Positions 1-37,474 of a stretch of 37,474 nt of DNA are shown here, one piece after another. The stretch's first letter is position 1, and each line of letters starts with the position of its first letter. Under the pieces are notes generated by a model. The model saw only the letters and a program-made list of their open reading frames with translations, was not told where the DNA came from and did no database searches. Location: NCBI GenBank assembly GCA_964485555.1, contig CAZAJN010000078.1, forward strand, positions 1-37,474. Direction: 5' to 3'. Source of the stretch: an uncultured Bdellovibrionales bacterium. Lineage in GTDB: Bacteria > Patescibacteriota > Minisyncoccia > Moranbacterales > GWC2-37-73. Position numbers and translations under genes: made by a program.

Positions 1-11
1 TCCAAAATAAA

Positions 12-55
12 ACAAAAACAGGGAGAACTAAAAAGGGTCTCCCTGTTTTTGTTTT
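12..55. terminator. Bidirectional intrinsic terminator hairpin
   Basis: Perfect 9-bp stem ACAGGGAGA (18-26) / TCTCCCTGT (38-46) with an 11-nt loop. An A-run lies upstream and a T-run (46-55) downstream. It sits just 3' of the minus-strand tRNA-Pro. Confidence 0.6.
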
Positions 56-58
56 ATG

Positions 59-130
59 TCGGGGCGCAGGGATTCGAACCCTGTCTAAATGATCCCAAAT
101 CACTCGTGCTACCGTTGACACCACGCCCCG
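59..130 (-). tRNA. tRNA-Pro (anticodon UGG)
   Basis: The reverse complement folds as a cloverleaf. Acceptor CGGGGCG/CGCCCCG; D-arm GTGT-CAACGGTA-GCAC; anticodon arm AGTGA-TTTGGGA-TCATT (anticodon TGG); T-arm CAGGG-TTCGAAT-CCCTG; discriminator A. No CCA is encoded. Confidence 0.9.
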
Positions 131-192
131 TGTTTACAACTAATATCCATACTACACTCTTTCAATTAAGACGTCAATAACGCTCAGAAAAC

Positions 193-224
193 AACAAAAT
201 CCCGCTTGCGCGGGATTTTGTTTC
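193..224. terminator. Bidirectional intrinsic terminator between hup and tRNA-Pro
   Basis: Stem ATCCCGC (199-205) / GCGGGAT (210-216) with loop TTGC, flanked by an A-run and a T-run. On the minus strand it is followed by TTTTGTTGTTTT. Confidence 0.6.
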
Positions 225-286
225 CATCTTTTGGATATATATTCAAAAAAATATATTTTCAATAAGGCGGTCTCTATAATCCAAAC

Positions 287-333
287 GAAGCGAGCGATGT
301 GAAAAATATTTTCACATCCGAGCGAGTGCAGAT
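287..333 (+). repeat. CGAGCGA-hairpin-CGAGCGAG element, copy 1
   Basis: Sequence GAAGCGAGCGA-[GATGTGAAAA ATAT TTTCACATC]-CGAGCGAGTGCAGAT. It is about 80% identical by eye to the reverse complement of 9087-9140. Confidence 0.6.
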
Positions 334-351
334 TATATAGGTCAAAGACCT

Positions 352-633
352 CTACTTTACAGCTTCCTTCAAAGCTTTGCCAGCAGTGAATTTTGGAACT
401 GTCATTGCAGGGATTTGGATTTTTGCTTTAGTCTGAGGATTGATTCCTTCTCGAGCAGCTCGCTGAGAAACTTTGAAAGTTCCGAATCCAGTCAATGTTA
501 CCTTGTTTCCTTGTCGGATTTCATTGGTAATAACTTCCTGAAGAGCTTCGATAACTGATTCAACAGCTTTCTTGGCAAGGTCAGTCTTTGTTGCAATTGA
601 ATCCACGAGGGCGTCTTTATTTACATTAGCCAT
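352..633 (-). CDS. hup: HU family DNA-binding protein
   Basis: 93-aa HU/IHF-like sequence (GFGTFKVSQRAAREGINPQTKAKIQIPAMTVPKFTAGKALKEAV). A GGTGGG SD lies about 7 nt upstream of the ATG at 633. The ORF-track start at 645 is a GTG inside that SD. Confidence 0.93.
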   Translation of the reverse strand: MANVNKDALVDSIATKTDLAKKAVESVIEALQEVITNEIRQGNKVTLTGFGTFKVSQRAAREGINPQTKAKIQIPAMTVPKFTAGKALKEAVK

Positions 634-681
634 AGTTTCACCCACCTTTCTAGTTAATAGATTTAACTTATCACTTTCCCG

Positions 682-711
682 ATTATACTCTTTATAGCAT
701 CAATAAAGCAA
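682..711 (-). promoter_or_regulatory. Candidate sigma70-type promoter for hup
   Basis: Minus-strand TTGCTT (706-711), an 18-nt spacer, then a perfect TATAAT (682-687), about 50 nt upstream of the hup start. Confidence 0.4.
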
Positions 712-801
712 ATTTAGTTATGCACATACCTACAAATATATAAATAAATGCAGTTGACTGAAGAATAAAATTTTAAAAAAATATTCTTTGTTTGAGTAAG
801 C

Positions 802-868
802 CTATATTTTCTCTAAAATTTTCCATTGATTGTGTTGAGTGAGGGAAAATTTTAGTTAGAAAATATAG
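802..868. repeat. Long imperfect inverted repeat (hairpin) between rny and hup
   Basis: Left arm CTATATTTTCTCTAAAATTTTCC (802-824) pairs with right arm GGAAAATTTTAGTTAGAAAATATAG (844-868). The motif CCTATATTTTCTCT recurs at 2513-2527. Confidence 0.6.
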
Positions 869-924
869 AGCGTCGAGTATATTTTTTTAAAAATTTTAGT
901 TCTTCAGACCTATTTACAAGGACC

Positions 925-2451
925 CTATCTGGCGTATTCAACACTTCTTGTTTCTCTCAAAACATTCACTTTGATTTCACCTGGATATTTCAAATCGGCT
1001 TCAATTTTGTCAGCAATTTCGCGAGCCAATTTCAATGCACCAAGATCGTCAATTTCTTCCGGCTTAACAAACACACGAATTTCTCGTCCAGCCTGAATTG
1101 CATAAGTTTTTTCAACTCCAGCAAAGGAATTTGCAGTAGTTTCCAATTCTTCCAATCTCTTCAGGTATTTTTCCAAAGTATCTTTTCGAGCTCCCGGTCT
1201 GCTGGCTGAAATTGCATCAGCGGCGGCAATGATGAATGACTCAGGAGTTTCAAACGGATAGTCTTCATGATGTGATTTCATCGCATCAACGACCTCTTGT
1301 GGCATTGAGAATTTTTCCAAAATCTTCATTCCGATTTCGATGTGTGTTCCTTGAATTTCATGATCAACCGCTTTTCCGATGTCATGCAAAAGTCCGGCCT
1401 TCTTGGCCACAGCCACATCGGCCCCCAATTCAGCAGCCAAGGCTCCTGAAAGATGCGCCACTTCCAATGAATGAAGCAGCACGTTCTGACCGAAACTTGT
1501 TCGATAGCGAAGTCTACCAATCAAGTGAACCAACTTAGGATCAAGACCGGCAATTCCCAAGTCATAAGTTGCAGCTTCTCCTGCTTCCTTGATCTTGTTT
1601 TCAATTTCTTTCTTGGCAAATTCAACAGCCTCCTCAATACGAGTAGGATGAATGCGACCATCTCCAATAAGTTTTTCCAAAGTAAGTCTTGCGATTTCGC
1701 GGCGCACTGGATCAAAGCCGGAAATGACAACTGCTTCTGGTGTATCATCAACGATGATTTCCACTCCCGTAAGTTTTTCCAGGGCTTTGATGTTTCTTCC
1801 TTCGCGTCCGATGATTCTTCCTTTCACTTCATCAGAAGGAATGGAAACTGTAGTAGTCACAACTTCCGCGGCATGAGAACCTGCATATTTCTGAATGACG
1901 CTTGTCATGAGGTTCTTGGCGCGCTTTTCAATGTCTTCACGACCTTCGCGTTCAATCTTGGCGATACGCTCTGCCAGAGCGGCCCTATTTTCCTCTTCAG
2001 TCAACTGCAAGAGAATTGCTTTGGCTTGTTCTTTCGACAGCCCAGCAATCTTTTCCAGTCTTTCCAACTCGCGCTTGCGAGCTTCTTCAGCTTCCTGACG
2101 AATCTTGCGAACCTCCTCGACTTTCTGCTCCAAAAGTTGACGACTCTTTTCAACTTCCTCGGTTTTCTGATCGATTGTTATTTCCTTCTTTTCAAGACGC
2201 TGCTCGCTTCTCAAAATCTGGTCTTCACGTTCTTTTTCTTTTTTCTTAGCCTCCTCCAAGATTTCAACAGCCTTATTCTTGGCATTCAAAATCATTTCTT
2301 GAGACTTCTGCTCAGCCTCCTGAGTCAATTTTTCAGCCTTTCCTTCAGCGCTATCAAGTTGCTTTTTTGCAATTGATTGCCGAAAAAACCAGCCAGCACC
2401 CGAGCCAACCGCAAGGCTGACCAGCACTGCCAATAATTCACCAATTCCCAT
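925..2451 (-). CDS. rny: Ribonuclease Y
   Basis: 508 aa with an N-terminal TM helix and a long charged coiled region. It has a KH domain (GRIIGREGRNIKALEKLTGVEIIVDD) and an HD domain (LLHDIGKAVDHE...HHE). Confidence 0.95.
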   Translation of the reverse strand: MGIGELLAVLVSLAVGSGAGWFFRQSIAKKQLDSAEGKAEKLTQEAEQKSQEMILNAKNKAVEILEEAKKKEKEREDQILRSEQRLEKKEITIDQKTEEVEKSRQLLEQKVEEVRKIRQEAEEARKRELERLEKIAGLSKEQAKAILLQLTEEENRAALAERIAKIEREGREDIEKRAKNLMTSVIQKYAGSHAAEVVTTTVSIPSDEVKGRIIGREGRNIKALEKLTGVEIIVDDTPEAVVISGFDPVRREIARLTLEKLIGDGRIHPTRIEEAVEFAKKEIENKIKEAGEAATYDLGIAGLDPKLVHLIGRLRYRTSFGQNVLLHSLEVAHLSGALAAELGADVAVAKKAGLLHDIGKAVDHEIQGTHIEIGMKILEKFSMPQEVVDAMKSHHEDYPFETPESFIIAAADAISASRPGARKDTLEKYLKRLEELETTANSFAGVEKTYAIQAGREIRVFVKPEEIDDLGALKLAREIADKIEADLKYPGEIKVNVLRETRSVEYAR

Positions 2452-2757
2452 ACATTTTCATTCGTTTCGTCTGGATGGGCAATACACACCAAAGTAAGCT
2501 CATTTTTTCAGAGCCCTATATTTTCTCTTCTGATTTTTTACTGTTCCAATGAGAAAAATTAACCATAAGTATTTCAAATCGCTTCATTATCAAGCTGAAT
2601 GTTCAATGTTTTTCTTGGATATTTTTCCGATTTAAGAAAAAGCACGTTTTCAGCATTATTAAGATAAAAAGCGTAAAATTGTATTGCTAGCCAAATCGAA
2701 CCGATCAATATTAACTTAGTTACCTGCTAAGCCCCATGGTAAAGCAAAATGCCATTT

Positions 2758-2786
2758 TTGTCAAAAGGCTTACAAGATGCTAAACT
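2758..2786 (+). promoter_or_regulatory. Candidate promoter for gpmI
   Basis: TTGTCA (2758-2763), a 17-nt spacer, then TAAACT (2781-2786), about 95 nt upstream of the ATG. Confidence 0.35.
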
Positions 2787-2846
2787 ATGTCATATAAACA
2801 TACAAACATAAATACAAAGATTGTTCTCAAGGCTTACATGCTTGAA

Positions 2847-2883
2847 ATATGTTTGGATGTTTAAATGCTTAAATGTTTAAATG
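2847..2883. repeat. Word-repeat spacer, family W4 (ATGTTTAAATG-type words)
   Basis: Sequence ATATGTTTGGATGTTTAAATGCTTAAATGTTTAAATG. The same words occur at 11418-11450 and 28645-28742. Confidence 0.7.
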
Positions 2884-4455
2884 AAAATTATGCATAAACC
2901 AGTCGTTCTAGTCGTGCTTGATGGATGGGGCATCAGCAACAACAGCAAAGGAAACGTCCTGAAAGAAACACAACTGCCTACCATTGAAAAACTCGATCAC
3001 TACTATCCAATGACCACTTTGCAAGCCTCCGGAATTTCAGTGGGCTTGTTTTGGGGCGAATCGGGCAACAGCGAAGTCGGCCACATGGCTCTTGGCGCCG
3101 GAAAGATTGTCTATCAAAACTTGCCAAGAATCACTCTGTCAATCCAGGATCGGACATTTTTTGCCAATCCAGCCCTGTCAAAAGTTATGGACAGCGTGAA
3201 AGAAAAAGATTCTTCCATTCATCTGATGGGTCTTGTGGGGCAAGGAAGCGTACATTCCTACATGGAACATCTCTATGCGATTTTGGAAATGGCCAAAGAA
3301 AAGGAAATCTCCAAAGTATACGTGCATGTTTTCACTGATGGAAGAGATTCACCTCAAACATCAGGAACAAAATCCATCCAAGATCTGCAAAACCACATGA
3401 AGTCAATCGGAGTTGGAAAAATTGCTTCACTCAGCGGCCGAAACTGGGGAATGGATCGCAACAACAACTGGGATCGTGTTGAAAAAGCCTACAGACTCCT
3501 GACAGAGGGAAAAGGAATCCAAGCCACTGATCCGATCAAATGCCTTCAAGATTCCTACGCCACTGAAATAACCGATGAATACATCGAACCATCAGTGATA
3601 ATGGAAGACGGTCAGCCAATAGCCACAGTCAAAGATGGAGACGGAGTCATTTTTTTCAATTTTCGTGAAGACCGTGCACGCGAACTCACCAAAGCTTTCG
3701 TACTTCCTGGCTTTGAAGGATTTCAGCGGGAACTTTTGAAAATAGATTTTCTGACTCTGGTGGAATATGAAAAAGATCTGCCAGTTGAGATAGCCTTTCC
3801 TCCAATTGTCCTTGCAGGTGGCCTTGGTGAAGTTCTCAGCGCAAACAAACTCACCCAACTTCGAATAGCTGAAACGGAAAAATATGCGCATGTCACATAT
3901 TTCTTCAATGGCGGGAAAGAAGAACCTTGGCCAGGTGAAGATCGTGTGCTCATTCCCTCACCGGCTGTTTCCAAGTTTGATGAAGCTCCAGAGATGAGCG
4001 CAGCCATGATAACTGAAAAAATTCTAGCAGCAGTTGAAGAAGAGAAATATGACTTCATCTTGGTGAATTACGCCAATGCAGACATGGTAGGACACACTGG
4101 GAATGAACAGGCCTGTGTGATAGCTGTTCAAACAGTAGACAAGAATCTTTCCCAATTGATTCCAGCCATTCTTAAAAAGGGCGGTTGTCTTCTCATCACT
4201 GCCGACCATGGAAATGTCGAGGACATCAAAAACTATCACACCGGACAAATTAACACGGAACATTCTTCCAATCCTGTGCCGCTTTGGTTTGTGACTGCTG
4301 ACAATCATCGAGAAAAAAAATCTGAAGAAATAGTCAGGCAGCAAAGTGAAGTTGGAGGTCTGCTCAGTGACCTTGCTCCAACCATTCTTGAAATTCTTGG
4401 CATACAAAAAAACGAGGACATGAACGGGGAAAGCTTATTGCCAATGCTTAAGTAG
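2881..4455 (+). CDS. gpmI: 2,3-bisphosphoglycerate-independent phosphoglycerate mutase
   Basis: 524 aa. Motifs VVLVVLDGWG, GNSEVGHMALGAGKIVYQ and ITADHGN are typical of iPGM. Confidence 0.95.
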   Translation: MKIMHKPVVLVVLDGWGISNNSKGNVLKETQLPTIEKLDHYYPMTTLQASGISVGLFWGESGNSEVGHMALGAGKIVYQNLPRITLSIQDRTFFANPALSKVMDSVKEKDSSIHLMGLVGQGSVHSYMEHLYAILEMAKEKEISKVYVHVFTDGRDSPQTSGTKSIQDLQNHMKSIGVGKIASLSGRNWGMDRNNNWDRVEKAYRLLTEGKGIQATDPIKCLQDSYATEITDEYIEPSVIMEDGQPIATVKDGDGVIFFNFREDRARELTKAFVLPGFEGFQRELLKIDFLTLVEYEKDLPVEIAFPPIVLAGGLGEVLSANKLTQLRIAETEKYAHVTYFFNGGKEEPWPGEDRVLIPSPAVSKFDEAPEMSAAMITEKILAAVEEEKYDFILVNYANADMVGHTGNEQACVIAVQTVDKNLSQLIPAILKKGGCLLITADHGNVEDIKNYHTGQINTEHSSNPVPLWFVTADNHREKKSEEIVRQQSEVGGLLSDLAPTILEILGIQKNEDMNGESLLPMLK

Positions 4456-4494
4456 CTTCTTAGCTTTTCAGCTTTTCAGCTTCCTAGCTTATTA
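4452..4494. repeat. Word-repeat spacer, family W2 (AGCTTWT/AGCTTTT words)
   Basis: Sequence GTAGCTTCTTAGCTTTTCAGCTTTTCAGCTTCCTAGCTTATTAG. Confidence 0.7.
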
Positions 4495-4506
4495 GAAATT
4501 TAAGAA

Positions 4507-4535
4507 ATAAAAAAACACCCTCGGGTGTTTTTTTA
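4507..4535. terminator. Bidirectional intrinsic terminator (gpmI / clpP convergent)
   Basis: Sequence AAAAAAACACC-CTCG-GGTGTTTTTTT: a 5-6 bp GC stem and tetraloop, with an A-run and T-run on either side. Confidence 0.75.
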
Positions 4536-4539
4536 TTGC

Positions 4540-4573
4540 CCTAAGAAGCTAATAAGCTAATGCCTAAAAAGCT
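4540..4573. repeat. Exact 34-nt repeat, copy A (W2 family)
   Basis: CCTAAGAAGCTAATAAGCTAATGCCTAAAAAGCT is identical to 22481-22514. Confidence 0.9.
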
Positions 4574-4583
4574 GTTACAGCTG

Positions 4584-5168
4584 TTACGCTATAAGCTTAT
4601 CCACAATTCCATAAGTCACTGCTTCTTCAGCGCTCATAAAATAATCGCGGTCAGTGTCTTTCTCAACCTTGGAAAGTTTCTGGCCGGTATGTTTAGCCAT
4701 GATTTTATTGAGAACATCTCTAGTTCTCAAGATATGTTGCGCGTGAATGTTGATGTCAGAAGCTTGTCCACTTGCTCCGCCCATGACCTGATGTATCATC
4801 ACTTCAGAATTCGGCAGCACGAATCTTTTTCCCTTTTTTCCGGCCCCAAGCAAAAGTGCAGCTGCTGAAGCTGCCAAACCAATGCAAATGGTCTGCACGT
4901 CAGGCCTGATGTATTGCATGGTGTCATAGATTGCCAAAGCGCTGCTTACTGAACCTCCCGGTGAATTGATATATATCTTAATATCCTCCTTGGGATTCTG
5001 CTGCTCCAAGAATAAAAGTTGAGCAATGACAGCATTAGCCACACCGTCGTCGATCGGAGTACCCAAGAAAATTATCCTATCTTTAAGCAAGCGAGAATAG
5101 ATGTCATACGCCCTTTCCCCATCGTTGGTTTTTTCAATAACGGAAGGAATCAAATAATTGTTTGTCAT
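4584..5168 (-). CDS. clpP: ATP-dependent Clp protease proteolytic subunit
   Basis: 194 aa. Motifs [49 protein letters not shown] and the MIHQ His motif are present. Confidence 0.96.
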
Positions 5169-5268
5169 AAAATTATCTAAAAAATCAAACGATAAAATAT
5201 TTTAGATTTTAGTCATTGAAATTTTACTTGACATTTGATATTGAGATTTTAGGTTTTGCTTGAAAAAA

Positions 5269-6564
5269 TTAAGAAATTTTCTCGAGCATCTCAAGCACTT
5301 TCTCATTCTGCATCATACCTTTGACGTAATTATACAATTTTGCAAGATCAATATTCTTTTCCACGTCTTGGATTTTCTTGTATTGAGCCAATGTTTTGTT
5401 GAGCTCAGCTTCAACTTCCTCATTTGGAATTTCAATTTCCATCTCCTTAGCCACTTCCTCCAAAGCCAAAGCGGCTTTGATTCTTTTAATAGCTTGCGGT
5501 TCCCATTCTTTCTCCAATTCATCAACAGATTTTCCAATCTGAATCAAGTACTGTTCAAAAGTCATGTTCATGCCTTGAAGCTGCATTTCAAACTCTCCGA
5601 TCATTTTGTGCAGTTCCTCATGAATAAGAACGTGTGGAAGTTCCACTTCAGTAGAAGCAATAAGAGCCTCAATGATTTCTGCGCGTCTTTTTTCCTTAAG
5701 GTCATTTTTCTTTTCCTCTTGCATTCCTTCCTTGACGTTCTTTTTCATATCTTCAAGGTCCTTGAATTTTCCAAGTGATCGCGCAAACTCGTCGCTCACT
5801 TCAGGAGTTTTTCGTTCTTCAACAGTGTTCAAAGTGACCGTGAATTGAGCTGGTTTTCCAGCCAAGCCCTTTGCGTGATAATCTTTTGGAAATGTCAGTT
5901 CGAAATCCTTGATGTCTCCAGCTGTCATTCCGATCACCTGCTCTTCAAAACCAGGAATGAAAACTCCTCTCCCGAGAATCATTGGGTGATTTTTGCTGGT
6001 TCCATTTTCAATAGGCACGCCTGATTGTTTGACTTCAAAATCAAGCACAACATTGTCGCCATCCTGTGCAGCTCTGTCAACTTTCACATGTTGCACTCGG
6101 CTCTTTGCAATTTCTTCAATTTCCTTAGTCACATCTTCTTCAGTAACTTCGGCATTTTTTTTGAGATATTCTTTGTTGATTTTACCTACCGCGCTTTTGT
6201 ATGGCTTAACTGTGGCAACTGGAATAACATCAGTCATGATCTTATACACCAATTCGTTTCCTTCAGCCAACTTCAAGACTTCAGCTTTCGGTGCGCCAAT
6301 AGCCTCAATTTTATTTTCAGTCACAACTTTCGGATAAGTTCCCTGCACAGCTTTTTGAGCCGCAGCGTCAAGAAGCGCAGCTGTTCCAACTTTCTTTTCA
6401 ACCATGTCGCGAGGAGCCTTGCCAGCCCGAAATCCTTGGATTTTTATTTCCTTGGAAAATTCTTCAGCAGCTTGATCAATATATTTTTTCCATTCATCCC
6501 AGCCTACAGTCACAGTGATTTCAGCTTGAGAGTGCGGGAGTTTTTTAATTTCAGAATTTATCAT
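5269..6564 (-). CDS. tig: Trigger factor
   Basis: 431 aa with an N-terminal ribosome-binding motif (GFRAGKAPRDMVEKK), a central FKBP-like region and an acidic C-terminal arm. It lies directly upstream of clpP, the classical arrangement. Confidence 0.93.
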   Translation of the reverse strand: MINSEIKKLPHSQAEITVTVGWDEWKKYIDQAAEEFSKEIKIQGFRAGKAPRDMVEKKVGTAALLDAAAQKAVQGTYPKVVTENKIEAIGAPKAEVLKLAEGNELVYKIMTDVIPVATVKPYKSAVGKINKEYLKKNAEVTEEDVTKEIEEIAKSRVQHVKVDRAAQDGDNVVLDFEVKQSGVPIENGTSKNHPMILGRGVFIPGFEEQVIGMTAGDIKDFELTFPKDYHAKGLAGKPAQFTVTLNTVEERKTPEVSDEFARSLGKFKDLEDMKKNVKEGMQEEKKNDLKEKRRAEIIEALIASTEVELPHVLIHEELHKMIGEFEMQLQGMNMTFEQYLIQIGKSVDELEKEWEPQAIKRIKAALALEEVAKEMEIEIPNEEVEAELNKTLAQYKKIQDVEKNIDLAKLYNYVKGMMQNEKVLEMLEKIS

Positions 6565-6572
6565 CTTTTTTA

Positions 6573-6648
6573 GAATTATGAATTATGAATTATGAATCAC
6601 ACTTTGAATCAGGAATTTTTTCATAATTCTTGATTCATGACTCATGGT
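6573..6648. repeat. Word-repeat spacer, family W1 (ATGAATCA / TGATTCAT words) in inverted arrangement
   Basis: Sequence GAATTATGAATTATGAATTATGAATCAC...TCATAATTCTTGATTCATGACTCATGG. The arms are mutually complementary (GAATTATGAA / TTCATAATTC). Confidence 0.75.
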
Positions 6649-6649
6649 T

Positions 6650-7579
6650 CTATCTGCTTAGTTCCTCCATCAATGGCGGCACGATTTGCTTCTTGCGTGA
6701 AACAACTCCTGGCAAACTTATGATGCCACCAGTTGCTTGTGCAGCAAAAACTTTTTCTGCCAAAGATTTTTCCTCATCTCCAATGATATACATCTGGCAA
6801 TTCCCTTTGATGATGTCCACCACCATAAAGAAAATGTAGTCCAGCTTATCAGTGACTTTTCTCTCGCAAAGAATTTGAAAAATTTCATCCTTCTTTTCAT
6901 TCACGGTCTCAGGCAGGGTTGTTTCCCATGTTCCAATTCCCACCTTTTTTGATCCCATTTCAAATTCCTTATAGTCAAGAGTCGTGATTTCCTCTGTTGA
7001 AATACCTTCCAAGCTTGACTTGGCCTTGAACATTTCGGTCACATATTCTTCAACATTCAATTTCGCAATCTCATTCAATTTTTCAGCCAACATTTTGTCC
7101 TCATCTGTGACAGTTGGACTGGTAAAATTCAAAGTGTCCGACAAAATTCCACTGAGAAGCAGCTTTGCAGTCGCCTCACTTGGAACAAGATTCTTTTCAA
7201 AAAACATTTTAGCTGCCAAAGATGACGTGCTTCCTATGACTTCAGTTCTGACGAAAATAGGTTTTTCAGTCGCCACAGCCAGCTTATGATGATCGAAAAT
7301 ATAATCCACGTTGGCATATTCCACGCCGTCTGCAATCTGCGAAATTTCATTGTGATCAACCAAGGCAACACTGTCAGCCTGCATTCCTGCTTCGAAAAGA
7401 TCAGGAACTTCAACTCCCCATTTCTCCAAAATGAATTTTGTTTCATTGTTAAGCATACCAGCGCGGTAGGCTTTCGCATTTTTGCCAAGACCTTTTTCAA
7501 AATATTCTTGCAAAGCAATGGCTGAAATGACTGAATCAGTATCTGGATTCTTATGACCAATGATGATAATTTTATTCAT
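6650..7579 (-). CDS. ppaC: Manganese-dependent inorganic pyrophosphatase (family II, DHH)
   Basis: Motifs IIIIGHKNPDTDSVISAIAL, FDHHK and SDTLNFTSPT. The start is set at MNKIII (ATG 7579). The ORF-track extension MNHESWQS... to 7642 is encoded by the W1 repeat. Confidence 0.9.
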   Translation of the reverse strand: MNKIIIIGHKNPDTDSVISAIALQEYFEKGLGKNAKAYRAGMLNNETKFILEKWGVEVPDLFEAGMQADSVALVDHNEISQIADGVEYANVDYIFDHHKLAVATEKPIFVRTEVIGSTSSLAAKMFFEKNLVPSEATAKLLLSGILSDTLNFTSPTVTDEDKMLAEKLNEIAKLNVEEYVTEMFKAKSSLEGISTEEITTLDYKEFEMGSKKVGIGTWETTLPETVNEKKDEIFQILCERKVTDKLDYIFFMVVDIIKGNCQMYIIGDEEKSLAEKVFAAQATGGIISLPGVVSRKKQIVPPLMEELSR

Positions 7580-7608
7580 AACTCTTAGTTGAATTCTGAA
7601 TTTAGAAA

Positions 7609-7654
7609 AATGAATTATGGATTGCCATGATTCATGATTCATGATTCATAATTC
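7609..7654. repeat. Word-repeat spacer, family W1
   Basis: Sequence AATGAATTATGGATTGCCATGATTCATGATTCATGATTCATAATTC. Confidence 0.75.
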
Positions 7655-7664
7655 TTTTATCTTT

Positions 7665-8873
7665 TTATTCAGCGGACTCTTCTGCCTCAACTTCTTCGAC
7701 AACTGCAGCTTTCGCGGCAACACCGATCACGTCAATTTTCCAACCAGTAAGTTTTGCAGCCAGTCTCACGTTTTGTCCTTGCTTTCCGATTGCCAATGAA
7801 AGCTGATCTTCTGGGACGCTAACTTTGGCTTCCTTGCGATCTTCATTCAAAGCAACAGAAACAACTTTGGCCGGACTGATGGCAGCTGCGATATATTTCT
7901 CAGCTTTTTCATTCCATTCAATGATGTCAATTTTCTCTCCGGCAAGTTCTTCAATGATTGCTTGCACGCGAGTTCCTTTTTGTCCCACACATGAACCGAT
8001 AGGATCTATTCCTTCTTCATTTGAATAAACAGCAATTTTTGTGCGAGATCCAGCTTCGCGAGCAATTGATTTGATTTCAACTGTTCCAGCAAAAATTTCA
8101 GGGACTTCCAATTCAAACAATTTCCTGACCATGTCGGGATGAGTTCTGCTCAAAGTTATTCCGGGACCCTTTGGATCTGATTCAACTTTGTACAAATAAA
8201 CTTTCACGCGTTGACCCATGCGCAAATTTTCTCCTTGAACCTGTTCGGATGGAAAAAGCACACCGATTGATTTTCCAAGATCGATGAAAATATTTCTTCC
8301 TTCAATCCTTTGCACTGTTCCACTGACAACTTCACCTTCTTTGCCCTTATATTCGGCAAACATGCTGTCACGTTCAGCTTCACGGATTCTCTGAATGATG
8401 ACTTGTTTGGCAGTTTGAGCAGCCACGCGACCATATTCGCTCTGAGGCTCAAGTTCGATTTCAATAACATCTCCCAACTTAGCATCTTTTTTCAATTTTT
8501 TCGCTTCTGGAAGCAAAATATCACGTTCAGGATTGTAGCGAGGCAATTTTTCCTCACCTTCCACAATTTGTTCATCAAATTCTTCATCTTCGCCTTCTTC
8601 TCCTTCAACAAACTCTCTCAGAGTTTCATCCACAACGTCCTTGATAAGAAAAAATCTTGCATCTCCAGCAACTTCAGAAAATTTTGCATGAATACGCTGA
8701 CCACGTTTTCCGTAGTCCTTCTTGTATGCAGCCGAAAGAGCAGCTTCAATTGTTTCAATAACAACAGCCTTGGGAATGCCTTTTTCCTCTGCAATCTGCA
8801 TGATTGCGCTCCCAAATTCTCCCAATCTTGTTCCTTGTTCCTGGGCTTCGTCAGCCACTTTTCTTTTCGCCAT
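7665..8873 (-). CDS. nusA: Transcription termination/antitermination factor NusA
   Basis: N-terminal domain (IAEEKGIPKAVVIETIEAALSAAYKK), an S1 domain, two KH domains (GQKGTRVQAIIEEL, GKQGQNVRLAAKLTGWKIDV) and an acidic tail. I prefer the ATG at 8873; the ORF-track start at 8888 is a GTG. Confidence 0.93.
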   Translation of the reverse strand: MAKRKVADEAQEQGTRLGEFGSAIMQIAEEKGIPKAVVIETIEAALSAAYKKDYGKRGQRIHAKFSEVAGDARFFLIKDVVDETLREFVEGEEGEDEEFDEQIVEGEEKLPRYNPERDILLPEAKKLKKDAKLGDVIEIELEPQSEYGRVAAQTAKQVIIQRIREAERDSMFAEYKGKEGEVVSGTVQRIEGRNIFIDLGKSIGVLFPSEQVQGENLRMGQRVKVYLYKVESDPKGPGITLSRTHPDMVRKLFELEVPEIFAGTVEIKSIAREAGSRTKIAVYSNEEGIDPIGSCVGQKGTRVQAIIEELAGEKIDIIEWNEKAEKYIAAAISPAKVVSVALNEDRKEAKVSVPEDQLSLAIGKQGQNVRLAAKLTGWKIDVIGVAAKAAVVEEVEAEESAE

Positions 8874-8888
8874 AATTACTATATTCAC

Positions 8889-8916
8889 TAGCTTCGTTAG
8901 CTTTTAGCTTGTTAGC
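8889..8916. repeat. Word-repeat spacer, family W2
   Basis: Sequence TAGCTTCGTTAGCTTTTAGCTTGTTAGC. Confidence 0.65.
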
Positions 8917-8962
8917 AAAAATACTAAAAAAGTAATGATTTTTCTTATTAAATTGTTACTAT

Positions 8963-9205
8963 CCTACAAACTTACAAAATTTTACAAAAATACGAAAATA
9001 CAAAATAAAAGGGTATTAATACCCCAGGGCAAGCCCTGGACCCTTTGGGCTCACGAGGCAAGCCTCGAGGTATTAAACCTTTTGATATCTGCGCTCGCTC
9101 GGAAATTGAAAAGAGTACTTTTCATTTCGCTCGACTTCGCTTGATAATAAAACGTGTGAATTTTTTGTACATTTGTATTTTTGTAAAATTTTGTACTTTT
9201 GTAGC
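8963..9205. repeat. ~44-bp imperfect terminal inverted repeats (W3, TACAAA/TTTGTA words) enclosing a 154-bp GC-richer core
   Basis: Left arm CCTACAAACTTACAAAATTTTACAAAAATACGAAAATACAAAAT (8963-9006) pairs with right arm TTTTTTGTACATTTGTATTTTTGTAAAATTTTGTACTTTTGTAGC (9161-9205). The core contains hairpins CCAGGG-CAAG-CCCTGG and CGAGG-CAAG-CCTCG. The same arms occur at 36226-36331 with only a 28-nt core. Confidence 0.7.
9087..9140 (-). repeat. CGAGCGA-hairpin-CGAGCGAG element, copy 2
   Basis: The reverse complement reads GCGAAGTCGAGCGAAA-[TGAAAAG AGTA? CTTTTCA]-ATTTCCGAGCGAGCGCAGAT and matches 287-333. Confidence 0.6.
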
Positions 9206-9213
9206 CTACTTAA

Positions 9214-9239
9214 AGAAAAAAGTCCGCTTTCCAGCGAAC
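9214..9239 (-). terminator. Intrinsic terminator after the pilin gene train
   Basis: Minus strand GTTCGCT-GGAA-AGCGGAC (7-bp stem with one G-U) followed by TTTTTTC, 145 nt downstream of the stop at 9384. Confidence 0.55.
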
Positions 9240-9383
9240 CCATCCCTACCTCTATCTATACGTAGTTTAGCAGAAAAACTTACAAATGTCAATCGATCAC
9301 ACTTAGAACCACACAGAACCACAAAATATATGCAATATTTTTATACTTTGTATTTTCTTAATCTTTTTGTAGTTTTGTAGAAA

Positions 9384-10802
9384 CTAGAAGAAGTACCCTT
9401 TGCTTCCCGACAATGCCGCAGAGACAGCTTGCAGAACAATGAAGCCTGAAAGGCCGACAATTATTCCAATAAGAGCGTATTTGGCGTTGTTTTTGGCTGT
9501 TTTCATTTGGTCATCACTGCCGGCGGCAGTTGTGTATTGAACGCCTGAAAGCACAAATGCGCCTATTGCCAAAGTCGTGAAAAGACCCATCAGCCATGAA
9601 AAGATGTTGGACAAAATCAGATAGATCGGCGCATCTGAAAGACCGGTGTTGGTTGGAAAACAAACTCCTCCAATATCTTTGAAATTCGTGGCACATTTTG
9701 GTGTTGTTGCTCCGCTAAGACCTGCAACATTTCCAAGGCCTCTATTGTTAGATGTTCCATTATTAATGACAGTGAGCGGAGCTCCAGAACTCCTGTTTGT
9801 TTCACATATTTGTCCCATGATGCCATTAGCACACAAAGTGAAACCGCTTCCACTGTTCACACTTGAATTTACTGCTTGAAGATCAGCCGGTGGCAATTGC
9901 GCAATTGTTCCACTTGGCAATGTTGCTTGCCCCGTCGTAGTGTTGATGCTTGTTCCAGCTGGATATGTTTTGCCAGCTGAATCAACCAGTTGGGTATTAG
10001 TTTTTACAGCTTGAGTTGTTGTGTTTGTCGTTGACCCCCCTGAAGAAGGTGTTTCGCTTGTTGTAGAAGTACTTGGTGTTGGCCGAGCTTCGCAAGTAGA
10101 AACAAAAATACCAGTACATACTAAGTCATCATTTGGAAATAAGCGGGCGCAATCCTTGTCAGTCATGCATTCAGTATCCGCCCAGAAACCATCCACCATG
10201 CAAATATCAGCAATACATTTATAGCCTTTTCCGAATTTTTGAGTACAACTCTCATCAGTTATGCATTCCTTAACATTTTGATCCGAGGTGCAAACCCCCT
10301 CCGTGCTGTCATATGAATATCCACCATCACAAACACATTCTCCTCCTGATAAATGTTCATGCGACTGACAAGTTATACTGGGAGCGCTATCAGAGGTGCA
10401 AACACCTTCTGTGCTGTCATATGAAAAGCCTTTAATGCAAGCGCAATCGTTAATCGAGTTTTCAAAGTAAGTGTTTGGCATAGGACAATCAGTATTCACC
10501 GATTGAACAGAGTTGCACGTATTATTATACCAATATCCGCCATTCTTCTGACAACATATCTCGGTACTGTAATCTCCCGAGCAATTATTATTATAATTAT
10601 CATAAACAGGCACATTTGGATCACCTGGATAGCCAGCGCAATCCTCAGGCGTCCCCCCATAGTCGTTTATGCATTCACTATACGTCAAATCATCCGCCAT
10701 ACTGATACCAACAAAAGTAATGCCAAGAAAGAAAAACATGGCCACAACCAAATAAATTTTGTTTTTTATTTTCATTTTTTTATTGCATGAACCATTACTC
10801 AT
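9384..10802 (-). CDS. Secreted Cys-rich adhesin-like protein fused to a C-terminal VirB2/TrbC-like two-TM pilin module (P1)
   Basis: 472 aa. Signal/anchor KIYLVVAMFFFLGITFVGISMA; about 190 aa with over 30 Cys and repeated modules (C.KGFSYDSTEGVCTSD / CDGGYSYDSTEGVCTSD; EC[IM]TD..C). A Thr/Ser linker (TPSTSTTSETPSSGGSTTNTTT) follows. The C-terminal module is LMGLFTTLAIGAFVLSGVQYTTAAGSDDQMKTAKNNAKYALIGIIVGLSGFIVLQAV. Confidence 0.8.
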   Translation of the reverse strand: MSNGSCNKKMKIKNKIYLVVAMFFFLGITFVGISMADDLTYSECINDYGGTPEDCAGYPGDPNVPVYDNYNNNCSGDYSTEICCQKNGGYWYNNTCNSVQSVNTDCPMPNTYFENSINDCACIKGFSYDSTEGVCTSDSAPSITCQSHEHLSGGECVCDGGYSYDSTEGVCTSDQNVKECITDESCTQKFGKGYKCIADICMVDGFWADTECMTDKDCARLFPNDDLVCTGIFVSTCEARPTPSTSTTSETPSSGGSTTNTTTQAVKTNTQLVDSAGKTYPAGTSINTTTGQATLPSGTIAQLPPADLQAVNSSVNSGSGFTLCANGIMGQICETNRSSGAPLTVINNGTSNNRGLGNVAGLSGATTPKCATNFKDIGGVCFPTNTGLSDAPIYLILSNIFSWLMGLFTTLAIGAFVLSGVQYTTAAGSDDQMKTAKNNAKYALIGIIVGLSGFIVLQAVSAALSGSKGYFF

Positions 10803-10822
10803 GATTCATAATTCATGATTCG
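10800..10822. repeat. Word-repeat spacer, family W1
   Basis: Sequence CATGATTCATAATTCATGATTCG, lying between P2 and P1. Confidence 0.7.
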
Positions 10823-10827
10823 ATATA

Positions 10828-11298
10828 TTAAAATGTTTTTGATCCACCACCAAGAAGAGCGGCCACTGCCTGCATGATGATGAACCCAGAAAGTCCAACA
10901 ATGATTCCGATGATTGAAGCAGTCATCCCCGCTTTTCCTTTTTTTGCATTGTCTTCATCTGCGCCAGCCAAAAGATAGAAAATTCCGGAAAGAACGAAAC
11001 CGACAATTCCTGCGATTGCAAAAACCGCCAACAGCCAAAACAAAAGATTTGAGGCAATTCCCAAAAGGCTTCCGCTTGGAAGACCGTATGGATTTGTCAG
11101 GGCCCAACCTCCGCCACTTCCTCCACCCCACACATTGGCAGCTCCGGAACCTCTCGATCCTACTCCAACATTGATGTTTCCAGTTGAACTGTTGTATCCA
11201 ACCCCCCATTCCTGAGCTAAGGCTAAAAATGGAGAAAGTGAAAAACCGATTATTGCCAAAGTCAGCGCGCAATAAAATTGATTGAGTTTCTTTTTCAT
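10828..11298 (-). CDS. VirB2/TrbC-like pilin paralog with Gly-rich ectodomain (P2)
   Basis: The ATG at 11298 gives signal peptide MKKKLNQFYCALTLAIIGFSLSPFLALA|QE; the ORF-track start at 11322 is TTG. A Gly/Ser/Asn-rich segment follows, then GLPSGSLLGIASNLLFWLLAVFAIAGIVGFVLSGIFYLLAGADEDNAKKGKAGMTASIIGIIVGLSGFIIMQAV...GGGSKTF. Confidence 0.8.
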   Translation of the reverse strand: MKKKLNQFYCALTLAIIGFSLSPFLALAQEWGVGYNSSTGNINVGVGSRGSGAANVWGGGSGGGWALTNPYGLPSGSLLGIASNLLFWLLAVFAIAGIVGFVLSGIFYLLAGADEDNAKKGKAGMTASIIGIIVGLSGFIIMQAVAALLGGGSKTF

Positions 11299-11379
11299 AT
11301 TTTTTATATTATAAAATGCCAAGATATTATTATATTAAAATTATAGCATAAAATTTTAATCATGCCTATATTTCTTGCA

Positions 11380-11403
11380 ACAAAAAACAGCCATCGCTGG
11401 CTG
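11380..11403 (-). terminator. Intrinsic terminator immediately after P3
   Basis: Minus strand CAGCCA-GCGA-TGGCTG followed by TTTTTTG, 56 nt downstream of the P3 stop. Confidence 0.55.
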
Positions 11404-11417
11404 CATTCTGAATATCC

Positions 11418-11450
11418 ATGTTTGCATGTTTAAATGCTTGCATGTTTATA
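11418..11450. repeat. Word-repeat spacer, family W4
   Basis: Sequence CATGTTTGCATGTTTAAATGCTTGCATGTTTATA. Confidence 0.7.
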
Positions 11451-11458
11451 TTTTTTCA

Positions 11459-11812
11459 CTAGAAGCTCTTTGAATTTCCTCCAAGCAATCCTTTGACAGC
11501 TTGAATGATGATGACTCCCAAAAGGGCAACAATAATACCGATAATTGAGTTGATCATCGTTCTCTTTCCGCGATCGATCTGACCTTCGTCTCCTGCAGCT
11601 GTCAAATAGATGATACCTGCAATAACAAATCCGATAACACCAAGAATTCCAACAACGATCAACAGCCAATTCATTCCGCTAGTGATGATTCCCAAAAGAC
11701 TTCCTGCTGGCAAACCTGTTCCCGTAGGCTCTTGGAATTGAGCCATGGCCAAAGCCGGCATCAATGCAAGAGAAGAAATCATTCCGTAGGCAATTTTTTT
11801 CATTTTTTTCAT
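11459..11812 (-). CDS. Short VirB2/TrbC-like pilin (P3), candidate major subunit
   Basis: 117 aa. Signal peptide MKKMKKIAYGMISSLALMPALAMA|QF. The mature protein of about 93 aa has two TM helices around the loop YLTAAGDEGQIDRGKR and a C-terminal GGNSKSF. A strong SD (AGGAGGTG) lies 6 nt upstream of the ATG. Confidence 0.85.
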   Translation of the reverse strand: MKKMKKIAYGMISSLALMPALAMAQFQEPTGTGLPAGSLLGIITSGMNWLLIVVGILGVIGFVIAGIIYLTAAGDEGQIDRGKRTMINSIIGIIVALLGVIIIQAVKGLLGGNSKSF

Positions 11813-11878
11813 GTTCGCACCTCCTTTTCTAGTTTTTATTTTTATTTCTTTTATTTAAACTTTCCAAAATTTATTTTC

Positions 11879-12160
11879 TCATTGAGCTTGAAAGAATTGT
11901 CCGATCAATCTCACCAGCACCATTCCGCCCAATGCCATCACTATGCCCAGAAAAGCATATTGGACATTTTTCTTCACCTTCCGCATGCGCTTTTCATCTC
12001 CAACAGAAGTCACATACATCATCGCCGAAACGACTAATGAAATTATAGCAATAATTCCAACAACTGACAACAAAAAATACAAAATATTCATCCCAATATT
12101 CGAAACCCTCGGCGCCTCGCTTATGACACCAGCCTGCGCCACGTCTATTAAACGAATCAT
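11879..12160 (-). CDS. VirB2/TrbC-like pilin module only, no obvious cleavable signal (P4)
   Basis: 93 aa: ILYFLLSVVGIIAIISLVVSAMMYVTSVGDEKRMRKVKKNVQYAFLGIVMALGGMVLV. It has the same TM-loop-TM pattern as P1-P3. Confidence 0.7.
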   Translation of the reverse strand: MIRLIDVAQAGVISEAPRVSNIGMNILYFLLSVVGIIAIISLVVSAMMYVTSVGDEKRMRKVKKNVQYAFLGIVMALGGMVLVRLIGQFFQAQ

Positions 12161-12163
12161 GAT

Positions 12164-12553
12164 TTATGAATCAAGAATTATGCTTCTCGTTTTCTTAAGC
12201 AAACCATTGATCAATTTATTAACTATTATTGTTCTCTCAGCTATTTGATTGAATTCATCATTTGAAATATATGAAACATCTCTTGCTATCAATAATTGAC
12301 TTTGCACCTCGGTAGCACTTCCAAGTGATATCGAATAAAACTGAAACTTTTCTTTGTAGGATGTCCTGCTAAAACCTTCGGCAATGTTGGACACAATTGA
12401 AACAGCCGCTCTGCGTATTTGATTTGTTAACCCAAAGACCTCTTCTTTAGGAAATTTTTTAGTCACCTCATAAATATCAAGAACTAAAATGTGAGCTTCT
12501 TTCCAAGCATTCAAGTCAGTAAAAGATTTTATCTTACTTGATTCCTGATTCAT
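12164..12553 (-). CDS. Four-helix-bundle protein (23S rRNA intervening-sequence protein / Avd-like family)
   Basis: 129 aa. Family-typical motifs: FTDLNAWKEAHILVLDIYEVTKKFPKEEVFGLTNQIRRAAVSIVSNIAEGFSR...FYSISLGSATEVQSQLLIARD. Both ends of the gene lie in W1 repeat words. Confidence 0.85.
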   Translation of the reverse strand: MNQESSKIKSFTDLNAWKEAHILVLDIYEVTKKFPKEEVFGLTNQIRRAAVSIVSNIAEGFSRTSYKEKFQFYSISLGSATEVQSQLLIARDVSYISNDEFNQIAERTIIVNKLINGLLKKTRSIILDS

Positions 12554-12559
12554 AATTCA

Positions 12560-14245
12560 TTATTCATTGTTCAATCTCAGGTTCACCACATTCCCAGGAC
12601 TATTATCGTTGCCAGAAGAATTAGCTCCTATGTGAAAATTTTGAACTTGCCTGAAATTCGGACTGGCTCCTTTTTTCTGTGCTTCTTTTTCCCGATAAAT
12701 TTTCAAAAGCATCTCGTCGCTCAATGTGTCCAGATTTCCACCTGCTGGTGTTTCAATTTTTGTCACAGGCTCTGCTTGACTCATGACGCGAGGCTGAGCA
12801 GGAGCATGTGACGGCACATCAAAAGAATCGCCATGTTCAATTTTCAGAGCTGTTGAAATCTTTCTTGCGTCATATTCAGCTGTTCCCATTGGCGGTTTGG
12901 AGCCCGGAATGCTGAAAACTTCTTCTTTTGCTTGAATTGGTGGTTGCTGAAAATTTTGAGGTCGCAGTGGTTTTTCATAGCGTTCATGATTCAAGACATT
13001 TTCAACTCGCGGAACATCTTGTTTGGGAGTTGCGACAAAATTTGGCGAAAAAGAAATGTTTTTCAAAACAACCGGTGGTTTTTCTTTTTGAAATGCATCC
13101 GCGACAGGGAGTTTTTCCGGCGCTTTCACAACAGAATTTTCTCGGTCATAGAATTTCTCAACATCATCCATCTTATGAATGAATTCAGCGCTAACGAAAT
13201 TCTTGTCTGCACTTTCCTTGTAAGTCTCATGGCTAGGCATGGTGACTGGATTCTTGGCCACTTTGACAGGAATTTCATTTTGCTGCGGACCAGTCTGCTG
13301 AGGAGCTTGCATTCCGGACTGCGAGGCAGCTGGTCGACTCATAAAATCAGGTCTGAGATCAACAACTTTGCCTTGCTGTTGATTCACCTGTGCCCTGATT
13401 TCCACATTTCGCTGATCGGCAAAATTATCAGTCTGAACTTCCTGTTTGTCAGCAGACACAGGATCAGGAATCCATGTTTTTGCAGGAACGCTTGAAACAG
13501 TTTCGTTTCTCGCTTCATTTTCAAAAACAACAACTTCTCTGATTGGATCTATTGTCAAAAGTGTCTGTTCATCCAGAGACTTCAAAATAGCGCCAAGTTT
13601 TTGTCGCTCAGGAGCAGTCAGTTTTTTTCCATTTTCCCCATGAAACAAATAGTTTCCGCGATCAATCGGACTGTGTTTTCCAGCCCCCATTGAATCATGA
13701 AAATCCTTGATCCAATTCTTGATCGAAGGCCTTATCGAATCTGAAAAATTTTGCAGCTTTATTAATCTCTCAGTTATTATTTGTTCATTAATTTTTGGAT
13801 ATTGAGCTATTGCTTGCCTTAGATCCAATTGAAAATATTTCGCCTCATTATTAATTAATTCACTCTCTGGCTCTGAAATCAATACCATGTTGAATATTTC
13901 GCCACTAATAATACTTGAAATTTGTTGCGCAGAGATAATATCTAAAGATGAAATTTTTTGTGATAGTGCAGGAAGTAAATCACTTTTCGAAATATTTTTA
14001 AAATAAACTTCCCTAATCAAACGAGAAAGTTCTCCAATTTCTTCCGGCTCAAGGTGAAACTGAATCGAAATACTTTTAATTATTACAGGAAGCTTTTTTG
14101 ATATTAATATTTTTTTATCATTTTCATCAAGCATGTCAAATCTGTTCCACCTAGATAGAATTTCTTGAACTGAATCATCTTCTCCAATATTTGAGGAAAC
14201 AATCATTGGAAAAAAATAATTTTCAATAGGGTTGTTATCTTCCAT
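12560..14245 (-). CDS. Hypothetical protein, 561 aa (structured N-terminal ~240 aa, then a long Pro/Gln-rich disordered region)
   Basis: A long uninterrupted ORF tightly packed between neighbours (6-nt and 16-nt gaps). I see no TM segment or recognisable catalytic motif. Confidence 0.7.
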   Translation of the reverse strand: MEDNNPIENYFFPMIVSSNIGEDDSVQEILSRWNRFDMLDENDKKILISKKLPVIIKSISIQFHLEPEEIGELSRLIREVYFKNISKSDLLPALSQKISSLDIISAQQISSIISGEIFNMVLISEPESELINNEAKYFQLDLRQAIAQYPKINEQIITERLIKLQNFSDSIRPSIKNWIKDFHDSMGAGKHSPIDRGNYLFHGENGKKLTAPERQKLGAILKSLDEQTLLTIDPIREVVVFENEARNETVSSVPAKTWIPDPVSADKQEVQTDNFADQRNVEIRAQVNQQQGKVVDLRPDFMSRPAASQSGMQAPQQTGPQQNEIPVKVAKNPVTMPSHETYKESADKNFVSAEFIHKMDDVEKFYDRENSVVKAPEKLPVADAFQKEKPPVVLKNISFSPNFVATPKQDVPRVENVLNHERYEKPLRPQNFQQPPIQAKEEVFSIPGSKPPMGTAEYDARKISTALKIEHGDSFDVPSHAPAQPRVMSQAEPVTKIETPAGGNLDTLSDEMLLKIYREKEAQKKGASPNFRQVQNFHIGANSSGNDNSPGNVVNLRLNNE

Positions 14246-14261
14246 AAATCTAAACTTGAAA

Positions 14262-16400
14262 TCAAGGAATAAATGTTGGATTCGTTGCCCATGCTGCGCG
14301 AGCTTTATTTGTCATTTTTCCAAATGCCTCCTGATGAGCCGCTTTATTGTTACTATTTGCATAATGCCTGCTCACATAATTCTGGAGAGCAACATCCGTA
14401 GTAATATCTTCATGTAATTTCTTTTGTTTTCCAAAACTCTCAGGGTTTAATTTATTCAATTCTTCCTCATAAATTTGAGAATTAGTTCTTCCACCCTTAT
14501 TAAAAGTCATTTCATAATTTAATAATTTTTTCACATTTTCCTTTCTAACCTTGCCCTTTATTTTTCCACTAATGGCCTTTTCTTCATCACTTCCAACGGT
14601 CATGCCCGCAGTTGCAGCATGTAAAACTGAATTTAATTTTATATGATCAAGCTTATCGCTATCGGCGACATTTTCAGCTGCATCAATTGCTCGATGACGC
14701 AATTCAAAATTAGTTCCTGATTTCTCCAATACCTTTTGCAGAACTTCAGGATTACTCATGGCTGTCTTATCAGAAATGAGAGCCTTAACAGCTGCCATAC
14801 TCTCATGCGAATTTTTACTATCAAGATCTTTTGCAATAATGTCAGCAGTATAGTTTCTATCCTTGTATTCTTTCATTCTATCAGCAATTTTTGTATCTTC
14901 AATTTTTTTCTTAGCTCCTTCATAACCCTTACGCCCACCCGTAATCCCGCCAGACCATCTCGCCTCTCTTTGCTCCCTGGTTTCTGTTCCCATGAATGGA
15001 ATCTTCTTTCCAAAAAGCTTACCCTTCTTGTCAAAGTCCTCCTTAGCTTTCTTGGTTGCGCCATAAACTCCACTGTAATGTCCGGGTGCATTTGCAAGCC
15101 ACTTTCCACCCTTTTTCACACCATTCACAACAGTGTCCGCGCCTGCAATTCCAAAAGATTTTGCAACACCAATTCCCATCCACAGGATTATGATTGGTAT
15201 TGCATAAAAAGCCGCGCTCGCAATCCAGGTGACCTGCCCTGCTGGAGCATTTGTACTGGCATTTGAAATGAAGGGTTGGAAATTTTCCTTTCCCAAGGCT
15301 TCCGTAATGCGCAATGAAATTGCCATGATAAAGATCATGATGGGGGCAAAAAATGAATAATTGAAAAGTTTTTTCCACCAATCATCTGCGTAGCTGGACG
15401 TCGAAGGAAAAATATAGCCTACAAAACCCACTGGTGAGAACATTATAAGCATAGCTAGAGCAACCAAGCGCACCACAAAAAGACCTGCGACGACCATCAA
15501 TGTCATGCCCATAATGAAAACAACCACAATCATCGCAACCAAATAAGCAACACTGTAATCAGAATAATCCCCTGGAGCAAGCAATTCTCCCAATTTTGAT
15601 GAAGCATTAAGTCCTGCAAAAATAGCATTCCCGGTCACAACCCCACCAGATTGAAACAAATGGTTCACGAAATAATAAAAAGCAACATTAGAGATATCAA
15701 TAATGAATCTCGCAATCGGAAAACTAAAATTGACAAGGAGTGAATTGATCAAGATGTTGAGCCAAACTTTTTTTAAATTCCATTTGTCCACCTGAAAAAT
15801 CGTACAGAATGCCGCAAACAAAAGCACCAGGATAAATGTCATGTTCAAAAGATCACGAACCATGATCCAAACATCCTTGATTGCCTGTTTATTAAGCACG
15901 CCATTTGTCCCTGAAACACTTACAGGATCAATTGCCCAAGCAAACAAAGTTGAAGCAATGGCAAAAAGCCATCCGCAAAGATTAAAAATTCCCATCAATA
16001 ACTCCTTGAATGTGCACATCAATAGTGAATCCTTGCCACATGACTTTATATTTTCACCATTAAGTCCCTTAGTTCCAGCGCCCGGTAAACCAGCGGCAGC
16101 GCCAGCATTGCTGCCATCATTTTTGTAAGGGTTATTGCCAGTGACACCTGTCGCAACAGAATCAGCAAAAGCGCAACCACCCTTATATTCATCAAAAACC
16201 CTTTTTTGTCCTGAAGCATCAGAGCAGACACATGTTCCTGCAGATGCATTCCATGATGCACCTTCACCCTTACATGCAGATTGAGAAACTGCTTCCGCAG
16301 TATCCGTATTTGAAGAAAAAATTGCAAATGAAAACGCAAAAAACAACACCATAAAAAGCGCTTTTGTTTTTCCTCCCTGTGAAATATTTTTTCTTTTCAT
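14262..16400 (-). CDS. VirB6/TrbL-like polytopic membrane protein with Cys-rich N-terminal ectodomain and Lys-rich C-terminal tail
   Basis: The ATG at 16400 follows an AGGAAG SD and gives signal peptide MKRKNISQGGKTKALFMVLFFAFSFAIFSS. A small Cys domain (CKGEGASWNASAGTCVCSD...GGC) comes next, then 6-7 TM helices including LAMLIMFSPVGFVGYIFPSTSSYADDWWKKL (TrbL/VirB6-like). About 290 aa of charged C-terminus follows. The ORF-track extension to 16496 covers a GC-rich hairpin. Confidence 0.75.
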   Translation of the reverse strand: MKRKNISQGGKTKALFMVLFFAFSFAIFSSNTDTAEAVSQSACKGEGASWNASAGTCVCSDASGQKRVFDEYKGGCAFADSVATGVTGNNPYKNDGSNAGAAAGLPGAGTKGLNGENIKSCGKDSLLMCTFKELLMGIFNLCGWLFAIASTLFAWAIDPVSVSGTNGVLNKQAIKDVWIMVRDLLNMTFILVLLFAAFCTIFQVDKWNLKKVWLNILINSLLVNFSFPIARFIIDISNVAFYYFVNHLFQSGGVVTGNAIFAGLNASSKLGELLAPGDYSDYSVAYLVAMIVVVFIMGMTLMVVAGLFVVRLVALAMLIMFSPVGFVGYIFPSTSSYADDWWKKLFNYSFFAPIMIFIMAISLRITEALGKENFQPFISNASTNAPAGQVTWIASAAFYAIPIIILWMGIGVAKSFGIAGADTVVNGVKKGGKWLANAPGHYSGVYGATKKAKEDFDKKGKLFGKKIPFMGTETREQREARWSGGITGGRKGYEGAKKKIEDTKIADRMKEYKDRNYTADIIAKDLDSKNSHESMAAVKALISDKTAMSNPEVLQKVLEKSGTNFELRHRAIDAAENVADSDKLDHIKLNSVLHAATAGMTVGSDEEKAISGKIKGKVRKENVKKLLNYEMTFNKGGRTNSQIYEEELNKLNPESFGKQKKLHEDITTDVALQNYVSRHYANSNNKAAHQEAFGKMTNKARAAWATNPTFIP

Positions 16401-16428
16401 GAAATGACTTCCTAGAGCTATTTCGCCA

Positions 16429-16466
16429 GGCCCGCCCGCATCACTACGCGAAGCGTTGTGGGCAGG
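16429..16466. repeat. GC-rich hairpin island A
   Basis: GGCCCGCCCGCATCACTACGCGAAGCGTTGTGGGCAGG: outer imperfect stem CCCGCCCGCA/TGTGGGCAGG and inner ACGC-GAA-GCGT. A T-run follows on the plus strand. Its 5' half matches island B (GCCCGCCYCGCATCRAC). Confidence 0.6.
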
Positions 16467-16525
16467 ATTTTTTTTGTTTTTGTGCTTCAAATCCATCCGG
16501 ATTTTTCTCTTACATTTGCATTGAA

Positions 16526-16554
16526 ATTATATCACACTTTTAGCGCGAATAGAA
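16526..16554 (-). promoter_or_regulatory. Candidate extended -10 promoter for the VirB6-like/pilin operon
   Basis: Minus strand TTCTAT (16549-16554), a 17-nt spacer, then TGATATAAT (TGn + perfect TATAAT, 16526-16534), about 125 nt upstream of the ATG at 16400. Confidence 0.4.
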
Positions 16555-16692
16555 ATCTAAAATCCGAATTTTCAATGATCATTTGCCAATTTTCATTTAT
16601 TTTTTTAATGAATTAATTTTCAAGCATTGAATCACTAGATTTTCTCAAACCAAAAAAAACCGCACCAATGCATTAGGGCAGAATTCGTTTAT

Positions 16693-16745
16693 AAATTGAA
16701 TAATTGGAAATTGATTGAAAATTGAGAATTGGAAATTGAAAATTT
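16693..16745. repeat. Word-repeat spacer, family W5 (AATTGAAAAT / GGAAATTG words)
   Basis: Sequence AAATTGAATAATTGGAAATTGATTGAAAATTGAGAATTGGAAATTGAAAATTT. Related words occur at 25231-25262, 25288-25334 and 26041-26075. Confidence 0.7.
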
Positions 16746-16775
16746 AAAAAAGTTCCAGCTAAGGCTGGAACTTTT
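16745..16775 (-). terminator. Intrinsic terminator after the LysM-CHAP gene
   Basis: Stem AGTTCCAGC (16751-16759) / GCTGGAACT (16764-16772) with loop TAAG, flanked by A- and T-runs. It directly abuts the stop codon at 16776-16778. Confidence 0.75.
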
Positions 16776-17852
16776 TTAGTATATGAATCCCTTGATCGCT
16801 CTGCTCTTGGCAGAAAGTGTTCTGGTGCTTTTTTTGGCAAAACCAGCGTAGTTCATTTCACTGACAGTGATCGTGTCGCCGCTGACCTTTTCAACCAATG
16901 CAACGTGTCCGTAATATCTGTTTTCAGTCGTGACAACAATTGAGCCGACGCGCGGGGTTTTTCCAGTGGCATATCCGGCAGCTTTTGCATGATACAGCCA
17001 AGTTCCAGCGTTTCCTCCCCAAGGCACATAGCGCTTTTGCGCCACATACCAGGTACAATATCCATATGGGAAACGATGACCTGTTCCAGCTTTTCCTTTC
17101 AATGTGACGCCGCCTGAAACCTCAGGGGTTCCTCCCGCTGAATTTGCATATTGTCTTTTCTCAATGATGGATGTTCCCTCAGAAGCTGGCGCGGCTGGTT
17201 TTGGCGCTTCACCTTGACCATCAGGAATGACGATCTCTTCTCCAGCCTCAAGTTTTCCATTGGCCGGCAAATCATTAAATGCAATAATTTTGTCTTTTTC
17301 TGCCTTAAATTTGGACGCGATGGCATCAATGCTGTCACCATCTTTGACGACATATTTTATTCCAGACACAGGCAAGATGAAAAGCGTGTCACCTGGCATG
17401 ATGGAATCAACGTTGTCGATATCGTTAGCCCAAAGAATGGTGTTGATTGAAACTTTGTTTTTTGATGCGATCGAACCAAGCGTGTCACCTGACTGGACAA
17501 TGTACATCTTCACGCCGCCCTCTTCCTCAGGATCTTGCATAGGACTTGCTCCACCGGTTGCAGCCATGATTCCTTGAACATTGATGACGCTGCTCGCCTG
17601 GTCTTCTTCCTTGGCTCCTGGCTCAATGGCAGTGCTAGCTTTGGAAAGTGGCACCAAGGCCAAGTCATTTTTCTTATTTACCTGTCCATTTATTTTATTG
17701 CTGCTAAGAGAAGCTGCCTCAACCGGAGTGTCCCAATAGCCGAACAAAAAACTGCCTGCACCCTTTCCGGATGAAGCATTGGTGGCAGAAACAAGCACGG
17801 CGCTTGAAACCACCACGGCAAAAGCTGAATATCTGCGAACAAGATGAAGCAA
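16776..17852 (-). CDS. Secreted peptidoglycan hydrolase, 2x LysM + CHAP domain
   Basis: LysM repeats YIVQSGDTLGSIASKNKVSINTILWAN...GDTLFILP and YVVKDGDSIDAIASKFKAEKDKIIAFN...GEEIVIP. C-terminal CHAP-like FPYGYCTWYVAQKR...YGHVALVEKV. A TTG start at 17852 gives a signal peptide (LHLVRRYSAFAVVVSSAVLVSATNA). The frame stays open upstream to about 17994 without any ATG or GTG. Confidence 0.85.
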   Translation of the reverse strand: MLHLVRRYSAFAVVVSSAVLVSATNASSGKGAGSFLFGYWDTPVEAASLSSNKINGQVNKKNDLALVPLSKASTAIEPGAKEEDQASSVINVQGIMAATGGASPMQDPEEEGGVKMYIVQSGDTLGSIASKNKVSINTILWANDIDNVDSIMPGDTLFILPVSGIKYVVKDGDSIDAIASKFKAEKDKIIAFNDLPANGKLEAGEEIVIPDGQGEAPKPAAPASEGTSIIEKRQYANSAGGTPEVSGGVTLKGKAGTGHRFPYGYCTWYVAQKRYVPWGGNAGTWLYHAKAAGYATGKTPRVGSIVVTTENRYYGHVALVEKVSGDTITVSEMNYAGFAKKSTRTLSAKSRAIKGFIY

Positions 17853-18267
17853 CTTTATAGTTCTTCTCTCTTTGATGAAGTTTGCAATTGCGCGCTGGCG
17901 AAGATAGAGCTTGGTATTAAGGTTTTTTAAGTCGATTCGCCTGAAGAAATCAGTGATGTAAGAAAAAAATGGTTTTTTACTAATAGGTAGATCCTTTCAG
18001 TTGACTTGCAGTTTTAGAGCAATACATGTTGCATGTCCAGCCTATTTGCCAAATGACAAACTGGCGCACCATCCCAGATAAATCCAGGAAAACACATCTC
18101 TCATTACCTGCAGCCTTAATTTTTAAACTGCTTACTAGTATATACCGAGCAGTAATTTTGTCAAAGGGTTTGTGCACAATAAAGGCGTATTTTAGCCAAA
18201 TAGAGCCATTATTTGCAAGGTTGTTTCATAAGAAATAGAAAGTAAGGTACAATGAATGAAAACTGGA

Positions 18268-18333
18268 TTGAATCATGAATCAAGAATTATGAATTAGCGC
18301 CTGCTTGATTCATGATTCATAATTCATGATTCG
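18268..18333. repeat. Word-repeat spacer, family W1, inverted arms
   Basis: Sequence TTGAATCATGAATCAAGAATTATGAATTA-GCGCCTGC-TTGATTCATGATTCATAATTCATGATTCG. Confidence 0.75.
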
Positions 18334-18346
18334 TAAATATTTACAC

Positions 18347-19279
18347 ATGAATTCAAATACAAAATCTTTAGCCCTGTTGTTGACTGATTTTCTCGAGTAT
18401 CTCGAAATCGAGCGCTCTCGCTCACAAAAGACGATTGAGAATTATCATCACTATCTCAAGCGTTTTTTGAGCTGGTCGAAAATTACTAGACCTGATCAAA
18501 TAACAAATGAACTCGTGCATTCCTACCGCCTCTATCTCAACAGACTGACTGATGGCAAAGGAGAAACATTGAAAAAATCCACCCAAAATTATCACGTCAT
18601 AGCTGTTCGCAGTTTTTTGAGATATCTCTCCAAACGTGACATCAAAAGTTTGTCGTGTGAAAAAATTGAAATTGGAAAAAATCCATCACATGAAATTGAA
18701 TTTCTTGACGGAGAAGAAATCGGTAGATTGTTGGCCTCGGCAGACAGCCAAGACGTGAAATCTCTTCGTGACCGCACGATTCTGGAACTCCTCTTCTCTG
18801 CTGGTCTTCGTGTCAGCGAACTTGTCCACATCAATCGCGATCAAATCAACCTCCAGCGGCAGGAGTTCAGCGTCAGGGGAAAAGGTGACAAAATCCGCAT
18901 AGTCTTTATTTCCGACACAGCCAAACAATCTATAGAAAAATATTTAGACAAACGCCAAGACATTGATCCAGCCTTATTCATCCGTTTTTCAAACAAGAAA
19001 AAAACAGAAGATCAGGAAACGAAAAGATTGACTGCCCGCTCAATTCAAAGGATTGTGAAATTTTATGCAGCCAAAGCAGGCATCGTCAAAGATGTTCATC
19101 CTCACACATTAAGACACAGCTTTGCCACTGACCTTCTCTCCAACGGCGCAGACATCCGCAGCGTGCAAACCATGCTTGGACACTCTTCCATAATAACAAC
19201 GCAGATATATACACATGTGACAAACGAACAACTGAAAAATGTTCACAAAAAATTCCACGCAAAGTCAAACTTGAATTAA
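18347..19279 (+). CDS. xerC: Tyrosine site-specific recombinase, XerC/XerD type
   Basis: N-terminal SAM-like domain (FLEYLEIERSRSQKTIENYHHYLKRF). Catalytic region includes RDRTILELLFSAGLRVSELV and HPHTLRHSFATDLLSNGADIRSVQTMLGHSSIITTQIYTHV. The ATG at 18347 is preferred over 18326, which lies inside the W1 repeat. Confidence 0.9.
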   Translation: MNSNTKSLALLLTDFLEYLEIERSRSQKTIENYHHYLKRFLSWSKITRPDQITNELVHSYRLYLNRLTDGKGETLKKSTQNYHVIAVRSFLRYLSKRDIKSLSCEKIEIGKNPSHEIEFLDGEEIGRLLASADSQDVKSLRDRTILELLFSAGLRVSELVHINRDQINLQRQEFSVRGKGDKIRIVFISDTAKQSIEKYLDKRQDIDPALFIRFSNKKKTEDQETKRLTARSIQRIVKFYAAKAGIVKDVHPHTLRHSFATDLLSNGADIRSVQTMLGHSSIITTQIYTHVTNEQLKNVHKKFHAKSNLN

Positions 19280-19300
19280 GAAGTTTGAATCATGAATCAA

Positions 19301-19330
19301 GCAAAAATCACTCAATTGGGTGATTTTTGC
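19301..19330. terminator. Bidirectional terminator (xerC / pcrA convergent)
   Basis: Perfect 11-bp stem GCAAAAATCAC / GTGATTTTTGC with an 8-nt loop, nested inside outer W1 inverted arms (19285-19301 and 19343-19377). Confidence 0.65.
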
Positions 19331-19342
19331 AATTCGCATTAT

Positions 19343-19377
19343 TGATCATGATTCTTGATTCATGATTCTTGATTCAA
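19343..19377. repeat. Word-repeat, family W1, overlapping the pcrA stop codon
   Basis: TGATCATGATTCTTGATTCATGATTCTTGATTCAA. Its partner arm TTGAATCATGAATCAAG lies at 19285-19301. Confidence 0.7.
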
Positions 19378-21551
19378 ATTTTTTCCAAATTAGCGTAGTC
19401 AGATGACAATCTTTTGATTCCGCTTTTTTTGAACGCCACCACAACAATATCATCGATGGCTGAAATGACAATACCATCTCCGAACTGATCATGCCTCACT
19501 CTTTCACCACCTTTCAAGGAGGTTTTTGTTTTGATTTTGATATTCTTTTTCAGCAATGATTCAAAAACTTTCTGCTCAGCCTCGCGGTAAGATTTTTTTT
19601 CAACCAATGTTTCCGGGATATCTTCCAAAAAACGTGAGGGGCTGTTCATTTGAGTGGAACCAAACAGGGTTCTTTGCCTTGTGAACAAAAGATATATTTT
19701 TTCTTTGGCGCGTGTCAATCCCACATACATGAGTCTTCGCTCTTCTTCCATTTCACTATAAGCCAAAAGGCTTCTGGCATGAGGCAAAATTCCTTCTTCA
19801 AGCCCGACGATGAAAACTACTGGGAATTCCAATCCTTTAGCGCTGTGAAGAGTCATCATGTGCACAGCATCCTGATCCTGATCAACGTTGTCAACATCAG
19901 AAGCCAAGGCAACTTCTTCCAAAAATGCGCTCAGCACGTCTTCATAATCTTCTTTGTTTTCATCGTATTTTGTTGCAACTGAAATAAGCTCCTTCACATT
20001 CTCCCAGCGCGGTTCGCCTTCCACACCTTCATTGGAAAGCATTTGTTCATATCCGCTTTCTTTGAAAACTTTTTCAATAAAATCAGCCAAATTTATCCTA
20101 GGCTGCAATTCTTTCATTCGCATTATAAATTCGCAGAATTTAGCGATTGCTTCTGTTTTTGATAATGGAAGTCCGCTATTAGTCAATGATTTTGTAGCTC
20201 CTGCTTCAATTGGACTCATGCCCAACACTCTCGCTGCATTGATCCATTTCCTAACAGTCGCATCGCCGATGTTTCTTTTCGGTTCATTAACCACGCGTTC
20301 CAGTGAAACACTATCAGTCAAATTTGAAATGAGTCGCAGATAGGCGATGACATCCTTGACTTCTTTTCTTTGATAAAATTTTATTCCTCCAATGATCCTA
20401 TACGGAATCGAGTTTCTCAAAAAAGATTCTTCCACTGCGCGAGATTGCGCATTGGTTCGATAGAGAATCACGAATTTCTTGAAAACTCCGTTTGCACTGT
20501 TTTTTATCTCATTGGCAATGTAATCAGCCTCATCCCGTTCATCAGCCGCCTCAAATGAAGTTATCTGTTTGCCTGCTTCCTGCTCAGTCCAAAGCTTCTT
20601 GTCTTTTCGGTTGATATTTTTTGAAATGACGCCGTAAGCCGCATCAAGAATGACTTGAGTGGAACGATAGTTCTGCTCAAGGTGAATGACCTTGGCTTCA
20701 TCGTAATCTTTTTCAAAATTCAAGATGTTCTTAATGTCCGCTCCTCGAAATTTGTAGATGCTTTGCCAATCGTCTCCCACCACGCACAAATTGCGATGTT
20801 TGCTTGCCAGCAAATTGATGAGCAAATATTGAGCGCGGTTCGTGTCTTGATATTCATCAACCATGATGAAGCGGAAAAGGTTCTGATAGTGCTCCAGAAC
20901 CTGCGGAAAATTTTTGAAAAGCTCCACCGTGAACATGATGATGTCATCAAAATCCAAACCGTTATTTTCCTTGAGCCTAGTTTGATACAAAGAATATGCT
21001 TTGGCTGTGATTTCTTCATAATATCCATTTGCTTGCTGAGCAAACTGATGCGGTCCCATGAGTTCATTCTTAGCCTTGCTGATCGAAGCAAGAATGGCCC
21101 GTGGCGCAAATTGTTGCGCATCAATTTCAAGTTCCTTCAAGACCTTTTTCATCAAAACTTGCTGGTCTTGATCATCAACAATATGAAATGTCTTGGCATA
21201 TCCCAGCGCTTCAATTTCACTGCGCAGAATCTTTGAGCAAATGGCATGAAAAGTTCCGATTGTGGGCAGCTGGTCATTGTTTCGATACAGACTGTATTTG
21301 AAATTGTGCGCCGCTTCCGGATAGAGAATCTTCACGATTCTTTCACGCATTTCACCTGCAGCTTTGTTGGTGAAAGTTACCGCCAAAATATTTTGCGGCA
21401 TGACATGGTGATTCTTGATCAGATATGCAACGCGATGAGTAAGAGTTTTTGTTTTTCCAGATCCTGCACCAGCAATTATCAAAAGCGGACCATCTGCCGC
21501 GATGACCGCCTTTTTTTGATTTTCGTTCAATCCTTCTAAAATATCCTGCAT
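19374..21551 (-). CDS. pcrA: ATP-dependent DNA helicase, UvrD/PcrA family
   Basis: 725 aa. Walker A AGAGSGKTKTLTHR, motif II VDEYQDTN, motif III/IV (GDDWQSIYKFRGA, QNYRS) and motif VI (VGLTRAKE). Confidence 0.92.
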   Translation of the reverse strand: MQDILEGLNENQKKAVIAADGPLLIIAGAGSGKTKTLTHRVAYLIKNHHVMPQNILAVTFTNKAAGEMRERIVKILYPEAAHNFKYSLYRNNDQLPTIGTFHAICSKILRSEIEALGYAKTFHIVDDQDQQVLMKKVLKELEIDAQQFAPRAILASISKAKNELMGPHQFAQQANGYYEEITAKAYSLYQTRLKENNGLDFDDIIMFTVELFKNFPQVLEHYQNLFRFIMVDEYQDTNRAQYLLINLLASKHRNLCVVGDDWQSIYKFRGADIKNILNFEKDYDEAKVIHLEQNYRSTQVILDAAYGVISKNINRKDKKLWTEQEAGKQITSFEAADERDEADYIANEIKNSANGVFKKFVILYRTNAQSRAVEESFLRNSIPYRIIGGIKFYQRKEVKDVIAYLRLISNLTDSVSLERVVNEPKRNIGDATVRKWINAARVLGMSPIEAGATKSLTNSGLPLSKTEAIAKFCEFIMRMKELQPRINLADFIEKVFKESGYEQMLSNEGVEGEPRWENVKELISVATKYDENKEDYEDVLSAFLEEVALASDVDNVDQDQDAVHMMTLHSAKGLEFPVVFIVGLEEGILPHARSLLAYSEMEEERRLMYVGLTRAKEKIYLLFTRQRTLFGSTQMNSPSRFLEDIPETLVEKKSYREAEQKVFESLLKKNIKIKTKTSLKGGERVRHDQFGDGIVISAIDDIVVVAFKKSGIKRLSSDYANLEKI

Positions 21552-21558
21552 ATTTAAA

Positions 21559-21590
21559 TTAGCTTATAGCTTTTAGCTTATAGCTTTTAG
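21559..21590. repeat. Word-repeat spacer, family W2; 14-mer AGCTTATAGCTTTT in two exact tandem copies
   Basis: Sequence TTAGCTTATAGCTTTTAGCTTATAGCTTTTAG. More W2 words at 21627-21668 run into the rsmA 3' end. Confidence 0.75.
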
Positions 21591-21644
21591 TATTTATTCA
21601 ACTATTTAATTGTAGCACACTTATTAAAGCCTGAAAGCTAGCAG

Positions 21645-22442
21645 CTAGAAGCTATCTGTAAGCTTTTTCCAATCCTCAACAGAAAGTTCCTGCGCGCGAG
21701 TGTTTTTGACAAATCCAATCGATTCTATTTTTTCCAAAATTTCTTTCTTCTCGAGATGCAAACCATTGGAAAGATTATTTTCCAAAGTTTTTCTTTTCGC
21801 TGAGAATCCCGCCCTCACAATCCTGAAGAATTTTTTGGTTTCCTCTTTGTTTTCCTTGCTTCCTGATTCATGATTCATGATTCTGATCACTGCGCTATCC
21901 ACCTTTGGAACTGGATCAAAAGCGCTGCGAGGAACAGTGAAGAGATATTTAGCATCTGAATAATATTGCACGCTAACCGCCAAAATGCTCATCGCTCCTG
22001 CCTTGGCTGTGATTCTTTCAGCCACCTCTTTTTGCACCATCAAAATAATTTCAGATGGCGGGAATTTTGTCTCCAAAAGAAGTCTGATGATCGGCGCAGT
22101 GATGTAGTAAGGAATGTTTGCAATCACCTTATATCCTTGTTGCAAATTATTCGATTCAATTAAAGCTGGAAGATTTATTTTCAAAATATCGTCATGAACT
22201 ATTTCTACGTGTTCATCGTATTGAAAATTCTCTTGTAGCACTGGAATCAAGCGGTCATCCAATTCAATTGCAATGACTTTTTTGCATCTCTCTGCTAAAA
22301 GCTCGGTGAGTGCGCCTTGCCCAGGTCCGATTTCAATCACGGTGTCCTCAGATGAGATGTTTCCGCTTTCAACAATGCGAGCAAGAACCTGCTCATCTTT
22401 CAAAAAATTCTGCCCCAGACTTTTTTTAGCTCTTATATTCAT
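21645..22442 (-). CDS. rsmA: 16S rRNA (adenine1518/1519-N6)-dimethyltransferase
   Basis: 265 aa. It has KSLGQNFL and the SAM motif VIEIGPGQGALT, with typical KsgA length and layout. Confidence 0.93.
   Translation of the reverse strand: MNIRAKKSLGQNFLKDEQVLARIVESGNISSEDTVIEIGPGQGALTELLAERCKKVIAIELDDRLIPVLQENFQYDEHVEIVHDDILKINLPALIESNNLQQGYKVIANIPYYITAPIIRLLLETKFPPSEIILMVQKEVAERITAKAGAMSILAVSVQYYSDAKYLFTVPRSAFDPVPKVDSAVIRIMNHESGSKENKEETKKFFRIVRAGFSAKRKTLENNLSNGLHLEKKEILEKIESIGFVKNTRAQELSVEDWKKLTDSF
21862..21887. repeat. W1 word repeat embedded in-frame inside rsmA
   Basis: CCTGATTCATGATTCATGATTCTGAT encodes ...IRIMNHESGS... on the minus strand. The same words form intergenic spacers elsewhere. 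Confidence 0.7.
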
Positions 22443-22480
22443 AAATAAATAATCTTAAATTATAGCTTGATTTTGCATTT

Positions 22481-22514
22481 CCTAAGAAGCTAATAAGCTA
22501 ATGCCTAAAAAGCT
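22481..22514. repeat. Exact 34-nt repeat, copy B (W2 family)
   Basis: Identical to 4540-4573. It overlaps the stop codon of the G5-RlpA gene by 2 nt. Confidence 0.9.
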
Positions 22515-23466
22515 AATTCGTGATCACTTCCATCTTCACATCGATCACGCCCGCCCCCACTGAAGCAATTTGAGCGAAGGCAACTTTGTCCAAATCGATT
22601 ATTCTGCCGGGACCGAAAGGACCACGATCATTGATCTTCACAATAACTTGCTTGCCATTTGCCTTATTAGTCACCCTAACATAACTTCCCATAGGAAGCC
22701 AGGGATTAGCTGCGGCCAGAGTGCCTGTCCAAGCATACCAGCTTGCTGCTCCGGTGTGAACCTTCCCTACTTTCACCATTGTGCCCTGTGTCACCACTTC
22801 ATTAACAGGTTCTTTCACAATATTGCTTTCTAAAATTTTGCGAGAAATCTCTTTCCCGTCGTTATACACAACTTTGTATTTAATTTCTTTTTGCCCTTTC
22901 TCACCTTTCTTGGTAACTTTTTTTACTCTCCATCCCAAAGAATCATCCTCATTTGAAATCGTCTTGAAATCAATGTCTAAATTCTTGGTTTCTTCCTTGA
23001 TCAAAACGTGCGTGATGACAATTGTTTCGCCACCCTTGATGTTGCTGTTTCTCACAGGCTTGGAAATATCATCCTCATCAAATTTGATATCTCTATTTTC
23101 CCAGATCGCCTCCTCGACTGTATTTCGAAAAGTGTAAATTGTTTTCACATCTCCACCCTCTTTGATTGAAAGTTTTTTTGCTCGCAATATGATGATATTT
23201 GTGCCTGAAAAAATCTTTTCATTTTTTTCAGGAAGCACGACATCCTTTTCAAAAATCTCAATCTTGTGCTCCTTGATAAAATCGCTCACTGTTTGCGAAT
23301 TGGTGGTAGTTTCATAGACAACACCATTGTCATTAAGTTGGATGTTTTTTTGCGCGCCACCGAAATCCAATTCTTTAGCATCCACAAACAAAACATGGGA
23401 TCCAAAAAAAATTCCGCTTATAATCAGAATTTTATACAAAGTTTTTTTAATTTTATTAATCATCAT
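22513..23466 (-). CDS. YabE/RpfB-like wall protein: DUF348 repeats + G5 domain + RlpA-like double-psi beta-barrel
   Basis: N-terminal anchor INKIKKTLYKILIISGIFFGSHVLFV. G5-like region KKGEKGQKEIKYKVVYNDGKEISRKILESNIVKEPVNEVVTQGT. C-terminal GAASWYAWTG...VRVTNKANGKQVIVKINDRGPFGPGRIIDLDKVAF. The start is uncertain (ATGs at 23463, 23466 and 23478). The ORF-track extension to 23577 covers GC-rich island B. Confidence 0.85.
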   Translation of the reverse strand: MMINKIKKTLYKILIISGIFFGSHVLFVDAKELDFGGAQKNIQLNDNGVVYETTTNSQTVSDFIKEHKIEIFEKDVVLPEKNEKIFSGTNIIILRAKKLSIKEGGDVKTIYTFRNTVEEAIWENRDIKFDEDDISKPVRNSNIKGGETIVITHVLIKEETKNLDIDFKTISNEDDSLGWRVKKVTKKGEKGQKEIKYKVVYNDGKEISRKILESNIVKEPVNEVVTQGTMVKVGKVHTGAASWYAWTGTLAAANPWLPMGSYVRVTNKANGKQVIVKINDRGPFGPGRIIDLDKVAFAQIASVGAGVIDVKMEVITN

Positions 23467-23565
23467 ATCTTCCACCATGAATAATCCTATAAATAAATGA
23501 ATAATAAAATTTTCAAAAATTACTGTTTGAAAAACTTTTTGCTTTCTTAAATTTTTTGTACCTTG

Positions 23566-23610
23566 CCCGCCTCGCATCGACGAGCAAATCGTCTTGCGAG
23601 TCGAGGCGGG
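23566..23610. repeat. GC-rich hairpin island B
   Basis: CCCGCCTCG-CATCGACGAGCAAATCGTCTTGCGAGT-CGAGGCGGG has a perfect 9-bp outer stem. No T-run follows on either strand. Confidence 0.6.
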
Positions 23611-23695
23611 TAGTGACCTACGAAAAATTTAAGCTAAAGCTAAAATGTTTTGAGTCTAATTTTTAAAAATTTTATTATTCATTTTTTTAAATCTT

Positions 23696-25222
23696 TCACT
23701 CAGACTTAAATCTGTATTGAACAGCTTCAGCAATATGATTGGCTTCAATTTTCTCACTTTCTGCCAAATCGGCAATAGTGCGAGCAATTTTTATGATGCG
23801 ATGATATCCTCTGGCGCTCAATTTGAGAGCTGTGACGGCACTTTTCAAAAGTTCTTTTGACTGATCATCAAGCTGACAAAAAGTCTTGAGCTGATCAGAA
23901 GACATCTCACTATTCGAAACAATTGGCAAATCTAAAAATCTTTTTTCTTGCAGTTTTCTGGCAGCTTCCACTCTTTCCCTGATTTTCACGCTTGATTCTT
24001 CAACAGGTCCTTCTTGCAATTTGTCAAAACTGAGCCTGGGAACTTCAATGTGCAAATCGATCCTGTCCATGATTGGTCCGGAAATTTTCTGCTGATATCT
24101 GACGATCTGTGAAGGCGTGCAAGTGCAGACTTTTTCAGGATCAGTCGCCATTCCGCAAAAACATGGATTCATCGCGGCCACCAAAATGAATCTGGCCGGA
24201 AAATGAAGCGATCCTTTGGCTCTCGAGATTGTAATCATACCATCCTCCAAAGGCTGGCGCAAATTCTCCAGCACGCTTTTCGGAAATTCAGCAAACTCAT
24301 CCAAAAACAAAACGCCCCGGTGTGCCAGGCTTATTTCACCTGGCTTAGGATAGGATCCACCACCTATCAAGGACACACTGCTGGCACTATGATGTGGAGC
24401 TCGATATGGTCTTATCGTCACCAATGATTGCCCCTTGCACAATTTTCCAGCTACAGAAAAAATCTTAGTGATTTCCAAAGCCTCCGTCAAAGTTAGTCGT
24501 GGCAAGATTGTTGGCATGGCTTTGGCCAATAATGTTTTTCCTGATCCGGGAGGACCATTCAAAATCACATTATGACCACCAGCTGCCGCAATTTCCAATG
24601 CGCGCTTTGCATGCTGTTGTCCACTGATGTGAGCCATGTCATTGACATGTTCGCCATGAGTGAAAAGATCGTCGCTTTCTATTTGAGGGAAATAACTAAT
24701 ATGCCTATTTCCCGCAAAATGGTCAGCCAGATCATAGAGCGTGCTTACCGGAACAATATTTATGCCTTTCACCACACTTGCCTCTGATGCGTTTTCAGCT
24801 GGAACATACAACTCCTGAAAGCCTTTTTCTTTGGCCAGCAGTGCGATCGGCAAAATTCCTTGGATTGATCTCACCCGTCCATCCAGCGACAATTCTCCAA
24901 CCACCATACGTGAAGTAAAATCGAATTGGAGTTGTTTTGTTGCCAGCAAAAGACCGACTGCGATCGGCAAATCATAGATAGGACTAGCTTTTGGCAAATC
25001 GGCCGGAGCAAGATTGACCGTCACTCGACCACACTGATGTGGCGGTTTGAAACCACTGTTTTTGATGGCACTACTGACACGGTCGCGAGATTCCTTGATG
25101 GCAGTATCAGGAAGTCCAACAATGGTGAAATTGTGAAGTCCCGCACCAAGCACATCAACCTCAACCTCCACAACTTCTCCATCAAGTCCAATAGTGGCCG
25201 CTGAATAAATTTTTGAAGACAT
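23696..25222 (-). CDS. comM: Mg-chelatase-like AAA+ protein, YifB/ComM family
   Basis: An N-terminal Lon-protease-like domain, Walker A GPPGSGKTLLAK, Walker B GVLFLDEFAEF and a C-terminal Mg-chelatase subunit-like region. The start is set at MSSKIYSA (ATG 25222). Confidence 0.92.
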   Translation of the reverse strand: MSSKIYSAATIGLDGEVVEVEVDVLGAGLHNFTIVGLPDTAIKESRDRVSSAIKNSGFKPPHQCGRVTVNLAPADLPKASPIYDLPIAVGLLLATKQLQFDFTSRMVVGELSLDGRVRSIQGILPIALLAKEKGFQELYVPAENASEASVVKGINIVPVSTLYDLADHFAGNRHISYFPQIESDDLFTHGEHVNDMAHISGQQHAKRALEIAAAGGHNVILNGPPGSGKTLLAKAMPTILPRLTLTEALEITKIFSVAGKLCKGQSLVTIRPYRAPHHSASSVSLIGGGSYPKPGEISLAHRGVLFLDEFAEFPKSVLENLRQPLEDGMITISRAKGSLHFPARFILVAAMNPCFCGMATDPEKVCTCTPSQIVRYQQKISGPIMDRIDLHIEVPRLSFDKLQEGPVEESSVKIRERVEAARKLQEKRFLDLPIVSNSEMSSDQLKTFCQLDDQSKELLKSAVTALKLSARGYHRIIKIARTIADLAESEKIEANHIAEAVQYRFKSE

Positions 25223-25375
25223 ATATAAATAATTTTCAATTTTCAATTCACAATTTTCAAACAATGAATAAATTTTTCAATGTTCTTAAAATTTAGAATT
25301 TCATCATTTGAAATTGCTTAGGATTTAGAAATTGTCCCCAGGATAGATTGGAGTGGGAAGTTTAAAATTTTATGC

Positions 25376-26032
25376 CTATTCTTGTTCATGTTTTCTTTCT
25401 GAAAGTGTAGTAAAATAAACAACCAAGGCAGTCGCTGTCGCCTCTGGAATGAAATTGATTCCTGGCATAAATCCTGCCAATGTTCCAGCTAGGATTATAC
25501 CGCCTTTTTTAACGAGACCATTGGCAACCTTTTTTTTGCCGCCTCCTCCAACTAGCAGCATCATCATAAAAATGAAAATTGAGCACATGATCGTGATCAC
25601 CGTTCCGACTCCAGGCAAAGAGCCTATAAAAACCAAGTCTGAAAGATCTTTGAGCATGGAAGCTCCAATCGCTGCGACAAAAGGCATGTCACCAATCGGA
25701 TTTATTTGCTTAAGAAGTGACATCGCGCCCATTGGTGTTGCCATCTTAGCGGCATCAGTTGCCAAATTCTCAGTTTTTTTAGCTTCACTGTTTCCCGATC
25801 CTGCTCTTGCCTTACCAAGTCTCTCCGCATGCTTATCATCTTCGCCATCTTCAACAAGACGAGGATTATTCCTTAACTCGTCTTCACTTTCATCGTGAAC
25901 TCTATGTATTCCCTGATTATAATTATCAGCTAGCCCGTTTCTGGGCACATTGAAATTTTCGACTCGTGAAGACCCAAGTCTGGCATTGTTTAGCTCATTC
26001 TGTTTTTCGTAATCAATCGCAGCATTCGACAT
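25376..26032 (-). CDS. Hypothetical membrane protein (disordered acidic N-half, 2-3 TM helices in the C-half)
   Basis: 218 aa. TM candidates are GTVITIMCSIFIFMMMLLVGG, GGIILAGTLAGFMPGINFI and ATATALVVYFTTL. It lies directly downstream of the VirB4-like gene. Confidence 0.7.
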   Translation of the reverse strand: MSNAAIDYEKQNELNNARLGSSRVENFNVPRNGLADNYNQGIHRVHDESEDELRNNPRLVEDGEDDKHAERLGKARAGSGNSEAKKTENLATDAAKMATPMGAMSLLKQINPIGDMPFVAAIGASMLKDLSDLVFIGSLPGVGTVITIMCSIFIFMMMLLVGGGGKKKVANGLVKKGGIILAGTLAGFMPGINFIPEATATALVVYFTTLSERKHEQE

Positions 26033-26077
26033 AACAATGCATTTGGAATTTGTAATTTATCATTTGAAATTTCCAGC

Positions 26078-27907
26078 CTACATTCCTTCTTCCTCATCAA
26101 AATCCTTCTTGGCTTGTTCAATTTCCATCAGCTGACGAGGATCGGATGTGATAATCTGGTCTTCAGCGTAAGACGCAATAACTTTGATTGCCACATGCTT
26201 TGCACCTGCAAACAAAACGCCTTCTCCAACATTACTTTCTAAAAGAAGGAATTTTTCTTGCTCTGTCAAATAGAAAGTGTCTGAAATCGTATCGATGGCT
26301 GCCGGCGATTGGCGCAAGAGCAATTGAAGTGAAGAGTTGGTCACAATAGGTTTTCCATAGCGGGAACTCATGAAGTCTGCGATGTCCTGAGTAATTGTTG
26401 TCAGCCCAGTGTAATATTTTCGGCAACGCTTGGCGATTCCAAACAGAAATGATGCTGCATCCTCATTCTGCATCATGACCCAAGCTTCATCCACCACAAC
26501 TATTCTCTTTTTCAGTGTTGAACGCATCTCATTCCAAATGAACTGCAAAATAGTATACATCGCAATTGGGCGAAGTTGTTCTTCAAGATCGCGGATGTTG
26601 AAAACCACCAATTGATTGTTGATCTGCACGTTGGTTGGATGATTCAAAACGCCGGCAAAAATTCCCTCCGTATATTTCTCAAGGCGACGTGCAATGGATT
26701 CTCCACCTTCTGAATTCCTGACAACCGAATAAAGATCTGACATGGTTGGGAAAGAATTGGAGTTGAAGGATTTGAAATTGCTTTGCGCGGTGATGTCGCG
26801 CATGGCATATGTCTCGCGGATTGCCAGATCCAAAATGGAATCTTCTTCCGGCGTCACTGCTCCAAGCATGATATGCAAAAGACCGATAAGACTCGCAATA
26901 TTTGACCTGAGAACATCTTCAGGGTCCTCATCCTCACTCACCTGCGGAAGATCGAAAGGATTGAGATGGAAATTTGAGTTGAGAGAGAGCTTAATGAAAG
27001 TTCCGCCTACCGTTTCACAAAGATATTTGTATTCATTTTCAGGATCAATCACTATCACATTAGTTCCCACCATCAACGAGCGGAATATTTCCAACTTCAC
27101 AGTATAACTTTTTCCACCTCCAGATTTTGAGAACACGACCATGTTTGCGTTCTCCATCTTGAAGCGATCGAACAAGATCAAACTGTTATTATGCCTGTTT
27201 ATGCCATACAGAATTCCTTCATTGGATGAAAGATCAGCTGAAACGAATGGGAAAGTTGTTGAAAGAGGCGCGGTGTTGAGGTTGTTCGCCACATCAAGTT
27301 CATCATTAGCCAATGGCAAAGTCGAAGAAAAACCTTGTTCCGTTTTCAAAACTGCTGGTTTTATGTACACCAGTTGAGCTTCAAGAATCGATTCTATTTC
27401 CTGATTGGCCTTATCAAGCTCCTCCATTGTTTTCCCATAAATCGTCATATACAAACCGAAGCGAAAAAACTTTTCCGTTCCTTGTTGCAATTTGTCTCGC
27501 AAATCTTCAATGTCCTGCAAAGCTGTTTCCAAGATCGGATCGCGGATTTTTCCAGACTGTTCCTCCATGTGAATCTGGGATTGAACCTGGGTAGAACTTT
27601 TCCTGAGCGTTTTCAGAATTTCAGCCGTATTGATCGGATGAATGAACATCGAGGTGTCCATTGAAAAATCGATGTTGATAATGGGAGAAAACCAATTAGT
27701 GTGCAAATAGCGAGGATATGCCACGACGAAAAGTGTCCGCGCATACGTTTCACCAACCTGCAAATAATTTGAACTTATCTTCATGGCGGCTGGCGCGATC
27801 AAATCTTTGATGGTTGCCACACCTTGCTGATAAAGCGCCTCACTTTGAAGTATTGCGTTTGTTGACACAGCCGGTTTTTGATTTTTATTTTTATCCAATC
27901 CAAACAT
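26078..27907 (-). CDS. virB4: VirB4/TrsE/PrgJ-like T4SS ATPase
   Basis: 609 aa. Walker A VVFSKSGGGKSYTVK (around aa 262) and Walker B KRIVVVDEAWVMM, then the downstream motif GLTTITQDIADF. The N-terminal region (GETYARTLFVVAYPRYLHTNWFSPII) is like Gram-positive VirB4 proteins. Confidence 0.85.
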   Translation of the reverse strand: MFGLDKNKNQKPAVSTNAILQSEALYQQGVATIKDLIAPAAMKISSNYLQVGETYARTLFVVAYPRYLHTNWFSPIINIDFSMDTSMFIHPINTAEILKTLRKSSTQVQSQIHMEEQSGKIRDPILETALQDIEDLRDKLQQGTEKFFRFGLYMTIYGKTMEELDKANQEIESILEAQLVYIKPAVLKTEQGFSSTLPLANDELDVANNLNTAPLSTTFPFVSADLSSNEGILYGINRHNNSLILFDRFKMENANMVVFSKSGGGKSYTVKLEIFRSLMVGTNVIVIDPENEYKYLCETVGGTFIKLSLNSNFHLNPFDLPQVSEDEDPEDVLRSNIASLIGLLHIMLGAVTPEEDSILDLAIRETYAMRDITAQSNFKSFNSNSFPTMSDLYSVVRNSEGGESIARRLEKYTEGIFAGVLNHPTNVQINNQLVVFNIRDLEEQLRPIAMYTILQFIWNEMRSTLKKRIVVVDEAWVMMQNEDAASFLFGIAKRCRKYYTGLTTITQDIADFMSSRYGKPIVTNSSLQLLLRQSPAAIDTISDTFYLTEQEKFLLLESNVGEGVLFAGAKHVAIKVIASYAEDQIITSDPRQLMEIEQAKKDFDEEEGM

Positions 27908-27937
27908 ATGTGTATTTTTAATTTATACTGCTCGTGA

Positions 27938-28627
27938 TTATCTCAACTCAATCTTGTCTATGTCTTTGATGATACTGTTGTTGTGCGTTGAAGGATTGTA
28001 TGAATTATAAAGCAGTTCTATCAATTCTTCTGTCTTGAGCGGTGTGACTTTCACACCTGTTCCTGAAAGACCTGCACTGATATGATCGACTCTTTGCCAA
28101 AGCTGATTTTTGTAAGTATCAAACAACTCTCTGCGCCTTGAAATTGCCATCTGTGAATTTGTCGATCCGAAAAGGCGGTCAATAATTCCACTCTTAGTGC
28201 TTTCGATCGGATAAAAAGGCACAACCACATAGAAAAATTTGGACATGATGTTTGAAACATCGGCCAAATTTTTGATGAAATTGGAATACTCTGCCAATTG
28301 CATGCTCAAAAGTTCATTGGTGAGTTGCGTTTCTTTTTTCTTAAGATAATCGATATATGGATTTATGTTCAATTTGCGGGAACTAACAACTATTTGCATC
28401 GGAAAATCCAGGGAGTTTAGAAAATTCTGATACTGGCTAATGATGGAATCTTGTTCTTCAGTCGCTTTGAGATCAAAGTTTATCGAAGAAACCAAAAGCA
28501 CCGCTCTGAGCGATCCGTTCTTGAGCACGATGACGCCGTCGCGCACTTCTTCCACGTCGACATATTTCTGACTGCTAGAGCCTCCTCCACCGCCATTGGT
28601 CAAATTATTTGAATGCAATGATTCCAT
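27938..28627 (-). CDS. Hypothetical soluble protein with VirB4 N-terminal-domain-like pattern
   Basis: About 230 aa: VDVEEVRDGVIVLKNGSLRAVLLVSSINFDLKATEEQDSIISQYQNFLNSLDFPMQIVVSSRKLNINPYIDYL. The start is uncertain (28627 or 28663, the latter inside W4 words). Confidence 0.65.
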   Translation of the reverse strand: MESLHSNNLTNGGGGGSSSQKYVDVEEVRDGVIVLKNGSLRAVLLVSSINFDLKATEEQDSIISQYQNFLNSLDFPMQIVVSSRKLNINPYIDYLKKKETQLTNELLSMQLAEYSNFIKNLADVSNIMSKFFYVVVPFYPIESTKSGIIDRLFGSTNSQMAISRRRELFDTYKNQLWQRVDHISAGLSGTGVKVTPLKTEELIELLYNSYNPSTHNNSIIKDIDKIELR

Positions 28628-28644
28628 AAAATTGCTCGTTAAGA

Positions 28645-28742
28645 CATATAAACATTCAAGCATTCAAACATGCGAATTTCTGTTTGGGTGTTTGGATGTT
28701 TAAGTGTGTAGACTGATTGAATGTTTAGATGTTTTGATGTCT
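28645..28742. repeat. Word-repeat spacer, family W4, inverted arms
   Basis: Sequence CATATAAACATTCAAGCATTCAAACATGCG...GTTTGGATGTTTAAGTG...TTGAATGTTTAGATGTTTTGATG. Confidence 0.7.
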
Positions 28743-28757
28743 AATTGATTGCTTACA

Positions 28758-29210
28758 CTACGCCTTTTTGATCGGTTGATTTTTCATAATGTCATCAAGA
28801 TCATGGCTATAATTGTTTCCTTCACTATCCAAAAGTTGCGCGAGATTTCTTAGTGAATCCTCAGTAAGGTGTTTGTCCGGAGAAAATTTTTGTTCAACTT
28901 TTGCTTTTTGCGGAACATTGATCACATTTTGCGGTGTTCTTTTCCAGATGTAAACTTTGGGCTTGAAAAAGTACATGATTCCAAAAATTACAAAGCTTCC
29001 CATTGGTTGACCATACGGCTTGAAAAAAGCCAGAGATCCGAAAATGATAGCTAGCGGAAAACCTATGACCAAAAAACCCGCGAACGGAACAACATTCCAA
29101 AGAATGAGCAACATCACTCCGAGCGCGATAAGCCAACCCAACTGCTTGATAGTCAGCGGTCCGGCCACTTTATCTTCTACGTCTATATATTGTGGAACGT
29201 TTATTAACAT
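28758..29210 (-). CDS. PrgI/VirB3-like small T4SS membrane protein
   Basis: 150 aa. The N-terminus VPQYIDVEDKVAGPLTIKQLGWLIALGVMLLILWNVVPF is followed by a second TM helix. It sits just upstream of the VirB4 genes, as prgI does relative to prgJ. Confidence 0.7.
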   Translation of the reverse strand: MLINVPQYIDVEDKVAGPLTIKQLGWLIALGVMLLILWNVVPFAGFLVIGFPLAIIFGSLAFFKPYGQPMGSFVIFGIMYFFKPKVYIWKRTPQNVINVPQKAKVEQKFSPDKHLTEDSLRNLAQLLDSEGNNYSHDLDDIMKNQPIKKA

Positions 29211-29237
29211 TTTTATTTTTATTTTCTTTAACTTACA

Positions 29238-30143
29238 TTAGCCAACTATGAAAAACTTTGCGACCTGAGTCACCAAAACCATCGATGCCATAGCTATTAC
29301 AACTCCCAGCAAGGAATATTTGAAAATATTTTTTCCAGTATCAATCCTGTCCTCATCCCCTGCAGATGTGAGATACATGGATGCGCCAATGACCATCATG
29401 ACAAGTGAAAGAATTCCCAAGATTCCAAGCAAGAAATTCAAAACCCGGGTGGCAATCTGAGAAAGACTAAGCGCTGCAGCCAAACGCGTGTCAGTTGTTC
29501 CCCAACCCAATATGGTTGATATTTCTTTCAGAAAAGATGGGGCTGCCAATCCGATGGCCAATCCGACAAGCGCAGCTGTGATCATGTTCTTGGCTGTTTC
29601 GATCTGTTTTCCACCTCCTGAGATGACATACATCACCGCACCGATGACGATCATCAAAAGCGAAAGAGTGACGATAATTCCTTGCAATGCTCCCATGATT
29701 TGACTCAAGAATTGATCAACTGTTTGAAATTTGAGTGGATTGGTAAATGCTGTCCCTCCACCAGAAGCCGGCTGAACTGTTCCCGGATTGGCAGTGGCTG
29801 GACTTGGTATTGGACCAGAATTGGAATCCACACAAGTGCCAGCTGCATTACATACCCCATAATTTCCCGCTGCAGAGCAAGGTTGCATGATTGATGAACC
29901 ATCCGCATTGCAAGTAACTGAGGAAATGGCACAGCATTGAACACTATTACCAGTGCCAGGACAAAGATTTGCCACGCACCCCGATTCACCGGAAACTTTG
30001 TTTTTATCAACGCAAGCTGAACCAGGATTTTTGGCTGAGCAAGTATCAGCTAGAACTTTCTGAACACCAAAAGTTAAAAAAAATCCAGATATCAAGAGGA
30101 ACAAAAACATACTCAACCGTAATTTCATTATTGTCTTAGTCAT
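29238..30143 (-). CDS. Secreted Cys-rich protein carrying two tandem VirB2/TrbC-like pilin modules (P5)
   Basis: 301 aa. Signal peptide MKLRLSMFLFLLISGFFLTFGVQKVLA|D, then a Cys-rich segment of about 75 aa. Module 1 is IIVTLSLLMIVIGAVMYVISGGGKQIETAKNMITAALVGLAIGLAAPSF. Module 2 is LLGILGILSLVMMVIGASMYLTSAGDEDRIDTGKNIFKYSLLGVVIAMASMVLV. Confidence 0.8.
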   Translation of the reverse strand: MTKTIMKLRLSMFLFLLISGFFLTFGVQKVLADTCSAKNPGSACVDKNKVSGESGCVANLCPGTGNSVQCCAISSVTCNADGSSIMQPCSAAGNYGVCNAAGTCVDSNSGPIPSPATANPGTVQPASGGGTAFTNPLKFQTVDQFLSQIMGALQGIIVTLSLLMIVIGAVMYVISGGGKQIETAKNMITAALVGLAIGLAAPSFLKEISTILGWGTTDTRLAAALSLSQIATRVLNFLLGILGILSLVMMVIGASMYLTSAGDEDRIDTGKNIFKYSLLGVVIAMASMVLVTQVAKFFIVG

Positions 30144-30164
30144 ATTTTTTATTATATTTAATTT

Positions 30165-30812
30165 CTATCGATTAGGATTCGCACTGCAATCAAACTGTCC
30201 CCAACTCGTGATGTTCATGCCAAATGTAGGATTTCCTTGAGCGTCTGTTTTCGATCCCAATGATTGTATGACAGTGTTGACAATCAGCCATCCGGCAAAA
30301 ATAATAACAAAACCTATAGCTGCATTTTTCATAATATCCTTGGCTCTTCCTGTTGTCTTTGGGTCTCCAGCTGAAACTACATACACAACTCCAGCAATAG
30401 TAAAAGCAAGCAAGCCAACACCTATGGAAATTCTCATGATGTATTGGATCACATTATTGAGCCCCGCTATAAAGTCACAAAGCGTGCACATAGATTGACC
30501 AGGTCTTCCACATTTCACCAACTGACTCTCTTCGGTTGTAGTTCCCGGAATCTTATAGTCTGTTGCCTGTCCGGCACTTCCAGGGCCAGAAGCGGGAGTG
30601 GTGACAACGCCTGATGTGACACAATTCCCTTTGCCATCGCATTTTCCATATTCAGCACTTTTGCCATCACCAACCGAGCATGCTGTCTTGTCAGGTTTAT
30701 TCAGACAAACTGCATCTGCAGCCATGGCTGGCAAATTATTGACAAAAAGTCCACCCAACAGGATGACGCTATATGCGATACTTTTTATAGTTTTCATTTT
30801 CATGATCATCAA
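30165..30812 (-). CDS. Secreted Cys-rich protein with a VirB2/TrbC-like pilin module and C-terminal extension (P6)
   Basis: 215 aa. Signal peptide ...SVILLGGLFVNNLPAMA|AD and a Cys-rich ectodomain. The module is ISIGVGLLAFTIAGVVYVVSAGDPKTTGRAKDIMKNAAIGFVIIFAGWLIV, followed by a 35-aa tail containing Cys. Confidence 0.8.
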   Translation of the reverse strand: MMIMKMKTIKSIAYSVILLGGLFVNNLPAMAADAVCLNKPDKTACSVGDGKSAEYGKCDGKGNCVTSGVVTTPASGPGSAGQATDYKIPGTTTEESQLVKCGRPGQSMCTLCDFIAGLNNVIQYIMRISIGVGLLAFTIAGVVYVVSAGDPKTTGRAKDIMKNAAIGFVIIFAGWLIVNTVIQSLGSKTDAQGNPTFGMNITSWGQFDCSANPNR

Positions 30813-30824
30813 AATTATATGATT

Positions 30825-32294
30825 CTATCGGGCTGTGCTTCCGCCCGATGAATAATTCACTCTATTCTTTGCCAACACCAATCCATCATGCAAAGAGAGA
30901 TCTCCTCGTGCCACAGATTCAATGACGTCACTCAAAATATTGTCGACGTTGATGGGATCAACTTGATACCAATGCTTGGCCACCAGATTGCTTTGTGCAA
31001 ATGGACCTAGTTTTGAATCTGTTTTTTGAGCTTCTATCAGATCACGTCTGGCTGCTGGCTGTTGGGTTTTTTTCAGATAATCCAAGGCTGGATCAAAATT
31101 AATTGGAAAATCCTTGCTGTTTTTGGTGCTGGCATTATAAAGAGTTATCATCCCAGCATTTTTAAGAGTCAAAAATCGTAAGAATTGCCACGATTCATGA
31201 GTTCTGACTTCATTTGGAACTGGCGCTGAGGATTGCGCGCCAACAGCAGCCACAGGATTGACTTTGTTTCTAGCCACTCCATACCCCCAATAATTTGCAA
31301 CGCTCACAGGCTTAGCTGGATAGATTTGTGGAACAGTTGAGATTTCATAATTCAGTTTTGGATTCTTGCTTCTTATCTCGTCATTTTGCCATGAATAATT
31401 GAAAAGCATTGCAACCGAACCCTCGGCGAATGCATCCACTGAATTGTGTTGTCTGCCATTCCAAGTATAGAGAGGGTTTTGCGTGTTAGTCGCAGTGCTG
31501 AGCCTTGAAAATTGAGTATAATATCCCAAAGCCATTTCCCCAGCTTGAATTATTTCGCCTTCCGGAGAAACCACACCTTCATCAAATTTTGCCAACATGC
31601 CTTTTTTCATTGGCAACTCGACTCCGTTTTGGAGCATCAGCAAACTCAAAATGTCTGAGGCTCTGTTAACATTGTAAGCCGTACCTATTGCTGCTCCAGA
31701 TTGTCGTATGTTGCCGACAGCATCAATGACAGTCAGTTTTTTGACAGCACTATTGAATTCCAGCCAAGTCTTAGGTGGTGAAGTTATTCCAGCTGCATTG
31801 AACATGTCCTTGTTATAGTAAAGAGCCATGGAATCAATGCTCAATGGCACAGCATAGACTTTCGAATTTTCCACAAAGTCGGACAACACAACATCCGGAA
31901 AATTATTCTTGACGTCCTGTTCACTGACAAAAGGAGTAGGTGCAGGCTCAAGTTTGTTGACATAAGAAGGGAGCCAAGAATTATTGATCAAGAAAATATC
32001 AGGCCCCTGACCGGACGCCAGAGCATCCAACAACTCCTGTGAATACGTATCTGGAGAAAATTTTCGATATTTGATCTCCCCAACGTAAGGATTGATTGTT
32101 TTGTATTGATTTATTATCTCGTTATAGACAGTAGAATCATCAAATATTCCCCAGATTTCCAAATTCACCAAATATCCAGCCTGCTGAGATGTTCCACAAC
32201 CTGAAAAGAAAGGTGTCATGATCATAGCCAACAATGCCAAGAGGATCCGACTCTTATTTCCAAATGAAGCAGTTATGTTTTCTTTTTTTGACAT
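30825..32294 (-). CDS. Extracellular solute-binding lipoprotein (ABC family-1, sugar-type SBP)
   Basis: 489 aa. Lipobox-like FFSGC after a hydrophobic leader. The body is MalE-like (LEIWGIFDD..., GQGPDIFLINNSWLPSYV). No permease or ATPase gene is adjacent. Confidence 0.8.
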   Translation of the reverse strand: MSKKENITASFGNKSRILLALLAMIMTPFFSGCGTSQQAGYLVNLEIWGIFDDSTVYNEIINQYKTINPYVGEIKYRKFSPDTYSQELLDALASGQGPDIFLINNSWLPSYVNKLEPAPTPFVSEQDVKNNFPDVVLSDFVENSKVYAVPLSIDSMALYYNKDMFNAAGITSPPKTWLEFNSAVKKLTVIDAVGNIRQSGAAIGTAYNVNRASDILSLLMLQNGVELPMKKGMLAKFDEGVVSPEGEIIQAGEMALGYYTQFSRLSTATNTQNPLYTWNGRQHNSVDAFAEGSVAMLFNYSWQNDEIRSKNPKLNYEISTVPQIYPAKPVSVANYWGYGVARNKVNPVAAVGAQSSAPVPNEVRTHESWQFLRFLTLKNAGMITLYNASTKNSKDFPINFDPALDYLKKTQQPAARRDLIEAQKTDSKLGPFAQSNLVAKHWYQVDPINVDNILSDVIESVARGDLSLHDGLVLAKNRVNYSSGGSTAR

Positions 32295-32332
32295 ATTTTT
32301 GTTTTATTATTCCAAAGCGAAAAATTCAGCTC

Positions 32333-32884
32333 TTACTTCTTTGCCACGAACGCATAGTGGAAATCTCCCGCATCGATGTTCCTATCAACTGTAAATTTCT
32401 TTTCTTCAAACATGCCCTTGAGACTTTCCTGCTTGATTCGAATGCTCAGATCTGGGCCTATTGCTTCTTCAGCCTGATTCCATTCAACCACAATGACCAT
32501 TCCTCCTGGCTTCAAAACTCTGTATGCTTCAGCAATGATGACATCTTTTCTTTGATTCTGAAACAGAATATCTTTCATGATCACCCAATCCAAGGATTCA
32601 TTTTCCATTTTCGAACCATTTTCTTTTTCCAAATTAACCCTTTTGGTTTCAATGTTTATTATGCCTGAATTCTTGCATTTACCAACAACTGTTTCCAAGG
32701 CTTGTGGCAAAACATCCAACGAATAAATCTTGCCGGCTTGTCCGACAGCGCTGGCAAAAGGCAGAGAAAAATATCCAGGACCACATCCGAAATCTGCCAC
32801 AACACTTCCTTCCTGAACATCCAATTGCGCAATAATCTTAGTTGGATCAAGAAATTTTCCAACCTGGCTTTGCGAAACCTCCAT
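32333..32884 (-). CDS. Class I SAM-dependent methyltransferase
   Basis: 183 aa with motif I VVADFGCGPGYFS and motif post-I IYSLDV. Confidence 0.85.
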   Translation of the reverse strand: MEVSQSQVGKFLDPTKIIAQLDVQEGSVVADFGCGPGYFSLPFASAVGQAGKIYSLDVLPQALETVVGKCKNSGIINIETKRVNLEKENGSKMENESLDWVIMKDILFQNQRKDVIIAEAYRVLKPGGMVIVVEWNQAEEAIGPDLSIRIKQESLKGMFEEKKFTVDRNIDAGDFHYAFVAKK

Positions 32885-32915
32885 AGCATTTTTTTATAAA
32901 CAATTAGCTTTCTAT

Positions 32916-32944
32916 AGTTTACAACAAAAACGCAAAAACAACAA
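32916..32944 (-). promoter_or_regulatory. Candidate promoter of the long minus-strand gene train (MTase-SBP-pilins-VirB4...)
   Basis: Minus strand TTGTTG (32939-32944), a 17-nt spacer, then TAAACT (32916-32921), about 30 nt upstream of the ATG at 32884. Confidence 0.35.
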
Positions 32945-32953
32945 AGCTGAATT

Positions 32954-32995
32954 GTATTTGGTATTTGGTATTTGGTATTTGGTATTTGGTATTTG
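32954..32995. repeat. Perfect heptanucleotide tandem repeat, (GTATTTG)x6
   Basis: Six exact copies from 32954 to 32995 plus a partial seventh. It lies 10 nt upstream of the candidate -35, in the divergent region between the MTase operon and tRNA-Ser. Confidence 0.95.
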
Positions 32996-33071
32996 GTTTC
33001 TAGTTACTGATTACGAGTTACGAGTCGCATGTTTGTCTGATTGTATGTTTTCATGATTAAATGATTATCAT

Positions 33072-33160
33072 GGAGGGTTGGCAGAGCCCGGTCGAATGCG
33101 CCGCACTCGAAATGCGGTAAGGGAGAAATCTCTTCGCAGGTTCAAATCCTGTGCCCTCCG
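33072..33160 (+). tRNA. tRNA-Ser (anticodon CGA), class II with long variable arm
   Basis: Acceptor GGAGGGT/GCCCTCC. Anticodon arm CCGCA-CTCGAAA-TGCGG. The variable arm contains GGGAGAAATCTCTTC. T-arm GCAGG-TTCAAAT-CCTGT; discriminator G. Confidence 0.9.
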
Positions 33161-33169
33161 CCTTCGACC

Positions 33170-33217
33170 GCCATAGCAAGCTTCGGTGGACCATTTCCGC
33201 AAGAAACTTGCTATGGC
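33170..33217 (+). other. 11-bp perfect hairpin 10 nt downstream of tRNA-Ser
   Basis: GCCATAGCAAG (33170-33180) pairs with CTTGCTATGGC (33207-33217) across a 26-nt loop. No U-run follows. Confidence 0.5.
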
Positions 33218-33354
33218 CAGTGTAAATGACGAGCATGCGAATTATGCACAATATAGCTGAGCCAAACATCCTGACCTAAAGGCTGTTTTTTTCTTTACAT
33301 AAGGCAAAATTAGTTATATACTTTGTTGTATATATTAATTATAAGGTTTATTCC

Positions 33355-33858
33355 ATGTTAATATCGGAACAATTTTCATTCTATATTTCCATTTTGGCAA
33401 TGTTATTGGCTTCAGTGAGCCTATTTTTGGCAATATTGAGCAATTCCCGTCACAAAAAAACCCAAAAGAACATTGAAATGCTCTTTTCAGGTAAGAATGC
33501 CCAGGATTTGGAGTCAGTTATTTTGAACCACACCAGGGAAATCGCTGATATAGACAAAGAAATTCAGGAACTTTTTGAGATTTCCAACAAGATTCATGCC
33601 CTGACACAAAAGAGCATCCACAAAGTAGGCATCATCAGATTCAATCCTTTCAAGGATATAGGCGGCGATCAAAGCTTTGCACTGGCTCTTCTTGACGGAA
33701 AGGATTCGGGCTTGGTCATCTCATCTCTTCACACCCGCGAAGGAACTCGAATTTATTCAAAACCGATAACCAGAGGGGAGTCCGAGAAATACACACTGAC
33801 TGATGAGGAGAAAGCAGCCATAAAAAGCGCAGTCACAATCAAGCCCATAAAAATCTAA
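33355..33858 (+). CDS. DUF4446-family protein (N-terminal TM anchor)
   Basis: 167 aa. A TM helix ISILAMLLASVSLFLAIL precedes the family-like core GIIRFNPFKDIGGDQSFALALLDGKDSGLVISSLHTREGTRIYSKPI. Confidence 0.8.
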   Translation: MLISEQFSFYISILAMLLASVSLFLAILSNSRHKKTQKNIEMLFSGKNAQDLESVILNHTREIADIDKEIQELFEISNKIHALTQKSIHKVGIIRFNPFKDIGGDQSFALALLDGKDSGLVISSLHTREGTRIYSKPITRGESEKYTLTDEEKAAIKSAVTIKPIKI

Positions 33859-33879
33859 TCTTTTTCGAAATACAACATA

Positions 33880-35682
33880 ATGAATGAACCAGAGAAAAAA
33901 AACCTGCCTGCCGGCAGGCAGGTTGTCAAAGTTCCAACCAGCATAACCGTGAAGAAATTTAGCGAGCTTTTAGGCTTGCCTGTTTCACATGTGATCACCG
34001 AGCTGCTGAAAAACAACATTCTTGCAACCATCAATGAAGAAATTGACTTTGATACTGCGACAATCATTGCCCAGGACCTTGGATTTGAAACTGAAGCTGA
34101 CCTGGTCATTTCTGACAGCGAAACAATAACTGTTGAAAAACTGATTGAAATTTGCAAGAAAGAAAAAGAATCTGGAAAAAATCTTCATCCTCGCCCACCG
34201 GTTGTGACCATTCTTGGTCATGTTGATCACGGCAAGACGACTCTTTTGGACACGATTCGCAAAGCCAGCGTGGCTGCCAAGGAAGCTGGAGGAATCACTC
34301 AGCACATCAGCGCCTATCAAGTAAAAAAGAAAGGCAAATTGATAACTTTCATCGACACTCCTGGACATGAAGCTTTCTCAGGAATGAGAGAACGAGGAGT
34401 CAGCATAGCCGACATCGCAGTTTTGGTTGTGGCAGCGGACGACGGAGTCAGACCACAAACTAAAGAGGTTATTGAGTATTTGAAAGATAAGAAAATTCCA
34501 ACCGTTGTCGCCATCAACAAAATCGACAAACCTGATGCCAACCCTCAGCGCGTGAAACAGGAATTGGCCGACAATGGAATCCTGATCGAACAATGGGGTG
34601 GAGACATTATCAGCGTGGAGGTCAGTGCCAAGCAGAACATGGGAATAGATTCCCTTTTGGAAAGTATTCTATTAGTAGCTGAAGTGGAAGATTTCAAGGC
34701 TGATGACAAACGAGATGGATTTGGAATCGTTCTCGAATCCAATCTTGATCCGCAAAAGGGACCCATCGCAACCATTCTTGTCAAAACCGGAACACTGAAA
34801 GTAGGACAGGATGTGACAGCAGGAACAGCTTATGGTCGCATCAAGAAGATGGAAGACTTCACTGGAAAAAATCTCTTGACTGCCGGACCATCGATGCCTA
34901 TCAAGATCATGGGACTCAATAGCACTGCAAATTCAAACGATGTTCTTCAGGTGGTGAGCGGAAAATCAATAGCCCGCTTGAAATCAAAAGAATTTTCTGG
35001 CGGATTGATTGAACGCAAAGAAAAAGTCACTTCACAAAAATTGATGCGCATCATGGAGGAAGACAAGATCCAGAAATTGAACCTCATTCTGAAAGCGGAT
35101 GTCCAAGGATCATTGGAAGCCATTGAACAAATCATCTCGACCATCAAGACCGACGAAGTCATCGTAGACTACGTAGAGACTGGAATCGGAAACATCACAG
35201 AATCAGACATCAAAATCGGTGCTCCATCCCAAGCCATGATTTTGGGATTCAATGTTGAAACGACGACCGTTGCCAAGCGCTTGGCTGAGGCTAGCGGAGT
35301 CAAGATCAAAACTTTCAAGATCATCTACGAATTGGTTGAAGAGGTCAAAAAAACCATCATTGACATGCTTCCGCCTGAAATAGTTCGCACAGATCATGGA
35401 ATGGTGAACGTTCTGGCAATTTTCAAAACTGGCAAGCGAGACATGATCGTGGGAGGACGCGTGACTGAAGGAAAAATTATCAAAGGAGCTTCCATTGAAA
35501 TCCGAAGAGAAGGAGAGATTGTCGGCAAAGGAAAGTTGGAAGCGCTTCAGCAAGACAAGAAAGTCACTCCTGAAGTTGGAAAAGGAAATGAATGCGGAAT
35601 TGTGTTTGAAGGAGACACCAAAATCAAAGAAGGCGACATGTTGATCGCATATACTGAAGAAGAAAGGAAGAGAACATTATAG
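33880..35682 (+). CDS. infB: Translation initiation factor IF-2
   Basis: 600 aa. G-domain motifs GHVDHGKTTLLD, DTPGHEAF, NKID and SAK, followed by the C-terminal beta-barrel domains. Confidence 0.96.
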   Translation: MNEPEKKNLPAGRQVVKVPTSITVKKFSELLGLPVSHVITELLKNNILATINEEIDFDTATIIAQDLGFETEADLVISDSETITVEKLIEICKKEKESGKNLHPRPPVVTILGHVDHGKTTLLDTIRKASVAAKEAGGITQHISAYQVKKKGKLITFIDTPGHEAFSGMRERGVSIADIAVLVVAADDGVRPQTKEVIEYLKDKKIPTVVAINKIDKPDANPQRVKQELADNGILIEQWGGDIISVEVSAKQNMGIDSLLESILLVAEVEDFKADDKRDGFGIVLESNLDPQKGPIATILVKTGTLKVGQDVTAGTAYGRIKKMEDFTGKNLLTAGPSMPIKIMGLNSTANSNDVLQVVSGKSIARLKSKEFSGGLIERKEKVTSQKLMRIMEEDKIQKLNLILKADVQGSLEAIEQIISTIKTDEVIVDYVETGIGNITESDIKIGAPSQAMILGFNVETTTVAKRLAEASGVKIKTFKIIYELVEEVKKTIIDMLPPEIVRTDHGMVNVLAIFKTGKRDMIVGGRVTEGKIIKGASIEIRREGEIVGKGKLEALQQDKKVTPEVGKGNECGIVFEGDTKIKEGDMLIAYTEEERKRTL

Positions 35683-35823
35683 AAAAATTCCAATATACAA
35701 GAAACGAAAACCAAACAAGTTCCAATAACCAATTCTAAAATTTCAAAAAGTTTGGATATTGATTATTTTTATTTGTAATTTGTTTGTATCTTGTTACTTG
35801 ATTATTGGTTATTATTTAAATCC

Positions 35824-36153
35824 ATGTCTGAACGTATCACAAAACTAAACAAACTTATCAAGCAACACCTGGGTGAGATTTTTCAACGCGAATTGTCACT
35901 CAAGCCAGGTCTGTTTTTGACGATCGCCAAAGTTGACACCACTCCAGATATCAGATATACTCGAGTGTCTATTAGCGTCTTTCCTTTCAAGGAATCAGAC
36001 TATGCAATCAAGACATTGAACAAAGAGATATATTCGATCCAAGGAGCCCTGAACAAAAAGCTTGCCATGAGGCCGCTTCCCCGCATTGAATTCATCCTGG
36101 ACTCGACAGAGGAAGAAGCAGACAAGATCGAAAAGATTCTCAAGGAGGTCTAG
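35824..36153 (+). CDS. rbfA: Ribosome-binding factor A
   Basis: 109 aa from the ATG at 35824 (MSERITKLNKLIKQHLGEIFQRE...), directly downstream of infB. The ORF-track start at 35791 is a TTG within repeat words. Confidence 0.88.
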   Translation: MSERITKLNKLIKQHLGEIFQRELSLKPGLFLTIAKVDTTPDIRYTRVSISVFPFKESDYAIKTLNKEIYSIQGALNKKLAMRPLPRIEFILDSTEEEADKIEKILKEV

Positions 36154-36187
36154 CCCCACTCAAAACAAAAATACAGTCTCATAAAAT

Positions 36188-36216
36188 TCTTAAACTTTTT
36201 TAGTTTAAGATTTTTT
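36188..36216 (+). terminator. Intrinsic terminator after rbfA
   Basis: Perfect 9-bp stem TCTTAAACT / AGTTTAAGA with a 5-nt loop, followed by TTTTTT. Confidence 0.6.
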
Positions 36217-36225
36217 ATTCAAGTT

Positions 36226-36331
36226 CCTACAAACTTACAAATTTTTACAAAAATACAAAAGTGTTTTTTTCCAAACTGTGTGAGTCAATTTTGTATTTTT
36301 GTAATTTTGTATTTTTTCGTATTTTCGTAGG
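36226..36331. repeat. W3 inverted-repeat pair, 'empty' version of the 8963-9205 element
   Basis: Left arm CCTACAAACTTACAAATTTTTACAAAAATACAAAA (nearly identical to 8963-8997) pairs with right arm TTTTGTATTTTTGTAATTTTGTATTTTTTCGTATTTTCGTAGG. The core is 28 nt. Confidence 0.7.
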
Positions 36332-36371
36332 GTGGCATCCAACTTAAACACACTATCCTAAAATAGAATCC

Positions 36372-37331
36372 ATGAAAAATTTCGACCAAGAATTCAATAC
36401 GCTTTCCTATGTCATAGCAAAATCCAAAAATATTCTGCTTTTTGCCCATTCCGGACCAGATGGTGACACCGCTGGCAGTGTGCTAGCTTTCAAAGACTAT
36501 CTCACCTCAATCGGAAAAAAAGCGGTGATCGGTTGCGTAGATCCAATTCCGACTTTTCTGGAAAATCTGACTGAAGAAGAATTTGTTCTTCCTCAAAATT
36601 TAGATCTTTCCATTTTTGATGCAGCCATCGGATGTGACAGTGTTGAAAGAGGTTTTCAAAAAATAATCACCGAGCTTCCGGAAAAAACCGTGACCGCCAT
36701 CATTGATCATCATCCTGACATCACCATCAAAGCCGACATCGTCATCATAGATTCCAAATGCTCATCAACCTGTGAAATCATCTATGAATATTTCGCCTCT
36801 CAACAAATAACCATTTCGAAAAATATTGCGACCTATCTGATGATTGGAATCTTGTCCGATACTGGCAATTTTCAGCATGCCAACACATCCAGTCGCGTCA
36901 TGGAAATCTCCTCGGATCTCATGAAAAGAGGTGCGTCGGTTTCAAAAATAATTGAAGCCACTTTTGCCAATAAAAAACTTTCAACATTAAAACTCTGGGG
37001 CAAAGCTTTTGAAAAAGCAAAAATCAATCCAATAAATGGATTGATAACAACGGTACTCACCCAAGCCGACATTGAAGAATGCAAAGCCTCAACTGAAGAT
37101 ATAGGTCAAGTCGCTTCAATTCTAAACACGGTTCCTGGAACAAAATTCTCCTTAGTGCTTTCCGAAAGAGACAATGGCATCATCAAAGGAAGTCTAAGAA
37201 GCGAGGAATACAAAGGCGTTGATGTTAGCGAAATCGCCCACCAATTCGGAGGTGGCGGACACAGACTAGCAAGCGGATTTGAAGTTCAAGGAAAGATAAT
37301 TGAAACCGAAACTGGCTGGGAAATAGTTTAG
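36372..37331 (+). CDS. nrnA: DHH-family phosphoesterase, NrnA-like bifunctional oligoribonuclease/pAp phosphatase
   Basis: 319 aa. Motifs HSGPDGDTAGS, IIDHH and the DHHA1 motif GGGGH. It sits in the conserved infB-rbfA-nrnA context. Confidence 0.88.
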   Translation: MKNFDQEFNTLSYVIAKSKNILLFAHSGPDGDTAGSVLAFKDYLTSIGKKAVIGCVDPIPTFLENLTEEEFVLPQNLDLSIFDAAIGCDSVERGFQKIITELPEKTVTAIIDHHPDITIKADIVIIDSKCSSTCEIIYEYFASQQITISKNIATYLMIGILSDTGNFQHANTSSRVMEISSDLMKRGASVSKIIEATFANKKLSTLKLWGKAFEKAKINPINGLITTVLTQADIEECKASTEDIGQVASILNTVPGTKFSLVLSERDNGIIKGSLRSEEYKGVDVSEIAHQFGGGGHRLASGFEVQGKIIETETGWEIV

Positions 37332-37333
37332 CT

Positions 37334-37400
37334 AGAATCATGAATCAAGAGTCATGAATCATGCGCTGTTATTTTTTTGCATGATTCGTAATTCATTACC
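37334..37400. repeat. Word-repeat spacer, family W1, inverted arms
   Basis: Sequence AGAATCATGAATCAAGAGTCATGAATCATGC-GCTGTTATTTTTTT-GCATGATTCGTAATTCATTA. Confidence 0.75.
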
Positions 37401-37465
37401 TGCCTGCCCTGCCCGCCGGGCAGGCGGGCGGGGGGCGAAGGGGGGGGGAGGTTTTTTCTTTTTTT
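37399..37465 (+). terminator. GC-rich hairpin island C followed by a T-run (likely nrnA terminator)
   Basis: The C-rich arm CCTGCCTGCCCTGCCCGCC pairs with the G-rich arm GGCGGGCGGGGGGCGAAGGGGGGGGAGG (core GCCCGCC/GGCGGGC), followed by TTTTTTCTTTTTTT. It is truncated context at the window end. Confidence 0.55.
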
Positions 37466-37474
37466 GGTGTTTAC

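Follow-up and report, generated by a model that had tools for sequence, protein, structure and literature searches.

Small AT-rich palindromic repeats with arms of 7- or 8-letter words largely occupy the gene gaps of a Candidatus Moranbacteria genome

The window analysed here, a stretch of 37,474 nt, belongs to the Candidatus Moranbacteria genome (Candidate Phyla Radiation, CPR) of an uncultivated groundwater bacterium. The gaps between its genes, among which is the RNase Y gene already recognized by the first-pass annotation, are largely occupied by small AT-rich palindromic repeats. One arm of such a repeat is a run of a 7- or 8-letter word, and the opposite arm is a run of its reverse complement. 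The words had previously been sorted into six families (W1 to W6). We found them at every site where they had been reported, with TRF arrays of period 7-8 at nearly all of these, and at two further sites, 33029-33070 for W4 and 21859-21883, within ksgA, for W1. The features are as follows, z denoting the z-score of the fold.

2791-2883: W4 hairpin (AAACATA / ATGTTTAA) reaching as far as the start codon of gpmI; z -1.9
4452-4597: W2 arms (AGCTTNN / NNAAGCT) around terminator 4506-4537, between convergent gpmI and clpP; z -6.3
6573-6648: W1 hairpin (GAATYAW words and their complement), spacer between a DHH phosphoesterase gene and tig; z -3.5
7591-7654: W1 hairpin, nusA / DHH gene spacer; z -3.2. 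Its ATGs give rise to a spurious N-terminal ORF extension
8889-8916: single W2 array
8962-9206: W3 arms (TACAAAA / TTTTGTA), 42 nt and 88% complementary, on either side of a multi-copy, GC-rich insert of 155 nt (9007-9160)
9335-9383: W3-like array
10797-10822: single W1 arm, immediately upstream of gene 9384-10802
11417-11451: W4 array
12151-12185: W1 arm flanking the 3' (stop-codon) end of the 23S_rRNA_IVP gene, which lies on the minus strand
12537-12575: W1 arm flanking the 5' (start-codon) end of the same gene, pairing with the preceding arm (28 nt, 86% complementary, 362 nt apart)
16567-16749: W5 arms (AATTTTC / GAAAATT), 104 nt apart, adjoining terminator 16745-16778
18268-18333: W1 hairpin just upstream of a tyrosine recombinase gene; -29.5 kcal/mol, z -6.1
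19278-19384: W1 arms around a classical bidirectional terminator (19301-19330) between convergent genes; -40.3 kcal/mol, z -6.4
21559-21668: W2 hairpin, spacer between pcrA/uvrD and ksgA; z -2.2
21859-21883: W1 array inside the ksgA coding sequence, encoding MNHES
22465-22514: W2 arm, of which 34 nt (22481-22514) are identical to 4540-4573
25228-25351: W5 element, one copy of a conserved ~130 nt palindromic element; 94.6 bits
26041-26075: W5-like array
28630-28750: W4 hairpin; + strand fold -43.6 kcal/mol, z -6.9
32954-32997: perfect W6 array, (GTATTTG)x6.3, without an inverted partner, followed by (AGTTACG)x3
33029-33070: W4-like array just upstream of tRNA-Ser
35683-35823: hairpin filling the infB/rbfA spacer, with a W3-like right arm (35771-35815); z -3.1
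36225-36331: W3 palindromic element (CCTAC...GTAGG), its left arm 94% identical to 8962-8997; z -3.3
37334-37400: W1 hairpin downstream of nrnA

In the window, 936 of the 4714 intergenic bases (19.9%) fall within tandem repeats (exact 6-mers, period 6-10), as opposed to an average of 210 ± 57 bases (4.5%) in 200 dinucleotide shuffles (z about 13) and 2.9% of the coding DNA. Periods 7 and 8 dominate in the window, where period 14 is also seen, and period 7 is the commonest array period once 33 related loci are added. The W1 double word GAATYAWGAATYAWGAAT, allowing at most two mismatches, occurs 29 times against 0.13 expected. The arrays are short (2.5-8 units) and almost exclusively non-coding, often adjoining start codons, the W1 array within ksgA being an exception. 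That almost every spacer is built in this way was an overstatement, as 19 of the 29 spacers of at least 20 nt qualify; the word-repeat spacers themselves are real.

Such regular 7-8-nt spacing could suggest that the arrays are rows of sites bound by a protein that covers ~7 nt of DNA or RNA, be it of the cold-shock or S1 type, a nucleoid protein, or a methyltransferase that targets the GANTC sites within W1. CspB has been reported to bind heptamer repeats with one protein per unit (PMC4679880), and heptamer repeats alter expression in Nostoc (bioRxiv 10.1101/2022.06.06.494920). W1 itself (TGAWTCA) is nearly palindromic, contains GANTC and is conserved between the window and the relative L076. 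However, the 136 non-coding arrays comprise 81 different canonical units, single genomes use several unrelated words, no motif shared among the arrays was found, and the inverted layout would bury single-strand sites in a stem. We consider a binding-site role very unlikely.

Folding bore out the long AT-rich hairpins proposed for the spacers, with z of about -3 to -7 in most of the named ones and of about -3.2 to -6.9 for eight confirmed hairpins (4450-4590, 6565-6649, 7580-7664, 18262-18340, 19275-19385, 28630-28750 on the + strand, 35683-35823 and 36220-36335). The assertion that the words are usually inverted was too strong: a strict reverse-complement partner within 250 nt accompanies 32% of the non-coding arrays of the window and the 33 related loci, which is nevertheless above the 12-14% of reversed or complemented controls. 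Among tandem-rich spacers, 42% have a fold z below -3. The arms at 25231-25334 pair weakly, and the arrays at 22465-22514, 26041-26075 and 32954-32997 have no clear inverted partner. Nested GC-stem terminators are present in or beside word arms at 16745-16778 and 19301-19330, as described earlier, and also at 4506-4537. The hairpin takes up a median of 85% of the spacer span, starting a median of 4 nt past the upstream stop codon and ending a median of 8 nt ahead of the next start codon.

Short gaps between genes are filled in the same manner in Moranbacteria and some other Patescibacteria, and comparison with related genomes revealed that orthologous spacers retain the hairpin layout, often with different words. 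At the infB/rbfA spacer, a hairpin is present in 11 of 14 relatives, in many cases made of other words. The site orthologous to 37334-37400 in L002 holds a diverged W1 hairpin, and L076 retains the W2 arms of 4452-4597 around a different terminator core. A given orthologous spacer may hold one family in one genome and another family in the next, which suggests a hotspot or selection and speaks against random insertion. For W5, we counted 17 pairs changed on both sides, compared with 9.0 ± 1.7 in shuffles; none of 500 shuffles reached 17, and the signal vanished when the partners were slid.

The retained hairpins, the compensatory changes and the stop-to-start geometry are all consistent with selected RNA structures evolving in place. 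These would be intercistronic stem-loops acting as RNase III/RNase Y sites, 3'-end protectors, weak terminators or translational couplers, with word repeats as the quickest mutational route to a long stem. Arrays are also rarer in co-directional spacers with a classical terminator (10/52 versus 57/154, p = 0.025), and in convergent spacers some relatives have word hairpins where others have GC-stem terminators. One strand of 28630-28750 contains many G-U pairs, but this strand is antisense to the flanking genes, whose sense strand folds far worse (-17.7 versus -43.6 kcal/mol). Overall, sense and antisense folds were equally good (33 versus 32 spacers), mismatches of G-U type and A-C type were equally frequent (9 versus 11), and pairwise consensus folds were mixed. 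No sense-strand bias was found, and an RNA role of the hairpins is at most inferred. Moreover, two arms around a terminator cannot both lie within one terminated transcript, hairpins are found in divergent spacers too, and selection in place would leave conserved full-length copies at unrelated sites unexplained. We regard it as an unlikely account.

Closely related genomes allowed turnover to be followed. The coding DNA of L003 and L007 is about 94% identical (75% at 4-fold sites, 96% at first and second codon positions); 8 of their 13 spacers fall below 60% identity, with sharp boundaries at the stop and start codons, and 5 are 91-100% identical. Whole hairpins are present, absent or swapped between the two. 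The arms of orthologues differ by whole words, as in the DHH/tig W1 spacer (6573-6648), whose right arm in L076 has an extra stretch including one more ATAATTC word. The same spacer is about 80% identical between the window and L076, with 4-fold sites at 47%, and some spacers are conserved above synonymous sites.

Whole-word differences and the strand symmetry of the folds would also be expected of a purely local mutational by-product. Slippage would generate 7-8-nt arrays in unconstrained AT-rich spacers, and copying by fold-back or template switch, at hairpins already in place (terminators, inserts), would mirror them; all this would be tolerated by the reduced CPR repair set and involve neither mobility nor function. 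The arms do wrap pre-existing hairpins and a GC-rich insert, partner-less arrays occur, one in-frame array is tolerated in ksgA, and the long simple repeats of prokaryotes most often have a period of 7, which has been ascribed to polymerase slippage (Mrazek 2007, as reported in PMC4679880). Conservation well above synonymous sites in some spacers speaks against this account, as does, weakly, the lack of unit-number polymorphism in contigs from three samples, since contigs drop rare variants.

Copies of the W5 element conserved over their full length, loop included, lie in four or more non-orthologous contexts in six genomes, and at one orthologous site the element is found in opposite orientations. 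The word depth of the copy at 25228-25351 in the community was 28-160, compared with 3-9 in its flanks, and W5 words reached 10-50x the flanks in three metagenomes; the W5 hairpin is multi-copy in the community. Within the window, 34 nt at 4540 recur without a single difference at 22481, 18 kb away, and a 36-nt stretch at 8962 has a 94% identical counterpart at 36225. Of 375 spacers, 209 match another spacer, including 28 within-locus pairs, family copy numbers having been sampled on about 0.6 Mb of loci. The W5 element at unrelated sites and the exact 34-mers argue against the local by-product, which we judge improbable. Short word identity alone is no proof of homology, as a 23-nt W5 word string was also found in an unrelated GC-rich viral contig. 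Copies of W1 have arms but not loops in common, and W1 may therefore not be one discrete element.

Short-read assemblies break at repeats, and an independent assembly does so at the W2 repeat 22465-22514. Nevertheless, an assembly or chimera artefact of low-complexity sequence is refuted for practical purposes: Logan contig SRR446575_1934, assembled independently, matches 4544-7481 at 100% identity across two hairpin spacers, and the same architecture recurs in dozens of genomes from unrelated studies.

Our best explanation, to which we give roughly an even chance, is that the repeats belong to families of small palindromic DNA elements, AT-rich and about 60-135 bp in size, with arms made of 7- or 8-nt word arrays, copied at the DNA level and with a possible role as intercistronic stem-loops. 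A single family is represented at unrelated spacers within and across genomes, and close relatives differ by the gain, loss or exchange of whole elements. The elements may be spread or homogenized by transposition-like copying or gene conversion, replication slippage would lengthen or shorten the arms, and intrastrand template switching could keep the two arms matched. A spacer-specific process of slippage and copying, already put forward in the first-pass annotation, fits the whole-word arm differences, the identical 34-mers and the compensatory changes. Transcribed inside operons, an element would fold into one long stem-loop, which might serve as an intercistronic insulator, whether by offering a site for dsRNA processing or for protection of the 3' end, by terminating weakly or by coupling the translation of neighbouring genes. 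Neither a transposase nor target-site duplications or excision products were identified, which counts against a mobile element, and the partner-less arrays and W1 loop divergence count against discrete palindromic elements.

The early mRNA of phage T7, with its RNase III hairpins between cistrons, and secondary-structure-mediated translational coupling are known cases of a long stem-loop between consecutive cistrons of one transcript. Any likeness would be functional; the stems here are AT-rich, repeat-built and equally stable on both strands. The initial view, in which the repeats fit no described class, is not supported, as arrays of tandem 7-nt units match the long simple sequence repeats, or STRRs, with 5-11-nt units (heptamers of heterocystous cyanobacteria, TAACTGA of Beggiatoaceae). 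Both are nearly all non-coding, often adjoin start codons and form several word families per genome (PMC4679880), with slippage as the presumed origin (PMC4679880; bioRxiv 10.1101/2022.06.06.494920). Unlike STRRs, the arrays described here occur in the phylum Patescibacteria, use other AT-rich words and also 8-nt units, and are short; about one third, by the strict test, are inverted pairs forming one spacer-filling hairpin, and whole hairpins, loops included, recur as dispersed elements. STRR units reportedly lengthen a helix of cyanobacterial RNase P RNA, which, if so, is a precedent for heptamer arrays on both sides of a stem.

A resemblance to REP elements or MITEs had been denied, wrongly for at least some families, since W5 is a conserved dispersed palindromic element. 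Like REPINs, the repeats have two inverted conserved arms with a less conserved spacer between them, are extragenic, form several families per genome, keep the hairpin by compensatory changes and persist long at a site (PMC3116915); W1 fits this picture best. Unlike REPINs, their arms are internally tandem 7-8-nt words of variable unit number, and they are AT-rich rather than GC-rich. With MITEs and miniature palindromic elements (Correia/NEMIS, ERIC, RUP) they have in common inverted ends, a length of roughly 100-250 bp, occurrence in one close relative but not in another, and nesting, as with the insert inside the W3 arms. They differ in showing no target-site duplication, having no known parent transposon and varying in length by whole words. 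The repeats are thus best read as dispersed palindromic elements with simple-repeat arms, combining two known kinds of repeat, the heptamers of cyanobacterial STRRs and REPIN/MITE-like hairpin elements, in a way previously undescribed for Moranbacteria.

The window is 37.5 kb long, with ~40% G+C and 88% coding sequence, and its minus strand carries most of the genes. Besides two tRNAs, it encodes RNase Y, gpmI, clpP, tig, a DHH phosphoesterase, nusA, pcrA/uvrD, ksgA, a comM-like gene, infB, rbfA, nrnA and a tyrosine recombinase of the phage-integrase/Xer type, which is the sole recombinase. Type IV secretion-like genes, which are common in genomes of the Candidate Phyla Radiation (CPR), form two clusters at 10828-16496 and 25376-30812, comprising several T4SS pilins, TrbL/VirB6, a VirB4/TraG-type ATPase and cysteine-rich secreted or membrane proteins. 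An InfB scan assigned the host to Candidatus Moranbacteria (CPR, Patescibacteria), with GW2011_GWC2_37_8 as the nearest genome (InfB identity 96%), and supplied 33 further loci as a graded series of relatives; L numbers below denote loci compared with the window. The window DNA was found in three groundwater metagenome runs of 2012, all of them DNA runs examined as contigs, and in no RNA run. A metagenome scan for closer strains found only relatives of at most 72% identity, and exact-protein look-ups with window proteins returned short Logan contigs only.

The first-pass annotation, made from the sequence alone, had described spacers assembled from six families of short words, which we write as W1 (GAATYAW words), W2 (AGCTTNN/NNAAGCT), W3 (TACAAAA/TTTTGTA), W4 (AAACATA and its complement), W5 (AATTTTC/GAAAATT) and W6 ((GTATTTG)x6.3 at 32954-32997). 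We found the words at every position to which they had been assigned, and at almost all of these Tandem Repeats Finder reported arrays with a period of 7-8. Counting exact-6-mer repeats of period 6-10, 936 of the 4714 intergenic bases (19.9%) of the window lay in tandem repeats, compared with a mean of 210 ± 57 after these spacers had been dinucleotide-shuffled 200 times (z ~13) and with 2.9% of coding bases; the excess occurred at periods 7, 8 and 14. With two mismatches or fewer allowed, the W1 double word occurred 29 times against 0.13 expected, the matches being spread over ~10 sites in 37 kb. An assembly artefact was ruled out, since the Logan assembly of SRR446575 matched window 4544-7481 with zero differences; that assembly stops exactly at a repeated 34-mer. 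The contrast between non-coding and coding sequence was repeated in relatives. Period 7-8 arrays made up 4-13% of non-ORF bases in the closest Moranbacteria loci and were also present in some other Patescibacteria, while most Bacillota and most Saccharibacteria-labelled loci from the same scan had 0-5%.

Two of the original statements had to be narrowed. Arrays occupied 19 of the 29 spacers that measure 20 nt or more, a majority but not "almost every" spacer. Among the non-coding arrays of the window and the 33 related loci, 32% had a strict reverse-complement partner within 250 nt (12-14% for reversed or complemented control words), so the inverted layout stands, but not as the usual arrangement. 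Most spacers singled out in the annotation did fold as one long hairpin (z -3 to -7), and the GC-stem terminators nested in them were found where reported; over the window and the 33 loci, 42% of tandem-rich spacers reached a fold z < -3. By eye, a single word family flanks many genes; word sharing was not higher between neighbouring than between distant spacers. TCATTGG was not a common loop motif (0.19/kb non-coding vs 0.29/kb coding) and simply belongs to the W5 consensus. Scans for promoter and terminator consensus sequences stayed close to background and were uninformative. No unit-number polymorphism was seen in the contigs of the three samples, which mask rare variants.

Alignment showed that discrete, conserved elements underlie at least some of the word hairpins, which are copies of them. 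Over ~130 nt, loop included, the W5 hairpin (25228-25351) aligned with non-orthologous copies in other genomes, giving the consensus AATAATTTTCAATTCACAATTTTCAATTTTCAAAC ... TCATTGGAAATTGTTTAGAAATTAGAAATTGAAAATTAGAAATTTTT.

Locations of W5 copies
infB-rbfA spacer: L004, L016
5' of the comM-like gene: window, L008
Immediately 5' of a clpP-like gene: L081
Adjoining a tRNA: L027

A covariance model recovered additional full-length copies, among them a second in L008 (13176-13333, 92.7 bits) and a second in L016, a density of at least two copies per 14-22 kb in these loci. At the comM-like site, the element of the window and L008 is inverted relative to that of L003, L007 and L015. Word depth over 25020-25450 was 28, 116 and 161 in the three metagenome runs, compared with ~7-8, 6 and 0-3 in flanking bins, and was also raised in the W2 region near 4400-4673. 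Other families recur similarly: window 4540-4573 and 22481-22514 are identical over 34 nt, the W3 left arms at 8962 and 36225 share 94% identity, and the W3 ends CCTAC...GTAGG are present in two copies. Overall, 209 of 375 Moranbacteria spacers matched another spacer significantly, including 28 within-locus pairs. The single W5-word match in the viral collection was L087, an unrelated GC-rich contig with heptamer arrays of its own. At 9701-9747, this contig (IMG/VR UViG_3300014839_001402) carries heptamer arrays of the same words, TTCACAA, AATTTTC and AATTCCC, and it holds several further period-7 arrays; it belongs to an unrelated organism.

A separate GC-rich element of ~150 nt and two modules lies just past stop codons. 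Its modules are ordered AAAAGGGTATTAATACCCC...GGTATTAAACC, then GCGCTCGCTCGG-hairpin-CGCTCGAC...TTGATAATAAAA. No Rfam family matched it, and it could represent either an RNA of the 3'-UTR or a small mobile element.

Copies of the GC-rich two-module element
Window 9007-9160: nested between W3 arms, community word depth 10-100 times that of the flanks
Window 282-352: partial copy
L002 65-206 and 4405-4523: copies
L016 13346-13484: copy
L005 5430-5501: copy

We then compared spacers between relatives. L003 and L007, whose coding DNA is ~94% identical (96% at codon positions 1 and 2, 75% at 4-fold sites), showed bimodal spacers, either conserved beyond synonymous sites or replaced wholesale. Five of 13 were 91-100% identical, above synonymous-site conservation; eight fell below 60%, with a whole hairpin present or absent or the family swapped, and with the edges of the replaced spacers at stop and start codons. 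The infB-rbfA spacer, for instance, measures 117 nt in one and 31 nt in the other. Other MITE-like inserts were also seen in this pair, one family with ends CACCCYGTTAAAT...ATTTAACAGGGTG and another with ends TTGTCATTCCGGA...GGATGACAA.

MITE-like inserts present in one of L003 and L007 and absent from the other
L003 9811-9985
L003 12215-12368
L007 4755-4909
L007 5330-5490
L007 14000-14375

Between the window and L076, 4-fold sites are near saturation (47% identity), yet the W1 spacer that separates the DHH gene from tig retains ~80% identity, loop included; its right arm is longer in L076, where the extra stretch holds one more ATAATTC word. At the clpP/gpmI terminator the enclosing W2 arms are retained around a different terminator core, and the tig-clpP spacers are unalignable, yet both contain word hairpins. 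In the W5 family, both sides had changed at 17 of 28 stem pairs, compared with 9.0 ± 1.7 after shuffling (0 of 500 shuffles reached 17), in an alignment of 19 family matches that was fitted to the model and thereby somewhat favours structure; the pairing was lost when partners were slid by 1-3 columns. Taken together, the results show copying between sites, gain and loss of whole words, maintained pairing and constraint on at least some copies.

Since the gene order around infB-rbfA-nrnA is kept among relatives, orthologous spacers could be compared directly. The infB-rbfA spacer forms a single hairpin over nearly the entire gap in 11 of 14 relatives, and several subclades fill it with a word and complement of their own.

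Words filling the infB-rbfA spacer
AAAGTTN: L003, L033, L026
AATTTTC/GAAATT: L004, L016
AAATCYCA: L006
CAAATGA: L010, L013
TTAGTTA: L031

The spacer 3' of nrnA behaves in the same way, whereas the rbfA-nrnA spacer almost always carries a classical terminator and GC-richer inserts. Architecture is thus kept at particular junctions while sequence is exchanged; orthologous sites share the architecture and differ in words. These comparisons demonstrate dispersed AT-rich palindromic families with simple-repeat arms, which turn over fast, are conserved in part and keep their pairing through compensatory changes. Local mutation alone, operating without mobility or function, shares with this picture the gain and loss of whole words, but is set against copying between sites and constrained copies, and we consider it unlikely. 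That the arrays are protein sites is very improbable in our estimation.

Whether the hairpins act as DNA or as RNA was approached through strand preference. In 66 tandem-rich co-directional spacers, the better-folding strand was sense in 33 and antisense in 32, and single G-U-compatible mismatches in otherwise Watson-Crick stems numbered 9 on the sense and 11 on the antisense strand. Ordinary spacers favour the sense strand (84 vs 56), as expected of terminators. Consensus folding of three orthologous pairs, done pairwise for both strands, gave no uniform answer. The strand symmetry fits a DNA-level origin, although the test has little power against an RNA role because the stems are young and nearly perfect. 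In addition, transcripts that end at a terminator lying between two arms (4452-4597, 19278-19384) would carry one arm only. The one hairpin rich in G-U pairs, the W4 hairpin at 28630-28750, owes to them a better fold on the + strand (-43.6 kcal/mol) than on the strand that encodes its neighbours (-17.7); the G-U strand is antisense to the neighbouring genes, and this hairpin could mark an antisense (+ strand) transcript.

Other features point towards transcripts. Across 34 hairpin spacers that are co-directional and tandem-rich, the stem covers a median 85% of the gap, beginning a median 4 nt past the stop codon and ending a median 8 nt short of the predicted start, and no Shine-Dalgarno motif was visible in the spacer examples inspected. 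Arrays were present in 57 of 154 co-directional spacers without a classical terminator and in 10 of 52 with one (p = 0.025). At convergent genes, several relatives carry a word hairpin alone where others have a GC-stem terminator. These points favour an RNA consequence, of which processing, termination and translational coupling are putative forms. RNA signals selected and arising in place would suit this geometry, but meet the strand symmetry on the other side; we hold this reading to be rather improbable.

To bring these observations together, we propose that the dispersed palindromic elements are spread or homogenised by a putative DNA copying process, that their arms would lengthen and shorten through slippage and be kept matched by intrastrand template switching or by selection for pairing, and that a transcribed element would give an intercistronic stem-loop. 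We give this combined reading about an even chance. A bolder version, which we regard as doubtful, takes them as hairpin-forming microsatellites, a distinct self-propagating or structure-selected DNA doing punctuation jobs without a dedicated transposase. Slippage would then grow the palindrome arms word by word while template switching preserves the match, the stop-to-start gap would have been colonised at nearly every operon junction of a Shine-Dalgarno-poor CPR lineage, and the elements would replace terminators, ribosome-binding sites or RNase sites.

Some genes are themselves touched by the repeats. A gene for a 23S rRNA-intervening-sequence protein (PF05635, E = 1.7e-38; 12164-12553, minus strand), located between T4SS genes, is bracketed by W1 arms at 12151-12185 and 12537-12575 (28 nt, 86% complementary), and its homologues at L042 14871-15218 and L050 3401-3661 also have inverted repeats on both sides. 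The pairing flanks resemble those of rRNA intervening sequences, but the gene lies outside rRNA. Within ksgA (21645-22442, minus strand), a W1 array, GAATCATGAATCATGAATCAGG, runs in frame at 21859-21883 and encodes MNHES, a peptide that also turns up elsewhere, where W1 arrays give spurious ORF extensions. ATG triplets in W1 arrays (7580-7642, 18326-18346) lengthen the DHH-gene and recombinase-gene ORFs upstream; the likely true starts are MNKIIIIGHK and MNSNTK, respectively, and automated gene callers would probably mis-set both. GC-rich palindromes of the type CCTGCCTGCCGGCAGGCAGG look like a second, unrelated repeat type. One (33901-33924) lies within the 5' end of infB and encodes LPAGRQV close to the N-terminus of InfB; after the other (37399-37450) comes a G-rich run at the contig end.

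CPR/Patescibacteria have tiny genomes with very short spacers, and to our knowledge almost nothing is known of their transcription and translation punctuation. If about two thirds of spacers hold one kind of repeat-built hairpin, it would be a main feature of their non-coding DNA, whether as signal or as selfish DNA. In practice, such hairpins break short-read assemblies and their words create false ATG-extended ORFs. They also offer a compact system for the co-evolution of simple repeats and palindromes.

Several known classes could be set aside. Intrinsic (Rho-independent) terminators have a short G+C-rich stem followed by a U tract, while the word stems are long, AT-rich and mostly without a T run; classical terminators stand apart from the word hairpins or nest inside them. 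A CRISPR array, already excluded by the first-pass annotation, has 23-50-nt direct repeats with unique spacers of similar length, unlike these contiguous units of 7-8 nt. Integron attC sites and gene cassettes, in which imperfect palindromes at the cassette ends stand beside an intI integrase and flank mobile genes lacking promoters, were rejected because the flanked genes here (tig, clpP, nusA, infB, rbfA) are syntenic housekeeping genes across genomes. Their housekeeping nature, together with the absence of any observed copy-number variants, also speaks against phase-variable contingency loci, which were rejected. Iterons were likewise rejected. At gathering score, Rfam matched only the two tRNAs of the window, and nothing real in 8880-9390 at E <= 1.

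The claim that no described class fits did not hold, since tandem 7-nt arrays fall within the definition of heptamer simple repeats. In heterocystous cyanobacteria, canonical words of such short tandemly repeated repeats (STRR) are CCCCAGT, TTGGTCA and CAACAGT. Here, as in that class, 5-11-nt units run head-to-tail beyond chance, with periods 7 and 8 dominating, and are mostly non-coding (19.9% intergenic vs 2.9% coding); the words, however, are AT-rich and not canonical, and the host phylum differs (Moranbacteria). Known members include cyanobacterial STRR/heptamer repeats near start codons, TAACTGA in Beggiatoaceae and the long simple sequence repeats of Mrazek (2007), for which PMC4679880 gives a summary. 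Nor can a likeness to REP or MITE elements be denied, as it had been. W1 and W5 inverted doublets match REPINs in having two inverted short conserved copies, a hairpin and a variable spacer, and share with them compensatory changes and long persistence (PMC3116915). W5, with its arms and loop, and W3, with its ends, look MITE-like in combining terminal inverted repeats with a family-specific interior, as does presence or absence between close relatives (L003 vs L007); no target-site duplication was visible between filled and empty sites, where AT-rich flanks and wholly replaced spacers leave the edges unfixable. In the literature searched, we found no description from CPR or Moranbacteria. What is new here is the combination: arms built from words are laid out as a hairpin and placed between stop and start codons, and such hairpins occupy spacers throughout the lineage while their words are replaced.

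Follow-up and report, generated by a model that had tools for sequence, protein, structure and literature searches.

Gene content of the ATPase and pilin locus

Between positions 25,376 and 30,812 of the window, i.e., the whole stretch of 37,474 nucleotides that was analysed, six co-directional open reading frames (ORFs) are present on the minus strand, exactly at the coordinates given below and separated, from pil215 to m218, by intergenic gaps of 21, 27, 94, 30, and 45 nt. As judged from profile matches and synteny, the products are predicted to be two VirB2-type pilins, a PrgI/VirB3 protein, a TrsD-like protein, VirB4 and a 218-aa membrane protein, namely:

30165..30812, minus strand: pil215, secreted VirB2-type pilin, 215 aa (Pfam T4SS_pilin PF18895)
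29238..30143, minus strand: pil301, double pilin, 301 aa (Pfam T4SS_pilin, two modules)
28758..29210, minus strand: PrgI/VirB3-like protein, 150 aa (Pfam PrgI PF12666)
27938..28663, minus strand: TrsD-like soluble protein, 241 aa (NCBIfam TrsD NF041427)
26078..27907, minus strand: VirB4 ATPase of the MPF-FATA type, 609 aa (NCBIfam conju_CD1110, Pfam and PDB matches)
25376..26032, minus strand: m218, uncharacterised membrane protein following virB4, 218 aa (predicted helices, synteny)

The source genome of the contig belongs to the Moranbacteria (Parcubacteria). A sequence-only reading of this DNA had already called a pilin, a double pilin, a PrgI/VirB3-like, a VirB4-N-like and a VirB4 protein, all of which were upheld by Pfam and NCBIfam profile searches, with VirB4 and PrgI homology both above cut-off. 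In the 609-aa ATPase, the reported Walker A (GGGKSY, residues 263-268, nt 27121-27104) and Walker B (VVVDEAW, residues 470-476, nt 26500-26480) motifs were both located. This ORF matches the VirB4-like family conju_CD1110 (1.5e-112, 377 bits, cut-off 325), P-loop_TraG (6e-29), AAA_10 (2e-11) and CagE_TrbE_VirB (2.7e-4, 21.4 bits, GA 21) as well as, in the PDB, the VirB4 C-terminal domain 4ag5 (1.7e-49) and TrwK (5e-6); VirB4 identity across 80 Patescibacteria species ranges from 70 to 94%.

The 241-aa ORF, the true start of which is probably Met13 (nt 28627), matches TrsD (1e-8) and also the N-terminal ends of VirB4 profiles in NCBIfam. Along the 752-position conju_CD1110 profile, the TrsD-like ORF covers positions 8-109 and the ATPase 179-734; along the 894-position VirB4_plasma profile, the respective coverage is 105-233 and 292-893. 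As the two proteins jointly match one full-length Gram-positive (MPF-FATA) VirB4, VirB4 is a conserved split gene, with the TrsD-like protein as the counterpart of its detached extreme N-terminal segment; 77 of the 80 related loci have TrsD as an ORF of its own. The label VirB4-N-like was right about homology but incomplete, since the ORF corresponds in NCBIfam to TrsD, a conserved part of the split VirB4. Directly upstream of TrsD-VirB4 in 74/80 related loci, the PrgI-like ORF (PrgI, 2.1e-7, 31.8 bits, GA 27; Pfam TcpE, 5e-4) is predicted to contain two hydrophobic membrane helices within residues 19-58.

For m218, no family match was found in Pfam or NCBIfam, and Foldseek comparison of its all-helical AF2 model (pLDDT 68.5) with the PDB gave no match with E<0.5. 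The N-terminal part of about 95 aa is disordered and variable, and the C-terminal part comprises 3-4 predicted membrane helices with invariant K128, D129, and P196. By tblastn, most of the 80 loci carry a homologue immediately downstream of virB4; blastp detects a homologous ORF in 62 of them, and a profile search recovered 506 clusters at 50% identity. A pilin-like nature of m218 was considered and rejected (hhalign probability 1%).

A second locus and six pilin genes

[quoted passage not shown]

16776..17852, minus strand: LysM-CHAP peptidoglycan hydrolase (Pfam LysM twice, 5e-21; CHAP, 6e-19)
14262..16496, minus strand: extended VirB6-like polytopic membrane protein (Pfam TrbL/VirB6 below GA; synteny)
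12560..14245, minus strand: u561, cytoplasmic T4SS-linked orphan protein, 561 aa (synteny, AF2 model)
11879..12160, minus strand: pil93, small pilin without signal peptide (Pfam T4SS_pilin)
11459..11812, minus strand: pil117, short canonical pilin with signal peptide, no Cys and one module (Pfam T4SS_pilin)
10828..11322, minus strand: pil164, pilin with Gly-rich N-terminal extension (Pfam T4SS_pilin, below GA)
9384..10802, minus strand: pil472, pilin fused to a Cys-rich ectodomain (Pfam T4SS_pilin)

The gene of the LysM-CHAP hydrolase, a candidate VirB1 analogue, immediately precedes the VirB6-like gene in split as well as single-locus layouts. In the VirB6-like protein, a Cys-rich N-terminal ectodomain is followed by about six membrane helices, and the C-terminal domain, some 300 aa long, is hydrophilic; the match of the protein to TrbL/VirB6 PF04610 (7.5e-5, 23 bits) is below the GA of 25.9, and the TrbL match of the orthologue in the relative L081 is also weak. 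The protein u561 has a folded N-terminal region of about 250 aa (AF2 pLDDT 88.8 over residues 1-260) and a disordered Q/P-rich tail of about 300 aa with short conserved motifs, i.e., SFS and a C-terminal NVVNLR. It matches nothing in Pfam or NCBIfam, and its model nothing in the PDB by Foldseek (best E 2.2); all 68 homologues with a source name originate from Moranbacteria/Parcubacteria. m218 and u561 are two lineage-specific genes linked to the T4SS. No VirB8-like protein was found by profile scans of the window ORFs.

With the four pilins above, the window contains six VirB2-type pilin genes. The two proteins of the ATPase locus described earlier as secreted, Cys-rich and ending in TM-loop-TM modules proved to be T4SS_pilin members. 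Both N-termini look like signal peptides. In pil215, the next part is a Cys-rich ectodomain of some 70 aa with 8 Cys, after which come a single TM-loop-TM pilin module and a short C-terminal tail that contains Cys; pil301 has a Cys-rich ectodomain with 10 Cys ahead of two tandem modules in one polypeptide. T4SS_pilin matches pil215 at residues 118-181 (1.4e-10) and pil301 over two stretches (5.5e-13), and the NCBIfam Mycoplasma-ICE pilin-like family NF045849 matches pil215 under its cut-off (2.1e-5). The two-module architecture recurs in 24 of 27 split-layout relatives, the modules being not captured or the locus cut by a contig end in the other three. Across 22 orthologues of pil215, the module is 51% conserved versus 16% for the ectodomain (43% gaps); in pil301, the respective values are 56-59% and 22%. 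Such hypervariable, indel-rich ectodomains (16-22%) beside conserved pilin modules (51-59%) probably represent the signature of a host interface.

In the second locus, pil93 (5.1e-7, 30.1 bits, GA 26.6; 91 aa in L081), at 93 aa, fell under the 110-aa cut-off of the first whole-window ORF scan and was missing from the earlier reading. Among the 31 genes of the window, pil117 (2.3e-8) is the only one with a canonical Shine-Dalgarno sequence, AAAGGAGGTG, kept as GGGAGGTG in L081, and is on this indirect ground a candidate major pilin. The match of pil164 is below GA (1.7e-4, 22 bits), but the protein can be aligned with the other pilin modules and its L081 orthologue matches T4SS_pilin. In pil472 (8.8e-11, residues 392-452; 453 aa in L081), the module follows an internally repeated ectodomain of about 350 aa with 27 Cys, and the gene carries an internal 42-nt repeat at 10281-10430; pil472 may serve as an adhesin or tip pilin.

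Probable vertical inheritance and the question of conjugation

In more distant Moranbacteria (loci L027-L080), the genes form one contiguous cluster, LysM-CHAP-VirB6-u561-PrgI-TrsD-VirB4-m218, where the VirB6-like gene adjoins u561-PrgI-TrsD-VirB4 and u561 always lies between VirB6 and PrgI. The split layout is common to L001-L026 and L043, and L081 has also kept the second locus. Since the more distant relatives have a single cluster, the split is a derived, lineage-specific rearrangement, and gene order indicates that the two loci are one T4SS cut in two in this sub-lineage. The three points previously deemed unusual are mostly ordinary for the clade: minimal composition and pilin multiplicity are the published norm for Patescibacteria, with pilin arrays of 2-11 genes (PMC12102498), and the split is the derived arrangement just described.

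The chromosomal, non-island context proposed from the sequence was likewise borne out. The remaining genes of the window are housekeeping genes and the second T4SS locus, GC content is uniform, and the gene neighbourhood is shared by related Moranbacteria species. Conservation reaches 90% in the VirB4 ATPase domain and 77% in the TrsD core, versus 84% for IF-2 and 79% for ComM, and VirB4 identity tracks that of ComM, IF-2, and UvrD (Spearman rho 0.92-0.93). Very likely, VirB4 is vertically inherited and constrained at housekeeping level.

No homologue of VirD4, relaxase, VirB11, or VirB8-10 was found by profile scans among window ORFs of at least 110 aa, and in 80 related species the ±10 kb flanking virB4 contain no coupling-protein-like Walker-A ORF of at least 380 aa. 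The earlier statement that VirD4 and relaxase are lacking holds only for the 37-kb contig and, regarding the coupling protein, for these ±10 kb; VirD4-like homologues are reported elsewhere in 2,918/3,035 Patescibacteria genomes (PMC12102498). The genes could alternatively be the mating-pair-formation module of an ordinary ICE or a plasmid remnant, with relaxase, coupling protein and oriT off the contig. The best VirB4 matches are indeed conjugative families, i.e., CD1110 of CTn2 and Mycoplasma ICE VirB4, a tyrosine recombinase gene (18326-19279) adjoins the second locus, there are tRNA genes at 58-130 and 33072-33162, and relaxases are known in 103 of the 3,035 genomes (PMC12102498). However, the housekeeping neighbours are shared by dozens of species, the recombinase is itself syntenic and 55-80% identical, and neither copies of tRNA ends marking att sites nor an ICE border were found nearby. 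Together with the uniform GC, the divergence of VirB4 in step with housekeeping genes, an ATPase as conserved as a translation factor and the coupling protein missing around virB4, this makes a mobile element highly improbable. We consider with good confidence that 25,376-30,812 encodes the ATPase and pilin half of a chromosomal T4SS typical of Patescibacteria, the system being a likely vertically inherited derivative of a monoderm (MPF-FATA) conjugation machine.

Possible role and relation to known systems

By analogy with VirB4, VirB3, VirB6, and VirB2 of studied systems, the pilins would be inserted into the membrane by Sec, and a VirB4/TrsD hexamer docked on PrgI and VirB6 would extract them and polymerise a pilus passing the peptidoglycan via a hole opened by the CHAP hydrolase. 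In such a pilus, pil117 would be the bulk subunit and the pilins with Cys-rich ectodomains would display variable host-binding domains on the surface or at the tip. Most likely, the T4SS is a host-contacting pilus or conduit and is not conjugative. T4SS activities able to run without a coupling protein are pilus biogenesis and uptake, and for this reason a contact pilus also importing host macromolecules is tentatively favoured as its role, ahead of pure adhesion and effector export.

A somewhat more doubtful possibility is that VirB4 builds a VirB2-type filament for adhesion or motility only, tethering the cell to its host without transport. Such a filament fits the six pilin genes, several of which encode large and variable ectodomains rich in Cys, and also the lack of a nearby coupling protein in the window and within ±10 kb in 80 species; the Agrobacterium T-pilus, the biogenesis of which requires VirB4 but not VirD4, provides a precedent. 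On the other hand, type IV pili already serve adhesion and motility in Patescibacteria (PMC12857230), and housekeeping-level conservation of the ATPase together with essentiality in Saccharibacteria (PMC10633639) suggest a role beyond that of one redundant adhesin. The linked gene for an extended VirB6-like channel protein has, moreover, been retained. As in pathogens, the T4SS might instead deliver toxins or effector proteins to the host cell in order to manipulate or lyse it, with which a pilus or conduit and a VirB6 channel are compatible. Export by a T4SS from the cytoplasm to a target normally requires a VirD4-type coupling protein, but no such gene lies near the cluster, either in the window or within ±10 kb of virB4 in 80 relatives, and no candidate effector genes are linked either, the neighbours being housekeeping genes. 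Effector export has been speculated upon in the Saccharibacteria literature (PMC10633639, PMC11665869), but the distant T4CP homologue of S. epibionticum is non-essential (PMC12102498); we regard this role as unlikely. As for the favoured contact pilus with import, the ComEC-dependent competence of S. epibionticum is dispensable (PMC12857230), which has no bearing on T4SS-mediated import.

A pilus-type T4SS is found in the chromosome of almost all ultra-small bacteria of the candidate phyla radiation. In Patescibacteria, it has already been described as non-conjugative, and as essential in Saccharibacteria (Wang 2023; Quinonero-Coronel 2025), and a description covering the whole clade exists (PMC12102498); the suggestion of a non-conjugative T4SS derivative building a filament or contact device agrees with this published conclusion (PMC10633639, PMC12102498, PMC12857230). 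Tubular structures, possibly T4SS pili, join a cultured Minisyncoccota parasite to its host (bioRxiv 10.64898/2026.06.21.733656). In S. epibionticum, VirB6-X-PrgI-TrsD-VirB4 and a pilin array are essential for epibiotic growth (PMC10633639), and the single-locus clusters of Moranbacteria have the same core gene order. The T4SS of the window is as such a typical member of a known system, the novelty of which had been overstated and to which only minor details are added: the locus matches the published Patescibacteria T4SS, so the identification was correct but the system already known.

Gene content of the two loci

At 25376-30812, six ORFs spaced 21-94 nt apart on the minus strand are present exactly as the sequence-only reading had described them, including the motifs of the ATPase, i.e., Walker A (GGGKSY, residues 263-268) and Walker B (VVVDEAW, residues 470-476). 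The assignments made there by eye, namely pilin, double pilin, PrgI, VirB4-N-like and VirB4, are each backed by profile searches; in the Pfam checks it had proposed (PrgI, CagE_TrbE_VirB/AAA_10 and T4SS pilin), PrgI scored above the gathering cut-off (GA), both Cys-rich proteins proved to be PF18895 members and the ATPase was matched.

Genes of the core locus
30812-30165, minus strand: pil215, pilin of 215 aa; Pfam T4SS_pilin PF18895, 1.4e-10; Cys-rich
30143-29238, minus strand: pil301, double pilin of 301 aa; PF18895, 5.5e-13, two modules; Cys-rich
29210-28758, minus strand: PrgI/VirB3, 150 aa; Pfam PrgI, 31.8 bits vs GA 27; two membrane helices
28663-27938, minus strand: TrsD, 241 aa; NCBIfam TrsD, 1e-8, plus N-terminal segments of VirB4 profiles
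27907-26078, minus strand: VirB4 ATPase, 609 aa; NCBIfam conju_CD1110; Pfam P-loop_TraG, AAA_10 and CagE_TrbE_VirB
26032-25376, minus strand: m218, membrane protein of 218 aa; no Pfam/NCBIfam family

The best curated families for the VirB4 ATPase are MPF-FATA types (NCBIfam), with 377 bits against conju_CD1110 for a curated cut-off of 325, and in Pfam it matches P-loop_TraG at 6e-29 and CagE_TrbE_VirB at GA. In PDB sequence searches, its C-terminal domain retrieved the solved VirB4 structure 4ag5 (1.7e-49); TrsD and PrgI as queries returned no match. The position of PrgI directly upstream of TrsD-VirB4 is conserved in relatives. The TrsD gene stops 30 nt short of virB4, and its product covers positions 8-109 in the conju_CD1110 model and 105-233 in that of the Mycoplasma-ICE VirB4 (NCBIfam), the ATPase aligning to positions 179-734 and 292-893, respectively. 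Since the two proteins fall on successive parts of both models, together they make up one full-length MPF-FATA VirB4. This relation is visible through profiles only, the direct BLASTP comparison of TrsD with the N-terminus of the window VirB4 being not significant (E 0.07). With TrsD encoded as its own ORF in 77 of the 80 related species (best 80 of 283 loci), the split of VirB4 into TrsD and ATPase is real and conserved. As promoter and terminator scans gave counts close to shuffled expectation, operon boundaries are not settable from them.

The second locus, at about 9.4-17.9 kb, belongs to the same system.

Genes of the second locus
16776-17852, same strand as core locus: LysM-CHAP hydrolase; Pfam LysM and CHAP
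14262-16496, same strand as core locus: VirB6-like polytopic protein, 744 aa; weak TrbL/VirB6 match
12560-14245, minus strand: u561, cytoplasmic protein of 561 aa; no family
12164-12553, same strand as core locus: 23S-rRNA-IVP/bAvd-like gene; four-helix-bundle type
11879-12160, minus strand: pil93, pilin of 93 aa; T4SS_pilin, 30.1 bits vs GA 26.6

The 744-aa VirB6-like protein has about six membrane helices and matches TrbL at 7.5e-5 (23 bits, below GA 25.9); its gene is linked to PrgI-TrsD-VirB4 in single-locus relatives. The pil93 gene was found inside an apparent gap of 351 nt (11813-12163), and the Pfam scan of large ORFs yielded the remaining pilins of the locus (117, 164 and 472 aa). No window ORF matches the VirB8, PrgL or TcpC families (Pfam, NCBIfam), and VirB8 homologues are rare across Patescibacteria according to a genomic survey (PMC12102498). 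The IVP/bAvd-like gene coincides exactly with the breakpoint that separates u561 from the pilin array, and an IVP gene also occurs between u561 and PrgI in two single-locus relatives (L042, ~4050; L047, ~8038). A diversity-generating retroelement acting on the pilins, as prompted by this bAvd-like gene, was rejected as neither reverse transcriptase nor template/variable repeat pair was found; pilin-pilin repeats in the window are homologous modules only.

Altogether, the window holds six pilin genes encoding seven modules, 19-54% identical to that of pil117 in the alignment, and five of the six genes score above the Pfam GA. A canonical Shine-Dalgarno sequence precedes only pil117 among the 31 window genes (AAAGGAGGTG, 11813-11830), the other 30 starts having AT-rich leaders devoid of it, and the pil117 orthologue in the second locus of the nearest relative (L081) has one too (GGGAGGTG, L081 10110-10129). 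Being also the shortest signal-peptide pilin and devoid of ectodomain, pil117 is presumably the bulk pilus subunit, i.e., a candidate major pilin, and the Cys-rich fusions pil215, pil301 and pil472 would then serve as minor subunits, exposed on the surface or located at the tip. Since the two termini of the subunit point outward in the solved pili of VirB2 and TraA, an N-terminal extension or a covalent two-hairpin tandem would be sterically plausible. As for pil93, it lacks a signal peptide and shares an N-terminal "A(Q/H)AGVI(S/T)(E/D)AP" motif with its 91-aa L081 orthologue.

Two components are without known family. In m218, a disordered and variable N-terminus is followed by a C-terminal part of 3-4 membrane helices, in which K128, D129 and P196 are invariant. 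A profile search recovered 506 clusters of this family at 50% identity, whose longer members contain no Pfam domain and thus provide no informative fusions. Its AF2 model (pLDDT 68.5) gave only helical-bundle noise in Foldseek against the PDB (best E 0.56), and m218 as a divergent pilin was rejected by hhalign against the window pilin modules (probability 1%). For u561, which has neither membrane helix nor Cys, the N-terminal 250 residues are modelled confidently by AlphaFold (pLDDT 88.8) and precede a disordered, Q/P-rich tail of ~300 aa with short conserved motifs. Pfam and NCBIfam searches were empty and Foldseek against the PDB found no match (best E 2.2); from this structural comparison, the N-terminal domain apparently represents a new fold linked to the T4SS. 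All u561 homologues with a source name are from Moranbacteria or Parcubacteria. In single-locus relatives u561 lies between VirB6 and PrgI, a position taken in Southlakia epibionticum by the essential 998-aa SEML1_0011 (PMC10633639).

Conserved neighbourhood and vertical inheritance

The window represents an entire contig. A VirB4 scan with one genome per species retrieved 283 loci with relatives, of which the best 80 (L001-L080; 70-94% identical) were analysed. Most of these 80 carry record titles that name Candidatus Moranbacteria/Moraniibacteriota, Parcubacteria, Paceibacteria, Minisyncoccota or Patescibacteria; many MAGs with near-identical Moranbacteria-type loci (L004, L020, L021, L024 and others) are titled "uncultured Bdellovibrionales bacterium", an apparent mislabel. 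Synteny mapped by tblastn across L001-L080 revealed two layouts. In L001-L026 and L043, the order is that of the window, namely SBP (solute-binding protein), pilin, double pilin, PrgI, TrsD, VirB4, m218, ComM, G5-DPBB, KsgA, UvrD, Xer (opposite strand), LysM-CHAP and VirB6; in the nearest relative, the second locus then goes on with u561, the 91-, 117-, 153- and 453-aa pilins and NusA. In the more distant Moranbacteria (L027-L080), one contiguous cluster is found, i.e., (UvrD, Xer,) LysM-CHAP, VirB6, u561, PrgI, TrsD, VirB4 and m218. The single-cluster layout is ancestral in the Moranbacteria branch and the two-locus split, which the sequence-only reading had counted among the unusual points of the system, turns out to be a rearrangement of one sub-lineage and not a design feature. 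The layouts further mark u561 and m218 as conserved components in tight linkage with the rest of the machine.

Mean identity to the window protein in split-layout relatives
VirB4 ATPase domain: 90%
VirB4 N-terminal domain: 79%
TrsD core: 77%
IF-2: 84%
ComM: 79%
UvrD: 71%
SBP: 57%

In the same relatives, the pilin membrane modules average 51-59% identity to the window, and the pilin ectodomains are only 16-22% identical, with 28-43% gaps. Across species, VirB4 identity follows that of ComM, IF-2 and UvrD (Spearman 0.92-0.93). The T4SS is flanked by ComM, KsgA, UvrD, IF-2 and NusA, among others, in a synteny conserved across species, and all window genes outside the two T4SS loci are housekeeping, these other genes of the 37 kb being RNase Y, iPGM, ClpP, trigger factor, NusA, a Xer-type recombinase, UvrD/PcrA, KsgA, a G5-DPBB wall protein, ComM/YifB, SBP, a methyltransferase, IF-2, RbfA, NrnA and two tRNAs. 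As such, the housekeeping setting without obvious island noted earlier is borne out by the uniform GC content (0.35-0.46), the conserved neighbourhood and the lack of tRNA-end duplications of at least 14 nt in the window. The same evidence answers the search for ICE borders, which gave neither duplicated tRNA ends nor compositional island; candidate att sites were dismissed as the window contains no copies of the tRNA genes elsewhere. A replication origin at the strand switch (~33 kb) was likewise rejected, DnaA boxes numbering 9 for 9.6 expected and the skew being explained by the coding strand. Such a pattern is characteristic of a long-established machine that is passed on vertically under tight constraint and whose outward face evolves quickly, and not of a mobile element. 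The contrast between a motor conserved like translation factors and hypervariable pilin ectodomains is as expected of a host-contact organelle.

Coupling ATPases of the VirD4/TcpA type are absent from the window, and no relaxase family matches any of its ORFs of at least 110 aa; in agreement with what had been noted from the sequence alone, the Pfam scan of these ORFs is negative for VirD4, relaxase, VirB11 and VirB8-10 homologues in the 37 kb. Within 10 kb on either side of virB4, no coupling protein was found in the best 80 of the 283 loci, the extra Walker-A ORFs of at least 380 aa in these 80 species being a PhoH-like protein, a PilB-type T2SSE ATPase and a large secreted protein. The latter, of 907-1010 aa in 13 relatives, was rejected as a coupling protein, being secreted-looking and without Pfam domain, with a Walker-A match arising by chance. 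It is a Cys-containing protein encoded ~1 kb downstream of virB4-m218 in 13 single-locus loci (e.g., L059, 13020-15812; L079, 12882-15914), which starts with a hydrophobic leader and ends in a membrane anchor, and has no homologue in the window; from these sequence features, it may belong to the T4SS as an additional surface component or adhesin.

Intergenic repeats

Nearly every intergenic spacer of the window carries 3-8 tandem copies of a 7-8-nt unit, with a few unit types recurring, namely ATGTTTAA, CATGATT, TAGCTT(A/T), AAATTGA, TTTTGTA and GTATTTG (x6.3, perfect).

Positions of the intergenic tandem repeats in the window
2849-2883, 4453-4495, 6573-6597, 7626-7654, 8889-9007, 9164-9203, 10799-10821, 11417-11448
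12154-12182, 12548-12573, 16693-16749, 18269-18336, 19338-19376, 21559-21590, 21860-21887
25231-25260, 26041-26072, 28681-28740, 32954-32997, 33002-33070, 36289-36329, 37334-37363

Repeats of the ATGTTTAA type occur in the PrgI|TrsD and pil117|pil164 spacers and upstream of the MT183-SBP-pilin run. The relative L001 also has 7-8-nt intergenic repeats, with different units. These tandem repeats may be regulatory or structural DNA. In addition, a perfect 34-nt direct repeat (CCTAAGAAGCTAATAAGCTAATGCCTAAAAAGCT) is found in two otherwise unrelated spacers, at 4540-4573 (iPGM|ClpP) and, 18 kb apart, at 22481-22514 (KsgA|G5-DPBB). In the 495-nt NusA|pil472 spacer, 42-nt inverted-repeat arms of TTTTGTA type, 88% complementary, enclose at 8964-9204 a GC-rich segment of 157 nt that contains two hairpins with CAAG loops; similar arms are present in the RbfA|NrnA spacer (36227-36331). 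Rfam returned no match for the inverted-repeat element(s) at 8964-9204 and 36227-36331. The segment at 8964-9204 may represent a small RNA or else a miniature element.

Function and comparison with known systems

By analogy with characterised systems, (i) pilins would be inserted by Sec, (ii) VirB4 with TrsD, acting on PrgI and VirB6, would extract and polymerise them, (iii) the CHAP hydrolase would open the cell wall, and (iv) the variable pilin ectodomains would bind host surfaces. For a T4SS without coupling protein, two precedents exist, namely pilus biogenesis and uptake as in ComB/Ced, and a host-contact pilus doubling as an import conduit is therefore the reading favoured here, if only tentatively. 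An organelle for adhesion only is possible but rather unlikely, and export of effectors is unlikely. Ordinary conjugation, for which the motor family is that of conjugative elements, appears very improbable for a vertically inherited system with neither coupling protein nor relaxase nearby. As an elaboration of the favoured import conduit, a T4CP-independent importer can be envisaged, where a VirB2-type pilus (with pil117 as bulk and the Cys-rich fusions as host-specific tips) would penetrate the host envelope, the split VirB4 would pull in host nucleic acids or macromolecules, and m218 and u561 would be new core subunits replacing VirB8 and the coupling protein; this detailed scheme is doubtful.

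Few machines are known to be indispensable to the epibiotic lifestyle of Patescibacteria, which are very abundant and for the most part uncultured, and their T4SS is one of them. In S. epibionticum, a T4SS cluster essential for epibiotic growth encodes VirB6-like, NTF2-like and large proteins, PrgI, a hypothetical protein (TrsD), VirB4, lysozyme-like proteins and six PF18895 pilins, and the pilins as well as the missing coupling protein and relaxase were remarked upon (Wang et al., 2023; PMC10633639). In their survey, Quinonero-Coronel et al. (2025; PMC12102498) found VirB4 in 2,417 of 3,035 genomes, as a clade nested in MPF-FATA, with TrsD as its most abundant partner, widespread PrgI/VirB3, VirB6 and VirB2 arrays of 2-11 genes, rare relaxases, T4CP homologues seldom near virB4 and a chromosomal location near ksgA or dnaA. 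A 2025 review considers the system unique among monoderm T4SSs as both essential and potentially pilus-making (PMC12857230), and in a 2026 preprint, a cultured Minisyncoccota parasite is reported to be joined to its host by tubular structures that are possibly T4SS pili, with host-RNA uptake proposed (bioRxiv 10.64898/2026.06.21.733656). A preprint on a "novel pilus system in CPR" was discarded as a match, since it describes Ig-fold donor-strand pili unrelated to the window pilins. The earlier interpretation as a non-conjugative contact device coincides with this published view and is supported by the present evidence; its claim to novelty was overstated, the system being already published. 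The literature search found no description of this T4SS specifically in Moranbacteria. The window locus leaves the published picture unchanged, as a textbook case for the branch of the Moranbacteria. What it newly contributes is minor: the single-locus arrangement as the ancestral state, two families (m218 and u561), a double pilin that is conserved, pil93 as an extra pilin, and pil117 as a candidate major pilin marked by its Shine-Dalgarno sequence.

Among more remote systems, those of the CD1110/pGO1 type (MPF-FATA) share with the window a PrgI-type VirB3, a CHAP-domain hydrolase and the absence of an outer-membrane core, and TrsD/TrsE are also separate genes in pGO1; they nonetheless lie on mobile elements with relaxase, T4CP and oriT, and use adhesins instead of VirB2 pilins, whereas the window has six pilin genes, no linked relaxase/T4CP and vertical inheritance. 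Against the Mycoplasma ICE model (Mbov_0397 VirB4, NF045975), the window VirB4 gives 7.4e-87 and 292 bits for an equivalog cut-off of 590, and three of the four window pilins scanned match the Mbov_0395 pilin-like family at 2.8e-6 to 1.7e-4 (21-27 bits for a cut-off of 40); a monoderm or wall-less MPF-FATA relative with pilin-like proteins thus exists, although its genes, unlike those of the window, lie on a self-transmissible ICE with DDE transposase and TraG. Helicobacter pylori ComB and archaeal Ced (CedA/CedB) are VirB4-driven, chromosomal, non-conjugative and without coupling protein or relaxase. Matches of the window to CedB (5e-14) and CedD (3.9e-5) are weak and far below cut-off (52 vs 700 bits; NCBIfam). 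Ced uses CedA/A1/A2, and ComB lacks a VirB2 pilus and has, for its diderm envelope, homologues of VirB7-10, in contrast to the six pilins and lack of VirB7-10 homologues in the window; a functional analogy with ComB-type T4CP-independent import is possible.

The closest system is that of the Patescibacteria clade (S. epibionticum SEML1_0006-0019, PMC10633639; survey, PMC12102498), with the same VirB4, TrsD, PrgI/VirB3, VirB6-like protein, cell-wall hydrolase and divergent PF18895 pilins, and, as in the window, no linked relaxase or coupling protein and a chromosomal location beside housekeeping genes such as ksgA. The window differs by its LysM-CHAP instead of lysozyme-like hydrolase, by the absence of an NTF2/VirB8-like gene and by the unrelated-looking u561 and m218, matched by position to SEML1_0011 and SEML1_0007. 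One two-module pilin and several Cys-rich ectodomains are details unmentioned in the available portion of the survey (PMC12102498). While the sub-lineage of the window is unlike S. epibionticum and the surveyed systems in having its cluster in two loci ~8 kb apart, the S. epibionticum core order, VirB6-X-PrgI-TrsD-VirB4, is that of the ancestral Moranbacteria layout.
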